Below are positions 1 through 64,000 of a stretch of 64,000 nt of DNA, one piece after another. The translations under genes were made by a program, and so were the position numbers. The first letter of the stretch is position 1; the number at the start of each line of letters is the position of its first letter. Location: IMG/VR virus record IMGVR_UViG_3300020248_000002. The stretch is one strand, 5' to 3'. The notes under the pieces were generated by a model. That model searched no databases and was not told where the DNA came from. It saw only the letters and a list, made by a program, of their open reading frames with translations. The stretch is from a virus.

Positions 1-2
1 TA

Positions 3-989
3 GATTGTTGGAATGCCAATCAAGTGATGGCAGGATATAATGATTACTATGGTTCATCTCAATATAATGGTGATAATATTAGACACCCTGATGGTCACTC
101 TAAGATAATAGGTTATAGTTTTGATGGTTATCCTGTGTATGGTCCTTATGGATATACAGATGCTAATGATAACACTACACCTGTAATCAGAATGTCTTCT
201 GGATGGACAGTAAGAACTCAAGAAGCACCTGGAAGACCTGCATATGATACAACATACCCCGCAGGTGTGTTTATGGAAGATTATGAATATACTGGTGGAA
301 CAGGAAAGTTAGATACACATAACGGTAGACATTGTGTAACACCTGAGTATCCTAGTGGTACTTTTGCATACTTTCTTACTGAAGATAATTCTGGAAATCC
401 AGTATTTCCTTTTATGATGGGTTTGACCTCGAAAGAGGCAATGGTAGTACCTGCCAATGATGGTTTTACACAAACTGCACCACCTACTGATGATGGTGGC
501 GATACTCCCGATCAACCCCCTACTCTTGTAATTACAAATCAACCAACAAACGCTACTATTCAAAGTGGAAACCTTCAACAGTTTAGTTTGTTAGCAGAAA
601 TACAACCACAAAATGATACTATTGCATATCAGTGGCAAGTATCAACAGATGGTGGATTTGCTTGGTCTAACTTAACTGGTAATACATCAGCAACACTGAA
701 TATAAATGCTCAACCATTTATGACAGGTTATCGTTATAGATGTGTGTTGACTGGTCCAGTTGGTGCATCTACTCAAGCACAAAACTCACCTTTAATAAGT
801 AATTTGGCGATCCTTACTGTAACAGGTAGTGGAACGACTATAGATTATGCCAGTATCCTCAAATTTGACAGTGGTATTGGAAAATACGATATGACTCCAG
901 TTAATTTTGACAGGGATAATAACAACCCTGACTTTACTATACAGAACTTTACACTGGATAATTCGACAACTTCCTTCGATATGACATAA
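3..989 (+). CDS. YHYH-family virion protein with C-terminal Ig-like domain (5' partial)
   Basis: Frame is open from the window edge (D-C-W-N-A-N-Q-V-M...). Contains HSKIIGYSFDGYPVYGPYG, LDTHNGRHCVTPEYP and an Ig-like YQWQVS...YRYRCV segment. Confidence 0.7.
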   Translation, partial: DCWNANQVMAGYNDYYGSSQYNGDNIRHPDGHSKIIGYSFDGYPVYGPYGYTDANDNTTPVIRMSSGWTVRTQEAPGRPAYDTTYPAGVFMEDYEYTGGTGKLDTHNGRHCVTPEYPSGTFAYFLTEDNSGNPVFPFMMGLTSKEAMVVPANDGFTQTAPPTDDGGDTPDQPPTLVITNQPTNATIQSGNLQQFSLLAEIQPQNDTIAYQWQVSTDGGFAWSNLTGNTSATLNINAQPFMTGYRYRCVLTGPVGASTQAQNSPLISNLAILTVTGSGTTIDYASILKFDSGIGKYDMTPVNFDRDNNNPDFTIQNFTLDNSTTSFDMT

Positions 990-992
990 ATA
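985..992 (+). promoter_or_regulatory. T4-type late promoter (CATAAATA)
   Basis: Matches the gp55-dependent TATAAATA consensus and lies just upstream of ATG 1017. Confidence 0.6.
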
Positions 993-1016
993 AAACTGTA
1001 GAAAAAACCCCCTACT

Positions 1017-2696
1017 ATGGCTAAGCAGAATGTAAACGTCGGTGTATCGGCAAATGATGGTACAGGAGATACCCTCAGAGACGGTGCTATAAAACTTAAT
1101 AACGTAATTAACGAGTTATACACCCAACTTGGTGATAATACTAATTTGCAAGTTAGTATTGGATCACCATCAACAAACCAAGTCCTTAAATGGAATGGAA
1201 CAGTATTTACAGAAGGAGATCTGGCATCATCTAATTTGACTGATGTTGACTTGACTGGTATTGGAAATGGTCAAGTACTAAAATGGAATACAGCAAACTC
1301 AAGATTCCAACCTGGTGATGACTTACAAGGTAGTGGTGGCGGTGGGGGCAATGCCATTACTAACTTGACTAACAATGGTTCTAATAACGTTGTTATCTCA
1401 ACTCATTTTCTACCAAACACCGACAACACATATGACTTAGGTAGTAACTCACTTAAGTTTAGGGATTTATATCTATCCAGTTCTACTATTTGGATGGATG
1501 ATACAGGTATTTCTATAGGATCTGATCAAGAAATTACTCGTAGAAAGAGAAAAGCACATACTGTTCATAGTATAGACACAGGTGCTACTCGTACTATTAC
1601 ATCTAAATTAGCGTCAGAAAACTCTACAGAAGAAGAGGGTCTTCGTTTACGTTTTAGTGCGATGAAAGTAGGAACACCTCTAGAAATTGAGGATGTTAAT
1701 GGTAATAAAATTGAAGCAACATTTGCATCATTTACTGCTGAAGCAGGTGCTACTCGTGGTACTGTTACAGTTAGTGCTACAGGAACTGCTAACCAAACAC
1801 AAGAACTAGCAGTATCTGGTGATATTAAGATTTCATCTAAAAATAAATTAATTACTGAACAAGAAGATGGTGCTGTAGATCTTGGTGCACAGAAACTAAA
1901 GTTTGGTTTTGGTGATATATCATTTGATACTGATGGTATTCTTGAACTTCCTGCTTCAAGTTCTATCCGTTTTGGTACTCCAGGTTCTGCTAAAGAACTT
2001 AAGTTTGATGGAAACAACAATTTAGATTTACCTACAGGAACAGATATTCGTTTTGGTGGTGATGCTGCAAAGTCTATTAAGTTTGACGGATCTGGTAATT
2101 TAGAAGTTCCAGAAAACTCTGAGATAAGATTTGGTAGTGGTGGTACTAAAAAAATATCGCTTGATGGAAGTAACAACTTAGTTCTTCCTACAGGAACTGA
2201 AATTCATATTGGTACCAAAAAAATTAAAATTGATACTAATGGTGAACTACAGGTTGCTAATGATGGTACAACTTTTGAAGACGTTGATAGAGGATTCAAA
2301 CGTCAAGGTTCTAGTGCACCTGCGGGAGCAAGTGTTATTAAAGGATATAATAATGCAACTGTATATAAACCATCTCCAACAATTTTATATACATTCAGTG
2401 CAGTTGGACAATCAAACTATACAGTTAATGGACCTGGATTACCATCAGGAGGATCTACAGATCCTAATATAATTCTTTATCGTGGATTTACATACGATTT
2501 TAATAATACTACTGGATCATCTCATCCACTAAGAATACAGTCTACAACTGGTCTTTCAGGAACTCCATATACTACAGGTATTACTGGATCACAAACTGCT
2601 ATGCAGTCATTTACAGTTCCTTTTGATGCACCTACAACTTTATATTATCAATGCACAATCCACTCATCTATGAATGGAACTATAGAAATTAGGTAA
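1017..2696 (+). CDS. baseplate/short-fibre protein with gp9/gp10-type N-terminus, internal beta repeats and C-terminal cupredoxin-like domain
   Basis: N-terminal NVGVSANDGTGDTLRDGAIKLN motif; about 26-aa repeats LxLPxxxxIRFG...KxxFDG; C-terminal HPLRIQ...YYQCTIHSSM. Confidence 0.7.
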   Translation: MAKQNVNVGVSANDGTGDTLRDGAIKLNNVINELYTQLGDNTNLQVSIGSPSTNQVLKWNGTVFTEGDLASSNLTDVDLTGIGNGQVLKWNTANSRFQPGDDLQGSGGGGGNAITNLTNNGSNNVVISTHFLPNTDNTYDLGSNSLKFRDLYLSSSTIWMDDTGISIGSDQEITRRKRKAHTVHSIDTGATRTITSKLASENSTEEEGLRLRFSAMKVGTPLEIEDVNGNKIEATFASFTAEAGATRGTVTVSATGTANQTQELAVSGDIKISSKNKLITEQEDGAVDLGAQKLKFGFGDISFDTDGILELPASSSIRFGTPGSAKELKFDGNNNLDLPTGTDIRFGGDAAKSIKFDGSGNLEVPENSEIRFGSGGTKKISLDGSNNLVLPTGTEIHIGTKKIKIDTNGELQVANDGTTFEDVDRGFKRQGSSAPAGASVIKGYNNATVYKPSPTILYTFSAVGQSNYTVNGPGLPSGGSTDPNIILYRGFTYDFNNTTGSSHPLRIQSTTGLSGTPYTTGITGSQTAMQSFTVPFDAPTTLYYQCTIHSSMNGTIEIR

Positions 2697-4567
2697 TGGC
2701 AAGAACAGTCCCAGGATCAGGAGCAGTTATTGAACCCATTTTTAACAGTACGTTCGGTATCAAGGACGTATTTGTTAATGATGGGGGTACTGGCTATGTG
2801 GCAGGGGACCCTCCAGAATTAAAAGTTGGAAATTGTGGAACACCATTAAGAGAAGCAATACTTGAACCTGTAATTACTAATGGTCAAATTGCTGCTGTAA
2901 AAGTATTAGATCCAGGTGAAGGATATGATCCTCTCAGGATTAAGATAAACACAAGTGGTAATGGTTATGGTGCTGCTGCAAAAGCAATATTATGGGACGA
3001 AGATCAATATGCTCCTGATGGAACATTGACTGCACCCGCAGGTTCTCTTCAGTATATTCAGATGTTATCGAATGGGGATCAATATTTTAGTGATGCCACA
3101 ACTGCTGAAATAGATGGTGGAGGTGGTGCAGGTGCTGAACTTAGACCTGTTACTGGATTAATAACTGGTTTAGCATTAGAAGATACTGGATCTAACTATG
3201 AAAATGGTGATATTAATATCATCGTATCTGGTGGAGGTGGACAAGGTGCTACTGGAGTTGCAGAGGTAGATGAATTTGGTATTGTTAAAGCAGTAAATAT
3301 ATCAAACGCAGGTGAATATTTCCAAACTCCTCCTGTTATATTACTCAACGGTGGTGGTGGAGGTGGTGCCAGAGCAATCGCTACTGTAGATTTAGGTTCA
3401 ATAGTTTCTATTGATGTTTTAGATCCTGGTGGTGGTTTCTCATCAGAACCCCAAGTTCTTTTTACTAGAAATACAGATTTAGTCAAAAGGTCTAGAAATA
3501 GACAAGCATTTAACTCATTTTTATATAATTTAACTGGTCTTATTAATAATGTAAGTATTTCCGATCAAACAATATTTGTTGAGACTACTGCACCTTATCC
3601 TGGATCAGGAAAAATATTAATTGGAAGTGAAGTTATCAGATATACTGGTAAAACTCCTACATCTTTTGTTGGTTGTGACCGTGCTGTTAATTTTAGATAT
3701 GATCAAAAAGTAACCCTAGATACTCTTGCTGATGATAATGATGGTGTTAGTCAATATAAATTTAATGTAGGTGATCGTGTTATAAGAACATCTGAAAGTT
3801 CAAGTAACAAAATTGCTCGTGTATATGACTGGAGACCTGAGATTAATGCACTATATTTGGTATTTGAAGTTGATAAACTAGCATTCATTGATGGTGGATC
3901 ATCAAATACTATATCTCAAGTTATTGATTTTGTTGGTGGTGTTGCATCATCTAGTGCTACTGGTGTTGAACCACACGTATTAGTTGATTCTATAGGTGAT
4001 ACTATCGTTCAGTTAACAGATCCTATTGGTCTAATACAAGATAAAAAATTTGAAGATGATGACGAATTACAAGGAGCAGGAGATGGTATTCCTGATCTAG
4101 TAAATACTAATACAGAATTTGCAAATGCTATCAGTCTTGATGGTGGTATTGCATCATCTCTATATGGTATTGAGGAAACATTAGGTGGACAAAACACTTC
4201 ATTGTTCCAAGTTGGAGACCAAATGACAGATTCGTCTCTTCCTAATAGATCTCCTACTGTCTCAGTTGCAGGTGCTTTAGGTGATGGTGATTTGCATTTA
4301 GCAACTATTGAGTTTATCTTCCGTGTTATGAATAACACTAATGACTTTGTTCAAGGTGAAACCGTAACAGGAAGTTTAAGTGGAGTAACAGCAACAGTCC
4401 AATCTTGGGATGCGACTACAAAAAAACTTGTCTGTATAAATCCAGTTGCAAACTCAGGAAATTATCTTTGGAATAAGAATGAAAATATCACTGGAGGTAC
4501 GTCAGGTGCTATAGGTGTTATCCAATTTATAAATTATCCATCCTACATCAGAAACGAACCTGACTAA
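2696..4567 (+). CDS. baseplate structural protein (Gly-rich repeats), upstream of gp8
   Basis: Repeated I/VxxxGxGY...GGGGxGA motifs typical of cyanophage baseplate proteins; genomic position. Confidence 0.6.
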   Translation: MARTVPGSGAVIEPIFNSTFGIKDVFVNDGGTGYVAGDPPELKVGNCGTPLREAILEPVITNGQIAAVKVLDPGEGYDPLRIKINTSGNGYGAAAKAILWDEDQYAPDGTLTAPAGSLQYIQMLSNGDQYFSDATTAEIDGGGGAGAELRPVTGLITGLALEDTGSNYENGDINIIVSGGGGQGATGVAEVDEFGIVKAVNISNAGEYFQTPPVILLNGGGGGGARAIATVDLGSIVSIDVLDPGGGFSSEPQVLFTRNTDLVKRSRNRQAFNSFLYNLTGLINNVSISDQTIFVETTAPYPGSGKILIGSEVIRYTGKTPTSFVGCDRAVNFRYDQKVTLDTLADDNDGVSQYKFNVGDRVIRTSESSSNKIARVYDWRPEINALYLVFEVDKLAFIDGGSSNTISQVIDFVGGVASSSATGVEPHVLVDSIGDTIVQLTDPIGLIQDKKFEDDDELQGAGDGIPDLVNTNTEFANAISLDGGIASSLYGIEETLGGQNTSLFQVGDQMTDSSLPNRSPTVSVAGALGDGDLHLATIEFIFRVMNNTNDFVQGETVTGSLSGVTATVQSWDATTKKLVCINPVANSGNYLWNKNENITGGTSGAIGVIQFINYPSYIRNEPD

Positions 4568-4572
4568 ACTAC

Positions 4573-4580
4573 TATAAATA
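4573..4580 (+). promoter_or_regulatory. late promoter TATAAATA
   Basis: Exact T4 late consensus, upstream of gp8. Confidence 0.8.
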
Positions 4581-4602
4581 AAAGGAAGGTACATAGTATC
4601 CA

Positions 4603-6138
4603 ATGGCATTACTTACCGATCAATTTAGAATTTTCACCGCTGAAAAATTCATCAAATCACTTGAGGGACCAGATTCGACTCAGAGTGACATCGTTGCGGG
4701 TGCAAATCGTGACCGTTTGTATGTTTTCATTGGTCGTCCTCAAGAATGGGATAACGAGAATAATCCTCCAACTCCTATAGACTCTTTCCAAGAGTTTTCA
4801 GACGCATATGACGATATGATTTCTATGAAGCGTGTCCTTGCTAGTGACGCTATTCAAGTTGTACGTCGTATTGACTGGATACCCCCAGAACAAACTACTG
4901 GTGGTTTGGGTTATGTTTACGATATGTATCGTAACGACTATTCATCTAGTAAGACTGCTTCTAGTGGTGCTACTAAACTATATGATGCTGATTTCTATGT
5001 TGTTAACAGTTCATATCAAGTTTACAAATGTATCTACAATGGAACGTCACCCTCTGATCCGAACGGTAAACCTAGTACGATCGAACCCACTGGCACTTCT
5101 ACTTCTATTATCACCACTGCTGATGGTTATCGTTGGAAGTATATGTACACCATCCCAGTGGGGCAGGTTCTAAAATTCTTCTCAGCAGACTATATGCCTG
5201 TGTTAGTTGACACTGCTGTTCAGTCAGATGCTGTAGGAGGAGAAATTGATACTGTTGTTATTCAATCATCTGGATCTGGATATAACAATGGTACATATGA
5301 AAACATCCCTCTAAGAGGAGATGGAACTGGTGGACGTATCTCTATCGTTGTAGATGGTGGTCGTATTGTTTCTGCAACAGTTACATCTGGAGGATCTAAT
5401 TATTCCTTCGGTAAGATCATTGTTGATGAAGTTAATGGTATTGGTTCTGGTACAGGATCTGGTGGTGCTATTGACGTTATTATTCCACCTAAAGGTGGTC
5501 ACGGATCTACTCCTGCTATTGAGTTAGGTGGTTTCCGAGTTATGATTAACACCAAATTTACATACTCAGAGGGATCTGGAGACTTCCCTACTGATAATGA
5601 TTATCGTCGTATTGGTCTAGTTCTAAATCCATTTAAGTTTGGTACAGAAGAATTAGCAGATGCGATTACTTTGTCAGCATCAAACGCTGTAATATTTTCT
5701 CCTGATTTCACAGGATCATTTAATACTGATGAAATCATAACTCAAACTCGTACTGTGGGTGGACAACAAGTCACTGCTCGTGGTCGTGTAGTTTCTTGGA
5801 ACTCCATAACTAAAGTTTTGAAATTTTATCAAAACAGAGTTGATGGTATATTCCCTGAGATTACTGGTAACAAAGTTGAGTTTTCTGGTGGTAACACCAT
5901 AGTTGGTTCGGGTTCTGGTACATCTGTTGACCCTGACATCAACTTCCCTGTAGTTCCTGGTGAAGCAACACGTGTTATAAACAACACAGAATATGATTTA
6001 GGTATGTCATTTACATCTGGTTACGCCAAACCAGAAGTGAAAAAGGACTCAGGAAAAGTGATCTACATAGACAATAGGAGAGCAATCTCAAGGGCGGGCG
6101 ACCAAATTGAAGACATCAAAATCGTTGTAGAGTTCTAA
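4603..6138 (+). CDS. gp8: baseplate wedge subunit gp8
   Basis: LYVFIGRPQEW, YDMYR, VYKCIYN and DGYRWKYMYTI motifs; C-terminal IYIDNRRAISR..QIEDIKIVVEF. Confidence 0.9.
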   Translation: MALLTDQFRIFTAEKFIKSLEGPDSTQSDIVAGANRDRLYVFIGRPQEWDNENNPPTPIDSFQEFSDAYDDMISMKRVLASDAIQVVRRIDWIPPEQTTGGLGYVYDMYRNDYSSSKTASSGATKLYDADFYVVNSSYQVYKCIYNGTSPSDPNGKPSTIEPTGTSTSIITTADGYRWKYMYTIPVGQVLKFFSADYMPVLVDTAVQSDAVGGEIDTVVIQSSGSGYNNGTYENIPLRGDGTGGRISIVVDGGRIVSATVTSGGSNYSFGKIIVDEVNGIGSGTGSGGAIDVIIPPKGGHGSTPAIELGGFRVMINTKFTYSEGSGDFPTDNDYRRIGLVLNPFKFGTEELADAITLSASNAVIFSPDFTGSFNTDEIITQTRTVGGQQVTARGRVVSWNSITKVLKFYQNRVDGIFPEITGNKVEFSGGNTIVGSGSGTSVDPDINFPVVPGEATRVINNTEYDLGMSFTSGYAKPEVKKDSGKVIYIDNRRAISRAGDQIEDIKIVVEF

Positions 6139-6141
6139 GAA

Positions 6142-9100
6142 ATGCCACAGAATACCAACCTCAATATCAGTCCTTATTACGACGACTTTAGTTCGGATAA
6201 TAACTTTTACAAAGTTTTATTCCGTCCTGGGTATCCAATACAGGCAAGAGAATTAACCACGCTTCAATCACTGATGCAAAATCAGGTTGAGTCGATGGGA
6301 ACTCATATGTTCAAGGATGGTGCAATGGTCATCCCTGGACAAATAGGTTATGACTTAGATGCTAAAGCAGTATTGCTACAAGCAAGTTTCTTGGGAACTA
6401 ACGTAGAATTATATCGTTCACAATTAGAAGGAAGAATAGTTACAGGTCTAACAACTGGTATCAAAGCAAAAGTTATATTCTCTATATCAGCAACAGAATC
6501 AGAACGTGGTTATATAACACTTTATCTAAAATATATTACATCTGGTGGAACAGACAGTAACACTAGAACTTTTACTGCTAATGAGCAGTTGGTTTGTGAT
6601 GCTGAACTTACTTTTGGATCTACTCTAATTGAAGTTGGCACACCTTTTGCACAATTATTACCAACGACTGCAACTGCTGTTGGTTCTACTGCTACTGTTG
6701 CTAATGGTGTATATTTTATACGTGGATATTTTGTTGATGTAAATGAGCAAACAATTATTCTTGATCAATATACAAACAATCCATCTTACAGAGTTGGTTT
6801 AGAAATATTTGAATCTATTGTAACTCCAGAAGATGATCCATCATTGAATGACAATGCTACTGGAACATCAAACTATTCTGCACCTGGAGCACATAGATTT
6901 AGAATTCGTTGTTCATTAACTAAAAAAGTTATTGATGACGATACAGATAAAAACTTTGTAGAATTACTTCGTATTAATAATGCAAATGTAGAATCATTTG
7001 TAGATAGAACTCCATATAATGAAATAGCAAGAGAACTTGCTCGTCGTACATTTGACGAGTCAGGTGACTATACTGTTAGAGCATTTGATTTAAGAGTCAG
7101 AGAACATCAGAATGATGGTGAAAATAATGGTGTATATCTTCCAGGATCTACATCTCGTGGTAACGTAGCATCATCTCCTGCTTATTATGCTTTAGAAGTA
7201 TCGCCAGGAAAAGCGTACGTCAGAGGATTTGAGATTGAAACCCTAGCACCTACTTTTGTAGATATAGCAAAACCAAGAGAAACAAAAGCATTACAGAACT
7301 CAATCATTCCATTTGAACTCGGCAACTATATGCTGATGAATAATGTAAAAGGATCACCTATTATAAACGGTAATAATATATCATCAAACTATCAGGTTCT
7401 TGAATTTAGAGACACAGCCCCAGGTGGATCATTAACCGCATCTGGAGAAGTTATAGCATACGCACGTTGTGCTGCATATGAGTATCACAATGGAACAACT
7501 GTAACATCAAGTTCTACAGTATTTAAAACATACATCTTTGATATTCAACCATTAACTACAGTTCAAATGTCTCAAGCAGTAACTGCGGGACAAGGTGCTG
7601 TTATTCGTGGTAGAACATCTAGAGCAAAAGCATTTGTTGTCGATGCTGTATCTGGACAAACTTTATTTAAAGTGTATCAAGTATTTGGTACATTCCGTGC
7701 AGGAGAAGTTATAGAGAAAGATGGTGTAGAAATAGGTACAATGGATGCTAATTTTGCTTTCCAGATAACAGACGCTAAAGGTGTAACAGGTAAAGATCCA
7801 GATACTAATGCTATTATATTTGCAGGTGATTTAGTTCTTGATAATGAAACTACTATTAGTGGTGTTAACTTTAATATTAATAACACTACCATAACAGGTA
7901 CAAGTTCAAACTTTGCTCTTGATTTACGTCCAGGAGACGTTTTAACACCAAATGGAACAGATACTTATACTATTGATAGAATTTATCCTATAGGTGGAGG
8001 AACTATAACATCACCAATAACAAACTCTCTAACAGCAGCAGGTACTGCGAGTGGTTTATCTAATGGTGACTATTCATTTATGGTTCGTCGTAGAGCACAA
8101 GTATATGATAAAGAAACTGCGGATCTTCTTATTGAGATGCCTAAAGATTCTATCAAGAGTATTACTGACGAATCAGCAATAGTTGCAAGAACATTTGATG
8201 ATATTACCGTTACAGGTTCTAATGACTTTACAATATCTCTTCCTGCTGATGAACAATTCCTTGCTTATGATAAAGATCATTATGCTTTAGTAGAACTAGC
8301 ACCAACAGCAGGTACTTTAATTGATATTGAACCTAATCTAACATTTAACAGCACTGGTACTCCTAGAACATCTTTAACAGTTTCTGGTTTAACAGGTATT
8401 ACATCTTGTCGTTTAATTACTTCTGTATCTAAAAACCAAGCAGAGAAGAAGTTGAAGAACGCTACAGAAATGGAAGTAATGAAGATTGAGAAAACAAATA
8501 TATCTTCTGACGCTCCTAAGTATGGTCTTGCTTATGGTTCACTGTATGGTACACGAATTGAAGACGAAGAAATATCTCTGGGCTCTTCTGATGTTTATAA
8601 AGTGCACGCAGTATATGAATCATTAGATGATAATTCTGCTAAAGTTCCTTTCATTACAATGCAGGATGCTACTATCTTCCAGAAAGGTACAATCATTGAA
8701 GGTGTAACATCTAAGGCAAAGGCAAGAGTTGTGAACTTTAACTCAGTGTCTTATGTTTGCCACTTTGTATATGAGAACGATAAGTTCTTCCAACTTGGTG
8801 AAAGTGTAACTGGTTTCAATGCAAACAACGTTGTAATTACTGGTATTATAAATGACGCTGATGGTTCTATAGATGATGGTAGTAAAAATATAACATCTTC
8901 ATTCTTCCTTGATACTAACCAACAAGGACATTATTATGATATTTCAAAATTAGTTCGTTTTGCACAATCTACTAAACCATTAAGAAAACTTAAAGTTGTA
9001 TTTAACAGGTTTGTTCACGAAGCAACTGGTGACTATTTTGCTGCTGAATCTTATGTTGGTGTAGATTATGATGATATTCCTGCATTCCATCAAGATGGTG

Positions 9101-12100
9101 TAAGCAAGCAACTTAGAGATGTTCTTGATTTCCGTCCAGGTGTAACTCCTGTATTATCAGGATCAGGAACCGTTGGTTCACCATACTTTGTAAACTGTGC
9201 ATCATTAGACTTCAAAGACCGTAGTTTCGCATCAGGAGGCGTATCTAACAATGCTACTATTATCGATATTCCTAAACCAGAATCTGATTTCCGTTGTGAC
9301 TATGATTTCTATCTTGGCAGAGTAGATAAAGTATTCTTAACAGATCAACAAGAATTTAAAGTTGTTACAGGTATATCTGGAGAACAGCAAGAGATTCCTG
9401 CAAATATTGATAATGCAATGTTACTTGCAACAATGTTCCATAAACCATATGGTTACAGTCCTGCTGATGTAAGTATTGCTCGTGAGAATAATCGTAGATT
9501 TACAATGCGTGATATTGGTGCAATAGAGAAACGTGTTGACCAATTAGAATATTATACTTCTCTTAATATGCTTGAGTTGGAAACTAATACACTACCTATT
9601 AAAGATAGTGATGGTTTCGATAAATTCAAGAATGGTTTCTTAGTAGATAACTTTACAAGTTTCGATTCTGCTGATACTACCCACGAAGATTTTGGTGTAT
9701 CATTAGATTTCCAAGAAGGTGTATTACGTCCTTCACATTACACAACTAACGTATCCTTAGAATTTAGTACAACACAATCTACTGGTGTAACTCTTCACGA
9801 AACAGGAACAGTTACTAGACCATATACAGAAACTAGATTCATTGTTCAACCATATGCTTCTAGAGTTGAGAATGTAAACCCATTTAACGTGTTTGCATAT
9901 ATTGGTAGATTAGATTTATTCCCATCATCAGATGACTGGGTAGATACACGTCGTGCTCCTGATCAAGTTGTAAATATTGAAGGTGACTTTAATGCCACTT
10001 TGCTACGTTTAGGTGCTGATGCTAACAGTGGTTTTGCTCCTACACAATGGAATGCTTGGAGAACTAACTGGTCTGCAACTACAACTGCATCAAACACAGT
10101 GTTTATGCGTGGACCTGGTATTAGATTTATTACTACAACTACAACTAATACTACAAGTTCACAAACTAGATCTGGTTTAAGAACTCGTGTTGTTCCTAGA
10201 ATTGACCGTCAGTCATTAGGTGATCGTGTTATTGAAAGAACTATTGTTCCATTTATTAGATCTAGAAATATTGCGTTTAAGATTCAACGTTTAAAACCTA
10301 ACACAAGATTCTATTCTTTCATTGATAATGTAGATGTAAACTTCTACACATCACCAAAACTTCTTGAAGTTATCAAGAATACTGTTGAAGATATTCGTAC
10401 CAACGATACACCTTTTGTTGTTGGTGAAACAGTTGTTGGTCAGACATCAGGTTGTCGTTTAAAACTTGTTGATGCTAATGATGGTTTTACTGATGGTTTA
10501 TCACCTTATGATCAAAGTGAATTACCATCATCTTACGCATCTACTACTCCATATCTGAACATTGATACTAGAACAATGTCAGACACAGTTATGGGTTCAT
10601 TCTATGGAAACCCATTAGAAGGTGAGATTCTTGTAGGTGCTACATCTGGTGCTCGTGCTGTTGTAAAACCAAAACGTATGGTCTCAAATACTAACGGTGA
10701 TATGGAAGGAATTATGTGGATTCCTAATCCTGCTGTTAGCACCAACCCACGTTTTGCTACTGGTACTCGTGTTATACGTATGACTACATCACCAACTGAC
10801 TCTAGAGTTCCTGGTGAAGTTGATTCTGCTGCACAACATAACTACGTTGCTTCTGGTGTTATTGAAACTCAACAACAAACAATTCTTGCAGTTAGAAATG
10901 CTGATCTTGTAAGAGATACAGTATCTCAAGATCGTACAGTTAATACTACAACAACAAGTGTTAGAGATACTGGATGGTATGACCCTCTTGCTCAATCATT
11001 CTTAGTTGAATCTAAGGGTGGTGCGTTCTTAACAAGTATTGATCTATACTTTAGAACTCGTGATGAAAGAATTCCTGTATCAGTACAGATAAGAGAGATG
11101 GCAAATGGTTATCCAACCACTAAAGTTCTTGCATTCTCTGATGTTACTTTACTTCCATCTGATATTAACTTATCTGAAAACGGTACTATTGCAACTAAAT
11201 TTACATTCCCATCACCTGTATATGTGACTGAGAATAGAGACTATTGTGCAGTTGTATTATCTGACTCTAATGAATATAAACTTTGGATCTCAAGAATGGG
11301 TGAAGATGATGTTACATCTGATAGAACCATATCTGAACAACCATATGCAGGTGTGTTATTCAAATCACAGAACGCATCTACTTGGACTGCCGATCAGTAT
11401 GAGGATCTTAAATTTGTATTATATAAAGCACAGTTTGATACTAGCGGATCAGGTCTTGCTTGGTTTAATAATGCAGAACTTGCAGAAGGTAACTTTGGTA
11501 TATCAAGACTAAGATTAGATGCTATTGAGACTACAAAACCTGAGATTAAAGTAATACTTGCAGACCACGTTGCTAACTTTACAATCGGTGCTGAGATTAC
11601 ACAGACTGATGTATCTCCTGCTCCATCTGCTATTGTTCGTGAAGTAGTTCAAGGTGTACAAGGATCATCTAACGCATACTTAATACTTGATGATGTTGTA
11701 GGAACATTTAGAGAAGGTGTTGCATCTGGTGCTAGTTACATCTATAGACTTGTATCTTCAAGATCTACTGGTACTATTACGTTGACTGGTGTAGCAGGAA
11801 CATTTGCTACTGGTACAGCAATAACAAACGGTACTGGTGCATCTGCAATGGTTACTGATTGGAATGCAGGAACTGGAGTTGTTACAGTCAAATCAATTAC
11901 AGGAACATTTGCTGACGGAGATGCAATTACACAGGTAATTAACTCTGCTACTACTGGTTCTGGTACTATTGGAACAAGTGGAACATCATTTGGTGGAGAT
12001 GATATTAATGATTATCCATCTGCTCCTATATCTTACTTCAACCAAGCAACTGAAATTAAAGTTCGTCACGCAAATCATTGTATGCACGATGGTGCTAACT

Positions 12101-13335
12101 CAGTACAACTTAGCGGTGTTAAGTCTGAAGTCCCACCAACATTATTAGATTCTGCATATCATACAAATGGTATTACAGCAAGTGATGGTGTAACAGGTTC
12201 ATTCCAATTACACGTTATAGATGGTAGTGCATTCCATACTATTATTAATGGTGCTGTAGTAAGTACATCTAACAAAGGATTTATTCTTATTCGTGATCCA
12301 GAAATTCCTACTCAGCATTTTGAGATTATTGAATATACTGGTATTTCTGGTGACGGTAAGATCTTTACTTTACCATCTGGTTCTCGTGGACAAGCAGGAA
12401 CTGCTGCATTAGCACATAGTGCTAATAGTATTGTTGAATGTTATAACCTTGATGGTATTCCATTAACGGAAGTTAATAAATTACACACTGCTATTGGTGA
12501 ACCTACTCTTGATACATATAAACTTGCGGTTACATCTGTTTCTACAGCAGGAATTGTAAGTGGTGGACACGAGATAGTTGCTACACAAAACATACAGTTT
12601 GATCAGGTTTATCCTCAAATTCAATCTACTGTATATCCAGAAACTGAAGTTGTACCTAGACTTAATGCAGTATCTGGTACATCAATCCAAGATGGTAATA
12701 ATGTTACTGAAGCATCATTTATTAATGATGGCATCTACTACGATATGATTGCTAATGAAGATAATTATCTTGATAAACCTAAGTTAGTTTGTTCACAAGT
12801 AAATGAAGATGCTAAACTTTCTGGTTCTAAGTCATTGAACGTTCAAATGGTAATGACAACATTCAATGCTAATATTTCACCTGTAATTGATACAGATCGT
12901 TGTTCTTTAATTACAACTATGAACAGGGTTAATGACCTTGCGATTGGTAGTAATGATGCAGAGAAACCTACTGGTGATCTTGATACAGCGGTTTATGTAA
13001 CTAAAGTGATGAACCTACTGAATCCTGCTAACTCATTGAAAGTTAGGTTTGAAGGATGGAGACATCCTAGCACAGAAATTAAGGTTATGTATAAGATTCT
13101 CCCTGTTGGAACATCAATCCCAATGAGTGAAATAGGATATACATACTTTAATGGTAATGGTCTTGAAGATAAATCAATCCAAAAGACTGAGAGTCTTCTT
13201 TACAGAGACTTTGAGTACACCTTTGAGGGAACTGAATTTACCATAGCACAGGTTAAAATTATTCTTACTTCGTCTAACCAGTGCTTTGTACCACAAGTTA
13301 AAAACCTTAGAGTCCTTGCATTAAGCGATTTATAA
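6142..13335 (+). CDS. VrlC-like (DUF4815) large virion structural protein
   Basis: N-terminal PYYDDF..YKVLFRPGYPIQARELTTLQ; APGAHR, GKAYVRGFEI, FKNGFLVDNF and DPLAQSF motifs. Confidence 0.85.
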   Translation: MPQNTNLNISPYYDDFSSDNNFYKVLFRPGYPIQARELTTLQSLMQNQVESMGTHMFKDGAMVIPGQIGYDLDAKAVLLQASFLGTNVELYRSQLEGRIVTGLTTGIKAKVIFSISATESERGYITLYLKYITSGGTDSNTRTFTANEQLVCDAELTFGSTLIEVGTPFAQLLPTTATAVGSTATVANGVYFIRGYFVDVNEQTIILDQYTNNPSYRVGLEIFESIVTPEDDPSLNDNATGTSNYSAPGAHRFRIRCSLTKKVIDDDTDKNFVELLRINNANVESFVDRTPYNEIARELARRTFDESGDYTVRAFDLRVREHQNDGENNGVYLPGSTSRGNVASSPAYYALEVSPGKAYVRGFEIETLAPTFVDIAKPRETKALQNSIIPFELGNYMLMNNVKGSPIINGNNISSNYQVLEFRDTAPGGSLTASGEVIAYARCAAYEYHNGTTVTSSSTVFKTYIFDIQPLTTVQMSQAVTAGQGAVIRGRTSRAKAFVVDAVSGQTLFKVYQVFGTFRAGEVIEKDGVEIGTMDANFAFQITDAKGVTGKDPDTNAIIFAGDLVLDNETTISGVNFNINNTTITGTSSNFALDLRPGDVLTPNGTDTYTIDRIYPIGGGTITSPITNSLTAAGTASGLSNGDYSFMVRRRAQVYDKETADLLIEMPKDSIKSITDESAIVARTFDDITVTGSNDFTISLPADEQFLAYDKDHYALVELAPTAGTLIDIEPNLTFNSTGTPRTSLTVSGLTGITSCRLITSVSKNQAEKKLKNATEMEVMKIEKTNISSDAPKYGLAYGSLYGTRIEDEEISLGSSDVYKVHAVYESLDDNSAKVPFITMQDATIFQKGTIIEGVTSKAKARVVNFNSVSYVCHFVYENDKFFQLGESVTGFNANNVVITGIINDADGSIDDGSKNITSSFFLDTNQQGHYYDISKLVRFAQSTKPLRKLKVVFNRFVHEATGDYFAAESYVGVDYDDIPAFHQDGVSKQLRDVLDFRPGVTPVLSGSGTVGSPYFVNCASLDFKDRSFASGGVSNNATIIDIPKPESDFRCDYDFYLGRVDKVFLTDQQEFKVVTGISGEQQEIPANIDNAMLLATMFHKPYGYSPADVSIARENNRRFTMRDIGAIEKRVDQLEYYTSLNMLELETNTLPIKDSDGFDKFKNGFLVDNFTSFDSADTTHEDFGVSLDFQEGVLRPSHYTTNVSLEFSTTQSTGVTLHETGTVTRPYTETRFIVQPYASRVENVNPFNVFAYIGRLDLFPSSDDWVDTRRAPDQVVNIEGDFNATLLRLGADANSGFAPTQWNAWRTNWSATTTASNTVFMRGPGIRFITTTTTNTTSSQTRSGLRTRVVPRIDRQSLGDRVIERTIVPFIRSRNIAFKIQRLKPNTRFYSFIDNVDVNFYTSPKLLEVIKNTVEDIRTNDTPFVVGETVVGQTSGCRLKLVDANDGFTDGLSPYDQSELPSSYASTTPYLNIDTRTMSDTVMGSFYGNPLEGEILVGATSGARAVVKPKRMVSNTNGDMEGIMWIPNPAVSTNPRFATGTRVIRMTTSPTDSRVPGEVDSAAQHNYVASGVIETQQQTILAVRNADLVRDTVSQDRTVNTTTTSVRDTGWYDPLAQSFLVESKGGAFLTSIDLYFRTRDERIPVSVQIREMANGYPTTKVLAFSDVTLLPSDINLSENGTIATKFTFPSPVYVTENRDYCAVVLSDSNEYKLWISRMGEDDVTSDRTISEQPYAGVLFKSQNASTWTADQYEDLKFVLYKAQFDTSGSGLAWFNNAELAEGNFGISRLRLDAIETTKPEIKVILADHVANFTIGAEITQTDVSPAPSAIVREVVQGVQGSSNAYLILDDVVGTFREGVASGASYIYRLVSSRSTGTITLTGVAGTFATGTAITNGTGASAMVTDWNAGTGVVTVKSITGTFADGDAITQVINSATTGSGTIGTSGTSFGGDDINDYPSAPISYFNQATEIKVRHANHCMHDGANSVQLSGVKSEVPPTLLDSAYHTNGITASDGVTGSFQLHVIDGSAFHTIINGAVVSTSNKGFILIRDPEIPTQHFEIIEYTGISGDGKIFTLPSGSRGQAGTAALAHSANSIVECYNLDGIPLTEVNKLHTAIGEPTLDTYKLAVTSVSTAGIVSGGHEIVATQNIQFDQVYPQIQSTVYPETEVVPRLNAVSGTSIQDGNNVTEASFINDGIYYDMIANEDNYLDKPKLVCSQVNEDAKLSGSKSLNVQMVMTTFNANISPVIDTDRCSLITTMNRVNDLAIGSNDAEKPTGDLDTAVYVTKVMNLLNPANSLKVRFEGWRHPSTEIKVMYKILPVGTSIPMSEIGYTYFNGNGLEDKSIQKTESLLYRDFEYTFEGTEFTIAQVKIILTSSNQCFVPQVKNLRVLALSDL

Positions 13336-13556
13336 TGAAACCAAGATACCAAGAGGTTAGAGGACACCCTAATTTAGTTCGAGATACCTCTTCTGGTGCT
13401 GTGCTAAATATTAATGCAACTAGCGGTAGTGCAGCAAAAAAACGTAAGAAAAAAGAGAAGGAAGTTTCCGACTTACAAACTGACGTTTCTGTGCTAAAAT
13501 CTGAATTGACCGAGATCAAATCTCTACTAAAATCATTCCTGGAGAAACAACAATGA
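13335..13556 (+). CDS. conserved cyanophage hypothetical protein (coiled-coil)
   Basis: Start overlaps the upstream stop; VRGHPNLVRD..SGAVLN motif. Confidence 0.7.
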   Translation: MKPRYQEVRGHPNLVRDTSSGAVLNINATSGSAAKKRKKKEKEVSDLQTDVSVLKSELTEIKSLLKSFLEKQQ

Positions 13557-13756
13557 CTGTAGACACACCTGAGACAATGGACGAGAAAGAACTTCTCGAC
13601 GATTTTAAAAGCAGGTACACAAAACTACGTGATGAAAACCAACAACTCGTAGCAAAGGTAAAAGAAAATGAGACTCAAATGCTCAAATTACAAGGTGCTA
13701 TTGAGACTCTAGAATACCTAAAAACTAATACGGTAGACGAAGTAATTGCAGAATAA
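13553..13756 (+). CDS. hypothetical coiled-coil protein
   Basis: ATGA overlap with a GGAG Shine-Dalgarno; KLQGAIETLEY motif. Confidence 0.7.
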   Translation: MTVDTPETMDEKELLDDFKSRYTKLRDENQQLVAKVKENETQMLKLQGAIETLEYLKTNTVDEVIAE

Positions 13757-13761
13757 TCGTT

Positions 13762-13787
13762 AGGGACCGTCGGTCCCTTTCTATTTT
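13762..13787 (+). terminator. intrinsic terminator
   Basis: AGGGACC-GTC-GGTCCCT hairpin followed by TTCTATTTT. Confidence 0.7.
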
Positions 13788-13790
13788 GCT

Positions 13791-13798
13791 TATAAATA
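13791..13798 (+). promoter_or_regulatory. late promoter TATAAATA
   Basis: Exact consensus, upstream of the fibre gene. Confidence 0.8.
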
Positions 13799-13828
13799 TC
13801 AAAGAGGCGATAGTGTCCTTAATAAACA

Positions 13829-16800
13829 ATGGCAAATAGACTCCAATTAAGACGTGATGGTGCTCAACAGTGGGCAAACATCAACCCTATACTTGCTCAA
13901 GGTGAACTGGGAATCGAGATCGATACTTCACGTATCAAGATCGGAGACGGTGTTACACCTTGGAACTCTCTGCGTTATGAGAGACCGATAGAAACTGAAT
14001 CAAATGCTGCTAACACTCTTGTTAAACGAGATGCTGACGGTAACTTTGAAGCGGGTGCTATTAGTGCGACTTTAATTGGAAATGCTTCTACTTCTACGAG
14101 ACTTGCATCTGCAAGACAAATTCAGTTAACTGGTTCTATAACTGGATCTGGATCTTTTGACGGTTCGTCAAACTTGAACCTTGCCACAAACTTAGAATTA
14201 GTTACATCTCTTCCACATTATAATCCTAATGATCCTGATGCAACTGCTCTATATTCTAGAGTTCAAGTTGACTCAAGAGGTAGGGTTGTTGGTGCTAGTT
14301 TGGCATCTACTCTTGCAGAGTATGGTATTACTGACGCACAAGGATTAGATAGTGACTTAACAGCATTAGCAAACTTAACTACCTTTGGTTTATTAACTAG
14401 AACTGCTACAGGACAGATTACAACTAGAAACCTAACTGGTGGTGCAGGTAGAGTTATATTTACTACACCTGATGGTGTAGCATCCAACCCATTTATTGAC
14501 CTTGCTGATACTGCGGTTGTTGTGGGTTCATATAACGTTGAATCATTAACATCTGTATCTACTAACGGTGCTAATGGTGAACCATTCGGAACAGAAACTG
14601 TAAACGCATCTAAGTTTTCCGTTGATAGATATGGAAGAATTACACAAGCAACCAATGTACCGATTGCCACTGCAACTGAAGGTTCAAAGTATGCAACCTA
14701 TAATGCAGGTTCAACATATAATAGATACGATATTATTGAGAATGCAAGCAAAGTATATCAGGCGATAACAAATATTGGTGCAGGACAAGGAGCACCTACT
14801 CATACAAGTGGTGATGTAAGTAATTGGAGATACCTCGCTGCTGCTGCTACAGAACAAAAAGGTTTAGCATCATTTGCTCAAGAAGATTTTGATGTAGATG
14901 CAAATGGTCACGTTACTATTGCACCACTTGCAGTTGATAACACTCAGATGCAAAACACTAGAGTGGGATTTGCTGATGGTAATAATATAGAAACTTTTGA
15001 GTTAGATCAAGAATTAACAGCGACAACTGGATATAGAGGATTTAATTATCTTAATTATGTTACTGTAAATGATACCAGTGGAAACTTATTATTTACTGCT
15101 AACAATGTAGATAATACTGGTGCAGGTGGAGTAGACATTAACGTTGATACTCATATTAGTGGTGCACTTATAAAACTTGACAGACCTGGAAACACACCTC
15201 TACAAACAATAGAACGTTCAGCAGGTTCTCTTTTAATTCATCATAACGTAAACTCTTCTGTAAATAGAACTCTTGACATTACCTCAAATAATGCAGGATC
15301 AGGAACAGCAAAGATAAACGTAACATCAGATGATGGTATTGTTATCACAGCAACTAATGTTGCTTCAAAAGTTCAAGTAGAAGATTTCTACTTACAGCAG
15401 AATACTATCGGAACCAGTGATGCCACTATGGTATTAGATCCAGGTGACGATGATGCTGCAACAGGTTTAGTACAAGTACGTGGTAATCTACAAGTAGACG
15501 GAACTACAACCACAGTAAATAGTACAACAATATCGGTAGATGACCCCATCATTACTCTTGGTGGAGACACTGCCCCCGTTGCTGACGATAATAAAGATCG
15601 TGGTGTTGAGATTAAATACTACGATAGTCAGGCACGTGTTGGATTCTTTGGTTGGGATGAAGACTATACTAATGCAAATATCTGGACAGGCACAGGTGGG
15701 TATAGATTCCTTTATAATGCAACTAATACTTCAGAAGTATTTTCTGGAACTGATGCTCCTTTAATAGCAGGTAACTTAGCACTTACAACTAATACAGGTT
15801 CTACATCAACAACTACAGGTACTTTAGTAGTAACTGGTGGTTTCGGACTTTCCGAGAACGCACATATTGGTGGAACTGTTACTATTGCAGGTCAATCAGA
15901 AATCAACAATAATGTAATTATCAAAGCAGATAATAAAGAGTTTGCAATACAAACTGCTGCGGGTGTAGATAAGTTTACTGTTGATACTGATAATGGCAAT
16001 ACTATTATTGAAGGTACATTAGATGTTCAGTTAGAAACTGAGATCACAGACAATCTAATTGTTACTGCCGATGCAAAAGAATTCAAAATACGCACTGCTA
16101 GTAATGTTGATAAGTTTACGGTTGACACTGATAACGGTAATACAGTTATCGAAGGAACACTCAACACGAAACAAGCAGTAGACTTTGATCAAACTCTAAA
16201 TGTAGATGGTGACGTTACTCTTAATGCAACACTTGATGTTGATGACGATGTAACTCTTCATAATGACTTCTTAATGGATACTACTGGTAAGACATTTACT
16301 CTTACTAATGGTAGTACACAAAAATTTCAAATCAGTACCACAAATGGTAATACAGATATAGAAGGAACTCTAAATTTAGGTAACTTCTTCCATCACGAGG
16401 ATACTGACACACCAACTATAGGTACTAATGCTCAAGACGATTTCATCATATCTAGTGGAGATTACGGGTCTTTCCGTTTTGATGGTGGTGGTTACATTGA
16501 AGGTGACACTCTGTTTAACTCAGATCTATACATTAATGGTGCTATTAACCAAAAAGACTTAGGAACAACAGAAACATTCAGTACACAAAACTACTTACGT
16601 GTAAGATATAAATTACGTGCAGGATCAACAGTTGCTTATACACCTTCATACGCTACAGATAATAATTCAAACTTAAGAGTTTATGGTGGTGCAGGTATCG
16701 CTACTGACCTTCATATTGGTGATGACCTCTATATCGGTAAACTTAACTCTGGAGATACAACAGAATTTACAGTTCTTGGAGAATCTGGTAATACAACAAT

Positions 16801-19800
16801 AGGTAGAACTGGACAAGGTTCAGCAACAGCAGGAACACTTACCGTCCACGGAGATGTTACTTTAAATAGAGACGTTACTTTAAATGGTGCACAGAATACC
16901 ATTGGTGACGCATCTGGTGACGCATTAACAGTAAATGCTACTACTCAATTCACAGCCCCAGTTACCCTGAGTTCAGGACAAGATCTTAATGTTGGTGGTA
17001 ATGCCATAGTTGATGGTAACTTAACAGTTCACGGTAGCACAACTACAGTAAACAGTACTACTATTACTGTGGACGATCCTATCATTACATTAGGTGGTGA
17101 TACTGCTCCTGGTTCTGATGACGCAAAAGATCGTGGTGTAGAGTTCCGATATTACGATTCATCTGCTAAAATAGGATTCTTCGGGTGGGACGATTCAGCA
17201 CTTAGGTTTGCTTTCTATCACAATGCAACTAATAGTTCTGAAGTATTTACTGGTACTAGATCTGGTTTAGACGCAGGTTCCATCAAATTATTTGATACTA
17301 CAAATGCAACGAATTCTTCTACAGGTGCTCTCATTGTTGGTGGTGGTGCGGGTATTGGACTTGATCTATATGTCGGTGACGACCTCACAGTCAATGACGA
17401 TGGATCGTTTGGTGGAAATGTCAGCATTGATGGCACGCTCGATGTAACAAATGACTTTAGAGTCAACACAAATAAATTTACAGTTGCTAATGCTACAGGT
17501 AATACATTAGTTGCAGGAACATTTAGAGCAGACGGAGTATCTACTTTAAATTCATCTGTAAATATTGTTGGAGCAAGTTCTAATCTAAGCGTTGGTGGTA
17601 CTTTGGGTGTCACAAGCAATACAACCCTCTCAGGGACGCTTGGAGTGACGTTAGGAACGACATTAGGTAATACCTTGGATGTATCAGGTGCTACCAATGT
17701 TACTAATACTTTAGGTGTAACTGGAGTAACAACTCTTACAAATGCTACTAATGCAACTCTTGGTGGAACTTGGTCATCTAGTGGTGCGTTAAGAGTATCC
17801 GCAGGTGGTGCAACTATCTCAGGTAATACTGGTATTGGTGGAAACTTAAAGGTATATACAAACAGTACATTAGATGGAACTCTTGGTGTTGGTGGTATCG
17901 TAACATTCGATGAGAAACTAAGAGCAAATTCTACTGCACAGGCAACCGCTGCAAACAATAACGGTGCTGCAATATTTACAGCAGGTGGTTTAGCAGTTAC
18001 TAAGAAGGCATATATTGGAGATGACTTTGATATTGGTGGAGGTAACTTTACTGTAGACGGACCTACAGGTAACACAGTTGTTGGTGGAACACTTGATGTA
18101 ACAGGTGGAACAACAACTATATCCTCACTGATTGCTACTTCTACAGCAAACTTACAGTCAACCTTAAACGTTGGTGGTTCATTTAACATCAACACTAATA
18201 AATTTAACGTTGCAGGTCCAAGTGGTAATACTGATATTGCAGGTACACTTGATGTAGTAGGTGGAGTTGACTTAGATTCAACTTTAAATGTAGATGGTAA
18301 CGCAGACTTTAATTCTGGTATAGATGTAACATCAGGTAATGCTACATTCGCAGGTCTTGTACAAGCAAATAACGTAACAGATTCTTCTGCATATAATGAC
18401 TCTGCTGCTTCTGTACATACAGATGGTGGTTTATCAGTTAAGAAGAAAGCATTTGTTGGTGATGATTTATCAGTAGGTGGAGCAGCAGGAGTTAAATTTA
18501 TTGTTGATGGACCTACAGGTAACACTGATATTACTGGAACTCTTAATGTTCAAGATGGTGTAACTTTACAAAGCACACTTGGAGTTACAGGTCAGATTAC
18601 TGGTAACGTAACAGGTGACTTGACTGGTAATGCTGATACTGCATCTCTAGTTGATGTAACAAATACCACAGGTTCTAACCTTACATTCTTCCCAACATTT
18701 GTTTCTGCTACAACTGGAAACACTGAAATAAGAACTGACTCAGATAACTTTAAATATGTTCCTAGTACAAACACTTTATCTGTAAGTAACTTTGTTTGTT
18801 CTACAAACTTTGAGATTCAAGGTAACTTAAACATCACTGGAACTATCACGTTCCAACAGTCACAGGTTGGTAGTATTGCTAACCACGACACAGATGCTCT
18901 TACTGAAGGATCTACAAACCTATATTTCACTGATGAGAGAGTTGATGATCGTGTTGCTGCATTGATCACAGGTGGTACTGGTATTTCTGCTACTTACGAT
19001 GATGCAGGTAACTTACTAACTCTATCTGCTGACTTTGGTGAGTTTGACACAGATAGTATTGTAGAAGGATCTACAAATTTATTTACGACTGCTGCTAGAA
19101 CAAGAACTCACTTTACATATGGAACTGGTATTGAACTAAGTGGAGCAGGTCAATTATCTGTAACACAGGCAGATATTAATACTGATAATGTAACTGAAGG
19201 ATCAACTAACCTATTCACTACTGCTGCCAGAACAAGATCACACTTTACATATGGCACAGGAATTACACACGATGGTTCTGGTGGTTTATCTGTTACTCAG
19301 GCAGACATCAATACTGATAATATTACTGAGGGTTCAACAAATATATTCTATACCAATGCTAGGTTTGATACCCAGTTAGCAACTAAGGATACAGATGATA
19401 TATCTGAAGGATCTAACCAGTACTTCACAACTGCACGTGCTCGTCAATCAATTCAAGCAACACAAAACATCACCTACAATAGTAGCACTGGTGTTATTAC
19501 TGGACCTTCTCTTGCTACTGTTGCAGGAACTGGTGCTTATAGTGATTTGACTGGAACTCCATCTCTTGCTACTGTTGCAACATCTGGTGCTTACAGTGAC
19601 TTGAGTGGTACACCATCACTAGCAACTGTTGCTACATCAGGTGCTTACAGTGACTTGAGTGGACTACCTTCATTATTCTCTGGTAATTATAATGACTTAA
19701 GCAACAAACCTACATTAGGTACTGCTGCTGCAACTGCCTCATCTGATTATGCTACTGCTGCACAAGGTGTTAAAGCAGACTCTGCGTTACAGGCAGAAAC

Positions 19801-19882
19801 GATTGATCTTGCAACTCTTAAGACAACCGTTGCAAACTCAGCAACATTTGCTGCATTTAAAATAGCAATCGCTGCATTATGA
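13829..19882 (+). CDS. long tail fibre / fibre protein
   Basis: Mtd_N/hyaluronidase-like N-terminus (LQLRRD..W...NPILAQGELGIEIDT.RIKIGDG..WNSL); long G/T/N-rich repeats; located upstream of gp13. Confidence 0.8.
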   Translation: MANRLQLRRDGAQQWANINPILAQGELGIEIDTSRIKIGDGVTPWNSLRYERPIETESNAANTLVKRDADGNFEAGAISATLIGNASTSTRLASARQIQLTGSITGSGSFDGSSNLNLATNLELVTSLPHYNPNDPDATALYSRVQVDSRGRVVGASLASTLAEYGITDAQGLDSDLTALANLTTFGLLTRTATGQITTRNLTGGAGRVIFTTPDGVASNPFIDLADTAVVVGSYNVESLTSVSTNGANGEPFGTETVNASKFSVDRYGRITQATNVPIATATEGSKYATYNAGSTYNRYDIIENASKVYQAITNIGAGQGAPTHTSGDVSNWRYLAAAATEQKGLASFAQEDFDVDANGHVTIAPLAVDNTQMQNTRVGFADGNNIETFELDQELTATTGYRGFNYLNYVTVNDTSGNLLFTANNVDNTGAGGVDINVDTHISGALIKLDRPGNTPLQTIERSAGSLLIHHNVNSSVNRTLDITSNNAGSGTAKINVTSDDGIVITATNVASKVQVEDFYLQQNTIGTSDATMVLDPGDDDAATGLVQVRGNLQVDGTTTTVNSTTISVDDPIITLGGDTAPVADDNKDRGVEIKYYDSQARVGFFGWDEDYTNANIWTGTGGYRFLYNATNTSEVFSGTDAPLIAGNLALTTNTGSTSTTTGTLVVTGGFGLSENAHIGGTVTIAGQSEINNNVIIKADNKEFAIQTAAGVDKFTVDTDNGNTIIEGTLDVQLETEITDNLIVTADAKEFKIRTASNVDKFTVDTDNGNTVIEGTLNTKQAVDFDQTLNVDGDVTLNATLDVDDDVTLHNDFLMDTTGKTFTLTNGSTQKFQISTTNGNTDIEGTLNLGNFFHHEDTDTPTIGTNAQDDFIISSGDYGSFRFDGGGYIEGDTLFNSDLYINGAINQKDLGTTETFSTQNYLRVRYKLRAGSTVAYTPSYATDNNSNLRVYGGAGIATDLHIGDDLYIGKLNSGDTTEFTVLGESGNTTIGRTGQGSATAGTLTVHGDVTLNRDVTLNGAQNTIGDASGDALTVNATTQFTAPVTLSSGQDLNVGGNAIVDGNLTVHGSTTTVNSTTITVDDPIITLGGDTAPGSDDAKDRGVEFRYYDSSAKIGFFGWDDSALRFAFYHNATNSSEVFTGTRSGLDAGSIKLFDTTNATNSSTGALIVGGGAGIGLDLYVGDDLTVNDDGSFGGNVSIDGTLDVTNDFRVNTNKFTVANATGNTLVAGTFRADGVSTLNSSVNIVGASSNLSVGGTLGVTSNTTLSGTLGVTLGTTLGNTLDVSGATNVTNTLGVTGVTTLTNATNATLGGTWSSSGALRVSAGGATISGNTGIGGNLKVYTNSTLDGTLGVGGIVTFDEKLRANSTAQATAANNNGAAIFTAGGLAVTKKAYIGDDFDIGGGNFTVDGPTGNTVVGGTLDVTGGTTTISSLIATSTANLQSTLNVGGSFNINTNKFNVAGPSGNTDIAGTLDVVGGVDLDSTLNVDGNADFNSGIDVTSGNATFAGLVQANNVTDSSAYNDSAASVHTDGGLSVKKKAFVGDDLSVGGAAGVKFIVDGPTGNTDITGTLNVQDGVTLQSTLGVTGQITGNVTGDLTGNADTASLVDVTNTTGSNLTFFPTFVSATTGNTEIRTDSDNFKYVPSTNTLSVSNFVCSTNFEIQGNLNITGTITFQQSQVGSIANHDTDALTEGSTNLYFTDERVDDRVAALITGGTGISATYDDAGNLLTLSADFGEFDTDSIVEGSTNLFTTAARTRTHFTYGTGIELSGAGQLSVTQADINTDNVTEGSTNLFTTAARTRSHFTYGTGITHDGSGGLSVTQADINTDNITEGSTNIFYTNARFDTQLATKDTDDISEGSNQYFTTARARQSIQATQNITYNSSTGVITGPSLATVAGTGAYSDLTGTPSLATVATSGAYSDLSGTPSLATVATSGAYSDLSGLPSLFSGNYNDLSNKPTLGTAAATASSDYATAAQGVKADSALQAETIDLATLKTTVANSATFAAFKIAIAAL
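18887..19445 (+). repeat. five intragenic TDxxxEGSxNxxxTxxR repeats in the fibre
   Basis: DTDALTEGSTNLYF, DTDSIVEGSTNLFT, NTDNVTEGSTNLFT, NTDNITEGSTNIFY, DTDDISEGSNQYF. Confidence 0.8.
19505..19670 (+). repeat. three tandem 54-bp (18-aa) repeats PSLATVAxxGAYSDLxGx
   Basis: Directly visible in both DNA and translation. Confidence 0.85.
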
Positions 19883-20142
19883 TTTTCTTCTCTTTTATCA
19901 TTTCATTATTTGCAAATCACTTACCAGTGATGTATGTGCAAGTACCTCAGTGGGCAGACGATTGGGCAGTGTGTGCTGTTGATATACCTGACGCTAAATG
20001 TCATTGGTATGTTATGGCACCCGACAATACTTTTGGTGAAGGATTTGACTGGGAGACTGCTCCTTGGTTCGATGCTAATGGATTAAATGATGTCGCTCCT
20101 ATGCAAAAGGAGACTGTAATGGTTAAGTTACAAAACAACTAA
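19879..20142 (+). CDS. conserved hypothetical protein (Trp-rich, N-terminal hydrophobic segment)
   Basis: ATGA overlap; VQVPQWADDWAVC...PDNTFGEGFDWE motif. Confidence 0.65.
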   Translation: MIFFSFIISLFANHLPVMYVQVPQWADDWAVCAVDIPDAKCHWYVMAPDNTFGEGFDWETAPWFDANGLNDVAPMQKETVMVKLQNN

Positions 20143-20143
20143 T

Positions 20144-20938
20144 ATGGCAACTCCAACCTCTAAAGCAACACTAAAAGAATACGCACTTCGCAGATTAGGT
20201 AAACCTGTATTAGAAGTCAACGTTTCTGATGATCAAATAGATGATGCTATCGATTACACTATCGAGAAGTTTCACATTTATCATTACGGTGGTTCAGAAA
20301 AAGTTTACCTAAAGCATCAAATGACTGCTGCTGAAGTCGCTGCATTTCAAGCAGACACTACAGAAACTGTAGGTAGTACAGAATTTAAGACGCAAAATAA
20401 TTTTTTAACTTTACCTGATTTTATAACGTCTGTTAATGGTATCTTTACTTTCCAAGACAAAGGTACTGCAAATATGTTTGACATTCGTTATCAGTTAAGA
20501 TTGAATGATCTGTTTGATTTTACATCAACACAGTTTTATCATTACTATATGATTCAGACACATCTTGAGACAATAAATTTCTTATTAGAAGGAATGAAAC
20601 CTACAAGATTTACTCATACATCTGGTCGTTTATATATTGACTTTGACACTAATACTGATGTTCGTGAAGGTGAGTATATTGTTATTGATTGTGTTCGTGC
20701 ATTAGATCCAGTTAACTTTACAAAAATCTATAATGAGATGTGGGTTAAGGATTATGCTACATCTTTGATTAAAAAATATTGGGGAACAAATTTAACTAAG
20801 TTCCAAAACGTTCAACTCCCTGGTGGTGTTACTCTAAATGGTGAGAAAATTTATAGTGATGCTGTAGAGGAACTAGAAAAACTAGATGAGCAGTTAAGAA
20901 CCACATATGAAACACCACCTATGGATATGATAGGATAA
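20144..20938 (+). CDS. gp13: neck protein gp13
   Basis: LKEYALRRLGKPVLEVNV..DQIDD; WGTNLTKF..VQLPGGVTLNG. Confidence 0.92.
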   Translation: MATPTSKATLKEYALRRLGKPVLEVNVSDDQIDDAIDYTIEKFHIYHYGGSEKVYLKHQMTAAEVAAFQADTTETVGSTEFKTQNNFLTLPDFITSVNGIFTFQDKGTANMFDIRYQLRLNDLFDFTSTQFYHYYMIQTHLETINFLLEGMKPTRFTHTSGRLYIDFDTNTDVREGEYIVIDCVRALDPVNFTKIYNEMWVKDYATSLIKKYWGTNLTKFQNVQLPGGVTLNGEKIYSDAVEELEKLDEQLRTTYETPPMDMIG

Positions 20939-21804
20939 TGGCAACTAACTCTTACTTTACACAAGGCACAACTGGTGAACAAGATCTTATAGAGAATCTT
21001 GTTATAGAACAGATAAAGATGTTTGGAAAGAATGTCTTTTATATGCCTAGAACTTTAGTAAATGAAGATACAACATTTACTGAAGATGCTTTGTCTAAGT
21101 TTGATGATGCCTACGAAATAGAAGCATATATTGAAGATCCAACTGGATTTACTGGTGACGGTGATCTCTTTACTAAGTTTGGTGTAAGGATTTCTGATCA
21201 AGTTACATTTATAATATCAAGAAAAAGATTTACAGAAGCAGTTGATGACAATGCACAACTGATTGTGGAAGGAAGACCTAACGAAGGAGACTTGGTTTAC
21301 TTCCCTATGGCAAATAAAATATTTAAAATTATGTTCGTTGAGCACGAACAACCTTTCTATCAGTTAGGTAAGATCCACGTATGGGGTCTTAAGTGTGAAC
21401 TCTTCGAGTTCAGCGACGAGCAGTTCGATACAGGAGTTACTGCAATCGATCAAATCGAACAGGACTTCTCAGTATCCATCACTATCAACTTTGCCACAGG
21501 TGGCACTGGAGACTTTACAGTCGGTGAAGTGGTGGCAGGTGGAACCTCTAATATTACAGCAGAGGTTAAGTCTTGGGATTCTACTAATAGACAATTACAA
21601 GTCTTTAATAGAACTGGAATATTTACAATTCCAGAGACTATAACAGGGCAGTCATCAAGTGCTGCTTGGACAACTGCATCATATAATACACTAAATAATA
21701 CATCGAGCGAATACGATTCAAATAGTTCGTTTGAAACCCTTGCTGATTCAATTATTGATTTTTCAGAAGGGAATCCATTTGGTGATTTTGGAGGTGCTAA
21801 TTAA
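20938..21804 (+). CDS. gp14: neck protein gp14
   Basis: EQDLIENLVIEQIKMFG..YMPR; RPNEGDLVYFP; C-terminal DFSEGNPFG. Confidence 0.92.
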   Translation: MATNSYFTQGTTGEQDLIENLVIEQIKMFGKNVFYMPRTLVNEDTTFTEDALSKFDDAYEIEAYIEDPTGFTGDGDLFTKFGVRISDQVTFIISRKRFTEAVDDNAQLIVEGRPNEGDLVYFPMANKIFKIMFVEHEQPFYQLGKIHVWGLKCELFEFSDEQFDTGVTAIDQIEQDFSVSITINFATGGTGDFTVGEVVAGGTSNITAEVKSWDSTNRQLQVFNRTGIFTIPETITGQSSSAAWTTASYNTLNNTSSEYDSNSSFETLADSIIDFSEGNPFGDFGGAN

Positions 21805-22601
21805 TGTTAGGTACATATACATACAATGAAATATTCCGAAAGTCAGTTATTGCTTTTGGTACTTTGTTTAATAACATAGAAATTCGTAGAAAGAAAAATG
21901 CTACGGAATATGAGTATATGAAAGTGCCTTTGGCATATGGACCTAAACAAAAGTTTTTAGCAAGACTTCAACAAGTAGGAGATTTAACTAGGAAAGATGC
22001 GACTCAAATTACGCTTCCTAGGATTTCGTTTGAGATTTCTGGTTTCAATTACGACGCAACAAGAAAGGTCTCCCCAACACAGAGAGTTAGGACTGCTGTT
22101 GGAACTGACCTACAAAAAGCGTTTATGCCAGTACCGTACAACGTTGACTTTGAGTTAGCAATTCTTTCAAAGAATCAAGATGACGGTTTACAAATCTTAG
22201 AACAAATACTTCCATACTTCCAACCCACATTTAATATCACTGTACAACTGAACGATCAGTTACAGGAGAAAAAAGATTTTCCAGTAGTTTTAAATACAAT
22301 ATCTTATGATGATGATTATGAAGGTGATTATACAACAAGAAGAACTCTCATATATACAATAACTTTCACTTGCAAAACATATATCTACGGTCCTGTTCTT
22401 GACGGTGAGAAAGAACTTATCCGTAAGGCAATCGTTGATACTGCAACTGATAATAAAACAAGTGCACCTCGTGAGATGAGATACACGGTCGAACCAGACC
22501 CAATCACTTCTGATCCAGATGATGATTTTGGTTTTAATGAATTATTCAGTACTTTTAATGATGGAAAATCAAGAAATCCAGTCACAGGAAACGACGAGTA
22601 A
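21804..22601 (+). CDS. gp15: tail sheath stabiliser / completion protein gp15
   Basis: IAFGTLFNNI; VPLAYGPKQKFLARL; TLPRISFE; QILEQILPYFQP. Confidence 0.92.
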   Translation: MLGTYTYNEIFRKSVIAFGTLFNNIEIRRKKNATEYEYMKVPLAYGPKQKFLARLQQVGDLTRKDATQITLPRISFEISGFNYDATRKVSPTQRVRTAVGTDLQKAFMPVPYNVDFELAILSKNQDDGLQILEQILPYFQPTFNITVQLNDQLQEKKDFPVVLNTISYDDDYEGDYTTRRTLIYTITFTCKTYIYGPVLDGEKELIRKAIVDTATDNKTSAPREMRYTVEPDPITSDPDDDFGFNELFSTFNDGKSRNPVTGNDE

Positions 22602-23019
22602 ATTCGACGGTATTGAAGACGCTCTTGATGTAGAAACATCCATCGTTAAAGATGAGAAACCTGCATTAGAGAGAGTAGAAGATACACCTGTAAAACAAAA
22701 CGAAGCAATTAAAAAAGACTACGAATATACTCGTGGCAATTTGTATTCGTTAATTGACAAGGGACAGGAAGCGGTAGACGGAATCCTAGAACTATCACAA
22801 CAAACAGATTCACCACGTGCCTATGAGGTAGCAGGTAATCTTATTAAGAACGTGGCAGATGCCACGGATAAACTAATAGACCTTCAGAAAAAAATGCAAG
22901 AATTAGAAGAAGGTCCAAAAGGTGCTGTAACAGGTAACGTTACTAACAACACAATGTTTGTTGGTAGCACTGCTGATCTTGCGAAATTCCTCAAACAGAA
23001 ACAGAAAGAGGATAAATAG
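22558..23019 (+). CDS. gp16: terminase small subunit gp16
   Basis: DYEYTRGNL, SPRAYEVAG and FVGSTADL motifs; start refined to MMENQ. Confidence 0.9.
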   Translation: MMENQEIQSQETTSKFDGIEDALDVETSIVKDEKPALERVEDTPVKQNEAIKKDYEYTRGNLYSLIDKGQEAVDGILELSQQTDSPRAYEVAGNLIKNVADATDKLIDLQKKMQELEEGPKGAVTGNVTNNTMFVGSTADLAKFLKQKQKEDK

Positions 23020-23046
23020 TAAAAACAATCTTGTGTCAAAAAGTCG

Positions 23047-23595
23047 ATGTCTGTATTAAATGTCTTAGATACTACGACAGTGAGTGGTTCAGGTACTGCT
23101 TACATCGTCGTTAAAAGTGGAGTTGTACGTGCATATGCTGCATCTGCATCAACCATAAAATTTGATAGCGGTCCTGCTATTACACTTGCAGCAGGGGAAG
23201 CAGTTTTGCTTTCAGTAGGTAAATCAAAAAATATTAGTATTACTGGTGCAACTAATGCTAACGGTTCAGTATTTACTGTTGCAGGTGGTGGACACGGTAC
23301 AGGAGCAGGTGGTCGTCACAGTTTTGCTGTAGGAGATTTTGTTCAGACTATAGATGGTGGTGACACAGGTTTTGGAACAGACTTTGAATCTGCTGCATCA
23401 GCAGGTAAGAAAGTGACAGCAGTTACTGACATAACAATTACTACAGACATTGATGCGTCAGGTGCAGGTTCTGCATATTCAATCAGTGATGCTGATGTAA
23501 TCGCTAACACCGTTCCTATGTTACAAAGAACTGTTAAGTTAACAGCAGGTTCTGCGGACGTAGTTGTAGAACAAGTACAAGTTGTCGGAGGTTGA
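23047..23595 (+). CDS. hypothetical (probable virion) protein
   Basis: G/S/T/A-rich ORF preceded by late-promoter-like ATAAATA at 23012. Confidence 0.65.
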   Translation: MSVLNVLDTTTVSGSGTAYIVVKSGVVRAYAASASTIKFDSGPAITLAAGEAVLLSVGKSKNISITGATNANGSVFTVAGGGHGTGAGGRHSFAVGDFVQTIDGGDTGFGTDFESAASAGKKVTAVTDITITTDIDASGAGSAYSISDADVIANTVPMLQRTVKLTAGSADVVVEQVQVVGG

Positions 23596-23598
23596 TCC

Positions 23599-23742
23599 GT
23601 GGCGATACAAGATATTAATGGTCAATGGGTATGTGCATATTGTGGATTGAAGTCTCCTAAAGGACATTGGAGACCTAAAACGTGGATTGAAAAACACGAA
23701 AAAAATTGTCCTAGACACCCATCTAATAATCAAGTAGCATAA
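23599..23742 (+). CDS. 47-aa C2HC zinc-finger microprotein (not in ORF track)
   Basis: GGAGG SD at 23587, GTG start; MAIQDINGQWVCAYCGLKSPKGHWRPKTWIEKHEKNCPRHPSNNQVA; its stop overlaps the next ATG. Confidence 0.65.
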   Translation: MAIQDINGQWVCAYCGLKSPKGHWRPKTWIEKHEKNCPRHPSNNQVA

Positions 23743-25640
23743 TGAACAATCTTCAATCATTTTCTAACTTTACTGAACACTGTGGTTGCGATCATAGTGA
23801 AGACAAAAAGAAAAAATCTAAAGTTACTAAAGAAGAGATCATAAAAGAATATGGTGATCCTACAGTTAGTAAGAGATTGAGAGTTGCTCGTGCGATTGAT
23901 TCAACGTTTAGAGGTAAAGCACCAAAGTACAATAGTAAGCGTGCTAAAATTTCTAATGCTTTGAAGATGTCATCAATAAAAGCAGAGACAAAAAAAAGAA
24001 AGGCAAAAGAAAATCCATATTCAGCAGGTAAAAAATTAAAAGCAGCTCTTGGAATAAACAGTGAAGGTTATCTTCCAGAAGAGGGATATGATATTGCAAG
24101 AGATATGGGAATGGTAAAACCATCTAAAGATAAGAAAGATGCAACTACTGCTAACCATACAAGAGAAACTGAGACTGATGCTCAAAGAAAATTACGTATG
24201 CTAAAGCAGCAGAAGAATACTGCTAGAGCAGTTGAGAATGTTAAACAAAGACTTAGAGATAAGTATGGTAAGAATGCCATAATGGATGTAGGTAAGAAAA
24301 ATGAAGAAGTAGAACATCTTGATGAATTAAGTAAGACAACTACTGCGAACTATCTCTACCACGCAAAGGTAGATAAAAATTATGTTCACGGTGGCAAGAT
24401 GGGTAAGTATGCAAAAGCGAGAGACAAAGGAATACAAAGAGCAGAGAAAAAACTAGGAAAAAAAGTTAGTGATAGAGTTAACTATGTTGCAGATACTGAT
24501 ACTCGCTCGATGAGACAAGATTCAAGTACATCAGCATACCCTAGAAAAATTAAGGTAAAAGAAGAAGTACAGTTAGAGAAAGTTAATCTAAGAGATAAGT
24601 CTACTCAGTATGCTAGAAGCACTAAAGAGGTAGATACTGCAATGACAGATCACGTCAATAGAACAAAAGGTAGACACTATGGTAAAGATGGTAAGGTCAC
24701 AGAAGTTGGTCGTTATCGTAGACCAAGTAAGAGAGAAGCAAGAAATGAATTGATTGATTTGTATAAAGAAAGTTATGGTAGAGGTAGACTTACTAGCACT
24801 AATGATATGCAGAGTAAGTTATACGCTAAGAATAATAGTATGGGTAAACCAAGAACTGATGATGAGATCAGGAAAGAAAAAGGTGGACAAGCATTTCTTG
24901 ATAGAATCAAAGCAGCAAAATCAAAAATGAAAAGTGAAGGAACTTCTTATGGTCTCTACAAGGGAACTGGTAAACCATCAGGTCCTATGGCAGCGTTTGC
25001 TAAGAAAACTAAGAAGAAAAAAGAAGTAAAAGAAGAAATGGGTAATATAGCACATACTAAAACTAAAAAAGGTGGAAAGACAATTATAAATGTAAATAAA
25101 AATGATGAGGCAGATGCACAGAAAGCAATGAAGAATGATCCAAAATACATTCTTGGTAAGACTAGAGTGCAGTCATATAAAGAAGAATTTTATCAAAAAA
25201 GATATACTAGCAGTGGTTATAAACCTGTTGGTAAAAATAAGAGAATGGATCAGTCAAACAAAAGATCTGGTGATAGTAAAGCACAGTATAGAGACTTACA
25301 TAAAGATCTTGCTAAGTATGGTCACGTTAAAACAGGTAAAGCAAGTAACCTTAAAAGTGGTTTGAAGAGTTTCAAGGAATCTGCGTGGCAACGTAAAGAA
25401 GGAAAGAACCCTAGTGGTGGGTTAAATGAAAAGGGAAGAAAGTCTTATGAAAGAGAAAATCCTGGTTCAGATCTCAAAGCACCTGTAACAGGTAGTCCAA
25501 AACCAGGTAGTAAGGCAGATAAAAGGCAAAACAATTTTTGCAAAAGAATGGGTGGAATGAGAGGACCTATGAAAGATGAGAAAGGTAGACCAACTCGTAA
25601 AGCATTAGCACTTAAAAAATGGAACTGTCGTAGTTCCTAG
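23742..25640 (+). CDS. Lys/Arg-rich modular protein (possible internal head protein)
   Basis: Very basic modules separated by Glu-containing linkers; C-terminal AWQRKEGKNPSGGLNEKGRKSY...FCKRMGGM...ALKKWNC domain. Confidence 0.7.
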   Translation: MNNLQSFSNFTEHCGCDHSEDKKKKSKVTKEEIIKEYGDPTVSKRLRVARAIDSTFRGKAPKYNSKRAKISNALKMSSIKAETKKRKAKENPYSAGKKLKAALGINSEGYLPEEGYDIARDMGMVKPSKDKKDATTANHTRETETDAQRKLRMLKQQKNTARAVENVKQRLRDKYGKNAIMDVGKKNEEVEHLDELSKTTTANYLYHAKVDKNYVHGGKMGKYAKARDKGIQRAEKKLGKKVSDRVNYVADTDTRSMRQDSSTSAYPRKIKVKEEVQLEKVNLRDKSTQYARSTKEVDTAMTDHVNRTKGRHYGKDGKVTEVGRYRRPSKREARNELIDLYKESYGRGRLTSTNDMQSKLYAKNNSMGKPRTDDEIRKEKGGQAFLDRIKAAKSKMKSEGTSYGLYKGTGKPSGPMAAFAKKTKKKKEVKEEMGNIAHTKTKKGGKTIINVNKNDEADAQKAMKNDPKYILGKTRVQSYKEEFYQKRYTSSGYKPVGKNKRMDQSNKRSGDSKAQYRDLHKDLAKYGHVKTGKASNLKSGLKSFKESAWQRKEGKNPSGGLNEKGRKSYERENPGSDLKAPVTGSPKPGSKADKRQNNFCKRMGGMRGPMKDEKGRPTRKALALKKWNCRSS

Positions 25641-25662
25641 ATAGTGTAACAGAAACTTTATT

Positions 25663-26280
25663 ATGCAACCTGACGTTATTGATTTATTTCCATCCACAGT
25701 TCTAAGATTCAGACACGATGACTCTGAGATAAGGGATGAACTTGAAAAAGTTATTAGTGATGTACAAGAGAAAGAACAATTAATTCTTCACTTCGGTGAT
25801 GATCCTTCCAAGCAAGATCATTGGAGGGATTTTTTTCGTGCGTATGAAATGCCAAACTTAGAATCATATATTGCAGAGTGTGTTATTAAATATGTTGGTC
25901 ACGATAATTGGAATATACCTGAGTCTTGGTTAAATATATACCCAACAGGTGCTAATCAGAATCAACATATGCACCCAGGATTTGAGTTGTCAGGATGTTA
26001 TTATCATAAGACAAGTCCAGAACAAGGATTAATTAATTTTCATAGTCCACTTGTACAAGCAAGAATGAGTTGTTTTGCTACTTATCAAGAGATGGCAGTA
26101 GAAACATTCCCTGATACTTTGATATTATTTCCATCTTGGTTGGAACATTCTACTACACAGAACTATTCAAGAGATCAAAAATATTCAATAGGATTTAATG
26201 TAAAGGTAAATAAAACAGGAGACTTTCCATTACACGGACAGTGGTATGGAAACCATACAATAGTACACAATAAGAACTAA
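25663..26280 (+). CDS. 2OG-Fe(II) oxygenase (HxH type)
   Basis: SWLN...HMHP..LSGCYY...FPSWLEHS...YSIGFN. Confidence 0.8.
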   Translation: MQPDVIDLFPSTVLRFRHDDSEIRDELEKVISDVQEKEQLILHFGDDPSKQDHWRDFFRAYEMPNLESYIAECVIKYVGHDNWNIPESWLNIYPTGANQNQHMHPGFELSGCYYHKTSPEQGLINFHSPLVQARMSCFATYQEMAVETFPDTLILFPSWLEHSTTQNYSRDQKYSIGFNVKVNKTGDFPLHGQWYGNHTIVHNKN

Positions 26281-26453
26281 TGGTTGTCTGGGGTGTTGTT
26301 ATTATGATTGCAATACTTGTTGTAATAGTTACTTGGTATATCGTCTATATACTAAGGACTGCATATATGGAGATGAACGATGGGAGCAATGGTTCCACCA
26401 AGCAGGAAGAGTTGCTACAACTTCCGAGTGACAGAGATAAACAGGGTAGTTGA
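26280..26453 (+). CDS. 57-aa single-pass membrane protein (not in ORF track)
   Basis: TAATG overlap; MVVWGVVIMIAILVVIVTWYIVYILR hydrophobic helix. Confidence 0.55.
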   Translation: MVVWGVVIMIAILVVIVTWYIVYILRTAYMEMNDGSNGSTKQEELLQLPSDRDKQGS

Positions 26454-26844
26454 TGGTGACACTATTGACGTTACTATCGATCTAGGTTTTGATCTATACA
26501 AAAAAGAAAGGGTGAGAGTAGCAGGAGTCGATACTCCTGAGAAACGCACCCGTGACTTGGAAGAGAAAGCATTAGGTATAGATGCTACTAATTGGATAAA
26601 AGAAAAATTGGAGGGTGCTATTGATGGAGAGTCTGAACTTACTATACGAACTGAACTCAAGGGAGGGATGGGTAAGTATGGTCGTTTGCTTGGTTGGTTA
26701 TATGTTGGTGATGAAGATGTATCTCTCAACGAGCAAATGATAACCGAAGGATATGCGTGGTCTTATGATGGTGGTACAAAGAAAAAAGACTTTGAGGAAC
26801 TACGCGAAATTCGTCGTTCATATGGTACACTTGTAGCAGGTTAA
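26380..26844 (+). CDS. staphylococcal-nuclease-like (thermonuclease) endonuclease
   Basis: RVVDGDTID, RVAGVDTPE, GKYGRLL and LNEQMITEGYA motifs. Confidence 0.88.
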   Translation: MGAMVPPSRKSCYNFRVTEINRVVDGDTIDVTIDLGFDLYKKERVRVAGVDTPEKRTRDLEEKALGIDATNWIKEKLEGAIDGESELTIRTELKGGMGKYGRLLGWLYVGDEDVSLNEQMITEGYAWSYDGGTKKKDFEELREIRRSYGTLVAG

Positions 26845-26846
26845 CT

Positions 26847-27536
26847 GTGACAAATCTTTGTGATGAGTTAGCGGATCTTATTCGCAGGAACATTAGTGAT
26901 TTGCCTGACCTTGAGGTTATGGAATCGGATCATAGTGTTATAGAGCACGAGAAAGTGACTATACACAATGAGATGTGGAAGTGCAAAGGACTCAGAAAAT
27001 TACATATTGAAAGAGCGAATACTGACAAGATAGAGATCATCCACTGTGTTCTTTATCCAGATCCAGAATATCGTTTACCTATTTTTGGTTGTGACATTAT
27101 CCAAACAACTTCAACTATTACTGCTGCTATTGTTGATGTGTCTCCTGTACACGGGGTGGATCTCAATCCTCAGTTATCAGTAGTTAGTGAAAAATATAAA
27201 TTTAAAGACAAGAGACCTCTTCCTATATGGGCAGAGGATATATTCTCGAACCATTGTAAATTTGCTAGATTGAAAGATCAAAAAGCAAGAGATGATTTCT
27301 ATACTGTAGTTCAGAAATATTTACTAATATATTGTAATGCTGTGAGACACGCTAAGAAAGATCCACATTCTCCTTTTATACCAATAATGAAAAGATTAGA
27401 TGATCAGTGTTGGTACTGTGTGTCTCAAAGAAAAAATCAAAAAACTAAAGCAGTATTGTCACAGTGGTTTGATCCCCTCTGGGCAGATAAATACATAAAC
27501 AATGTCTTATTTGACAAACCTTGGAGTAAAGATTAA
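26847..27536 (+). CDS. pcyA: phycocyanobilin:ferredoxin oxidoreductase
   Basis: KLHIE...HCVLYPDP.Y.LPIFGCD..AAIVDVSP retains the PcyA His74/Glu76/His88/Asp105 equivalents; YC..Q..N.KT..VL...F...WA..YI..VLFD. Confidence 0.85.
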   Translation: MTNLCDELADLIRRNISDLPDLEVMESDHSVIEHEKVTIHNEMWKCKGLRKLHIERANTDKIEIIHCVLYPDPEYRLPIFGCDIIQTTSTITAAIVDVSPVHGVDLNPQLSVVSEKYKFKDKRPLPIWAEDIFSNHCKFARLKDQKARDDFYTVVQKYLLIYCNAVRHAKKDPHSPFIPIMKRLDDQCWYCVSQRKNQKTKAVLSQWFDPLWADKYINNVLFDKPWSKD

Positions 27537-29185
27537 TGGCAGAAAATCAGATATACTTAGGCAACCCCAATCTTAAGAAAGCAAACGTTGCAACTAACTT
27601 CTCACCAGAACAGGTAAGAGAGTTTGTTAAATGTAGTAGAGATCCTGCATATTTTATTCGTAATTATATTAGGATCGTATCTCTTGATGAAGGTGTTATA
27701 CCTTTTAATATGTACGATTTCCAAGAGGAGATGGTAAAAAGTTTTCACGAGAATAGATTTAATATTGCTAAATTACCTAGACAGTCTGGTAAGTCAACTA
27801 TTGTAACATCATATCTATTATGGTATGTAATTTTTAACGATAACGTCAATGTCGCAATCCTCGCAAACAAAGCCCCAACTGCTAGAGAAATGTTGGGACG
27901 CTTACAGTTATCTTATGAGAACCTTCCTAAATGGATGCAGCAAGGTATTGTTGGTTGGAACAAGGGGTCAGTCGAATTGGAGAACGGATCTCGTCTCCTT
28001 GCTTCATCTACTTCTGCTTCTGCTGTTCGTGGGATGTCCTTTAATATTATCTTCCTTGATGAGTTTGCGTTCGTTCCAAATAATATTGCTGAACAGTTCT
28101 TTGCTTCTGTTTATCCTACTATCTCATCTGGTAAATCTACAAAAGTTATTATCATATCTACCCCACACGGGATGAATATGTATTATAAGATATGGCACGA
28201 TGCAGAAAGAAATAAGAATGAATATGTTAATACAGAAGTGCACTGGTCACAGGTTCCAGGTAGAGATCAGAAGTGGAAAGAGCAAACTATAGCAAACACA
28301 TCAGAAGCACAGTTCAGAGTTGAGTTTGAATGTGAGTTTCTAGGATCTGTAGATACACTAATTTCCGCAAGTAAATTAAGATTGATGGTTTATGAAGATC
28401 CTCTACACTCCAGTGTAGGACTGGATGTTTATGAAGATCCGATTGACGGACACACTTATACAATGACTGTAGACGTAGCACGCGGAGTAGATGGTGACTA
28501 TAGTGCATTTTGTATATTTGATACTACAGAACCTCCGTATAAATTAGTAGCAAAATATAGAAGTAATACAGTTAAACCCCTTTTATTCCCAGATATTATA
28601 GTCAAGACTGCAAGTGCATACAACCACGCTTTTGTATTAGTAGAAGTAAATGACGTTGGTGCACAGGTAGCAGACATCATACAGTATGATCTTGAGTATG
28701 ACAATCTATTAATGTCTGCTATGCGTGGTAGAGCAGGACAAGTTATAGGACAAGGATTCTCTGGTGGTAAAGTACAACTTGGTGTAAAGATGTCTAGTGC
28801 TGTAAAGAAAGTTGGTTGTTCTAACTTAAAACAATTAATAGAAGATGATAAGATGACTCTATGTGATTATGATATTATCTCAGAACTAACTACGTTTATT
28901 CAGAAAGGACAGTCGTGGCAAGCAGAAGAAGGATGTAATGATGACCTTGCTATGTGTTTAGTTATCTTTGCTTGGTTAGCAGTGCAACCATATTTCAAAG
29001 AGATACACGATAATGATGTTCGTGTAAAGATGTATGAAGAACAAAGAGAAGCAATAGAAGCAGATATGGCACCATTTGGTTTTGTTGATAATGGTATAGA
29101 AGATACAACATTTATTGATGAAGATGGTAACGTCTGGAACTCTGATCCTTATGGTGAAAGAACCTATATGTGGGAATATAGATGA
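27536..29185 (+). CDS. gp17: terminase large subunit gp17
   Basis: Walker A PRQSGKST; Walker B IFLDEFAF; nuclease VDVARG and DDLAM motifs. Confidence 0.96.
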   Translation: MAENQIYLGNPNLKKANVATNFSPEQVREFVKCSRDPAYFIRNYIRIVSLDEGVIPFNMYDFQEEMVKSFHENRFNIAKLPRQSGKSTIVTSYLLWYVIFNDNVNVAILANKAPTAREMLGRLQLSYENLPKWMQQGIVGWNKGSVELENGSRLLASSTSASAVRGMSFNIIFLDEFAFVPNNIAEQFFASVYPTISSGKSTKVIIISTPHGMNMYYKIWHDAERNKNEYVNTEVHWSQVPGRDQKWKEQTIANTSEAQFRVEFECEFLGSVDTLISASKLRLMVYEDPLHSSVGLDVYEDPIDGHTYTMTVDVARGVDGDYSAFCIFDTTEPPYKLVAKYRSNTVKPLLFPDIIVKTASAYNHAFVLVEVNDVGAQVADIIQYDLEYDNLLMSAMRGRAGQVIGQGFSGGKVQLGVKMSSAVKKVGCSNLKQLIEDDKMTLCDYDIISELTTFIQKGQSWQAEEGCNDDLAMCLVIFAWLAVQPYFKEIHDNDVRVKMYEEQREAIEADMAPFGFVDNGIEDTTFIDEDGNVWNSDPYGERTYMWEYR

Positions 29186-29412
29186 ACCTAGAGGACGAGT
29201 TAGAATTAGAACACCTGTTATTAGAAGATAGAAGGTGTCGTAAATGTCTTGTCACAAAAAATTTATTATCAGATTTTTACAAAACTAGAAAGGATAGAGG
29301 TAACTATCCATCTGCATTTGCGTATGAGTGTAAAGAATGTACTAAGAAGCGTGTTCAAGTACGTAGAAGAAATAAAAAGAGTCGTAAATGGTGTGACTAT
29401 CCTGACTGGTAA
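29182..29412 (+). CDS. small Zn-binding hypothetical protein
   Basis: CRKC...FYKTR...YECKEC; ATGA overlap. Confidence 0.7.
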   Translation: MNLEDELELEHLLLEDRRCRKCLVTKNLLSDFYKTRKDRGNYPSAFAYECKECTKKRVQVRRRNKKSRKWCDYPDW

Positions 29413-29453
29413 ACAGTTCACGTTTTGTTTCCCCATCAGAAAGATCGGTATTA

Positions 29454-29460
29454 ATAAATA
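29454..29460 (+). promoter_or_regulatory. late promoter ATAAATA
   Basis: Upstream of gp18, with an AAGGAG SD downstream. Confidence 0.65.
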
Positions 29461-29502
29461 ATTCTAGTAAAATTGGAAGCATTTTTCAAGGAGAATTAAA
29501 CA

Positions 29503-32286
29503 ATGGCATCCACCCAACTTTCACCAGGGGTCGTTGTACTTGAGAAGGATCTGACAACAGTTGCAAATGCAACTTTAGATAATGTGGCAGTGATTGTTGG
29601 TTCCTTTGAAAAGGGTCCTGTTAACAAGATTGTTGACATTACAAGCGAGAAAGAATTACTTTCTATCTTTGGTAGACCTAATGATTATAACTACGAATAC
29701 TGGTTTAGTGCATCACAGTTCCTACTCTATGGCGGTACATTAAAAGTTATTAGAGCAGAAGCAAGTGCACTTAAAAACGCAATAGATACAGCACAAACAA
29801 CTCAGACTGTATTTTCTGGTTCAGACACAACTCTTACAGTTCAAAACAGTACAGACTTTGCTCAGAACGATTTCATATTAATCGACGCTGAAATTCTACA
29901 AGTAACTGCTGTTAACAGTAATGACCTTACAGTTCTACGTGGACAGTTAGCATCTGCTGCTACTTCACACGCTGCGGGATCTGCGGTCACATTAATTGAA
30001 GCAGCAGGAACTTCAACCACTATAAACGAAGGTGGAACACTTAGTGCTGCTGATACAACAATTACTGTTTCTGACGCAGGTACTCTTGGCGTACAGTTAA
30101 ATGACTACTTAAAGATTGAAGATGAGATAGTACGTGCATCTGCAATCGTTGGAAACAACATAACAGTAACACGTGGAGAACTAAGCACAACCGCTGCATC
30201 TCATACAGACGGTGTTGCTATTAGTCGTCTAACAGTTACAGTCGGTAAGACATCTATCAACGAAGTAACAACAACTGGTGTTACTGCACCTCTTATCAAA
30301 AACATTGAGCAGTATGAAACAACTGTTGAAACTGCTGCTAATGCTTGGAAGTGGGGTTCAAGATTCCCTGGAATCTATGGTAACTCTATAAGAGTTGTAA
30401 TGACAGATGCAGGTCCAGATCAAATCTTATCACTTGCAGAACCAACATCTGCTGAGTGGGACTTTTCAGATATAATTACAAACTCAACTAATGTAGTTTA
30501 CAACTTAGGAAACTCACAGGCAAAAGTATTTTCCTACACAATGGTCGTAACATTTGATGCAACTACAATCAATGGTGACTTCAAAAAAGATGAATACTGG
30601 AGAGCAGAGAGTTCTACAGGATCATCCGTTGACGTTCTTGGTCAAGTTGTAGCATACGATCCTGTAACAAGAAAGATTGAACTTAGCGTAGACTACGCCC
30701 AGTCATCTGACTTCTTACAAATAGGTGACGTTATTGCACTATGGGATGCAGCATCAGGTGGTAACAGAACTGGTGACAAAGCAACAGTACAAAGTGTTGA
30801 GCGTCAATTACGTGTTGTAAACGCAGCAGGTTCAGAAAACTTTGCAGCAAACTACACAATAGATGATGACAACACTTCTGGTGGTGGTATTCAAATCTTA
30901 AGTGTACGTTCAGATTACGAAGAGCGTTACTATGGTGGTGAGCAAAAATGGATCAACATTGCTCCACGTCCTACAACTTCTCCTTGGGTTTCAGATCGTG
31001 GTGGTGACAACGACCAGATGCACATCCTTGTACTTGATGGAGACGGAAAACTAACAGGAACTCCTGGATCACTTCTTGAGAAATTCCTATTTGTTTCTAA
31101 GTCCACAGATGCTAAAGGTGTACAGGGCGAAACACTATACTACAAAGACGTTATTAAAGCAAACTCAGCATACATTTACTGGGGTAGTCACGAAGGATCA
31201 TCTATAATGGATGTTGACGGTGCTGCTAATGGTGGATTTGGTTTATCAGGTGTGTCTCGTTCATTCGATCTTATCAAATACGGAACACCTCTTAAGACTA
31301 AAGAAACAAATTTAGGTCGCGAAATCATTGGTACAACTAACGGATCAACTGTTAAGTACACACTACAAGGTGGTGTTGACGGATATACAGTTGCTCGTTC
31401 TGACATCCTTGGAGGTTATGACCTCGTAGGTGATAAGGAAACAGTTGATGTAGATTACATCTTAATGGGTCCATCAATGGCAAGCACTAATGATACTGTT
31501 GCTAAAGCACAGAAGATCATTGACATTGCTGCAACTCGTAAAGATTGTATCGCATTTGTTTCTCCATCACGCGGAGACATTATTGGTCAGTCTGACACAA
31601 ATGTAATTGTGAACAAGACTATCGATATGTACGAGCAATTAGGTAGTACATCTTACGCGGTATTCGATAACAACTACAAATACATCTATGACAAGTATAA
31701 CGATCAATATCGTTACATTCCTTGTAACGCAGACGTTGCAGGTCTTGTACTAGGTGCAACATTAAATTCAGAAGCGTGGTTCTCACCCGCAGGATTTAAC
31801 AGAGGACAGTTACGTAACGCAATCAAACTTGCTTACTCTCCTCTAAAAGATCATAGAGACAAACTCTATGCTGCAAGAGTCAACCCAATCGTATCATTCC
31901 CAGGTCAGGGTATTGTACTATTCGGTGACAAGACTGCACTTTCATATCAATCAGCATTCGATAGAATTAACGTTCGTCGCTTGTTCTTGGTACTAGAAGA
32001 TGCAATCTCAGACGCAGCGAAAACACAACTATTTGAACTCAATGATGAGTTTACACGTTCTTCATTCAAGAACATTGTAGAACCATTCTTGCGTTCCATA
32101 CAATCTCGTCGCGGAATCGTTGATTTCTTGGTCGTTTGCGATACGAGCAATAACCCACCTGAGGCTATAGATAGAGGAGAGTTCTTCGCGGAGATATTCG
32201 TGAAACCAACACGCTCTATTAACTACATTACATTAACCTTCACTGCAACTAGAACTGGTTCTAGTTTCTCTGAAGTAACTAACTAA
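29503..32286 (+). CDS. gp18: tail sheath protein gp18
   Basis: LSPGVVVLEKD; WFSPAGFNRG; FDRINVRRLF; VKPTRSINYITLTF. Confidence 0.95.
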   Translation: MASTQLSPGVVVLEKDLTTVANATLDNVAVIVGSFEKGPVNKIVDITSEKELLSIFGRPNDYNYEYWFSASQFLLYGGTLKVIRAEASALKNAIDTAQTTQTVFSGSDTTLTVQNSTDFAQNDFILIDAEILQVTAVNSNDLTVLRGQLASAATSHAAGSAVTLIEAAGTSTTINEGGTLSAADTTITVSDAGTLGVQLNDYLKIEDEIVRASAIVGNNITVTRGELSTTAASHTDGVAISRLTVTVGKTSINEVTTTGVTAPLIKNIEQYETTVETAANAWKWGSRFPGIYGNSIRVVMTDAGPDQILSLAEPTSAEWDFSDIITNSTNVVYNLGNSQAKVFSYTMVVTFDATTINGDFKKDEYWRAESSTGSSVDVLGQVVAYDPVTRKIELSVDYAQSSDFLQIGDVIALWDAASGGNRTGDKATVQSVERQLRVVNAAGSENFAANYTIDDDNTSGGGIQILSVRSDYEERYYGGEQKWINIAPRPTTSPWVSDRGGDNDQMHILVLDGDGKLTGTPGSLLEKFLFVSKSTDAKGVQGETLYYKDVIKANSAYIYWGSHEGSSIMDVDGAANGGFGLSGVSRSFDLIKYGTPLKTKETNLGREIIGTTNGSTVKYTLQGGVDGYTVARSDILGGYDLVGDKETVDVDYILMGPSMASTNDTVAKAQKIIDIAATRKDCIAFVSPSRGDIIGQSDTNVIVNKTIDMYEQLGSTSYAVFDNNYKYIYDKYNDQYRYIPCNADVAGLVLGATLNSEAWFSPAGFNRGQLRNAIKLAYSPLKDHRDKLYAARVNPIVSFPGQGIVLFGDKTALSYQSAFDRINVRRLFLVLEDAISDAAKTQLFELNDEFTRSSFKNIVEPFLRSIQSRRGIVDFLVVCDTSNNPPEAIDRGEFFAEIFVKPTRSINYITLTFTATRTGSSFSEVTN

Positions 32287-32300
32287 TCAAGAGACTAACA

Positions 32301-32972
32301 ATGGCAGAAGCACAACCAGGACAGGTACAAGGTGCAAATATAAAAGCACCTATCTTTACCTTCCGAGATAACGTAAAGGACTTTGCACGTCCTAATCTGT
32401 TCCAAGTTGAAGTGTTTGCACCTCCTGTTTTACAGGATGCAATTACACCCCAACCTGGTGGAGTAAGTGGATCAACCGCAGAAGTTTTAGAAACATCAGC
32501 GGGTGGTTCACAATTAAACGCAGCATCAGCAAATGCGTTTGGTACATTCCTTGTAAAGGCAGCAAACATTCCTGCATCAGTTGTAGGAGTTGTTAACGTT
32601 CCTTACAGAGGAAGACAATTAAAAATTGCAGGTGATAGAACCTTTGAACCTTGGACAGTAACTGTACTTAATGATCAGTCATTTAAGTTCAGAGCATTCT
32701 TCGAGGCGTGGTCATCTAACATCCAAGCACTACAACAAAACTTCCAAAACTCAAATACTATTGCAGACTATCAGTCTACAGCAAAAGTTCGTCAGATGGA
32801 TCGTAAAGGAAACATCATCAGAACTTATAGATTTGAAGGTATCTGGCCAAGCAACATTAGTGCTATCGAACTTGACTGGGGAACAAATGACACTCCAGAA
32901 GAGTACACTGTAGAGTTCCAAGTACAATACTGGACATACGATACAGACGTAGATAGCGGAAACCAGTCATAA
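32301..32972 (+). CDS. gp19: tail tube protein gp19
   Basis: ARPNLFQV; VPYRGRQLKIAGDRTFEPWTVTV; GIWPSNISAIEL. Confidence 0.95.
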   Translation: MAEAQPGQVQGANIKAPIFTFRDNVKDFARPNLFQVEVFAPPVLQDAITPQPGGVSGSTAEVLETSAGGSQLNAASANAFGTFLVKAANIPASVVGVVNVPYRGRQLKIAGDRTFEPWTVTVLNDQSFKFRAFFEAWSSNIQALQQNFQNSNTIADYQSTAKVRQMDRKGNIIRTYRFEGIWPSNISAIELDWGTNDTPEEYTVEFQVQYWTYDTDVDSGNQS

Positions 32973-33023
32973 AAGGCGGTTTCTTACCTCGCTAAATAGT
33001 TACGTAGAACAGGTACATAGTTA

Positions 33024-34652
33024 ATGTCTCAACTTTTTGGTTATTCTCTTGAGCGTGCGAAGAAGGGTCAGAGTAATGGTCCTTCTTTTGTGCGTAAAGA
33101 ATCTGATGATGCTGCAACTCCCGTAGCAGGTGGTGGTTATTTTGGAACCGCTATTGACTTAGATGGTAGTTATAAAGACGAATCAGATCTTATTAGACGA
33201 TATAGAGAAATGTCCATTCACCCAGAGTGTGATAGGGCAGTGGATGATGTTGTCAATGAGGCAATCGCAGGTGACAGAGATGATAGTCCCGTAGATGTAG
33301 ACCTAGCAAACCTAGAAGTAAGTGCAGCGATACGCAAAAAAATCAGAGATGAGTTTCATAACGTTCTCAGATTACTAGATTTTGATAAGAAAGCATACGA
33401 TATATTCCGCAGATGGTACATAGATGGAAAGTTATATTATCATAAGGTCATTGATACTAAAAATCCTCGTCGTGGTATTACAGAGTTAAGGTACATTGAC
33501 CCCCGTAAGATTCGTAAAGTAATAGAATTTGAAGCAAAGAAAGATAGACAGTTTGTAGATCCACGCACAATGGAATCTTTGACTGCACCTAGATCAGCAG
33601 AATATTACGTTTACAATCAAAAAGGTTTACGTGGTCTTGAAACTACAGGGATCAAGATTGCATCTGATGCTATTGCTTTCTGCCACAGTGGTTTGAAAGA
33701 TATGAATAAGAATGTGATTATGTCACATTTACATAAGGCAATCAAAGCACTCAATCAACTTAGAATGATTGAAGATAGTCTTGTGATCTATAGATTATCA
33801 AGAGCACCAGAACGTAGAATATTCTACATTGATGTAGGTAATCTACCAAAACAAAAAGCGGAACAATACCTCCGTGAGGTTATGAGTCGCTATAGAAACA
33901 AGTTAGTTTACAATGCAGATACAGGAGAAATAAGAGATGACAGAAAATTTATGTCAATGCTCGAAGACTTCTGGTTGCCCAGAAGAGAAGGCGGGAGAGG
34001 CACTGAGATCACTACGCTCCCAGGTGGACAAAATCTTGGAGAACTTGAGGATGTCAAATACTTCCAAAAGAAACTATATCGTGCATTAAATGTACCAGAG
34101 TCTAGATTAGAATCTGATTCCACATTTAATTTGGGTCGTGCTGCTGAGATTACACGTGATGAAGTTAAATTCCAAAAGTTTGTCACACGTCTCCGCAAAA
34201 AATTCTCAGAATTATTCCACGATTTACTTAAAACACAATTAGTTTTAAAAGGTATCATCTCTATTGAAGAATGGGATGATATGTCTGAGCACATTCAGTA
34301 TGATTTTATCGCTGATAACTACTTCAGTGAATTAAAAGATCAAGAAATTCTGAATGAAAGATTGAATCTTGTTACTACAATGGATCCTTTTGCGGGTCGT
34401 TACTTCTCTCTTGATTACATACGTCGTAAGGTCTTACGCCAGTCAGACGCTGAGATTAAGGAGATTGATAAGCAAATGGAAAAAGAAATTAGCACTGGTA
34501 AATTACCAGATCCCGCTGCTCTTGATCCTATGACAGGAGAACCTATGGAGGGTGCACCAATGGATGCTCCACCAGAGGAAGAGTCCGAAGATATTACATC
34601 AACAGGACCCGAATCAGTGTCTCCCGCTGATTATAAACGCGGAGAATTCTAA
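33024..34652 (+). CDS. gp20: portal protein gp20
   Basis: IYRLSRAPERRIFYIDVGNLPK; EDFWLPRREGGRGTEITTLPGG. Confidence 0.97.
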   Translation: MSQLFGYSLERAKKGQSNGPSFVRKESDDAATPVAGGGYFGTAIDLDGSYKDESDLIRRYREMSIHPECDRAVDDVVNEAIAGDRDDSPVDVDLANLEVSAAIRKKIRDEFHNVLRLLDFDKKAYDIFRRWYIDGKLYYHKVIDTKNPRRGITELRYIDPRKIRKVIEFEAKKDRQFVDPRTMESLTAPRSAEYYVYNQKGLRGLETTGIKIASDAIAFCHSGLKDMNKNVIMSHLHKAIKALNQLRMIEDSLVIYRLSRAPERRIFYIDVGNLPKQKAEQYLREVMSRYRNKLVYNADTGEIRDDRKFMSMLEDFWLPRREGGRGTEITTLPGGQNLGELEDVKYFQKKLYRALNVPESRLESDSTFNLGRAAEITRDEVKFQKFVTRLRKKFSELFHDLLKTQLVLKGIISIEEWDDMSEHIQYDFIADNYFSELKDQEILNERLNLVTTMDPFAGRYFSLDYIRRKVLRQSDAEIKEIDKQMEKEISTGKLPDPAALDPMTGEPMEGAPMDAPPEEESEDITSTGPESVSPADYKRGEF

Positions 34653-34676
34653 ATAGTATTAATTGAGGAATTAATT

Positions 34677-34877
34677 ATGCCTAGCATTGGAGCTATGGAA
34701 ATAGTCAACAAACTCTTTTCTGGATCAAAAGATGTCAGTTCAGAGGTTGACGATGCGATGAATACAATGACCGCTGCTGCTATTGATCAGCAAAAAATTG
34801 AAATTGCAAAAAACTTTCTGTACGAACCAGAAGAAACAGAGGAAACATCTAATGAAACTGATAACGGAGAAGGTTGA
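34677..34877 (+). CDS. small acidic protein (prohead-core position)
   Basis: Lies between gp20 and gp21; GAGGA SD; late-promoter-like CTAAATA at 34649. Confidence 0.6.
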   Translation: MPSIGAMEIVNKLFSGSKDVSSEVDDAMNTMTAAAIDQQKIEIAKNFLYEPEETEETSNETDNGEG

Positions 34878-35499
34878 AGACGTACAAGTCTTAACTGAAG
34901 AGAAAAACGGTAAGAAAAAACTCTATATAGAAGGTACTTTTCTACAAGGAGAGATCAAAAACCGCAACGGAAGAATGTATCCGTTAGCAACTCTTGAGAG
35001 AGAAGTGTCTAAATATAATGAGTCATTCATAAAAAGCGGTCGTGCTCTTGGTGAGTTAGGTCATCCAGAAGGTCCTACCGTAAATTTAGATCGTGCATCT
35101 CATTTAATTACTTCTTTAGTGCAAGAAGGCAACAACTTCAGAGGTCGTGCTCGTATTCTCGAAACACCAATGGGTAACATTGCTAAGAACTTGCTTGATG
35201 AAGGAGTGAAACTTGGAGTTTCTTCACGTGGTATTGGATCATTAAAAGAAACTAATGGGTGTAAAGTTGTCGCTGATGACTATATGCTCGCTACAGCAGC
35301 AGATATTGTTGCTGATCCTTCCGCACCTGATGCTTTTGTCAATGGTATTATGGAAGGAAAAGAGTGGATATGGGCAAACGGACTTATAAAAGAGTCAGAA
35401 ATTGCACATATTAAACGTGGGTTAGACAATGCCCCTAGTAGTAAAGTCTTGGAAGAAAGAAAACTTTCCGCGTTTTCACAGTTCCTAGGAACTTTATAA
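34852..35499 (+). CDS. gp21: prohead protease gp21
   Basis: MKLITE start; NRNGRMY; ALGELGHP; GVSSRG; DIVADPSAPDA. Confidence 0.95.
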   Translation: MKLITEKVEDVQVLTEEKNGKKKLYIEGTFLQGEIKNRNGRMYPLATLEREVSKYNESFIKSGRALGELGHPEGPTVNLDRASHLITSLVQEGNNFRGRARILETPMGNIAKNLLDEGVKLGVSSRGIGSLKETNGCKVVADDYMLATAADIVADPSAPDAFVNGIMEGKEWIWANGLIKESEIAHIKRGLDNAPSSKVLEERKLSAFSQFLGTL

Positions 35500-35500
35500 T

Positions 35501-35508
35501 TATAAATA
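35501..35508 (+). promoter_or_regulatory. late promoter TATAAATA
   Basis: Exact consensus, upstream of gp22. Confidence 0.8.
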
Positions 35509-35549
35509 ATTGTTAGAAAAACTGTATTAAAGTTAACAAGGAGACACAA

Positions 35550-36548
35550 ATGTCCGCGAATGAAAAAGTTATGACACCCGAAGATTCTAAGCAGGAAGTC
35601 ACCGAAGCAAAATTTGACGGTGCTGTATCTGATCAGTCTACTTTAGGTGCAGTTCAAGATCTTGGAGGTCCTACTCCAACGAACTCTAAACCTGATGATG
35701 AGTCAAACAAACTCAAGACTGGTGGTGGTCCAACAGCGACTGCTCCAAAAACAAAACCTTCTGATGCTAGTCCTCAGAAGCACGAGTCTGTTGAAGCAGA
35801 AAATGCAGAAGGCGACAACCTTATTGAGGTTGACTTATCCGCTGATGTAGCAGCACTCACAGAGGGTGAGGACCTTTCCGAAGAATTCAAAGAAAAAGCA
35901 ACTACTATTTTTGAAGCAGCAGTTGTTTCTCGTTTGAATGAGGAAGTGGGTAAGATCCACGAAGAGTACGCTTCCACTCTTTCAGAGGAAGTAGAAAAGA
36001 TTAAGACAGAACTTGCTGAGAAAGTTGATGAGTATCTTACATACGCAACTCAGCAATGGTTAGACAGTAACCAACTCGAAGTCGAAAATGGTCTTAAAGC
36101 AGAGATCGCTGAGAGTGTAGTTTCTGGTCTTAAAAAGGTTTTCGTTGAGAATCACATTGAGGTTCCTGACGAGAAAGCAGACGTTGTTGATGCAATGACT
36201 GCTGAATTAGATAATATGGAAACAAAACTCAACGAGCAAATTGAAGCTAACGTTGAACTTACTAAAAAGGTAAGTGCCTTTGTTAAGAATGGGATTGTGA
36301 ACGAAGTAGCAGAAGGTTTAGCATCTACCGAAAAGGAGAAGTTATCCCAACTTGCTGAGGGTGTTGAGTTTGAAGATGAAGAGTCATTCCGCAATAAGGT
36401 AGCAACTCTTAAGGAGAGTTATTATCCTAGCAAACCTGCTGCTCCTGCAACAGAAACTATTGCTGAAGACGTACAACCTGTTGTGGATACAGATATGACT
36501 GAAAGTATGTCACGTTACGTGGATGCTTTACGTCGTTGGACTAAGTGA
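35550..36548 (+). CDS. gp22: prohead scaffold protein gp22
   Basis: Acidic coiled coil; LSEEFKEKATTIFEAAV; LKESYY. Confidence 0.9.
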   Translation: MSANEKVMTPEDSKQEVTEAKFDGAVSDQSTLGAVQDLGGPTPTNSKPDDESNKLKTGGGPTATAPKTKPSDASPQKHESVEAENAEGDNLIEVDLSADVAALTEGEDLSEEFKEKATTIFEAAVVSRLNEEVGKIHEEYASTLSEEVEKIKTELAEKVDEYLTYATQQWLDSNQLEVENGLKAEIAESVVSGLKKVFVENHIEVPDEKADVVDAMTAELDNMETKLNEQIEANVELTKKVSAFVKNGIVNEVAEGLASTEKEKLSQLAEGVEFEDEESFRNKVATLKESYYPSKPAAPATETIAEDVQPVVDTDMTESMSRYVDALRRWTK

Positions 36549-36605
36549 TAAAAATACCCTAAACAACTTTTAAAAAAATACTTTTCCTGGAGGGGAAATA
36601 CGCAA

Positions 36606-37973
36606 ATGTTTAATTCTGAACAGTTGCAGGAAAAGTGGAACCCTGTTCTTGACTGTGATGGTCTTGATGGTATCAAGGACAATTACAGAAAAGCAGTTAC
36701 CGCTGTCCTGTTAGAAAACCAAGAAAAATTCCTACGCGAAGAAGCAGGAATTTTAACTGAAGCAGCACCTACAAACTCTACTGGATCTTCAAGTTCAGCA
36801 GCAGGTTTTAGTGCTACTGCTACAGCAACTGGTCCTGTTGCAGGTTTCGACCCAGTTCTAATCTCATTGATTAGAAGATCAATGCCTAAGTTAATCGCTT
36901 ATGACATTGCGGGTGTACAACCTATGACTGGTCCAACTGGACTCATCTTTGCGATGAGATCTAGATACGGAACCAACCGTGCATCTGGTACTGAAGCATT
37001 CTTCAACGAAGCAGATTCACAATTCACTGGTACTGACGCTGCTCAGACAAGTGGATTCGGTTCACAAGGTTCTGCACAAGCAGGATCAAACCCAGGTCTA
37101 CTAAATGATTCTGGTACATACACAAACGGTACAGGAATGAGAACTGATGAGTCTGAGACTCTAGGTACTGGTTCTAATGCCTTCGCTGAAATGAACTTCA
37201 GCATTGAGAAAGTTACTGTGACTGCTAAGTCCAGAGCACTCAAGGCAGAGTACAGTTTGGAACTAGCACAGGATCTTAAAGCAGTTCACGGTTTAGACGC
37301 TGAGTCTGAATTGGCAAACATTCTATCTACAGAAGTTCTTGCTGAAATCAACCGTGAAGTTGTTAGAACTGTTTACAAGATCGCAAGACCTGGTGCTCAG
37401 AACAACACTGCTACCGCAGGTATCTTCGACTTAGACGTAGACTCCAATGGTAGATGGTCTGTTGAGAAGTTCAAAGGACTTCTATTCCAGATCGAGAGAG
37501 ATATGAACGCAATCGGGCACGAAACTCGTCGCGGAAAAGGGAACATAATCATATGTTCTGCTGACGTTGCTTCAGCACTCTCAATGGCAGGTGTACTTGA
37601 TTACACTCCTGCTCTACAAGGTAACAGCAACCTACTTCCAGATGATAACTCCTCAACACTTGCAGGAACATTAAACGGAAGAATCAAGGTTTATGTTGAC
37701 CCATATTCAGCAAACGTAAGTGACAGACACTTCTATGTTGCAGGATACAAAGGATCTTCTGCATATGATGCAGGATTATTCTACTGTCCATATGTTCCTC
37801 TACAAATGGTAAGAGCAGTTGGTCAGGACACATTCCAACCAAAAATCGGATTTAAGACAAGATACGGTCTTGTTGCAAACCCATTCGCGGAAGGTACAAC
37901 TCAAGGAGAGGGAGCACTTACTGCTAACGCTAACCGTTATTACAGAAGAGTTCTTGTTGATAACCTAATGTAA
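36606..37973 (+). CDS. gp23: major capsid protein gp23
   Basis: GVQPMTGPTGLIFAMR; SRALKAEYSLELAQDLKAVHGLDAE; FQPKIGFKTRYG. Confidence 0.98.
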   Translation: MFNSEQLQEKWNPVLDCDGLDGIKDNYRKAVTAVLLENQEKFLREEAGILTEAAPTNSTGSSSSAAGFSATATATGPVAGFDPVLISLIRRSMPKLIAYDIAGVQPMTGPTGLIFAMRSRYGTNRASGTEAFFNEADSQFTGTDAAQTSGFGSQGSAQAGSNPGLLNDSGTYTNGTGMRTDESETLGTGSNAFAEMNFSIEKVTVTAKSRALKAEYSLELAQDLKAVHGLDAESELANILSTEVLAEINREVVRTVYKIARPGAQNNTATAGIFDLDVDSNGRWSVEKFKGLLFQIERDMNAIGHETRRGKGNIIICSADVASALSMAGVLDYTPALQGNSNLLPDDNSSTLAGTLNGRIKVYVDPYSANVSDRHFYVAGYKGSSAYDAGLFYCPYVPLQMVRAVGQDTFQPKIGFKTRYGLVANPFAEGTTQGEGALTANANRYYRRVLVDNLM

Positions 37974-37994
37974 GCAATCGCTTATATTCTTTAC

Positions 37995-38020
37995 AAAGAC
38001 CCCTTCGGGGGTCTTTTTTT
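37995..38020 (+). terminator. intrinsic terminator after gp23
   Basis: AAAGACCCC-TTCG-GGGGTCTTT followed by a T-run; cUUCGg loop typical of T4-like phages. Confidence 0.9.
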
Positions 38021-38050
38021 ATGTTAAATAATGGGAGGTTGAACATTTCT

Positions 38051-38215
38051 ATGAACGGACGATTGAACAAAGTTCAAATGCTTGCAAAAGTTATGCGTAT
38101 GAAAGATGGTCTGCACAGACATCAGTGGTATCCTCATTGGAATGATGAAGAACGTGCTGCTGCACAGATGATATTAAATAACGTTCTTGATGTTCTAGAC
38201 GAATACTGGGAGTAG
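38051..38215 (+). CDS. conserved cyanophage hypothetical protein
   Basis: GGAGG SD upstream; MNGRLNKVQM...LNNVLDVLDEY. Confidence 0.65.
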   Translation: MNGRLNKVQMLAKVMRMKDGLHRHQWYPHWNDEERAAAQMILNNVLDVLDEYWE

Positions 38216-38223
38216 TATAAATA
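38216..38223 (+). promoter_or_regulatory. late promoter TATAAATA
   Basis: Exact consensus, upstream of gp3. Confidence 0.8.
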
Positions 38224-38250
38224 AAATTACGGAAACAACTAATATCGTAA

Positions 38251-38808
38251 ATGTCTTTTCCAACGCAAATAAGCAATAGGAATTTCCTTAGTCCAGGTGG
38301 TTTCCGATTTACCTTAGCGAAGTATCCTAAGATTGCATACTATTGTCAATCAGCAAACATACCCGCTATATCAGTCGGTGAACTAACTCAACCAACACCA
38401 TTCAGACCTATTCCATTTGAAGGTGTATTAAACTATCAAACATTATCATTAAGATTCTTAGTAGATGAGGGTCTTGAAAACTATCTAATTATCCATAACT
38501 GGATGAGAGGACTTGGTGTTCCTGAGAAGTTTAAAGAAAGACAGGAAATGATTGACGCAAACCCTAATAATTTTTCACCAGGAATAGGTGATAAAGAATT
38601 TGCAGACGGAACTCTTACTGTATTGAATAGTAATTTTCAACCTTCATTCAATATAGTATTCAGAGATATGTTCCCAATAGCATTGAATACACTAGAGTTT
38701 GACGCTGCTTTATCTGACACCGAATACTTTAATTCTGTGGTAGAATTTAACTATCTAGATTATGAAATACGTAGTCTAACAGGAGATCGTTTAACAACCT
38801 TAAAATAA
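38251..38808 (+). CDS. gp3: tail tube terminator / completion protein gp3
   Basis: NRNFLSPGGFRF; CQSANIP; FLVDEGLENY..IHNW; FRDMFP. Confidence 0.85.
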   Translation: MSFPTQISNRNFLSPGGFRFTLAKYPKIAYYCQSANIPAISVGELTQPTPFRPIPFEGVLNYQTLSLRFLVDEGLENYLIIHNWMRGLGVPEKFKERQEMIDANPNNFSPGIGDKEFADGTLTVLNSNFQPSFNIVFRDMFPIALNTLEFDAALSDTEYFNSVVEFNYLDYEIRSLTGDRLTTLK

Positions 38809-38811
38809 AAT

Positions 38812-39240
38812 ATGGACCCACTTGAAGTGATTAAGCAGTCTTGGGCAGGAGACTGTATTTTTGATGAAGACAAATTAGATCAAGAGTCGTTAAAGATACC
38901 ATCTTTACACGCAAAGTATCAAGACTATTGGTCAAAGTATTCTTTAATACTAGAAGATAATAAGAAAAAACTTAGTGTCTTGAGGAGAGACAAGTATCTT
39001 TTTTATACTGGTAAAGCAGATGCGGAAGTATATAAAGATAATCCTTTTGATTTAAAAGTATTGAAGAATGATCTGAATACTTTTATGGAAGCAGACGAGG
39101 ACATACAGACTCAGCAATTAAAAATAGCATACTTTGAAACTGTTATAAATTATTTGGAAGGGGTGTTAAAACAAATTAACAACAGAACCTACCACATTAA
39201 AAATGCCCTTGAACATAGACGTTTTGAAGCAGGTTTCTAA
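38812..39240 (+). CDS. uvsY: recombination mediator UvsY
   Basis: ESLKIPSLHAKY; FYTGKA; RTYHIKNALE. Confidence 0.9.
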   Translation: MDPLEVIKQSWAGDCIFDEDKLDQESLKIPSLHAKYQDYWSKYSLILEDNKKKLSVLRRDKYLFYTGKADAEVYKDNPFDLKVLKNDLNTFMEADEDIQTQQLKIAYFETVINYLEGVLKQINNRTYHIKNALEHRRFEAGF

Positions 39241-40700
39241 TGACCCTCATCACAAAGAAGAATGAAGTCTTCTTGCGAGTTGATGCTGATCCACACATCC
39301 ATCAAGAACTATCAGATTATTTTACTTTTGAAGTACCTAATGCAAAATTTTTACAGAAGCAGAGAAGGTACAAATACTGGGACGGAAAGATCAGATTATA
39401 TTCACCTGGAAATGGTGAATTATATGTTGGGTTATATGATTACCTAGTTGAATGGTTAGATAGAAAAGGTTATAATTACAGTGTACAGTCAAACAAACAG
39501 TATGGAGAACCCAATGAGTCGGAAGAATTTGTCACCCCTGAGTCTGTTGCTTCCTTTGTTAGAGGTCTCAATCTGCCTTTCAAGATCAGAGGATACCAAC
39601 TTAGAGGACTTTATTGTAGCATTAAGTATAACCGAAGACTTCTATTATCACCAACTGGATCTGGGAAATCGTTAATCATCTATACTTTAATTAGATGGCA
39701 CTTGTTTCACGAAAGAAATATACTTATTATCGTACCCACTACATCATTAGTAGAACAATTATTCAAAGACTTTCAAGATTATGGATGGAATGCAAGAGAA
39801 CACGTTAACAAAATCTATGCAGGGAAAGAACGTTATAGAGAATCTCCTGTTGTCATTTCTACGTGGCAATCTATCTACAAAGAACCTCGCAATTTCTTTA
39901 ATAGGTTTGATGTTGTTATCGGGGATGAGGCACACCTTTACAAAGCAAAGTCTCTAACAAAATTACTAACCAAAATGCACAGTTGTAAGTATCGTATTGG
40001 TCTTACAGGTACTCTTGATGGTATGCAATGTCATCAATTACAACTAGAAGGATTGTTTGGTCCAGTAGAAAAAGTAATTAGAACTGATGAGTTACAGAAG
40101 AAAGGATACTTATCAGATTTAAAAATAAATGTATTAGTATGTAAGCACGAATATATTGAGTTTGAAAACTATCAGGAAGAGATAGAGTATATAATTACAC
40201 ACCCAAAACGAAATAAGATCATAGTAAACCTAGCGTCAGATCTATCTGGTAATACCCTTGTGCTATTTAATTACATTGAAAGACACGGAGACGTTCTTAG
40301 AGATATGCTAAATAGTAAAAAGGGAGATAAAAAACTCTTTTATATTCACGGAGGAACTGATACTTCTGAACGGGAAATGGTGAGAGAGATATGTGAGGTG
40401 ACTAGCAATGCTATCATTCTTGCATCGTACGGTACATTCAGTACGGGTATTAATATTAAGAACCTACATAATGTAATCTTTGCTTCACCATCCAAGTCTA
40501 GAATCAGAAACCTTCAATCCATAGGAAGGACACTTAGGAAACACGATTCCAAAGCACGTGCTTATCTGTATGACTTTGCTGATGATATTAGTAATGAGTA
40601 CAACCGAAATATGACTTTGAACCATATGGTTTTTAGGATTAAGACATATAATGATGAAAAATTTGACTACTCAGTAACAGAAATTAATCTCAGGAAGTAA
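39240..40700 (+). CDS. uvsW: SF2 helicase UvsW
   Basis: SPTGSGKS; GDEAH; GLTGT; QSIGRTLR. Confidence 0.95.
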   Translation: MTLITKKNEVFLRVDADPHIHQELSDYFTFEVPNAKFLQKQRRYKYWDGKIRLYSPGNGELYVGLYDYLVEWLDRKGYNYSVQSNKQYGEPNESEEFVTPESVASFVRGLNLPFKIRGYQLRGLYCSIKYNRRLLLSPTGSGKSLIIYTLIRWHLFHERNILIIVPTTSLVEQLFKDFQDYGWNAREHVNKIYAGKERYRESPVVISTWQSIYKEPRNFFNRFDVVIGDEAHLYKAKSLTKLLTKMHSCKYRIGLTGTLDGMQCHQLQLEGLFGPVEKVIRTDELQKKGYLSDLKINVLVCKHEYIEFENYQEEIEYIITHPKRNKIIVNLASDLSGNTLVLFNYIERHGDVLRDMLNSKKGDKKLFYIHGGTDTSEREMVREICEVTSNAIILASYGTFSTGINIKNLHNVIFASPSKSRIRNLQSIGRTLRKHDSKARAYLYDFADDISNEYNRNMTLNHMVFRIKTYNDEKFDYSVTEINLRK

Positions 40701-40704
40701 AACA

Positions 40705-41154
40705 ATGTCACTCAATTACGTCAAACACGAAGAAGAATTTTTAGGAGTTGCTAAACTTACTAATGGGGATGAGGTTATTGGTAAGTTTACAGTTGTAAAG
40801 GATACAGATGGTACAGATGTTGTATTCATAGTTGATCCTGCTAAAGTACATCACGGATCAATCAATACAGCAGACGGAAAAAGAACTGAGATGGTTGGTC
40901 TAAAGAGGTGGATGTATTTTTCTGATGAAGAATTTTTTATAGTTCCTGATAATCAAATTATTTCACTTGCTCCGCAGTCGGTCGAGGCGACGATGATGTA
41001 TAAGATGTTTGTTCGTCAAGAGTTTGAACGCACAAGTCTATCAGACTTAAAAGAACAAAACGAACTACCCCCAAATCCTAATCAAGGATTCTTAGGTACT
41101 GTTGAAGATAACCGTAAAAAGTTTGAAGATCTCTTTAATAAACCTTTAGAGTAG
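40705..41154 (+). CDS. conserved hypothetical protein (Sm-like fold likely)
   Basis: KLTNGDEVIG motif; conserved position between uvsW and gp55. Confidence 0.7.
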   Translation: MSLNYVKHEEEFLGVAKLTNGDEVIGKFTVVKDTDGTDVVFIVDPAKVHHGSINTADGKRTEMVGLKRWMYFSDEEFFIVPDNQIISLAPQSVEATMMYKMFVRQEFERTSLSDLKEQNELPPNPNQGFLGTVEDNRKKFEDLFNKPLE

Positions 41155-41186
41155 TTATAACCATCCCTTGAACCCTTACAGTGTTA

Positions 41187-41215
41187 ATTGTACAGATAAT
41201 TGTAACTCTTGTCAA
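41187..41215 (-). promoter_or_regulatory. antisense sigma70-type promoter (TTGACA-N17-TACAAT)
   Basis: TGTCAA at 41210-41215 and ATTGTA at 41187-41192 on the + strand. Confidence 0.6.
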
Positions 41216-41221
41216 CCCCTA

Positions 41222-41250
41222 TTGACGTTTCCTAACAAATAAGGTACTAT
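41222..41250 (+). promoter_or_regulatory. sigma70-type promoter for gp55 (TTGACG-N17-TACTAT)
   Basis: Near-consensus hexamers with a 17-bp spacer. Confidence 0.7.
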
Positions 41251-41274
41251 AAGGTATAGGAAATCTAGTCATCA

Positions 41275-41763
41275 ATGGCGATCTCAATGCCAAGAAGAAA
41301 ACAAAAGAGTCAGCATTACGTTGACAACAAAAAATTTTTAGAAGCACTTATCAATCATAAAGAAAGGATAAAGCGTGCAGCATCTCAGGACAAACCTAAA
41401 CCAAGGATACCAGAGTATGTAGGAGACTGCTTTTTAAAAATCGCGACGCACCTTTCGTATAGACCAAACTTCATAAACTATATGTACAAAGAAGATATGG
41501 TTTCAGATGGTATAGAAAACTGTGTTCAGTATATTGATAACTTTGATCCAAATAAATCTAAGAATCCATTTGCATATTTTACACAAATAGTTTACTTTGC
41601 TTTTTTAAGAAGGATTGCAAAAGAGAAAAGACAGCAATCAATTAGAGAAAAAATTATAGAGAAGTCTGGTTTTGATCAGATCTTCCACACTGACGGTGAT
41701 GTAGATCCTGCTACACTAAACAATATTAAAACTCGTATTGAGATGAACAACAGATACCAATGA
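41275..41763 (+). CDS. gp55: late sigma factor gp55
   Basis: HYVDNKKFL; LSYRPNFINY; NFDPNKSKNPFAYFTQI. Confidence 0.95.
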   Translation: MAISMPRRKQKSQHYVDNKKFLEALINHKERIKRAASQDKPKPRIPEYVGDCFLKIATHLSYRPNFINYMYKEDMVSDGIENCVQYIDNFDPNKSKNPFAYFTQIVYFAFLRRIAKEKRQQSIREKIIEKSGFDQIFHTDGDVDPATLNNIKTRIEMNNRYQ

Positions 41764-41939
41764 AAGTTGATAGGTACTATGATCCATACGAGGATCTTGA
41801 AGCACAATGTCTAGAAGAACTAGAACACATCGCCAAGTCACTAGGCGGTAATATGAAAAAACTGACCAGAGCAGATTACTCTGGAAGATCATCAAAAGTT
41901 ATTGAAATTGAGTATGAAATTAACGAAGGAACTAATTGA
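41760..41939 (+). CDS. 59-aa hypothetical protein (not in ORF track)
   Basis: ATGA overlap with the gp55 stop; MKVDRYYDPYEDL...SGRSSKVIEIEY. Confidence 0.6.
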   Translation: MKVDRYYDPYEDLEAQCLEELEHIAKSLGGNMKKLTRADYSGRSSKVIEIEYEINEGTN

Positions 41940-42207
41940 CAAGATACAAGAAGCAATGCTTCATACCAAGAAAGATGGTACTGTCAACTGGAAAGATACC
42001 GATGAGATTGAGGTACAATTAGCAGGAACATTTGCTGCTGACAGATTTATTGTTATTAAGAACAAAACAAAAGACCCAGTAGTATCTGCTGCACCTCATC
42101 CTGATTTTGATTACGAAAGAAAGGTCTTTACCAAAGATGGTAGAGAAGAGTATATGAAAGAATATGCAACTAAAAGATTACACAATGATATAAAAAAATC
42201 AAAATGA
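41914..42207 (+). CDS. hypothetical protein
   Basis: MKLTKELIDKIQEAML...; stop overlaps the gp47 start. Confidence 0.65.
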   Translation: MKLTKELIDKIQEAMLHTKKDGTVNWKDTDEIEVQLAGTFAADRFIVIKNKTKDPVVSAAPHPDFDYERKVFTKDGREEYMKEYATKRLHNDIKKSK

Positions 42208-43250
42208 AAATTCTTTTAATAACTGATCAGCATTTTGGTGCTAGAAATGACAACCCAATATTCTTGGGTAAATTTAAACAGTTCTATGAACAGATAGTAT
42301 TTCCTTATATTGATAGGAATAATATAGATACTGTATTTTGTTTAGGAGATACGTTTGATAAACGTAAGAGTATAAACTATCTTTCATTAGATGCAACTAG
42401 AGAAATGTGGTTTAAACCTTTACAGGATAGAGGTATCAAGATGTATATGTTGATTGGTAATCACGACATATACTTTAAGAATACTCTGAGAGTAAATGCT
42501 TGTGACCATCTACTTAAAGAATATGATAACTTAGAAATCATAAACAAACCAACAGAAGTAGTATTAGATAATAGAAAATTTCTAATGCTTCCTTGGATTT
42601 GTGACGATAATAAAAATGATATTTACCAAGCAATAGAAGATACAGATGCTACTGCTTGTATGGGACATCTAGAATTATCAGGGTTTGAAGCACTTCCTGG
42701 AATTCGTATGGAACACGGTGAAGATCCTGAGAGGTTTTCTAAGTTTAAATTAACTTGTACAGGTCACTTCCATCACAGATCAAGACAAGATAATATAATG
42801 TATCTCGGTAATCCGTACCAACTTTACTGGAATGACTACGGTGCAATTAGAGGTTTTCACACCCTAAATACTGATGACTTAAGATTAACATTCATTCAAA
42901 ATCCTTTTAATATATTTGAAAAAATATTTTATGATGATACTAATAATGATTATGAAACATTACCAGACCATAAGGAACTGGTAGGAAGTTATGTAAAACT
43001 TGTAGTTCAACAAAAAGATAACCAAAAATTATTTGATCGCTACGTAAAACATTTACAAGACATAGGTGTAGCAGATTTAAAAATTATTGAAGATCTTACT
43101 CTTGAAGCAGTAGAGGTAGATGAGTCTATCAAACTAGAAGACACAATGACTATCTTAGAGAACTATGTTAATGAACTAGAGGATCACATAGATAAGAAAA
43201 ATATTGTTAAAATAGTTAAGTCACTTTACCTAGAAGCACTCAACGTTTAA
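42204..43250 (+). CDS. gp47: recombination endonuclease subunit gp47 (Mre11/SbcD-like)
   Basis: TDQHFG, LGDTFD, GNHD and GHFH metallophosphoesterase motifs. Confidence 0.95.
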   Translation: MKILLITDQHFGARNDNPIFLGKFKQFYEQIVFPYIDRNNIDTVFCLGDTFDKRKSINYLSLDATREMWFKPLQDRGIKMYMLIGNHDIYFKNTLRVNACDHLLKEYDNLEIINKPTEVVLDNRKFLMLPWICDDNKNDIYQAIEDTDATACMGHLELSGFEALPGIRMEHGEDPERFSKFKLTCTGHFHHRSRQDNIMYLGNPYQLYWNDYGAIRGFHTLNTDDLRLTFIQNPFNIFEKIFYDDTNNDYETLPDHKELVGSYVKLVVQQKDNQKLFDRYVKHLQDIGVADLKIIEDLTLEAVEVDESIKLEDTMTILENYVNELEDHIDKKNIVKIVKSLYLEALNV

Positions 43251-43516
43251 TGTACGTCCTAACTGATAAAGCAACTGGAGGAGTCTACGCTGTCACAGAT
43301 GATGAGAAAGATGAAAAGGTTGTGCAAATTTTTGTTGACAAAGATGACGCTATACGCTATTATGGACAGTTAGAGGCATTAGATTATCAACGTCCTTTGC
43401 AAATTCTAGAATTAGAAGAAGAGCAAATTAAGGCAAACTGTGTCAATCACGGTTATATGTATTGTATAATTACTCCTAACGATCTCGTTACCCCTCCTCC
43501 TGATTTAATTTTATGA
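43250..43516 (+). CDS. conserved hypothetical protein
   Basis: F.DKDDAIRY; IITPNDLVTPP; lies between gp47 and gp46. Confidence 0.7.
   Translation: MYVLTDKATGGVYAVTDDEKDEKVVQIFVDKDDAIRYYGQLEALDYQRPLQILELEEEQIKANCVNHGYMYCIITPNDLVTPPPDLIL
43335..43363 (+). promoter_or_regulatory. internal sigma70-type promoter upstream of gp46 (TTGACA-N17-TATTAT)
   Basis: Consensus -35 with a 17-bp spacer. Confidence 0.55.
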
Positions 43517-45228
43517 TTGTATTTGAAAAACTTCGTTGGAAGAATTTATTATCTACAGGCAATCAATTTACAGAATTTAATTTATGCGACACTAGGTCAA
43601 CTCTAGTGATAGGAGGTAATGGCACGGGCAAATCTACAATGCTTGATGCTTTAACTTATGGATTATTTAATAGACCCTTTCGTAAAGTTAGTAAAGGTCT
43701 TTTAGTCAATTCAATTAATGATAAAGATTGTGTAGTAGAGATAGAATTTTCAGTAGGAACAGTTAGTTATAAAGTAGTGCGTGGTATGAAACCCGCTATT
43801 TTTGAGATATATCGTAACGGTGCATTGTTAGATCAAGACGCTGCTAGTAGAGACTATCAAAAATATCTAGAACAATCTGTTCTTAAACTCAACTACAAAT
43901 CATTTACACAAGTGGTTATATTAGGGAGTAGTACATTTGTTCCTTTTATGCAACTTACAGCATCACATAGAAGAGAAGTTATTGAAGATTTACTGGACAT
44001 ACAAATCTTTTCTAATATGAATCTGTTACTAAAGGAACGTGTTAGAGATAATAATGAATCTCTAAGAGATTGTGAATATGAGTTACAGATAGCAGAAGAA
44101 AGAGTTACTGCACAGAAGAGAACTCTAGCAGCATTAACAGGTGCTAACGATGAAAGGATACAAGTATTAGAAGAACAGTTCCAAGAAAATGAAGATAATA
44201 TGATGGCAATAAAAACTAAGATTGAAGAGTTGCAAACATCTATGACAGAACTAGGTGACTTTACAAGTCATATAAACGCTCTTGAATCTAAATGGGAATC
44301 AGCAAAAACTATTGAAACTAAATTAGATACTAAGATTGAAAGAATAGAAAAAGATATACAATTCTTTAATGAACATTCTACTTGCCCTACTTGTACTCAA
44401 GATATTAATGAGTCACTTAGAAATATAAAAGTTAATAATCTTGCAACTAAAGGTAATGAGTTAGACAAAGCACGTGATCAACTTAAGTTAGAGATTGCAA
44501 AGGTACGATCTAAGATGGTTGCATTTACAGAAGCAGCAGATAAGTATGCAGATATGCAAAGAGAAATACATCATCTATTAGATAAACAAGATAGGTTTGT
44601 AAAGACCAATACTAGAATACTAGGAGAGATTAAAAACTTACACGACAAACCTAATATTGCTACAGAGAAACAAACTCTTATGCAAAGACAAGCAGAGTTT
44701 GATGTTAAAGAAGATGCCTGTGCAGAAGTATCAAGACTATCAAGTGACTACAAACTTGTAAGTAGTTTATTGAAAGATGGTGGTATCAAGTCTAAAATTA
44801 TTGCTAAGTATATACCTGTCATCAATCAAAACATTAATAAGTTCCTATCTAATATGGATACTTATATTAACTTTACTCTAGATGAAGAGTTTAATGAAGT
44901 TATAAAATCACGTTACAGGGATAAGTTTTCCTATGCTTCTTTCTCAGAAGGAGAGAAACAAAAGATTGATCTATCACTTCTCTTTACTTGGAGACACGTT
45001 GCTAAGATGAAAAATTCTATTGCTACAAACTTACTTATCTTAGATGAGGTCTTTGATAGTTCTCTTGACAACTATGCTACAGAAGAATTATTAAAGATAC
45101 TAAAGGGATTTGGAGATGCTAATACTTTTATTATCTCACATAAAGGTGAAGTCCTACTTGACAAATTTGAAAAAACAATTAAATTTGATAAGGTAAACAA
45201 TTTTTCTAAATGTGAGGAGATAGAATGA
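43513..45228 (+). CDS. gp46: recombination ATPase subunit gp46 (Rad50/SbcC-like)
   Basis: GGNGTGKS; CPTC zinc hook; FSEGEK; LILDEVFD; ISH. Confidence 0.95.
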   Translation: MIVFEKLRWKNLLSTGNQFTEFNLCDTRSTLVIGGNGTGKSTMLDALTYGLFNRPFRKVSKGLLVNSINDKDCVVEIEFSVGTVSYKVVRGMKPAIFEIYRNGALLDQDAASRDYQKYLEQSVLKLNYKSFTQVVILGSSTFVPFMQLTASHRREVIEDLLDIQIFSNMNLLLKERVRDNNESLRDCEYELQIAEERVTAQKRTLAALTGANDERIQVLEEQFQENEDNMMAIKTKIEELQTSMTELGDFTSHINALESKWESAKTIETKLDTKIERIEKDIQFFNEHSTCPTCTQDINESLRNIKVNNLATKGNELDKARDQLKLEIAKVRSKMVAFTEAADKYADMQREIHHLLDKQDRFVKTNTRILGEIKNLHDKPNIATEKQTLMQRQAEFDVKEDACAEVSRLSSDYKLVSSLLKDGGIKSKIIAKYIPVINQNINKFLSNMDTYINFTLDEEFNEVIKSRYRDKFSYASFSEGEKQKIDLSLLFTWRHVAKMKNSIATNLLILDEVFDSSLDNYATEELLKILKGFGDANTFIISHKGEVLLDKFEKTIKFDKVNNFSKCEEIE

Positions 45229-45377
45229 ACTGTTGGCACTGTGGCACTGAATTGATTTGGGGAGCAGACTTCTCAGGAGAAGATTATGATTTACCTGAGA
45301 TTGCAATAGTCACTAATCTTTCTTGTCCTAAATGTGATTCATATGTAGAGGTCTATTTACCGAAAGACGAAGACTAA
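45225..45377 (+). CDS. 50-aa zinc-ribbon microprotein (not in ORF track)
   Basis: AGGAG SD; overlapping start and stop at both ends; MNCWHCGTELIWG...LSCPKCDSYVEVY. Confidence 0.7.
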   Translation: MNCWHCGTELIWGADFSGEDYDLPEIAIVTNLSCPKCDSYVEVYLPKDED

Positions 45378-45955
45378 TGTTTGACACTCCTTATTACAGA
45401 GGAAATGATGAGTTTAAAATGCACCATCAGTTCCAGAAACATCTACATAGTAGAAGGGATGAATTTTGTGTGCCAGATAATGCTTTTAATGGAACTGGAT
45501 ATTCTACAATAAGATCAGACAATCGTATTCACTTAGAGTATCCTGAGTTTGGTTCATATCTTAATGAAGCAATATCAAAGTATGATGATAAACTACAATG
45601 TACTCACGCTTGGGTTAATATAAATCCACCAGGATCATATCAAACCAGACACAACCACGCTTGTTGTGATATGGCAGGTACATACTATGTGACAGTTCCA
45701 GAAGCAGACTCAGGTAACATACAATTTTATAATCCATCACCTACAGTAGAAGCAATGATGATACACCAACCATATCATTGTTCCACCCATCTTCACATAC
45801 CTACAGAGAAAGACATCCTGATCTGGCCAGGGTTCTTGGACCACGAGGTAACATATAACTATTCAGATGAAGAAAGATGGAGCGTTTCGTTTATGTTATC
45901 TTTAACTCACCTAGATAGATTAGAAAGATTTCCATCTATGTTAGTCTATGATTGA
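45377..45955 (+). CDS. 2OG-Fe(II) oxygenase (HxH type)
   Basis: AWVNIN...HNH...GTYY...WPGFLDHEV...RWSVSF. Confidence 0.8.
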   Translation: MFDTPYYRGNDEFKMHHQFQKHLHSRRDEFCVPDNAFNGTGYSTIRSDNRIHLEYPEFGSYLNEAISKYDDKLQCTHAWVNINPPGSYQTRHNHACCDMAGTYYVTVPEADSGNIQFYNPSPTVEAMMIHQPYHCSTHLHIPTEKDILIWPGFLDHEVTYNYSDEERWSVSFMLSLTHLDRLERFPSMLVYD

Positions 45956-46014
45956 AAGATTTACCGATAACAGCGAGTGGTTGGATAAACTAATCAACGA
46001 TCTGGAAAAGAAAG

Positions 46015-46164
46015 ATGAGTACAAGAGTCCCGAATTGGCAGCATCACTCGAAGAAGGAGACGAAGAGACATCTAAAACCTCAGAAACTAAGAGCAGCAAG
46101 AAAAAGATGTAGACAATTAATAAACCGTCTACTAAGTGTTTCCAAACAGTCAGGGAACGTTTAA
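46015..46164 (+). CDS. 49-aa basic microprotein
   Basis: MSTRVPNWQHHSKKETKRHLKPQKLRAARKR...; resembles a small basic ORF I recall at this position in cyanomyophages (unverified). Confidence 0.5.
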   Translation: MSTRVPNWQHHSKKETKRHLKPQKLRAARKRCRQLINRLLSVSKQSGNV

Positions 46165-46189
46165 TATAGGTGTAACGAAACAAATTCAA

Positions 46190-48382
46190 ATGACTGTTAA
46201 CACTGGAGTAAAAGGCACACTTGCAAAACTACTTGCAACAGAAGACCTTGTTGTTGAGCACAAGACCTGTGAAACTGCATCTTTCGATGTTGCTCGCAGA
46301 GTCCTTACATTACCTAACTGGGAAAAAGCAACTGAAGAAGTATATGATCTTCTAGTAGCACACGAAGTAGGACACGCATTGTTCACACCTAATAGACAAT
46401 GGGATGATTTACCTTGCCCTAAGTCAATCATCAACGTAACAGAAGATGCACGTATTGAGAAGTTGATGAAGAGAAAGTATGGTGGTCTTCCAAAAACATT
46501 TTATAGAGGATACAGAGAACTAGATGCTATGGATTTCTTTATGATTCCTGATGATCAAGATGAGATCAATCTAGTTGACAAGATCAATCTTCACTTCAAG
46601 TCAGGTGCATTTACTCCTATCGAATTTGCTCCAGAGCACGAGTATCTTGTAGACCTTGTAGGTGAAACAGAAACATTTGAAGATGCAATAGAAGCAGCAG
46701 TAGAAATATACAAAGTAATGCAAGAGATTGAAAAGCAAAAAGAACTAGAAAAACTTGCTGAAACAGAAGAAGGAGAAGAAGAAGGTGGTGGTAGTGGAAA
46801 TCTAGGTGAAGGTGAGCAAACACCAGACCTAGAGATCATTGATCCAAATCAACCTTGGGATCAAGGACAGCAGATGCAACAAAAAGGAGTGCAAGAAGGT
46901 AAAGCATCAGGTGGTAATTCTGGTGGTGTAGACTACGATCCATTCCAATCACAAACTGATGAAGCGTTTACTCAAGGAACTAAAGATCTAACAGAAGAAT
47001 CACATTACGGTCGTGATACAGTATATGTTGAACTACCAAAGAAACTAAATCCTGATCACTTTACAGTTGGTGCAGACTATCTTCTAAAGATAAACAGAGA
47101 GCATTACAGTTCTGAGAATGAATTAAAAGAAGAAGGTAAGCAAGCATCCTATGATCAAACTGTTAATGAGTACAACACCTTCTACAAGAAATCACAGAAA
47201 GAAGTAAACTATCTTGTAAAAGAGTTTGAGTGTAAGAAAGCAGCATCATCATATGCTCGTGCTAGAACCTCTCGTACAGGTGTTCTTGATACATCTAAAC
47301 TACACACATACAAGTTTACTGATGACATCTTCAAGAAAGTTACTGTTCTTCCAGAAGGTAAGAATCACGGTATGATCTTCTTATTAGATTGGTCAGGTTC
47401 TATGTCTAATAACATCAGAGAAACTGTAGAGCAGGTTATCCAACTATGTTGGTTCTGTAAAAAAATCAACATCCCATTTGATGTTTACGCATTTACTAAT
47501 GATGGATATGCTGCATCTTATAGAATGGATGTCAATGGTATCAAGAACGACCCAGATCATTATGGATATAAAAGTCTACACGAACCTGTTGTAGGTGAGT
47601 TTGCTCTTGAGAATGGTTTTACATTACTCAATGTAGTATCTTCAAAACAGAAAAAGAGAAACTTTGAAGATGCACTTAAGTACCTTTTCATTAATGCTAC
47701 TGCTAACAACTACAGAAGTTACTACAGTTTCAAAAATGGTTTTGCTGTAAGTTATCAAATGGCACCAGGATTCGGTTTATCAGGTACACCTTTGAATGAA
47801 GCACTTGTATTGATGAAACCTGTTGTAAAAGAATTTTCCAGAAACTTAGACAAAGTTACACTATGTGTTCTTACTGATGGCGAAGGTCAAAATTCTGCTT
47901 ACTACAGCGGTGAGCATACTTATAATAATCGTCCATACGCAAACTCTATGGGTTACAACTGTTCTCTTAGAGATCGTAAACTAGGACGTACTTATGAGAA
48001 GTTTGATGGGTCTGATAAAACTACAAATATTCTCCTTGAGAACTTACGTGAGACATATCCTACTCTCAATATTATTGGGTTCCGTTTACTTGGTTCACGT
48101 GATGGATATAGTTTCTTCTCCAGAACATTTGAGTATGATCAGGAACCAATGGAGAAAGCACAGAAAGCATACAGAAAGGATAAGTATGTTGCTATCACAC
48201 ATACTGGATACCACAAACTATTCGTTATGCCATCTAACAATCAATCAGATACAGAAGAACTATGGGATGACATCAAGGAAGGTTCTTCACGTGCAGAGAT
48301 TACTAGGACATTCAAAAAGATGTTCAAGAACAAAAAGTCTAATAAGAAAATGCACAACTCATTCATAGAGACAGTTGCATAA
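46190..48382 (+). CDS. zincin-like peptidase plus VWA (CobT-like) protein
   Basis: HEVGH (HExxH); NVTEDARIE; MIDAS DWSGSM and LTDGE; start refined to MTVNTG. Confidence 0.85.
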   Translation: MTVNTGVKGTLAKLLATEDLVVEHKTCETASFDVARRVLTLPNWEKATEEVYDLLVAHEVGHALFTPNRQWDDLPCPKSIINVTEDARIEKLMKRKYGGLPKTFYRGYRELDAMDFFMIPDDQDEINLVDKINLHFKSGAFTPIEFAPEHEYLVDLVGETETFEDAIEAAVEIYKVMQEIEKQKELEKLAETEEGEEEGGGSGNLGEGEQTPDLEIIDPNQPWDQGQQMQQKGVQEGKASGGNSGGVDYDPFQSQTDEAFTQGTKDLTEESHYGRDTVYVELPKKLNPDHFTVGADYLLKINREHYSSENELKEEGKQASYDQTVNEYNTFYKKSQKEVNYLVKEFECKKAASSYARARTSRTGVLDTSKLHTYKFTDDIFKKVTVLPEGKNHGMIFLLDWSGSMSNNIRETVEQVIQLCWFCKKINIPFDVYAFTNDGYAASYRMDVNGIKNDPDHYGYKSLHEPVVGEFALENGFTLLNVVSSKQKKRNFEDALKYLFINATANNYRSYYSFKNGFAVSYQMAPGFGLSGTPLNEALVLMKPVVKEFSRNLDKVTLCVLTDGEGQNSAYYSGEHTYNNRPYANSMGYNCSLRDRKLGRTYEKFDGSDKTTNILLENLRETYPTLNIIGFRLLGSRDGYSFFSRTFEYDQEPMEKAQKAYRKDKYVAITHTGYHKLFVMPSNNQSDTEELWDDIKEGSSRAEITRTFKKMFKNKKSNKKMHNSFIETVA

Positions 48383-48403
48383 CCAATTATATTAGTGTCA
48401 CAC

Positions 48404-48438
48404 AACCCCCTTGAAAGGGGGTTTTTTATTGCTATTGT
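48404..48438 (+). terminator. terminator hairpin overlapping a putative early promoter for cobS
   Basis: AACCCCCTT-GA-AAGGGGGTT plus T-run; TTGAAA...TGcTATTGT overlaps it. Confidence 0.6.
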
Positions 48439-48462
48439 ATATACATAGACACAAGACAACTA

Positions 48463-49566
48463 ATGCCTTTTACAACTGCAATTCCTGTGACCACACCTGA
48501 TATAGTCACATACTTAACAACAAACTTCGGCAATGAAGTATCTGTCAAAGAACTACTATCTGCTGCTGATGAGTTCCGTTGTTCACTAGCAACAATCAAG
48601 AAACGTCTTAAGACTTACAAAGTTGCTATTGGTAAGTGGAACCTATCTGTTAAAGAACTAGAGCAAACATTCAAAGCACCTGCTGCTACACCTGCTGTTC
48701 AGCAAGTACAATCTGTTCCTCGTTCAGAGCAAATACTTGTTCCAGAAATTGACCCTAACTATGTTCCTTTTGGTAACTTCACTGCTCTTAAAAAGATTAT
48801 CAGTTCAAACGTTTTCTATCCTACATTCATCTCTGGTCTATCTGGTAACGGTAAGACATTCGGTGTAGAACAAGCGTGTGCTCAACTCAAGAAAGACTTT
48901 GTAAGAGTCAACATCACAGTTGAGACAGATGAAGATGATCTTATCGGTGGTTTCCGTTTAGTCAATGGAGATACTGTATGGCACAATGGTCCAGTTATCG
49001 AAGCACTTGAAAGAGGTGCTATCCTTCTCCTTGATGAGATTGACCTAGCATCAAACAAAATTCTTTGCTTACAATCTGTACTAGAAGGTAAAGGTGTATT
49101 CCTTAAGAAACTAGGTAGGTATGTAAAACCTGCTAATGGATTCAATGTATTTGCAACTGCTAATACCAAAGGTAAAGGTTCTGACGATGGTAGATTCATC
49201 GGCACCAATGTTCTTAATGAAGCATTCCTTGAGAGATTTGCTATCACACTAGAGCAAGAGTATCCAACAGTTACTGTTGAGAATAAGATTCTTACTAAGA
49301 TCGCTACTGATCTAAAGATCAATGACAAAGACTTTGTATCTCGTCTATGTGATTGGGCACAGGTCATCCGTAAGACATTCAACGATGGAGGTATTGATGA
49401 AGTAATCTCTACTCGTAGACTTGTACACATTATGCGTGCATACTCAATCTTCAACAAGAAAGAAGATGCAATCAAGTACAGCATCAACAGATTCGATGAT
49501 GAGACTAAGCAAGCATTCTTAGAACTCTATGATAAGATAGATGTTGACTTCCAAAAGGAAGACTGA
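48463..49566 (+). CDS. cobS: CobS-like / MoxR AAA+ ATPase
   Basis: GLSGNGKT; LLLDEID; ATANTKGKG; NEAFLERF; STRRL. Confidence 0.9.
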   Translation: MPFTTAIPVTTPDIVTYLTTNFGNEVSVKELLSAADEFRCSLATIKKRLKTYKVAIGKWNLSVKELEQTFKAPAATPAVQQVQSVPRSEQILVPEIDPNYVPFGNFTALKKIISSNVFYPTFISGLSGNGKTFGVEQACAQLKKDFVRVNITVETDEDDLIGGFRLVNGDTVWHNGPVIEALERGAILLLDEIDLASNKILCLQSVLEGKGVFLKKLGRYVKPANGFNVFATANTKGKGSDDGRFIGTNVLNEAFLERFAITLEQEYPTVTVENKILTKIATDLKINDKDFVSRLCDWAQVIRKTFNDGGIDEVISTRRLVHIMRAYSIFNKKEDAIKYSINRFDDETKQAFLELYDKIDVDFQKED

Positions 49567-49572
49567 TATACT
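49544..49572 (+). promoter_or_regulatory. sigma70-type promoter TTGACT-N17-(TGn)TATACT
   Basis: Near-consensus with an extended -10; upstream of the gp45 operon. Confidence 0.7.
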
Positions 49573-49597
49573 AGGGGGGTATAAACCCCCTTTTATA

Positions 49598-49870
49598 ATG
49601 TTCAAGTATGAAGAGGACAAACTCCTCAAAGAAATTTACAAGTACATTGAAAAGACCTATGAAGGTCACTACTCAAATGGACAAGTACAAACTCTTGACA
49701 TTATAGAATCGGTCGGTGATGCTGAAGCATTCTGTAGAAGTAATATTTTAAAGTATGCTTCTCGTTACGACCGCAAGGGAACAGCAAGGAAGGACATTGT
49801 TAAAATCGTTCACTATGCTATACTCTTATTACATTTCTCTGATAAGTCCGACAACAATGACCCAAGTTAA
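49598..49870 (+). CDS. DUF3310-like hypothetical protein
   Basis: TYEGHY; FCRSNILKYASRY.RKG...DIVKIVHYA. Confidence 0.75.
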   Translation: MFKYEEDKLLKEIYKYIEKTYEGHYSNGQVQTLDIIESVGDAEAFCRSNILKYASRYDRKGTARKDIVKIVHYAILLLHFSDKSDNNDPS

Positions 49871-50528
49871 ATTAACTAAATCCACATTCAACACACTTAA
49901 AAATTTTGCGACGATCAACAAATCTATTGTTATCAATCCTGGTTCTAAAATCCGTACGATCAGTGTTAACAAAAACATATTTGCTTCTGCTGAAGTCGAA
50001 GAAGTCTTTCCTACACAAGTCCCCATTTATGACCTCGGTGTATTTCTCTCTGGTCTCTCGATGTTTGAGAACCCTATCTTTGATTTCAGTTCAGACAGTA
50101 AGGTTATCATCAAAGATGAATCGGGTGCAGAATCAAACTTCTTCTACAGCGACCCAGAACTCGTAGTACAACCTCCTAAAGATGGAGTTAAACTACCTGA
50201 CACTAAGACAGTTAAGTTTACTCTTAAACCTAATGTGTTAGATAATCTTCTACGTGCAGCATCAGTTTATGCAGTTCAAGATTTATGTTTATATTCCAAG
50301 AATGGTTCTCTTGTATTAACTGTATGTGATAAAAAGAATGAGACATCTAACAGTTATGAAGTGCCAGTAGGAACAACAACTGAAGATGATCTTTGCTATT
50401 GTTTTAAAGTAGAGAATCTTAGGTTGCAACCCGAAGAATATGATGTTACAATCTATGATAATAGATGTGCTCTATTTGATGCAGTGAATCGTGATCTGCA
50501 ATACTTTATCGCTCTTGAACCACAATGA
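49857..50528 (+). CDS. gp45: sliding clamp gp45
   Basis: LKNFATINKSI; IYDLGVFL; FKVENL; YFIALE. Confidence 0.92.
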   Translation: MTQVKLTKSTFNTLKNFATINKSIVINPGSKIRTISVNKNIFASAEVEEVFPTQVPIYDLGVFLSGLSMFENPIFDFSSDSKVIIKDESGAESNFFYSDPELVVQPPKDGVKLPDTKTVKFTLKPNVLDNLLRAASVYAVQDLCLYSKNGSLVLTVCDKKNETSNSYEVPVGTTTEDDLCYCFKVENLRLQPEEYDVTIYDNRCALFDAVNRDLQYFIALEPQ

Positions 50529-50803
50529 AACTTAAGAAACACGACACTCCAAAACCAACAGAAAATCCAGAACAACTGTTGGCAAGATTCGACAAACGTA
50601 TCAAACAACTCACTGCTAGAAAAGATGAGTTGCAAGGGTGGTATGATGAGTATGTAAAACTCGAACAAGATCTTACTAGACTTCAAGGATCAGTTGATGC
50701 AGTTACTTACATAGCAACTGGTAAACTTCCTGGAGACGGAAACCACGGTGGTATGAAAGATCACAAACCTGTAAAGCACGGTAAACTAGACGCACTCGAC
50801 TAG
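50525..50803 (+). CDS. hypothetical coiled-coil protein
   Basis: ATGA overlap; intact ORF within the operon. Confidence 0.65.
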   Translation: MKLKKHDTPKPTENPEQLLARFDKRIKQLTARKDELQGWYDEYVKLEQDLTRLQGSVDAVTYIATGKLPGDGNHGGMKDHKPVKHGKLDALD

Positions 50804-51265
50804 ATGAAAGAATTTGATTATGGACTCGATTATAAGTCTCTTGACTTTACAGACGAGAAAACTCGTGAACTTTATCGTATTGGAAGGGGAGAGCAAGGAG
50901 TTCTACTGGTTCGCCCTTATACTAACGACATATGTGCTCATTGGAGATTCAAAACTCCTGATGAAGCAGTAACATCATCCAATAAAATTTACTCGATGTA
51001 TCTCGATTACAGAGATGAAGAGGATTTTATTGGTATGGATATGTGTCGTAAATTTTTAGAGATGGGATTTACTAGGTCAAGACGTTATGCTAATCATAAA
51101 GATGGCAACAAATATGATGAGAATAAGAATGTCAAACCTCAAGAACCAGATCATCTGACTAATAAGTATGCTAAGTCGGCACAAATATTTAAAAAGATTA
51201 GAGACATTGTTGCTAAATGTGACACCTATGTTAGGATGAGAAAAGAATGGAGATCTAAAGAATGA
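50804..51265 (+). CDS. DUF4385-like protein
   Basis: YRIGRGEQGVLLVRPY; GMDMCRKFLEMGFTRSRRYANH. Confidence 0.8.
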   Translation: MKEFDYGLDYKSLDFTDEKTRELYRIGRGEQGVLLVRPYTNDICAHWRFKTPDEAVTSSNKIYSMYLDYRDEEDFIGMDMCRKFLEMGFTRSRRYANHKDGNKYDENKNVKPQEPDHLTNKYAKSAQIFKKIRDIVAKCDTYVRMRKEWRSKE

Positions 51266-51762
51266 ATATTTTTGTCACAGATGCTGACCCTGTAAAGTCA
51301 GCACAAGTATTACCTGACAAACACATTGTCAAGATGCCACTAGAAACTTGTCAAATGCTTTCTATTGTTGCATCAGAAAAGTGGGGTCACGGTTTCGGTG
51401 TTCTACCCAAGTTAGACGGTGCTCCATATAAAACAGACAAAGGTGCATTTCGTAATCATCCTTGTACAGTATGGGCACAGACATACTTTCGTTGGTTAAT
51501 AGAACACGGACTTGCCTTATGTGCAGAGTACACTCATCGTTATGGTAAGACACACAGTTGTCAATACACTATCGAGTGTGCTGATATTATATTTCCTGAT
51601 AGTCCTGCACCTACAAATTTTGTAAGAGCAATGTATGATGAGTTCAAGTACGATAATACTATCGACACTTTTACAGCATACAAAAGATACATTGCATCTA
51701 AACCTTGGGTGTGCGATAATTATCTTCGTAGACCAGAACGCAAACCTTCTTGGATTTCATAA
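51262..51762 (+). CDS. DenV-like pyrimidine-dimer DNA glycosylase family protein
   Basis: MNIF...DKHIVKMPLETCQML; NHPCTVW; EYTHRYGKTH. Confidence 0.7.
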   Translation: MNIFVTDADPVKSAQVLPDKHIVKMPLETCQMLSIVASEKWGHGFGVLPKLDGAPYKTDKGAFRNHPCTVWAQTYFRWLIEHGLALCAEYTHRYGKTHSCQYTIECADIIFPDSPAPTNFVRAMYDEFKYDNTIDTFTAYKRYIASKPWVCDNYLRRPERKPSWIS

Positions 51763-52703
51763 TGAGTAATTTTTTATGGGTTGAAAAATACAGACCCAAA
51801 ACTATTGATGAGTGTATTCTTCCAGAAAATATAAAAGATGTTTTAAATAAGTTTGTAGAGAAAGGAGAACTACCTAATCTATTACTATCAGGTCCTCCTG
51901 GGATTGGAAAGACCACTGTTGCTAAAGCAATGTGTGAACAGATTGGTGCAGACTATTATGTAATCAATGGATCTGATGAAGGTAGATTCTTAGACACTGT
52001 TAGAAACAATGCAAAGAATTTTGCATCTACTATGTCTCTAGCATCTTCTGCAAAACATAAAGTAATTATTATTGATGAAGCAGATAATACTACTCACGAT
52101 GTTCAACTTTTACTTAGAGCATCTATAGAAGAGTTTAGTAGTAACTGTAGATTTATTTTTACTTGTAACTATAAGAATAAAATTATAGAACCATTGCATT
52201 CAAGATGTAGTGTAATTGATTTCTCAATCACAGGTAAAGAGAAAGCAACTATAGCAGCAGGATTTTTTACTAGCATAAAAACTATACTAGATAAAGAGCA
52301 CGTAGGTTATGAACCTAAAGTTGTTGCTGCTTTAGTACAGAAATATTTTCCTGACTTTAGAAGAACACTTAATGAACTACAAAGATATTCTTCTATTGGA
52401 CAAATTGATACAGGTGTTCTTGCTGTACAGCAATCAACTAATCTAAATGATCTAGTATCTTATTTAAAAACAAAAGAGTTTACTAAGATGCGTAAGTGGG
52501 TTGTATCTAACTTAGATAACGATCCTAATTCTATTATGAGAACTATCTATGATTCTCTGTATGATCATTTACAACCACAAAGTATTCCACAGGCAGTTCT
52601 AATTATTGCTGACTATCAATACAAAACTGCATTTGTTGCAGATCAAGAGATTAACTTAGTTGCGTTCCTAACCGAAATGATGATGCAATGTCAATACAAG
52701 TAG
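51762..52703 (+). CDS. gp44: clamp loader subunit gp44
   Basis: WVEKYRP; GPPGIGKTT; IIDEAD; SRC; FPDFRR. Confidence 0.95.
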   Translation: MSNFLWVEKYRPKTIDECILPENIKDVLNKFVEKGELPNLLLSGPPGIGKTTVAKAMCEQIGADYYVINGSDEGRFLDTVRNNAKNFASTMSLASSAKHKVIIIDEADNTTHDVQLLLRASIEEFSSNCRFIFTCNYKNKIIEPLHSRCSVIDFSITGKEKATIAAGFFTSIKTILDKEHVGYEPKVVAALVQKYFPDFRRTLNELQRYSSIGQIDTGVLAVQQSTNLNDLVSYLKTKEFTKMRKWVVSNLDNDPNSIMRTIYDSLYDHLQPQSIPQAVLIIADYQYKTAFVADQEINLVAFLTEMMMQCQYK

Positions 52704-53275
52704 GATATATTCCAAGAGACATATCAGATTTTATGTATGAGGTCTTGTGCAGAGATAATACCTTTCCGTGGTTTTATCAAGAGCAGACCTCATTTTATAA
52801 TGGCACTGCTGAAGTATTACAGTTAGATGGTTATGAAGAACATCCATACTTTGCACACACTATTGTTACTGACAATCAGATAAAGTCAAACGCATATGAT
52901 ATTGTGTTTGATAAATTTTGGAAGTGGATGGTAAAAAATGTTGACGGAGATTTTGGTGAGTTAATTCGTGTACGTGCAGCAAAGACTATGAAGAATAAAG
53001 TGCCACCTACACAACCACACGTTGACGCACCGTTTGGACATTGGGTTATGATTTACTATTGTGATAATAGCGATGGTCCAACTACGATATATAAAGAACG
53101 GTATGGTGAAAATCCAGAGAACGTCAGACCTAAACAATACATAGATCCTGAGAAAGGAAAGTATGTAATCTTTGATGGTCGTATGTATCACTCTGGTAAT
53201 GCACCTAGAAAACATTCTTCAAGAACTATCTTGAACATTAATTATTATGGACACACACGAATTCTTCCCAGTTAA
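52688..53275 (+). CDS. 2OG-Fe(II) oxygenase (HxD type)
   Basis: PHVD; IYY; FDG..YHSG; RTILNIN. Confidence 0.78.
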   Translation: MSIQVGYIPRDISDFMYEVLCRDNTFPWFYQEQTSFYNGTAEVLQLDGYEEHPYFAHTIVTDNQIKSNAYDIVFDKFWKWMVKNVDGDFGELIRVRAAKTMKNKVPPTQPHVDAPFGHWVMIYYCDNSDGPTTIYKERYGENPENVRPKQYIDPEKGKYVIFDGRMYHSGNAPRKHSSRTILNINYYGHTRILPS

Positions 53276-53855
53276 GTTTTATTCATTTGATAATAAAGAT
53301 TTAGTAGAACCTACTTTACAGACCCTTATGGAATGTGAACGTGGGTTATTTAATATTCCTAATACTGTAGAGACTACTAAAGGTGATTTATTTGAGAGAG
53401 AAGAATTTAAGGACATACATAAATGGTTTGAAAAATGTTTGAATGATATAAAAACTGAAGAACAATTACAGTTTGAAGGTGACTTCAAGGTCTGTATGTC
53501 TTGGGGAAATGTAAGTGGACCTGATAGCGGTGGTTGTCATCAAGCACATAGGCATCCGTTTTCATACCTGTCTGGTATCTATTACCTCACAGAAGGGTCT
53601 CCTACGGTCTTCCAGGACCCTCTGACACCACGTACGATGAATCAACTAGAGATAATAAGTGGAACATATGAGAATGCTGTAGCGATAGAACCAACTGTAG
53701 GTCAACTATTGATCTGGCCAAGTTGGATGATTCATTGGTCTGTACCACATCACGGTCCAGAACCACGTGCTGTTATTGCTTGGAATGCTCTACCTGATGG
53801 TGGTATTAACTTTGGTCCTTATGGACAGAATATGGTAAACCTAAAAGTAAACTAA
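53247..53855 (+). CDS. 2OG-Fe(II) oxygenase (HxH type)
   Basis: SWGN; HRHP.SYLSGIYY; WPSWMIH; RAVIAWN. Confidence 0.8.
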   Translation: MDTHEFFPVKFYSFDNKDLVEPTLQTLMECERGLFNIPNTVETTKGDLFEREEFKDIHKWFEKCLNDIKTEEQLQFEGDFKVCMSWGNVSGPDSGGCHQAHRHPFSYLSGIYYLTEGSPTVFQDPLTPRTMNQLEIISGTYENAVAIEPTVGQLLIWPSWMIHWSVPHHGPEPRAVIAWNALPDGGINFGPYGQNMVNLKVN

Positions 53856-54391
53856 TGATCTTAACTCCTTTCGGTCCTAAAATTTATCACGGTAGAATAG
53901 ATGAAGATGTAAGACTAGACTTACTAAGATATGCTTTTGATGCAGAACCATCACAGGATGCGTCTGGTATATTAGCAGGTCAACTAGAAGAACAATTTTA
54001 TATCTATCCAAGTAAACGTGATTTAGATGAATTGCGTAAACACATTGGCACATATACTAATCAAAATTATATTGATATAGAACCTATATGGGTAAACTTT
54101 CAACGTGCAGATGATTGGCAACCTGTACATAATCACGCAGGTGAATTTAGTTTTGTAGTTTATGTAGATATTCCACCTGGAATGTATGATGAACCAGAGA
54201 TAGCAGGTTCGATCGTGTTTAACTATGGAGAACAGTTACCACACGCAAGGTGTCAGTATGGTCCAATCAAACCACAGGTAGGTGACATTTATATTTTTCC
54301 TGCTTGGTTAAAACATTATGTGTATCCCTACAAATCTACTGGACAAAGAGTGTCAGTTAGTGGTAATATAATAACAAGATTAAATTCATAA
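53855..54391 (+). CDS. 2OG-Fe(II) oxygenase (HxH type)
   Basis: WVNFQ; HNH..FSFVVY; FPAWLKHYVYP; RVSVSGN. Confidence 0.8.
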   Translation: MILTPFGPKIYHGRIDEDVRLDLLRYAFDAEPSQDASGILAGQLEEQFYIYPSKRDLDELRKHIGTYTNQNYIDIEPIWVNFQRADDWQPVHNHAGEFSFVVYVDIPPGMYDEPEIAGSIVFNYGEQLPHARCQYGPIKPQVGDIYIFPAWLKHYVYPYKSTGQRVSVSGNIITRLNS

Positions 54392-55218
54392 TGAAATCAT
54401 TGAAGACTCCTCTTAGGTATCCTGGTGGAAAGTCAAGAGTAGCACCAATGCTCGTGGACAAGATGCCACGTATGACAGAATATCGAGAACCTTTTCTTGG
54501 TGGTGGTTCTACTGCTATAGAATTTACAAAAAGATATAGAGATATACCTGTATGGGTAAATGACTTATACGTTCCTTTGTATAATTTCTGGACTATCTTA
54601 CAAGAAGATTATGATACTTTATCTGATGCCCTAATGGGATTGAAGATGAATCACGATACTCCTGAGAAAGCAAGAGAACTATATCACGCAGCAAAGACTA
54701 GAGTTAATGACTCTGATATGTTTTTGTCTGCTGTTTACTTTTGGGTAATGAATAAATGTTCCTACTCAGGTCTAACAGAGAACTCATCATTTTCACCACA
54801 GGCATCAGTACAGAATTTCACTAAGAAAGGTATTAAGAACTTACCTTACTATGGAGAACTGATTCAAGATTGGAAGATAACTAACTTAGATTATAATTCT
54901 TGTTTTGGTGGTGATGCTTTTCTCTTCTTAGATCCTCCATATGATATAAAAGATTTTTTATATGGTGGTAAAGGTGGAACAATGCACAAAGGTTTTGACC
55001 ACAGACAGTTTGCATATAATTGTGCAGAGACAACTAACAACTGGATGATCACATATAACATCAATGAAAACATTGAAGAACTATTCAAAAGTTATAATAT
55101 AGAAAAATATTCTATTACGTATGGAATGCAACACAGAGAAGACAATACTAGAAAGAAGGAACTTTTAATTACTAACTATAGTATAAAATCACCATTGGAG
55201 GAGTTATTCGTTGATTGA
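54391..55218 (+). CDS. dam: DNA adenine methyltransferase (Dam/D12 class)
   Basis: LRYPGGKS; EPFLGGGS; LDPPY; ELLITNY. Confidence 0.9.
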   Translation: MKSLKTPLRYPGGKSRVAPMLVDKMPRMTEYREPFLGGGSTAIEFTKRYRDIPVWVNDLYVPLYNFWTILQEDYDTLSDALMGLKMNHDTPEKARELYHAAKTRVNDSDMFLSAVYFWVMNKCSYSGLTENSSFSPQASVQNFTKKGIKNLPYYGELIQDWKITNLDYNSCFGGDAFLFLDPPYDIKDFLYGGKGGTMHKGFDHRQFAYNCAETTNNWMITYNINENIEELFKSYNIEKYSITYGMQHREDNTRKKELLITNYSIKSPLEELFVD

Positions 55219-55729
55219 AGTTATAGATGATTTTTTTCCGAGACGTTTAGTAAATGAAGCATACTACTATCTTGATTCATATAACAACTGGGATCACCTA
55301 GCAGATTCTCCTGAGAACCAACACGCATATACTTTAGGCAAGTCGTTTGATTATCCAAACTTTGAACCAATAGGTAATAAGTTTTTAGATGTTATAGATG
55401 TGCCAGTAAAGAAATGTTTGTATAATTGTTTTAGACACGAAGACTGTCCTAAACCTCACGTTGACTCTCAAGTAGAACAGGGTGTAACATATCTGATATA
55501 TGTCAATCCTGATTGGAACATTACTATGGGAGGAGAAACACTCTTTATAGATAATGAAACAGATGAGATTATAAAGTCAGTTCTTCCTAGACCAGGTAGA
55601 ATGATTAAGTTTCAATCTATCATTCCACATATGGCAAGACCTCCTGTAAGGGATGCTTTTCCCAGACGATATAGTCTTGTCTTCCAAACACATCCAACAG
55701 ATTCATTCTCTCTCGGAGATATATTATGA
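55211..55729 (+). CDS. 2OG-Fe(II) oxygenase (prolyl-hydroxylase-like, HxD)
   Basis: PHVD; LIYVNPDW...GGETLF; PHMARPP; RYSLVF. Confidence 0.8.
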   Translation: MIEVIDDFFPRRLVNEAYYYLDSYNNWDHLADSPENQHAYTLGKSFDYPNFEPIGNKFLDVIDVPVKKCLYNCFRHEDCPKPHVDSQVEQGVTYLIYVNPDWNITMGGETLFIDNETDEIIKSVLPRPGRMIKFQSIIPHMARPPVRDAFPRRYSLVFQTHPTDSFSLGDIL

Positions 55730-56124
55730 GCAAACGTGACGACTATCCTTTAAAGGATTATTTGAATAGTATTAATCACACTAAAGAAAATTTATTAGAA
55801 CGTGAAGGTGACTGGGATAAGAACTATCCTCCATTCATTGTAAACAAATGTCTTAGCGGTTTTATAGATACAGTTCTATATGCTAATGAAATGAATGCGA
55901 ATTTTAACTTAGATAAAGATCTACAATATTCCTTTTATCTAAATAGCCTTAGGAAGAAACGACGTTTCTCACCTTGGGAAAGAAAGGAGAAAATAAAAGA
56001 CTTTGAACTTGTAAAGAGTTTCTTTAAATACTCTGATGAAAAAACCAAGGATGCGTTGAGGATTCTAACAAAGGATCAAATTGATTTGATTAAACTTAAA
56101 ATGGATACAGGAGGCAGAAGATGA
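55726..56124 (+). CDS. gp62: clamp loader subunit gp62
   Basis: YLNSIN; YPPFIVNKCLS; ANEMN; LRKKRRFSPW. Confidence 0.9.
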   Translation: MSKRDDYPLKDYLNSINHTKENLLEREGDWDKNYPPFIVNKCLSGFIDTVLYANEMNANFNLDKDLQYSFYLNSLRKKRRFSPWERKEKIKDFELVKSFFKYSDEKTKDALRILTKDQIDLIKLKMDTGGRR

Positions 56125-56552
56125 CTGACGAGAACGTAGAAATCTCGTGGAGTCCTGAGCAAATGGTAGAGGTGACTTTACGTCAACCTGATGATTTCCT
56201 CAAGGTAAGAGAGACACTAACAAGAATTGGAGTTGCTTCTCGTAAAGAGAAAAAACTATTTCAGTCTTGCCATATATTACATAAGAAAGGTAAGTATTAT
56301 ATTGTTCACTTCAAAGAACTATTTGCTTTAGATGGTAAGCATTCTAATCTAACAACTAATGATGTACAACGTAGGAATCGTATTACAAAACTGTTGTCTG
56401 ATTGGGGTTTAGTTGTAATGGTAGATGAGAATAGAGTCGAAGATATTGCACCTTTAAATCAAATCAAGGTTATTTCTTTTAGAGATAAGAAGGAGTGGAT
56501 CTTAGAATCTAAGTATAATATCGGTAAAAAGAAAACTACGGAGGAATCTTAA
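56121..56552 (+). CDS. regA: translational repressor RegA
   Basis: DDFLKVRETLTRIGVAS; QSCHILHKKGKYYIVHFKELF. Confidence 0.95.
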   Translation: MTDENVEISWSPEQMVEVTLRQPDDFLKVRETLTRIGVASRKEKKLFQSCHILHKKGKYYIVHFKELFALDGKHSNLTTNDVQRRNRITKLLSDWGLVVMVDENRVEDIAPLNQIKVISFRDKKEWILESKYNIGKKKTTEES

Positions 56553-56723
56553 TTGTACGAAACAGATGAACTAGGAGAGATAGTAAGAGATTTTGCTAAG
56601 AGGATTGAGTATGTGTGTGCAATGGAAATGTCAGGTAAGATAACACAGGAAGTTGCATACGAAAGAATAAGGACTGAGTGGAAACATCTAAAGAAAACTA
56701 GAAAATTTTTGGTGTCTAAATAG
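56553..56723 (+). CDS. 56-aa protein resembling a small cyanobacterial family (not in ORF track)
   Basis: GGAGG SD, TTG start; FAKRIEYVCAMEMSGKITQEVAYERIRTEWKHLKK. Confidence 0.6.
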   Translation: MYETDELGEIVRDFAKRIEYVCAMEMSGKITQEVAYERIRTEWKHLKKTRKFLVSK

Positions 56724-56744
56724 GGTTAGTCACCCTAAATTGTA

Positions 56745-57140
56745 ATGGCAGAAGTAAAAGAAAAACCTAAAGGTCCTATAGGTAAACTTAAAGAAGTTGC
56801 AGAAGACAAAGAAGAGCAACTAATGTACTTAGCGACACTGATAAGAGTGATCGTTCTCGTGTGGTCAGCAGGAATTTTAACTTTGAACTACGTTAAAATA
56901 CCAGGTTATGATGCAGGAGAAAAGATTGATCCAACTTTCATAGCTTCAGTGTTTACAGGAACTTTGGCAACTTTCGGTGTCCAGACTGGGGGTAAGAAAA
57001 AGAAAGGTGATGGTAGTGGAGATGCAAACATATCTAAAAAAGATATGGAGTTTCTTATTGCCAAGGCATCAGAGACTGCTCCTGCACAGACTATAAGAAT
57101 AGAGTCAGCACCTATAAAAATTACTCCTGATTCAAAATGA
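56745..57140 (+). CDS. two-TM membrane protein
   Basis: Two hydrophobic segments; DPTFIASVFTGTLATFGV. Confidence 0.7.
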   Translation: MAEVKEKPKGPIGKLKEVAEDKEEQLMYLATLIRVIVLVWSAGILTLNYVKIPGYDAGEKIDPTFIASVFTGTLATFGVQTGGKKKKGDGSGDANISKKDMEFLIAKASETAPAQTIRIESAPIKITPDSK

Positions 57141-57682
57141 AGTGGTTTAGTCTAGGTCTAGGTGTTCTGTTGGGTGTATCCCACATAGGAATGATTGGTA
57201 TGATTGCAAGACGACAAGGAAATGGATTTCCTAATATCAATATACCAGTAGGAAACTATACTTCTTATCACGCAGAAGTAAGTAAAGAAGGTTATAAGAT
57301 TTCTTATAGAGCAAATGATCCAAAGATAATGTATAAGACTTCTACAATAAAAGAGAAGGCAGGATTCTTAGGATTGGCAAATAATACTAAAGATATAGCA
57401 GAACAATTCACAATGGAAGGTGATACACATATAAGTGGTAGTGTTAATAAACAAGACAACCCTACTGCTAGTAATAAATCAGAAGCGTGTATTGAAGCGG
57501 TTGGTGCTGCAAAAGGAACTGGAAGACTTGTAGGCACTAGCGTTGGTGCTGCTGCTGCTCCTACTCTTAGTAGTATTCCTTTTGTAGGTTGGGTTGCAGC
57601 AGGTTGGGTAGCGATGTTCGGTGGCGACCAAGGTGCAAACATTGGTGGTAATATGGCAGAAGACCTAAATAAAAATTGTTAG
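57137..57682 (+). CDS. membrane protein with C-terminal glycine zipper
   Basis: N-terminal hydrophobic helix; GRLVGTSVGAAA...GWVAAGW..MFGG..GANIGG. Confidence 0.7.
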   Translation: MKWFSLGLGVLLGVSHIGMIGMIARRQGNGFPNINIPVGNYTSYHAEVSKEGYKISYRANDPKIMYKTSTIKEKAGFLGLANNTKDIAEQFTMEGDTHISGSVNKQDNPTASNKSEACIEAVGAAKGTGRLVGTSVGAAAAPTLSSIPFVGWVAAGWVAMFGGDQGANIGGNMAEDLNKNC

Positions 57683-57691
57683 GATTAAATT

Positions 57692-57901
57692 ATGTTTTCA
57701 GTATTAAACGTAGTAGAAGCGTGGAACGAAATCTCTTGGGCAGATGCAGTTCCTTTTACACTTGTTCTTATAGGTCTTTACTGGGTAAAGGTAAAGATAG
57801 ATACATCACTTGGATCTATTAATAAGAAGCAAGCAAAACAATTAAAGAGAATCATTCGAGAAGCAATCGATGAATCTGAATTAATAGATAAAACAAAATG
57901 A
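57692..57901 (+). CDS. single-TM hypothetical protein
   Basis: AVPFTLVLIGLYWV helix. Confidence 0.6.
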   Translation: MFSVLNVVEAWNEISWADAVPFTLVLIGLYWVKVKIDTSLGSINKKQAKQLKRIIREAIDESELIDKTK

Positions 57902-58218
57902 TATTCTGGATTGGTTTTTTTGTTATGTTCTTCAACGAAGGATTCGTGATGATGCGTCACGTGTCACCGTGGTTTGCAAAACAAAGAGAAAGAGTCATTA
58001 ACAAATTAGGAGAGAATGTGTGGTATCGTCTTCACGGTACGTTAGATTACACTTGGATTGGACTTGTAACACTTGGTCTAATAGTAAACTCTAACAGACT
58101 ACTACACATATCAGTACTAGCAATTTTTTGGATTGGTTCTTTCGTAGTATTTTATTTACCGAGATGGAAAAGAAAAAGACGTTACTTAAATTTGAAAAAC
58201 AATTTGGGAAAGGAGTAG
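57898..58218 (+). CDS. multi-TM hypothetical protein
   Basis: Three hydrophobic segments and a basic C-terminal tail. Confidence 0.6.
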   Translation: MIFWIGFFVMFFNEGFVMMRHVSPWFAKQRERVINKLGENVWYRLHGTLDYTWIGLVTLGLIVNSNRLLHISVLAIFWIGSFVVFYLPRWKRKRRYLNLKNNLGKE

Positions 58219-58487
58219 ATCCTTGGTATGCCAAGATGGAAAGATGGGCAAAGAAACAAAGGTTTCCTATCAATCATCTTTTACTAGGTCTTGTAGCATA
58301 TCTTAAAGAAGAATGGATAGAGCAGAAGATAGAGAACACAATGGATGATGTAGATAGGCAGGTAGAACAGATTAAAGAAGACTGGGATGCTGAGGAACGT
58401 GAACAGTTTGGAGTGATAAATAGTTCACCTTCAGAAGTGAAGGGTTTAAACAATTTTGAAATTAATTACAATGCAAAAGATCATTAA
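58164..58487 (+). CDS. hypothetical protein
   Basis: FEKQFGKGVDPWYAK; start refined to MEKKK. Confidence 0.6.
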   Translation: MEKKKTLLKFEKQFGKGVDPWYAKMERWAKKQRFPINHLLLGLVAYLKEEWIEQKIENTMDDVDRQVEQIKEDWDAEEREQFGVINSSPSEVKGLNNFEINYNAKDH

Positions 58488-58698
58488 TGGAATCGCTATT
58501 GCAAGTGGTGTTATCTCTCTCACCGTTGTTGGTACTGTTGGGTATGTATTCATACGCAAGGATGCGATTATCGAAAACGTCAAAGGTAAAATAATGGAAG
58601 CAGTTATGCCTTCTATGGGCGGTGCTATTCAAAAATCATTACCTGATATAACTGGACCTGTCTTACCTACTGGACCTAACCTACCTAAAGGAATGTAA
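58471..58698 (+). CDS. single-TM hypothetical protein
   Basis: MQKIINGIAIASGVISLTVVG; late-promoter-like ATAAATA at 58416. Confidence 0.65.
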   Translation: MQKIINGIAIASGVISLTVVGTVGYVFIRKDAIIENVKGKIMEAVMPSMGGAIQKSLPDITGPVLPTGPNLPKGM

Positions 58699-59465
58699 TG
58701 GAAGAAATCCCAAATATTATTATTTCGGATCTCTACATACCAAACACAAATGCTGTAAATGTACCACCGTGGGTTGGAAAACCCGCGTGGTCGTTTGGTC
58801 CTAGCGTTCCTGTAACAGTTGACATTGGAACTCCTGTTGTCAATATTCCAGGTTGCGTTGAAGCACACGAACTCAATAATCAAAAAAATAAAAATCTTGC
58901 TGAGGATGATCCTGATAAAACTATCACATATTGTGATGGAGGAGTACCATCTTTTGAGACTATAGATTATAGAGAAGATGAATTAATATTTGAACAGGAG
59001 ACTGTGGTTCCAGATATAGCACCACCTCCAGAAATAGAAACACCAGAAGTAACACCACCAAACATACCTTCTACAGATAAAGAAATAGAATGCCCTGCAC
59101 CTAATCAACCTAGAGTTGGTGATCTAACTCAGAATGGAGAAGAGAGAGTTATAGGTCACGAGGTACGAGAAGGTCAATGTGTAGTGTTATATGAGGACAC
59201 TACAGTAGTCGAAAAATTTTTACCATCTACAAATCAAGTATCTGTGACAGCAGCGATAGCAGTGGTTGCTACAGCATCTGCTGCTGCGACACCATTATTA
59301 TTGAGAGTTATAAAACCTGCAATAAAAAAACTCACTACTACCATACAGAAGAAGTTCGGTAAAGAACCACCTAAGTTAAGTCGTAATGAGATACAGTGTA
59401 ATAAATATCGTGAGAAAAAAGGACTACCTCCCTTCAAACTTCCTAAAAAGAAAAAGAAAAATTAA
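58698..59465 (+). CDS. Pro-rich protein with C-terminal TM and basic tail
   Basis: PVTVDIGTPVVNIPGCVEAH; TM segment VTAAIAVVATASAAATPLLL. Confidence 0.7.
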   Translation: MEEIPNIIISDLYIPNTNAVNVPPWVGKPAWSFGPSVPVTVDIGTPVVNIPGCVEAHELNNQKNKNLAEDDPDKTITYCDGGVPSFETIDYREDELIFEQETVVPDIAPPPEIETPEVTPPNIPSTDKEIECPAPNQPRVGDLTQNGEERVIGHEVREGQCVVLYEDTTVVEKFLPSTNQVSVTAAIAVVATASAAATPLLLRVIKPAIKKLTTTIQKKFGKEPPKLSRNEIQCNKYREKKGLPPFKLPKKKKKN

Positions 59466-60340
59466 TTATTACCAATAGATACTTCTTTTAATAATGAAGC
59501 ATCTGTACTAGGTATTGTATGAGCGTGGTTTGGAAGAACTCCAGGTGGGTTTACTAGAACCACATCGGCACATACAGCATAGTATGGTGAGTCTTTATGG
59601 AACATTATTCCTGCCTTCATCAGTTCACCACAATTTTTTAATCTCGCGATCTCAAAGTCTAATCTTTTATTAGCAGTGAGTTGTTGTGAATATGCTATTT
59701 GAGTTGCTACTGCTTCCTTACACTGGTCTTGTAGTGTCTTGTCTAATGGTTTAGACCACGTTGCACTAAAACCTATTGATATAGAATGATTATCTTTCTG
59801 ACCTGTTCTTACTGGAACTTCATATAACACCACCCCTGGATTATCTGGTGCACCATCTCCTGTGGGATTTCCATTTGCATCTGTAGTACCAGTCAAGTCA
59901 CGCATATCATACACTTGATCAAACCATATATCTTCGTAGGGACGTTGTAGAGATGTACTCCCTGTAACATACGGTGTGAAGTTTAACGTTGGACCTTGAC
60001 ATTGTATGCCATTTCCATAAGTGTTAGTTATATACGGACCCTGCAAAACCTGTATAGCTTGATTTGTGACACTTCCAGAACTGTTTGCTATTGGCGATGC
60101 TGTTGCTGACACACCACCAACTGTCTCTGCACGCATAGGTAGAGCGTTAGCAGTGAGAACTGTTGCTATTATTGTTGAAATATACTTTGCGTATCTGTGA
60201 CCGAAGTTACGGTTGTTTCTCTTTGTATTACTGTATGATTTATTAGACCTGGGGCACGATACGTCTCCGTGAACTGGAACGCTGCTCCTGGAGTTGTTAT
60301 CGTGTAGTTTGGTTTGTTTGCGTGGTCTAAGTCTTGCCAT
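59462..60340 (-). CDS. exported/membrane protein with amphipathic beta-strands (start uncertain)
   Basis: Signal-like IIATVLTANALPMRA; CQGPTLNFTPY; SISIGFSATWSKPL; RLKNCGEL. Confidence 0.65.
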   Translation of the reverse strand: MARLRPRKQTKLHDNNSRSSVPVHGDVSCPRSNKSYSNTKRNNRNFGHRYAKYISTIIATVLTANALPMRAETVGGVSATASPIANSSGSVTNQAIQVLQGPYITNTYGNGIQCQGPTLNFTPYVTGSTSLQRPYEDIWFDQVYDMRDLTGTTDANGNPTGDGAPDNPGVVLYEVPVRTGQKDNHSISIGFSATWSKPLDKTLQDQCKEAVATQIAYSQQLTANKRLDFEIARLKNCGELMKAGIMFHKDSPYYAVCADVVLVNPPGVLPNHAHTIPSTDASLLKEVSIGNN

Positions 60341-60612
60341 TGCGAAGTCACTCCATTAATAGTATTAGATGAACCATTCCCTATAGCGGGTGATATGGTT
60401 GTTCCATCTTGTGATATGTTTGTACCACTGACCGAATATTGCCACCCTGTCGCATAATCCATAGAATTTATGGTCTCCGTCACGGTGGAAGTCGTTTCCG
60501 TGTGGGAAGTCATACTACCCTGAGAAAAATTTGGCACCACAGGCACTGCTATGACTGGGTTTACGCCCATAGTCAACGTTGCAATGCCACATATGTACCA
60601 TACACGTTTCAT
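60169..60612 (-). CDS. exported Thr-rich beta protein
   Basis: Signal peptide ending VIA; VPVVPNFSQGSMTSHTETTSTVTETI. Confidence 0.7.
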   Translation of the reverse strand: MKRVWYICGIATLTMGVNPVIAVPVVPNFSQGSMTSHTETTSTVTETINSMDYATGWQYSVSGTNISQDGTTISPAIGNGSSNTINGVTSQWQDLDHANKPNYTITTPGAAFQFTETYRAPGLINHTVIQRETTVTSVTDTQSIFQQ

Positions 60613-60625
60613 ATTATATAGTTAC

Positions 60626-61135
60626 TTATTGGATGGTTAATTCAGTTGTGAATTGTCCTACAGCACCTGTACCTGCTCCACCTGCTGTTAGTGAAATCGT
60701 ACCAGATGAATCAACAGTTCCTGCTAAACTATCTTTTGTACCTGCTGCTGTGGATGTCTGATTACCGAACGCTGATACTGCACCTGTGGTCAACGTTGTT
60801 GATATGGCATCACCTTGATTCCAAGATTGTGTAAAGCTGAAACTTTCCCCTGCTGTTGCCTGAACTGCACCGAGAGAAGGTATTGCTCCGACACCTGTAG
60901 ATGCGGTGATTGTCATAGCACCTATGGTGTTGTATGATGCACCATTAGAATCTGTACCAGTTGTTGTAACGTTATTACCTGATACACTGTAAACGTTTGG
61001 AGTACGACTTACCTGAGTCGCTGCTGCATTCACATTTAACTGGATACTAGATTGAATTTTATGCGTTAAATCTGCCCTCGCTGATAGAGGTGCACCCAAT
61101 ATTCCCATAACAATAACGAAAGCGAGTTTCTTCAT
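60626..61135 (-). CDS. exported G/S/T/A-rich beta protein
   Basis: Classical signal peptide MKKLAFVIVMGILGAPLSARA; late-promoter-like CTAAATA on the minus strand at 61166-61172. Confidence 0.72.
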   Translation of the reverse strand: MKKLAFVIVMGILGAPLSARADLTHKIQSSIQLNVNAAATQVSRTPNVYSVSGNNVTTTGTDSNGASYNTIGAMTITASTGVGAIPSLGAVQATAGESFSFTQSWNQGDAISTTLTTGAVSAFGNQTSTAAGTKDSLAGTVDSSGTISLTAGGAGTGAVGQFTTELTIQ

Positions 61136-61283
61136 TGTCTTTAAATTTAGAGACTATACTGGCTCTATTTAGACAAATGAATGGTTTCGTGACACCCGTA
61201 TATTTACTTATGGTTATCCTCCTAGTCATAGCAATACATATAGTGTTAAATAGTATTGTCGCCTTACAGGGACACTATTCACA

Positions 61284-61299
61284 CTCGCTTAAAAAGGAG
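61284..61299 (+). promoter_or_regulatory. ROSE-like SD-sequestering hairpin (candidate RNA thermometer)
   Basis: CTC(G)CTT-AAA-AAGGAG: a UCGCU motif pairs with the SD leaving a bulged G, 7 nt before the hsp20 ATG. Confidence 0.55.
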
Positions 61300-61306
61300 A
61301 ACTATT

Positions 61307-61750
61307 ATGGGTACGCTATCTAGGTACACAGCAAATGACCTTGACTTTCTAATGGATGCTATAGAGAAAACAAGCATCGGATTAGGACCAACTCTTAAGA
61401 GATTGGATGTCACAAACGGATCTAACAGATCCTATCCACCATATAACATCATCAAAAACTCAGAAGAAAACTGGGAGATTGAGATGGCACTTGCAGGATG
61501 GGATAAAGATGACATAGAAGTATCTACAGAACAAAACGTTCTAACTATTGCATCTAAAAAAAGTAAAGAAGATGAAGAACCACGCACACACGTGCATCGT
61601 GGACTCGCATCTAGAGAATTTACTCAGACTTTTAACCTTGCTGATGATGTAGAGATTGGAGAAGTTCAATACAAGAACGGTCTTCTATCAATAAGTTTGA
61701 ACAAGATTGTACCAGAACATCAGAAGAGAAAAGTCTTTGATATATCCTAA
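61307..61750 (+). CDS. hsp20: small heat shock protein Hsp20
   Basis: YPPYNI; IEMALAG; HRGLASREF..TF.L; NGLLSI.L..IVPE; AGGAG SD before ATG 61307. Confidence 0.93.
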   Translation: MGTLSRYTANDLDFLMDAIEKTSIGLGPTLKRLDVTNGSNRSYPPYNIIKNSEENWEIEMALAGWDKDDIEVSTEQNVLTIASKKSKEDEEPRTHVHRGLASREFTQTFNLADDVEIGEVQYKNGLLSISLNKIVPEHQKRKVFDIS

Positions 61751-61761
61751 ATTAAGGACAC

Positions 61762-61790
61762 TTGACAATGTTAGTGTATTAAGATATACT
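61762..61790 (+). promoter_or_regulatory. sigma70 promoter TTGACA-N17-TATACT with overlapping GTA-N8-TAC box
   Basis: Consensus -35 and near-consensus -10; GTATTAAGATATAC at 61776-61789. Confidence 0.7.
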
Positions 61791-61800
61791 ATATAATTAT

Positions 61801-61890
61801 ACAAAGGGATCGAAAGATCGTGCCCCTGCGTAGATTCAAAAGACACCTATGTCGAGGTAGTCTAACATCCGCGGGGGTTTTCCTTGCGAG
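61801..61890 (+). ncRNA. structured 5' leader RNA (candidate cis-regulatory element)
   Basis: GC-rich island with three hairpins, including GATC-GAAA-GATC, and an alternative long-range pairing. Confidence 0.55.
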
Positions 61891-61905
61891 AAATTAAAAA
61901 CAAAA

Positions 61906-62253
61906 ATGATTAAATCACTATTAGCAGTAGCATCTGTCTCTGCACTCTCAGCACCTGTACTAGCAGGTCCTTATGTCAACGTAGAAGTAAACTCATCTCT
62001 AACAGGTAGTAACTACACAGGCACAACAACAGAATTACAAGTCGGATATGAAGGAGACAACTGGTATGTTTCTGGTGGTCCTATCACAACTGCACCTGAC
62101 GGTGGTGAGTCTTCAACAGACTTCATTGGATACCTTGGTGGTTCTGTTGACGTAACCGAAGCAGTTGGAGTGTATGGAGAGTTTTCACTACAGACAGCAG
62201 ATGCTGCTGATAACGCATACGGTGTTAAGTTAGGTACAAAGTACACTTTCTAA
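61906..62253 (+). CDS. small porin-like outer-membrane beta protein
   Basis: Signal peptide ending VLA; alternating beta-strands; C-terminal GTKYTF (terminal Phe, BAM-type signal). Confidence 0.7.
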   Translation: MIKSLLAVASVSALSAPVLAGPYVNVEVNSSLTGSNYTGTTTELQVGYEGDNWYVSGGPITTAPDGGESSTDFIGYLGGSVDVTEAVGVYGEFSLQTADAADNAYGVKLGTKYTF

Positions 62254-62277
62254 ACCTTTATACATAATACACAACTG

Positions 62278-62306
62278 AAGAGACCCACCCATCGGGTCTC
62301 TTTTTT
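62278..62306 (+). terminator. intrinsic terminator
   Basis: AAGAGACCC-N7-GGGTCTCTT plus T-run. Confidence 0.8.
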
Positions 62307-62320
62307 ATTCAACTAAATTT

Positions 62321-62563
62321 ATGAACTACTATGTGAATTGCACACCTCGGCATATTAAAGAGAAGGAGAATGTCAATATGGACATCCCTACATCTGATGT
62401 CGAGGATTTTCTTTACTACGTTCGTCTCTTAGCGGACGAAAGAAATATTTCATCACGTCGTGCCTTTGGCGAACTTGTCAAAGGTGTTTACCAACAACTT
62501 ATGGAGAAAGAGTATGACCGTCAAGATCGTAAGAGTCGCCAACGGGGAAGATATAATCGCTGA
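62321..62563 (+). CDS. hypothetical protein
   Basis: Intact ORF following the terminator. Confidence 0.55.
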   Translation: MNYYVNCTPRHIKEKENVNMDIPTSDVEDFLYYVRLLADERNISSRRAFGELVKGVYQQLMEKEYDRQDRKSRQRGRYNR

Positions 62564-62882
62564 TGTTCAAGAAGCGTATCCTAATAAAGAAGTATATTCT
62601 CCTATTGGATACTTTCTTACTAACCCTTATCAGGTTATAGTAGAAGCAACAGCGGAAATGCTTTTTGAATCAGGAACTTCTGATGAACCACAAAAAATCA
62701 ATGACTTAGATCTACAACTATTTCCTTGGATACCTATGTCAGCAGACAAACGTTGTCTAGTACAGTTAAGTCAGGTTCAAACAATTTACAATCCACACCC
62801 AGAGTTATTATCTAAATGGGAAAAACTAACGGAGGCAGACAATGGCACCAATCAAACTGGTGATACTAAGGGACAGTCTTAG
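62514..62882 (+). CDS. conserved hypothetical protein (Sm-like) upstream of gp43
   Basis: GGAG SD; MTVKIVRVANGEDIIADV; LFPWIP. Confidence 0.7.
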   Translation: MTVKIVRVANGEDIIADVQEAYPNKEVYSPIGYFLTNPYQVIVEATAEMLFESGTSDEPQKINDLDLQLFPWIPMSADKRCLVQLSQVQTIYNPHPELLSKWEKLTEADNGTNQTGDTKGQS

Positions 62883-63081
62883 TTACCTTATGGGAGAGGT
62901 TACTGAATTAGATGAAGAACCATCATACTTAATTACAGGTTGTATGAAAATTGATGGTGATAAAGTATCTGCTTTTCCAGAACATACAGATCAAAGAGAT
63001 GTCTTCTTGACATCTGATGTAATTTTGACTATAGTAGATCCATCCAAAGACGCAATAACTAATTACAAGAAAGCATTGTGA
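62842..63081 (+). CDS. hypothetical protein
   Basis: GGAGG SD; LTSDVILTIVDP. Confidence 0.65.
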   Translation: MAPIKLVILRDSLSYLMGEVTELDEEPSYLITGCMKIDGDKVSAFPEHTDQRDVFLTSDVILTIVDPSKDAITNYKKAL

Positions 63082-64000
63082 GCAGATTATACTCTAACGT
63101 AACTTTACTAGGTGACTCTATCCTTTGTAGAGGATATGAAAATGGTGATCCAGTATCGTTTAAAGAGATTATCAAACCTACATTATTTGTTCCTTCACCT
63201 AAAGGTAAATGGAAGTCACTAACAGGTGAGAAAATGACACCTGTAGTGCAGGATGGTGCTCGTCGTGCTAGAGAGTTTATTGAAAAATATAAAGACGTTA
63301 ATAACTTTGAGGTTCACGGTTACGAACGTTTTGTATATCAATGGATCTCTGAAAAATATCCAGGTCAACTAAGATTCAATATGAGTGATATGAAAATCAT
63401 TACTATTGATATTGAGGTTGCTTGTGAAAATGGATTCCCTGATGTAGAAGCATCACAGGAGGAAATGCTTTGTATAACAATCAAAGATCTTGCTACTGGT
63501 AAGTTTATTACTTGGGGAACTCGTGAAGCAAAGGTAGACACAGAGTATCGAGTGTTCTGGACAGAACAGGAAATGCTTACCGACTTTCATAAGTGGTGGT
63601 GTTCTAATACACCTGATATTATTACTGGTTGGAACTGTAACTTGTATGATATACCTTACATTTGTCGTCGTCTAGAACGTGTACTAGGAGAGAAATGGCA
63701 GAAGTCATTATCACCTTGGAATAAAGTAAATATGCGAGAGGTCTACATTCAAGGACGTAGAAATCTTGCTTACGATATACTAGGTGTCAGCATCTTAGAT
63801 TATCTTGATCTCTATAGAAAGTTTACATATACTAATCAAGAATCATATCGTCTAGAGCATATTGCTACAGTAGAACTTGGTGAAGGTAAACTAGATCATA
63901 GTGAGTTTGAAAACTTTAAAGATTTCTATACAGAACATTGGCAGAAGTTTGTAGAGTACAACATTAAAGACGTTGATCTAGTTGACAGACTAGAGAAGAA
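63078..64000 (+). CDS. gp43: B-family DNA polymerase gp43 (3' partial; not in ORF track)
   Basis: GTG start MSRLYSNV; ExoI TIDIEV..ENGFPD; ExoII TGWN..LYDIPYI; LDYLDLYRKFT..NQESYRL; ExoIII YNIKDV. Confidence 0.95.
   Translation, partial: MSRLYSNVTLLGDSILCRGYENGDPVSFKEIIKPTLFVPSPKGKWKSLTGEKMTPVVQDGARRAREFIEKYKDVNNFEVHGYERFVYQWISEKYPGQLRFNMSDMKIITIDIEVACENGFPDVEASQEEMLCITIKDLATGKFITWGTREAKVDTEYRVFWTEQEMLTDFHKWWCSNTPDIITGWNCNLYDIPYICRRLERVLGEKWQKSLSPWNKVNMREVYIQGRRNLAYDILGVSILDYLDLYRKFTYTNQESYRLEHIATVELGEGKLDHSEFENFKDFYTEHWQKFVEYNIKDVDLVDRLEK

What the first reader, a model, noticed from the sequence alone, without database searches (positions are those of the whole stretch)
1..64000. CATG appears purged from the genome at the codon level
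Seen: I checked the base before every ATG in roughly 1-6400 and 56500-62000 and found no CATG, and noticed none elsewhere. His codons before G are consistently CAC. NCA codons switch to otherwise rare NCG exactly before TG: GCG-TGG at 25383, 26755, 31774 and 32706; ACG-TGG at 39861; TCG-TGG at 28913; CCG-TGG at 52766. Inference: strong selection against a host CATG-targeting defence (NlaIII-like restriction or another site-specific system), which fingerprints the host.
Basis: partly seen in the sequence, partly recalled or inferred. Interest (0 to 1): 0.7.

Follow-up and report, generated by a model that had tools for sequence, protein, structure and literature searches.

The report
Cyanophage genome stripped of CATG
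This marine cyanophage has removed every CATG and at least 14 other short DNA words by silent codon changes. The CATG loss is shared by a whole uncultured phage clade and most likely shields these phages from a restriction-type nuclease they carry themselves without the usual protective methylase, rather than from a host enzyme.

Summary
CATG occurs 0 times in the window and in the 112-kb contig; a codon-preserving shuffle expects 168±9. All the codon claims hold. CATG is not alone: CCGG, GCGC, RGCY, CCAGC, GGTNACC, CCAN5TGG and six or more 6-bp palindromes are also gone.

Relatives differ, so the refutation test is not met. CATG loss defines one deep, uncultured clade: 46 of 46 gp46 sequences on one branch, 100% support. 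Three near-complete genomes have 0 CATG in 172–185 kb. Four cultured relatives have normal CATG.

"Fingerprints the host" is not supported. Following earlier notes of this scan on other cyanophage DNA, I found that the clade carries a PvuII-fold endonuclease. Contigs where it stands alone have zero CATG (10 of 10). Those that keep an adjacent adenine-methylase usually keep CATG (27 of 30). CATG is the only word that behaves this way.

Host NlaIII-like systems exist but are rare (3 of 401 picocyanobacterial genomes). Own nuclease ~0.55; host restriction ~0.33. The other purged words remain unattributed.

The parts
1..64000 (.). Whole window free of CATG, CCGG, GCGC, CCAGC/GCTGG, GATATC, CTGCAG, ATGCAT, ACTAGT, GTATAC, TTCGAA, CAATTG, GGTNACC and CCAN5TGG. 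Near-free of RGCY (AGCT 6, AGCC 4, GGCT 5, GGCC 3). GATC is kept (291).
25383..25388 (+). Example of a context-dependent codon switch: GCG-TGG (Ala-Trp), where GCA would create CATG. The same occurs at 26755, 31774, 32706 (GCG-TGG), 39861 (ACG-TGG), 28913 (TCG-TGG) and 52766 (CCG-TGG).
   Evidence: all seven coordinates exact. NCA never precedes TG (0 of 135).
32845..32848 (+). Residual GGCC inside an in-frame Trp-Pro (TGG-CCA), the only GGCC context that cannot be removed silently. The two others in the window are at 45825-45828 and 53716-53719.
   Evidence: In the contig, 7 of 8 GGCC are TGG-CCN. The Trp-Pro dipeptide itself is scarce (7 against 12.6 expected; Pro-Trp 20).
54391..55218 (+). 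D12-class (Dam-like) N6-adenine DNA methyltransferase. It is conserved in CATG-free and CATG-normal relatives alike, and it fits GATC being kept or enriched. It is not the clade-specific determinant.
   Evidence: PF02086, E 6e-29; present in G787, P-TIM40, P-RSM1, P-RSM6, S-SZBM1; GATC 460 against shuffle 413.
26380..26844 (+). SNase-fold (non-specific) nuclease upstream of the terminase, annotated 'endonuclease' in relatives. It is the only nuclease-type gene of unassigned role in the window and is not a candidate for site-specific cutting.
   Evidence: PF00565, E 1e-11; for synteny.

Best explanation
Shown: the genome is under continuous purifying selection against at least 15 short, mostly palindromic words. 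The selection acts through synonymous codon choice. Sites survive only where the protein forces them.

Inferred for CATG: the ban is enforced by a small PvuII-fold Type II restriction endonuclease that this phage clade carries in its early-gene region without a partner methylase. The enzyme would cut CATG in DNA that holds the word, meaning the host chromosome and/or competing phages. The phage is safe because it offers no target, so any new CATG is selected against.

Related phages that keep the adjacent compact N6-adenine methyltransferase can keep CATG. Which came first, purging or loss of the methylase, is unknown.

The other purged words have no identified agent:
- CCGG is absent family-wide.
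- GCGC, RGCY, CCAGC, GGTNACC, CCAN5TGG and the 6-bp palindromes vary by lineage.
- They most likely reflect restriction systems met across the host population.
For: 1. The purge is real and works at codon level.
2. It is specific to palindromes.
3. Seven contigs at 92-100% gp46 identity, from seven different metagenomes, share the whole purge set. This excludes an artefact of one assembly.
4. CATG loss defines a clade.
   - All 45 contigs with gp46 identity of 59% or more have 0 CATG; all at 55% or less are normal.
   - In the gp46 tree, 46 of 46 CATG-free rows lie on one branch with 100% support. The portal protein agrees.
5. Near-complete clade genomes have no CATG: G787 0 of 662 expected, G788 0 of 629, G807 0 in 185 kb.
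   - Four cultured relatives have 585-731 CATG.
6. The three clade genomes encode a 188-192-aa protein that is absent from those four isolates.
   - The model of the G787 copy has pLDDT 86, and its 12 best PDB matches are all PvuII (E 7e-8, TM 0.60/0.73).
   - The D...E-x-K core is invariant in 15 homologues.
7. Among 40 viral contigs that encode the protein:
   - 10 of 10 with a solitary nuclease have 0 CATG.
   - 26 of 29 with the adjacent ~185-aa ORF, and the one with a full N4/N6 methyltransferase, keep CATG (Fisher 3e-7, not corrected for phylogeny).
8. That adjacent ORF looks like an adenine methylase.
   - It has an invariant NPPF motif.
   - Its model best matches the catalytic domain of the adenine methylase M.TaqI.
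9. In the nuclease tree, the methylase-bearing, CATG-containing group is nested among solitary, CATG-free lineages.
10. An unbiased word scan singles out CATG.
   - It is the only word absent from all solitary-nuclease genomes (0 of 2,468 expected) yet normal in nuclease-less isolates (2,631 of 2,663) and partly restored in partnered contigs (500 of 1,150).
   - CCGG fails this test, and CAGCTG occurs twice in the solitary contig L431.
11. Lead only, not checked by me: note e1-5643680 reports a 166-aa orphan nuclease with the same motifs in this very genome, about 9 kb beyond my contig. G787 carries the gene at the matching place.
Against: - The nuclease gene is not in the window or in the 112-kb contig I could read. 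Its presence in this phage rests on an unchecked first-reader note.
- Cutting at CATG is inferred from correlation only. PvuII itself cuts CAGCTG.
- Pfam matches are below the family's cut-off (13-20 bits against 25).
- The solitary-nuclease contigs represent only 3-5 lineages within one clade, so shared ancestry could produce the association.
- Three partnered contigs also have 0 CATG, and many have only 1-3 copies.
- CCGG is just as absent, family-wide, with no phage nuclease known. So an absolute ban does not by itself require a phage-borne enzyme.
- A phage methylase could equally be protecting CATG from a host enzyme.
- Four partial CATG-free contigs show no nuclease. This is uninformative, because they may lack the early region.
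Confidence: 0.55

Rival explanations
1. Host restriction. A CATG-specific R-M system (NlaIII-like or another family) circulates in the host population of this clade and selects against every CATG. The phage nuclease is unrelated, and the phage methylase, where present, simply protects CATG from the host enzyme.
For: - Restriction avoidance is the established cause of such purges (Rusinov 2018, PMC6286503, listed).
- NlaIII/ICEA-family ββα-Me nucleases occur in 3 of 401 picocyanobacterial genomes.
- Each of the three systems sits beside a DNA methyltransferase. One genome is Prochlorococcus sp. scB243_495K23.
- The family is found in 20 of 401 cyanobacteria phylum-wide.
- C5 methyltransferases occur in 44 of 351 picocyanobacterial genomes, up to six in one genome.
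- My own estimate, with assumed parameters: phage populations are so large that R-M carriage in about 0.1-1% of encounters could keep near-neutral synonymous sites at zero.
- CCGG shows that a complete, lineage-wide ban exists without any known phage nuclease.
Against: - Candidate host systems are rare (0.75%) and their specificity is unproven (24-30 bits to the ICEA family).
- The carrier genome G310 is not itself depleted in CATG (0.93).
- Picocyanobacteria carry 0-1 R-M systems per genome (PMC8262939).
- NATL2A has no detectable methylation, yet phages isolated on it carry other absolute purges.
- This rival does not explain why an intact restriction-fold nuclease is kept without a methylase exactly in the CATG-free genomes.
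- Host-driven purges elsewhere in the family are mosaic, whereas CATG follows one clean phylogenetic split.
Confidence: 0.33
2. Sequencing, base-calling or assembly artefact, for example systematic miscalls at a modified motif.
For: None found. I considered it because modified motifs can cause systematic long-read errors.
Against: - The word is avoided by a different synonymous change in each reading frame, and Met, His and Trp are preserved.
- More than 50 contigs assembled independently from many metagenomes share the trait.
- Amino-acid conservation at the affected positions equals the control.
Confidence: 0.01
3. Neutral mutational decay or a signal unrelated to nucleases: deamination at methylated sites, avoidance of spurious start codons, or copying of host oligonucleotide usage.
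For: General depletion of CpG and GC-rich words exists in the genome.
Against: - A count of exactly 0 against an expectation of hundreds cannot be maintained without selection.
- Only C is excluded before ATG (A 563, G 490, T 445, C 0).
- The loss is specific to palindromes.
- Prochlorococcus genomes use CATG, CCGG, GCGC, AGCT and GGCC at normal rates.
Confidence: 0.03

Closest known systems
Restriction-site (palindrome) avoidance in virulent dsDNA phages. Sources: Sharp 1986 and Staphylococcus phage K lacking GATC, both from my own knowledge; Rusinov et al. 2018, PMC6286503, listed.
   Same: Short palindromic Type II sites are removed by synonymous substitution. Different lineages purge different words. 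A phage methylase (Dam-like) goes with retention of its own site (GATC).
   Different: - The breadth is unusual: at least 15 words, and 31 of 64 6-bp palindromes absent.
- The hosts of related phages are among the poorest in R-M systems.
- For CATG, the likely agent is encoded by the phage clade rather than by the host.
Chlorovirus R-M systems, e.g. PBCV-1 R.CviAII/M.CviAII. The review PMC7019647 says virus-encoded, packaged restriction endonucleases presumably start host DNA degradation within minutes. That CviAII's site is CATG is my own knowledge.
   Same: A virus-borne Type II endonuclease aimed at cellular DNA. The target word is possibly the very same one. The partnered relatives here carry an adenine methylase beside the nuclease.
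   Different: - Chloroviruses protect themselves by methylation, whereas this clade has lost the methylase and has no sites at all.
- The host is a bacterium.
- The enzyme has a PvuII fold. No activity has been shown.
R.PvuII (Type IIP, CAG^CTG; Pfam PF09225; PDB 1pvi, 2pvi, 1f0o)
   Same: Same fold (Foldseek E 7e-8, TM 0.60/0.73), a D...E-x-K catalytic core, and small size (166-192 aa). One homologue, in L430, sits beside an N4/N6 methyltransferase, the family I recall M.PvuII belonging to.
   Different: - About 20% identity, and below the Pfam gathering score.
- The usual partner is a compact gamma-class adenine methylase, or none.
- The inferred target is CATG, not CAGCTG. CAGCTG occurs in the solitary-nuclease contig L431.
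T4 host-DNA degradation by EndoII/EndoIV with self-protection by hydroxymethylcytosine (own knowledge)
   Same: A T4-like phage tells its own DNA from host DNA so that nucleases can destroy the latter.
   Different: The proposed discrimination here is by absence of a sequence word, not by a modified base.

Membership tests
Restriction-site avoidance | Word count far below an expectation that preserves the proteins and codon usage | tested here: met
   CATG 0 against 168±9. AGCT 7 against 388, CCGG 0 against 52, GCGC 0 against 47.
Restriction-site avoidance | Depletion is specific to palindromic (Type II-like) words | tested here: met
   6-mers: 6 of 32 palindromes against 0 of 2,613 non-palindromes depleted tenfold or more (p 2e-12). 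4-mers: 5 of 16 against 2 of 240.
Restriction-site avoidance | A cognate endonuclease is identified in the host | tested here: inconclusive
   The host is unknown. NlaIII/ICEA-like R-M pairs occur in 3 of 401 picocyanobacterial genomes, with unproven specificity. The carrier genome is not CATG-depleted.
PvuII-family Type II restriction endonuclease (PF09225) | PvuII fold | tested here: met
   Tested on the clade homologue G787:5724-6302. pLDDT 86; top 12 PDB hits are all PvuII, E 7e-8. This phage's own copy was not tested.
PvuII-family Type II restriction endonuclease (PF09225) | Catalytic D...(D/E)-x-K motif is conserved | tested here: met
   D81, E91 and K93 are invariant in 15 homologues.
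PvuII-family Type II restriction endonuclease (PF09225) | Score above the Pfam gathering threshold | tested here: not met
   13.5-19.8 bits against a cut-off of 25, in five homologues.
PvuII-family Type II restriction endonuclease (PF09225) | The gene is present in this phage's genome | not testable with these tools
   It is absent from the 112-kb contig. The contig ends about 4 kb short of the homologous position in G787. Only note e1-5643680 reports it.
PvuII-family Type II restriction endonuclease (PF09225) | Sequence-specific cleavage, and which site | not testable with these tools
   CATG is inferred from the word scan and the solitary/partnered contrast.
Complete Type II R-M system | A cognate methyltransferase sits beside the endonuclease | tested here: not met
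   There is no methyltransferase beside the nuclease in 10 solitary contigs, which include the G787, G788 and G807 loci. It is present in 29 partnered contigs and L430.
NlaIII/ICEA family (PF05315) as a phage gene | A homologue is encoded by the CATG-free phages | tested here: not met
   A profile of four cyanobacterial members found nothing in five CATG-free phage records, two of them at least 94% complete.

The most novel reading that the evidence does not exclude
A deep clade of marine T4-like cyanophages tells self from non-self by the absence of a word. It keeps an orphan PvuII-fold restriction enzyme that cuts CATG in host or rival-phage DNA. It has discarded the methylase and holds its own roughly 180-kb genome at exactly zero CATG. 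That would be an 'inverse' restriction-modification system. The equally absolute, family-wide absence of CCGG would then point to a second, still unidentified agent of the same kind.
Probability: 0.5. Interest if true: 0.75.

Novelty: new variant of a known kind. Interest (0 to 1): 0.6.

Why it matters
Restriction-site avoidance is normally read as a footprint of host defence. Here one of the cleanest purges known (0 CATG in 172-185 kb genomes) may instead be the footprint of the phage's own weapon.

If so, there would be three consequences:
- Word bans in viral genomes could not be used naively to infer hosts.
- Marine cyanophages, which lack the modified bases of T4, would have a simple way to destroy host or competitor DNA.
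- The nuclease and its methylase partner would be a compact, testable enzyme pair.

The family-wide mosaic of purged words also contrasts with how few R-M systems picocyanobacteria carry. That makes the strength of restriction pressure in the open ocean a measurable quantity.

Tried and rejected
- **Artefact:** rejected. The replacements are synonymous and frame-specific, and independent assemblies agree.
- **Copying of host oligonucleotide usage:** rejected. Prochlorococcus genomes have normal counts.
- **Methyltransferases or site-specific nucleases in the contig:** there is no C5, N4/N6 or phage-Dam family, and no HNH or GIY-YIG. Only a conserved D12 methylase and an SNase-fold nuclease are present. 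Pfam scans of 50 ORFs found nothing else relevant.
- **Phage-borne NlaIII-like nuclease:** none found.
- **D12 methylase as the clade determinant:** rejected. It is present in all relatives.
- **Host genome CATG depletion as a hint to specificity:** uninformative.
- **Bait searches:**
  - The phage methylase found nothing in prokaryote genomes.
  - 'Relatives' cannot be drawn for a virus record.
- **Cultured member of the CATG-free clade:** none in the phage collection. The nearest, S-SZBM1, has normal CATG.
- **Placing the partnered, CATG-normal record G806 by core genes:** it is equidistant from both groups.
- **Nuclease search in 19 further records:** nothing found; uninformative for the partial contigs.
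- **Literature:** no paper in the searchable library describes word purges in cyanophages. Subscription journals are not covered.
- **Bipartite (Type I-like) motifs:** only the interrupted palindromes GGTNACC and CCAN5TGG stood out. The rest are reading-frame effects.
Full report
**What the sequence is.**
- The window is the minus strand of positions 16267-80266 of a 112,457-bp IMG/VR virus record, estimated 63% complete.
- It is a T4-like cyanomyovirus (Kyanoviridae) with 37% G+C.
- The nearest cultured relatives are P-TIM40, P-RSM1 and P-RSM6, at about 76% nucleotide identity in structural genes.

**The observation.**
- CATG occurs 0 times in the window (about 210 expected) and 0 times in the contig (346-374 expected).
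- A shuffle that keeps every protein and each gene's codon usage gives 168±9, never below 147.
  - All seven coordinates are exact.
  - His before G is CAC 148 times and CAT never; elsewhere CAT leads 256 to 117.
  - No C-ending codon precedes ATG (0 of 239 NNY codons).
  - NCA never precedes TG (0 of 135).
- At 1,639 positions where relatives carry CATG, this phage keeps the amino-acid pair about as often as elsewhere (0.33 against 0.39; TGCA control 0.32).
  - The frame-specific synonymous replacements are CAT-G to CAC-G, NNC-ATG to NNT-ATG, and NCA-TG to NCT/NCG-TG.
  - This is selection, not a base-calling artefact.

**It is far more than CATG** (contig counts; expectations).
- Four-letter words: CCGG 0 and GCGC 0. 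AGCT 8, AGCC 5, GGCT 5 and GGCC 8, which together read RGCY.
- Five-letter word: CCAGC/GCTGG 0 (Markov expectation about 104).
- Six-letter palindromes: GATATC, CTGCAG, ATGCAT, ACTAGT, GTATAC and TTCGAA all 0, and CAATTG 1.
- Interrupted palindromes: GGTNACC 0 (21 expected) and CCAN5TGG 0 (18-26 expected).
- 31 of the 64 possible 6-bp palindromes are absent.
- The loss is specific to palindromes: 6 of 32 palindromic 6-mers against 0 of 2,613 others.
- 7 of the 8 surviving GGCC are in-frame Trp-Pro (TGG-CCN), the only GGCC the genetic code cannot avoid.
  - Trp-Pro itself is scarce (7 against 12.6 expected).
- GATC is kept, and the phage encodes a Dam-like D12 methylase at 54391-55218.

**Relatives.**
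- In 80 loci found with the portal protein, purge sets form a mosaic:
  - CCGG and GGCC are gone almost everywhere.
  - GATC, AGCT, GCGC, ACGT, TTAA, TCGA or CGCG are gone in scattered lineages.
  - CATG is gone only in this phage's clade and in two separate contigs.
- P-TIM40 and P-RSM6, both isolated on NATL2A, differ in what they purge.
  - NATL2A has no detectable methylated motifs (PMC8518828).
  - Picocyanobacteria carry 0-1 R-M systems per genome (PMC8262939).
- With gp46 as the probe the picture becomes sharp:
  - Seven contigs at 92-100% identity, from seven metagenomes, share this phage's whole purge set.
  - All 45 contigs at 59% identity or more have 0 CATG; all at 55% or less are normal.
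  - In the tree, the 46 CATG-free sequences are one side of one branch with 100% support.
  - Portal identities agree.
- Whole-genome counts:
  - G787 (181,945 bp, terminal repeats) and G788 (171,756 bp) have 0 CATG.
  - The four isolates, including the boundary phage S-SZBM1, have 585-731.
  - CCGG is 0 in all seven genomes.
- No cultured phage in the collection belongs to the CATG-free clade.

**Host side.**
- C5 methyltransferases occur in 44 of 351 sampled picocyanobacterial genomes.
- NlaIII/ICEA-like nucleases occur in 3 of 401:
  - Prochlorococcus sp. scB243_495K23 has two copies, one beside a C5 methylase.
  - Two Synechococcus-type genomes have a copy beside an N4/N6 methylase, among phycobilisome-lyase genes.
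- The family is in 20 of 401 cyanobacteria phylum-wide, all with large genomes.
- So a host CATG system is possible but rare, and its specificity is unproven.
- The carrier genome is not CATG-depleted.

**The phage's own nuclease.**
- My scans of the contig found no candidate gene.
- Earlier notes of this scan, on other cyanophage DNA, proposed an orphan PvuII-fold nuclease that cuts CATG. I tested this.
- PF09225 gives weak hits in G787 and G788 and none in this contig, P-TIM40 or S-SZBM1.
  - A homologue search and a family profile likewise found none in P-RSM1 or P-RSM6.
- The gene is one of 32 ORFs shared by G787 and G788 and absent from the four CATG-normal isolates.
- Its model is confident, and the 12 best PDB matches are all PvuII.
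- The D...E-x-K core is invariant.
- Among 40 viral contigs that encode it:
  - The 10 with a solitary nuclease all have 0 CATG.
  - 26 of the 29 with an adjacent ~185-aa ORF keep CATG, from a few copies to normal.
  - The one beside a full N4/N6 methylase (L430) has 29 against 44 expected.
- The ~185-aa ORF has an invariant NPPF motif and an M.TaqI-like catalytic fold.
- In the nuclease tree, a methylase-bearing, CATG-containing group is nested among solitary, CATG-free lineages.
- A third complete genome with a solitary nuclease, G807, has no CATG in 185 kb.
  - It has 12 in its last 2.4 kb, probably a chimeric contig end.
- An unbiased scan singles out CATG:
  - It is the only word absent from all solitary-nuclease genomes (0 of 2,468 expected), normal in nuclease-less isolates (2,631 of 2,663) and partly restored in partnered contigs (500 of 1,150).
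  - CCGG fails the test because it is also absent from the nuclease-less isolates.
  - CAGCTG occurs in the solitary contig L431.

**Limits.**
- This contig is collinear with G787 from about 70 kb round to about 2 kb. It ends about 4 kb before the nuclease position.
I could not read that DNA.
- The solitary lineages number only 3-5 and belong to one clade.
- Activity and specificity are untested.
- The equally absolute CCGG ban has no known agent.

**Verdict.**
- I put the own-nuclease reading at about 0.55 and host restriction at about 0.33.
- The scan has found this before on other DNA (e1-5320701, e1-5320715, e1-5353286, e1-5353287).
- This report adds the clade-wide phylogenetic split, the solitary-versus-partnered contrast, the identification of the methylase partner, the unbiased word scan and the host survey.

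Noticed in passing
Whole contig; also P-TIM40, P-RSM1, P-RSM6, S-SZBM1, G787, G788: CCGG is completely absent from all seven Kyanoviridae genomes examined (0 against 125-390 expected each) and from most of 160 environmental loci. Yet the NATL2A host of two of them shows no DNA methylation, and Prochlorococcus genomes use CCGG normally. This is a family-wide ban with no identified agent.
   Followed up: partly
Whole window and contig: The asymmetric 5-mer CCAGC/GCTGG is absent (0 against about 104), as are the interrupted palindromes GGTNACC and CCAN5TGG. I cannot name an enzyme for CCAGC. The same word is depleted in P-RSM1, L017 and L019 together with RGCY.
   Followed up: partly
window 32845, 45825, 53716 and the contig's other Trp-Pro sites: After Trp, Pro is CCA in 6 of 7 cases and never CCT, although CCT is the commoner Pro codon. 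GGCCT/AGGCC is absent, which hints at an extra constraint beyond GGCC itself.
   Followed up: no
L211 and L219 (Prochlorococcus-type genomes): The gap next to rimM holds different restriction genes in different genomes: a C5 methylase plus a BglI-like nuclease in one, and a solitary NlaIII-like nuclease in another. This may be a defence hot spot.
   Followed up: no
L221, L222 (genomes G124, G168; 58-59% G+C): An NlaIII-like nuclease plus N4/N6 methylase pair is inserted among phycobilisome-lyase (HEAT-repeat) genes. G124 (2.2 Mb) also has six C5-methyltransferase hits, one of them with a Vsr endonuclease and a GHKL-ATPase/nuclease protein. It is an unusually R-M-rich picocyanobacterium.
   Followed up: partly
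G811 (record of L429), positions 1-9000: 16 of this record's 23 CATG sites lie in its first 9 kb, and the remaining 46 kb is nearly CATG-free. This suggests a recombinant patch from a CATG-normal phage, tolerated in a methylase-bearing genome.
   Followed up: no
G807:185063-187347: All 12 CATG sites and 5 of the 13 AGCT sites of this 187-kb genome fall in the last 2.4 kb. This is probably a chimeric assembly end.
   Followed up: partly
window 25663-26280, 45377-45955, 52688-54391, 55211-55729; L085 10388-10933, 13118-13699; L087 8715-9254: At least nine separate 2OG-Fe(II) oxygenase paralogues are scattered through the contig. Their function is unknown.
   Followed up: no
L035, L036, L038, L050; L030, L032, L067, L071; L012, L025, L039: Other Kyanoviridae lineages have purged TTAA, ACGT or GATC respectively. 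GATC loss appears in contigs where GATC is otherwise enriched across the family. The family as a whole is a mosaic of word bans that I found described in no paper.
   Followed up: partly

Follow-up and report, generated by a model that had tools for sequence, protein, structure and literature searches.

A ROSE-like two-hairpin leader conserved upstream of hsp20 in T4-like cyanophages, a putative RNA thermometer

The hsp20 locus and its leader

The DNA analysed here is a 64-kb window of a 112-kb IMG/VR virus record from a T4-like cyanophage, and it carries a gene for a small heat-shock protein (sHSP) of the IbpA-like (bacterial class A) type. The 147-aa product contains an Hsp20 domain (PF00011, E 3e-16) and, in an alignment that also included IbpB, matches E. 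coli IbpA across the whole alpha-crystallin domain. A protein search with this Hsp20 returned 507 matching phage records, nearly all of them Synechococcus or Prochlorococcus myoviruses. The gene is one of 25 common to all T4-like cyanophages (PMC3037559), and cyanophage sHSPs adjoin bacterial class A in a published phylogeny (PMC3827213). We place its start at the ATG at 61307-61309; a TTG at 61256 could also open the reading frame but falls within the leader described below, and the protein N-terminus counted from 61307 aligns with the Hsp20 of other phages. A gp43-like DNA polymerase ORF begins at 63078. The ORF listing of the window holds no regA gene adjoining hsp20; in several relatives, hsp20 lies directly 3' of regA, the gene of an annotated translation repressor.

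The original prediction, made from this DNA alone, had placed a late-promoter-like box and a ROSE-like RNA thermometer in front of hsp20. The features of the locus are as follows:

61246 to 61252, plus strand: promoter-like box TTAAATA (GTTAAATA when counted from 61245), recognized by sequence
61257 to 61274, plus strand: hairpin I, UGUC-G-CCU / UAC / AGG-GACA, with bulged G61261, in the MFE and centroid folds
61275 to 61283, plus strand: spacer between the hairpins, nine unpaired bases, A/C-rich
61284 to 61299, plus strand: hairpin II, CUC-G-CUU / AAA / AAG-GAG, with bulged G61287, the presumed sensor, in the MFE and centroid folds
61307 to 61750, plus strand: hsp20, 147-aa IbpA-like small heat-shock protein, with its stop codon at 61748-61750

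Every element that the prediction had named lies exactly, to the base, where it was placed, and RNAfold returns both hairpins in its MFE and centroid structures.

The description of the TTAAATA box as late-promoter-like is fair: GTTAAATA differs by one mismatch from NATAAATA, the consensus of cyanophage late promoters (PMC2984593). The box ends 4 nt upstream of hairpin I, and the hsp20 transcript therefore probably begins at or beside the first base of that hairpin. A similar arrangement recurs in the 82 phage leaders compared below, of which 40 have an NTAAATA box and about 30 a TATAAT-like box, and in nearly all box-bearing leaders of this set the box ends 4-7 nt upstream of hairpin I. Because about one third of the related phages use a TATAAT box for the same leader, the leader is not tied to late transcription. 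We propose that hsp20 mRNA very probably has hairpin I at its 5' end, and that the leader has been retained across promoter classes. The TATAAT-like boxes of relatives often have a terminator on their 5' side.

Predicted folding of the two hairpins

All free energies given here are nearest-neighbour predictions, which take no account of the non-canonical pairing known from ROSE elements. On this basis, hairpin I is worth -7.8 kcal/mol at 20 C and still -5.2 kcal/mol at 37 C. It is thus modelled as a stable 5'-terminal stem, and melting within the physiological range is not predicted. Its loop in relatives is mostly a UUCG or GNRA tetraloop. The spacer that follows varies among relatives in length and sequence and retains its A/C-richness. 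A stable 5' hairpin before the sensor, and two hairpins in total, is the layout of the short Pseudomonas type of ROSE element.

In hairpin II, the anti-SD stretch CUCGCUU (61284-61290) pairs with AAGGAG (61294-61299), the Shine-Dalgarno (SD) sequence, across an AAA loop. All four bases of the SD core GGAG (61296-61299) are paired, G61287 bulges between the two SD guanines, and seven bases separate the hairpin from the AUG. UCGCU at 61285-61289, opposite AGGA at 61295-61298, has the form U(U/C)GCU that characterizes ROSE anti-SD sequences. Of the two pairs that flank the SD/anti-SD core, the lower (C61284-G61299) is G-C and the upper (U61290-A61294) is A-U; an A-U upper flank (CUU/AAG) is usual among the phage leaders.

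Hairpin II is predicted to be of marginal stability: its free energy rises from -4.9 kcal/mol at 5 C through -3.1 at 20 C and -1.1 at 37 C to about zero near 50 C. The bulged G appears to be what keeps it weak: G61287 is bulged opposite the SD in both the MFE and centroid folds, and its removal in silico stabilizes the predicted helix by about 4 kcal/mol, from -3.1 to -7.3 kcal/mol at 20 C. When the full leader is folded together with 15 coding bases in RNAfold, the predicted pairing of the SD is still about 90% at 37 C, so that the predicted opening is small and gradual.

Folding energies alone do not single out this leader within the window. The 73-nt leader has a folding z-score of +0.63 against shuffled sequences, 147 of 200 of which fold equally well, and the SD occlusion of hsp20 ranks fourth among 22 candidate gene starts in the window and does not stand out. 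Since these energy statistics are unremarkable, the case for the structure rests on comparison among phages.

Conservation and covariation among phage leaders

We collected the hsp20 loci of ten divergent isolates and of 80 IMG/VR contigs found by a protein-alignment search, picked the start codon of each hsp20 gene by reading frame and SD, and obtained 82 distinct leaders. One relative with 97% Hsp20 identity apart, the encoded proteins are only 36-56% identical to that of the window (40-54% among the IMG/VR contigs). Despite this divergence, both hairpins, both bulged Gs and the CGCU of the anti-SD are kept in all 82 leaders. Hairpin I has the same layout throughout, with 4 bp, the bulged G, 1-3 bp and a loop, and hairpin II invariably consists of 3-4 bp, the bulged G and a further 1-3 bp, and covers at least three of the four bases of the SD core. 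The anti-SD reads UCGCU or UUGCU in 65 leaders and ACGCU in the other 17, where the SD is shifted by three bases and the helix is kept.

The leaders were analysed with a covariance-model alignment and a register-free parse instead of a plain MAFFT alignment. On the latter, RNAalifold recovers only the outer stem of hairpin I, because differences in loop length misalign the remainder of the leader. In the covariance-model alignment, helix I shows both-sided compensatory changes at four of its six pairs, with 97.8% of cells paired. The covariation score of the whole structure is 0.274, against 0.113 in shuffled alignments, none of which (0 of 500) reaches the observed value, and sliding the registers by 1-3 columns gives a score of at most 0.096.

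Helix II changes in a similarly concerted manner. CUU/AAG is replaced by CUA/UAG in some leaders and by CUC/GAG in others, a fourth outer pair, where there is one, is U-A or A-U, and S-TIM61, a cyanophage outside the Kyanoviridae, has the helix CAC-G-CUU / AAG-GUG. In the 17 leaders with the shifted SD, which we term 'class B', CUC/GAG becomes GAC/GUC, so that the helix reads AGAC-G-CUU / GAG-GUCU and the SD lies three bases further 5' within it. In the model-fitted alignment helix II is 89% paired, a figure that is an artefact, because these 17 leaders are aligned there by SD sequence and not by structure; the register-free parse finds the helix intact in all 82. The alignment of hsp20 leaders that the original prediction had proposed as a check therefore came out in its favour: the UCGCU/AGGAG pairing and the bulged G are conserved in every leader, with compensatory changes. 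On this comparative evidence, the two-hairpin leader is real and beyond what chance would produce.

A leave-out covariance model, R2, built without the phage of the window and its 97% relative, finds the hsp20 leader in the 64-kb window with 47.5 bits (E 4.5e-11), and the next match there scores 10 bits. Neither a pattern search nor the covariance model detected a second copy of the leader in the window or in the whole 112-kb record.

Relation to known ROSE elements

The hallmark of ROSE-like elements is a U(U/C)GCU sequence in the hairpin nearest the 3' end, whose imperfect pairing with the SD leaves a bulged G (Krajewski, Nagel and Narberhaus 2013, PMC3669281). The Pseudomonas ibpA type is particularly short, with two hairpins in a leader of 61-62 nt: the G+C-rich hairpin I stays unmelted, hairpin II opens between 25 and 42 C, the AUG is unpaired, and regulation is lost once the bulged G is removed (PMC3669281). 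The phage leader, which ends at the ATG at 61307, occupies the same 5' UTR position upstream of an IbpA/class A-type sHSP gene. It shares with Pseudomonas ibpA (Rfam ROSE_3, RF02523) a 50-62-nt leader built of exactly two hairpins; a stable hairpin I with a bulged G, in a GAU-G-CC...GG-GUC context, followed by an unpaired spacer; and a hairpin II in which U(U/C)GCU and the SD pair in the same register around the bulged G, with the AUG 7-8 nt past the helix. The two differ in the length of hairpin I (7 pairs in the phage and about 11 in Pseudomonas), in hairpin II, which has 6 pairs and an A-U pair at its loop end in place of a G-C clamp, in their promoters, which are late-type or sigma-70-type boxes in the phages and a heat-shock promoter in Pseudomonas, and in the host, which for the phage is a cyanobacterium. 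In P. putida the upper G-C clamp is necessary (Krajewski et al., PMC3669281).

The sensor core is also that of E. coli ibpA (ROSE_2, RF01832), with an identical CUCGCU...AGGAG and bulged G, a similar distance from SD to AUG and the same gene family, whereas E. coli and rhizobial ROSE elements comprise three or four hairpins, and their sensor helix is both longer and more stable. In an extended segment, hairpin II of the phage is predicted to be less stable than the matching hairpin of E. coli ibpA, with free energies of -4.4 against -7.1 kcal/mol at 20 C and -2.2 against -4.6 kcal/mol at 37 C. Linear interpolation matches the stability of the ibpA hairpin at 30 C with that of the phage helix at about 11 C, and its stability at 42 C with that of the phage helix at about 24 C; a set-point shifted to sea-surface temperatures fits this modelled comparison.

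Searches with the Rfam models place the leader outside the families as currently defined. The three ROSE models (RF00435, RF01832 and RF02523) have no match in the window between 61100 and 61950 at E values up to 10, the whole window has no match to Rfam at gathering score, and ROSE_3 has none in the 112-kb record of this phage. The ROSE_3 model does align with leaders of relatives, end to end with that of the Methylophilales phage Melnitz (34.1 bits, E 0.0012) and over its full length with L096 (30.0 bits, E 0.013), and with lower scores with L097 (25.4 bits) and S-SRM01 (19.2 bits); these scores, 19.2-34.1 bits, all lie below the ROSE_3 gathering cut-off of 43 bits. The ROSE_3 consensus and the leaders of relatives have in common GAUGCC...GGGUC in hairpin I, ACUCGCU and AGGAG. 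ROSE_2 recognizes E. coli ibpA, the positive control, with 100.4 bits and gives no score for the phage leaders; conversely, of E. coli ibpA our phage model R1 recovers the sensor hairpin alone (8.6 bits). With no match in the window and relatives below the cut-off, the leader is not a ROSE member by Rfam's criterion. The Rfam models are themselves narrow, since marine proteobacterial hsp20 leaders of the same build mostly fail them too. In its core and layout, as judged by sequence, the phage leader is ROSE-like and of the short two-hairpin Pseudomonas ibpA kind.

Two other systems were compared by description. The hsp17 gene of Synechocystis, also mentioned in PMC3669281, has an SD-masking leader on a cyanobacterial sHSP gene, like the phage case, and unlike the phage leader it consists of a single hairpin without the UYGCU/bulged-G motif. 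An RNA thermometer is also known in a phage, lambda cIII, which unlike ROSE elements alternates between two folds and acts in the opposite direction.

Counterparts in marine proteobacteria

To place the phage gene among cellular sequences, we searched prokaryotic genomes, each species being represented by one. No cyanobacterium is among the 80 best relatives of the phage Hsp20. These begin with a few probable phage contigs in MAGs, and the rest, with 35-48% identity, belong to Pelagibacterales, HIMB59 and other marine alpha- and gammaproteobacteria. Many of these marine proteobacterial hsp20 genes have the same kind of leader upstream. As in the phage leaders, hairpin I in Pelagibacterales and other marine proteobacteria contains a bulged G, and the sensor hairpin is either CUU-G-CUU / AAG-GAG or AAC-G-CUU / GAG-GUU, the second of which has the shifted register of the 17 class B phage leaders. 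The proteobacterial leaders differ in being often AT-richer, some have a third hairpin between the two, and with the phage model they reach only about 10-45 bits. The literature searchable here contains no description of leaders on hsp20 genes of Pelagibacterales or marine proteobacteria.

Judged from the best 80 cellular relatives and the published phylogeny, the element appears to be absent from the cyanobacterial hosts. The simplest reading of these sequence relationships is that hsp20 and its leader were transferred as a unit, in either direction, between cyanophages and marine proteobacteria or the phages of the latter.

Discussion

We have described a short RNA element that precedes the hsp20 gene of a T4-like cyanophage and that is kept, with both hairpins and both bulged Gs, in the related phages compared here. 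Full-text searches of the literature on cyanophage hsp20, on phage ROSE-like elements and on cyanophage thermometers returned no description of this leader, and the two papers devoted to cyanophage sHSPs (one of them PMC3827213) do not discuss it, in agreement with the original prediction's claim that it was undescribed in cyanophages. A 2024 review treats temperature-responsive viral RNA structures as still unexplored speculation (PMC10884466). The phage leader would extend ROSE-like elements to viruses.

Our preferred reading, which we hold with moderate confidence from comparative sequence data, structure models and analogy with ibpA, is that the hsp20 leader (about 61257-61306) acts as a ROSE-like, temperature-gated mask of the SD. 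Because ROSE-like masking of the SD has been kept in every related phage examined, the output of the chaperone is probably tuned by temperature. We propose that the leader was inherited together with the IbpA-type small heat-shock gene as a short translational control element. Transcription from the TTAAATA box would begin at or beside hairpin I, which probably protects the mRNA and aids folding of the downstream part, while the pairing of CUCGCUU with AAGGAG around bulged G61287 would hold hairpin II at marginal stability. At low temperature, the ribosome-binding site would be mostly shut; upon warming, the six-pair helix would open gradually, allowing 30S subunits to bind and Hsp20 to be made. 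Two general considerations speak against a thermometer: heat sensing may be of little benefit to a phage whose host is dead within hours, and any function of SD masking, not specifically a response to temperature, could account for the conservation.

One such function, which as the sole mechanism we regard as rather unlikely, is self-repression. Here the leader would be an operator to which free Hsp20 binds, perhaps at the two bulged-G modules, to block its own translation; unfolded proteins would titrate Hsp20 away, and temperature would act indirectly. The IbpA proteins of E. coli, Cedecea and Vibrio repress their own translation through the ibpA 5' UTR, an activity that needs an irreplaceable Arg93 and an aromatic residue at position 34 (Tyr34) (Cheng, Miwa and Taguchi 2023, PMC10474464). 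The phage case resembles this system in both leader type and protein, since the equivalents of Arg93 and Tyr34 are retained: they are R103 and Y43 in the window and are kept in all nine aligned phage Hsp20 proteins, and in our alignment only IbpB, which has no self-repression activity, lacks an Arg at the position equivalent to 93. Moreover, a conserved bulged G flanked by C-G pairs in both hairpins exceeds what a mere stabilizer would need. Against direct repression, the cationic residues R97 and K98 that IbpA also requires are Q107 and T108 in the window, and other phages keep an R or K only at the first of these positions. The two papers on cyanophage sHSPs (one of them PMC3827213) are silent on regulation, and binding of the leader by phage Hsp20 is putative.

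Self-repression could also be combined with the thermometer. In this more elaborate possibility, which we consider speculative and rather unlikely, hairpin II would open between about 10 and 25 C, the coldest set-point known for a ROSE element, and free Hsp20 would reclose it through the bulged-G modules. If the leader were such a two-input sensor, the supply of phage chaperone would respond to the temperature of the water as well as to the folding load in the infected cell, and would help to set the thermal infection range of the T4-like cyanophages, pelagiphages and methylophages that have the same leader.

A simpler alternative, and an improbable one in our estimate, is that the leader tunes expression constitutively, with hairpin I stabilizing the 5' end of the mRNA and hairpin II either fixing translation at a lower level or delaying it until a general phage factor acts. 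Hairpin I starts within a few bases of the predicted transcript start, mRNAs are known to be stabilized by 5'-terminal stem-loops (PMC3669281), SD accessibility is predicted to change little between 10 and 30 C, and the annotated translation repressor regA lies directly upstream of hsp20 in several relatives. However, a plain attenuator needs neither an invariant bulged G nor the exact ROSE register, both found across hundreds of divergent phages and their proteobacterial counterparts, and the same architecture works as a thermometer in Pseudomonas (PMC3669281). The hsp20 gene of the window, in turn, has no regA as its neighbour, and the conserved motif contains GC.

Finally, the conserved ACTCGCTT(A/T)-rich stretch could in principle be a DNA element, a Pho box for the host's PhoB that ties hsp20 to phosphate stress, as a 2024 study of S-PM2d implied when it included ATTCAAACTCGCTTAAATA, from the region preceding hsp20, among its putative Pho boxes (PMC10976474); we reject this reading as highly implausible, because in that study purified PhoB did not bind the S-PM2d fragment in gel shifts and hsp20 did not respond to low phosphate (PMC10976474), and because conservation is of the RNA type, the A/T part being free to vary across the 82 leaders while CGCU and its complement co-vary with the SD. 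The candidate also sits downstream of the promoter box, within the transcribed leader, whereas a Pho box consists of tandem PyTTAAPyPy(T/A) repeats upstream of the promoter; in the window, ATTCACAC-TCG-CTTAAAAA fits this pattern in its second half alone, and there only partly. The published Pho-box annotation of the motif in S-PM2d would be corrected accordingly.

If the leader is a true thermometer, it represents a virus-borne, post-transcriptional sensor of the environment that has been kept in cyanophages, a methylophage and a Pseudomonas jumbo phage, and a regulatory RNA of alpha- and gammaproteobacteria would thereby be extended to viruses of cyanobacteria. It would also offer a concrete and readily tested handle on how temperature affects infection. 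With its two SD registers and with helices weaker than those of enterobacteria, the leader family provides a natural series for the tuning of thermometer set-points. T4-like cyanophages are among the most abundant viruses of the ocean.

A conserved structured region downstream of hsp20

The intergenic region that follows hsp20 in the window (61763-61905) looks, from its pairing potential, like a switch-like RNA positioned 5' of a phage gene. Its elements are:

61763-61791: near-consensus promoter-like box, TTGACA-N17-TATACT
directly after this box, within 61763-61905: conserved structured non-coding sequence of ~105 nt
61906-62253: Phage_OMP/DUF680 gene (PF24653, E = 6e-39)

The region is kept in relatives irrespective of which gene lies upstream, with 74-78% DNA identity to the equivalent position in P-SSM2, P-HM1, P-HM2 and marine single-virus genomes, and ~70% identity over a longer match in P-TIM68. 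The non-coding sequence before the Phage_OMP/DUF680 gene has a minimum free energy of -31.5 kcal/mol (z = -3.18), and its central hairpin shows compensatory changes at five pairs among the seven sequences compared. An Rfam search of 61100-61950 (E up to 10) matched no family here. Within the region, CCCCUGCG can pair with CGCGGGGG, which is then followed by a U run, an arrangement that looks terminator-like; alternatively, CGCGGGGG can pair with UUGCGAG further downstream. It is this choice between two partners for CGCGGGGG that gives the RNA its switch-like appearance.

Variation around hsp20 leaders in relatives

The promoter-like box before hairpin I of the hsp20 leader is absent from 13 of 82 distinct leaders. 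Four of these are of the S-CAM3 type (L020, L090, L100 and L046) and carry a terminator-like hairpin and T run ~10 nt upstream of hairpin I, a combination suggesting that in such phages hsp20 mRNA arises by read-through or processing rather than from a dedicated promoter.

Two loci gave matches to Rfam PrrB/RsmZ below the cut-off of 44 bits: a freshwater-type phage contig (L075:153-279, 29.6 bits, E = 0.0021) and S-SRM01 (L019:210-325, 21.6 bits). Both fall in a GGA-rich stretch ending in a terminator immediately 5' of the hsp20 promoter, and this hairpin could account for the bulk of the score.

Among the best 80 prokaryotic relatives of phage Hsp20, the top "cellular" matches (44-53% identity) were:

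L111: NZ_RMVE01000006.1, Nonlabens xiamenensis, 188-kb contig
L115: CP070751.1, Thermoplasmata MAG chromosome
L113: Euryarchaeota TMED129

Their leaders are of cyanophage type (51-69 bits against the phage covariance model), and two of the three loci have CTAAATA boxes. These loci probably derive from phage DNA that ended up in the genomes of non-hosts through binning or assembly, or else from T4-like phages that were integrated or present in co-culture.

Divergent genes upstream of hsp20

59462-61135 (minus strand): three genes, transcribed divergently, whose products are signal-peptide-like and rich in Thr/Ser

One encodes a DUF6322 protein (PF19847, E = 1.4e-38), and the gene adjoining hsp20 in relatives is annotated "OMP1 protein". 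The ORF at 59462-60340 shares 172 nt with the one at 60169-60612.
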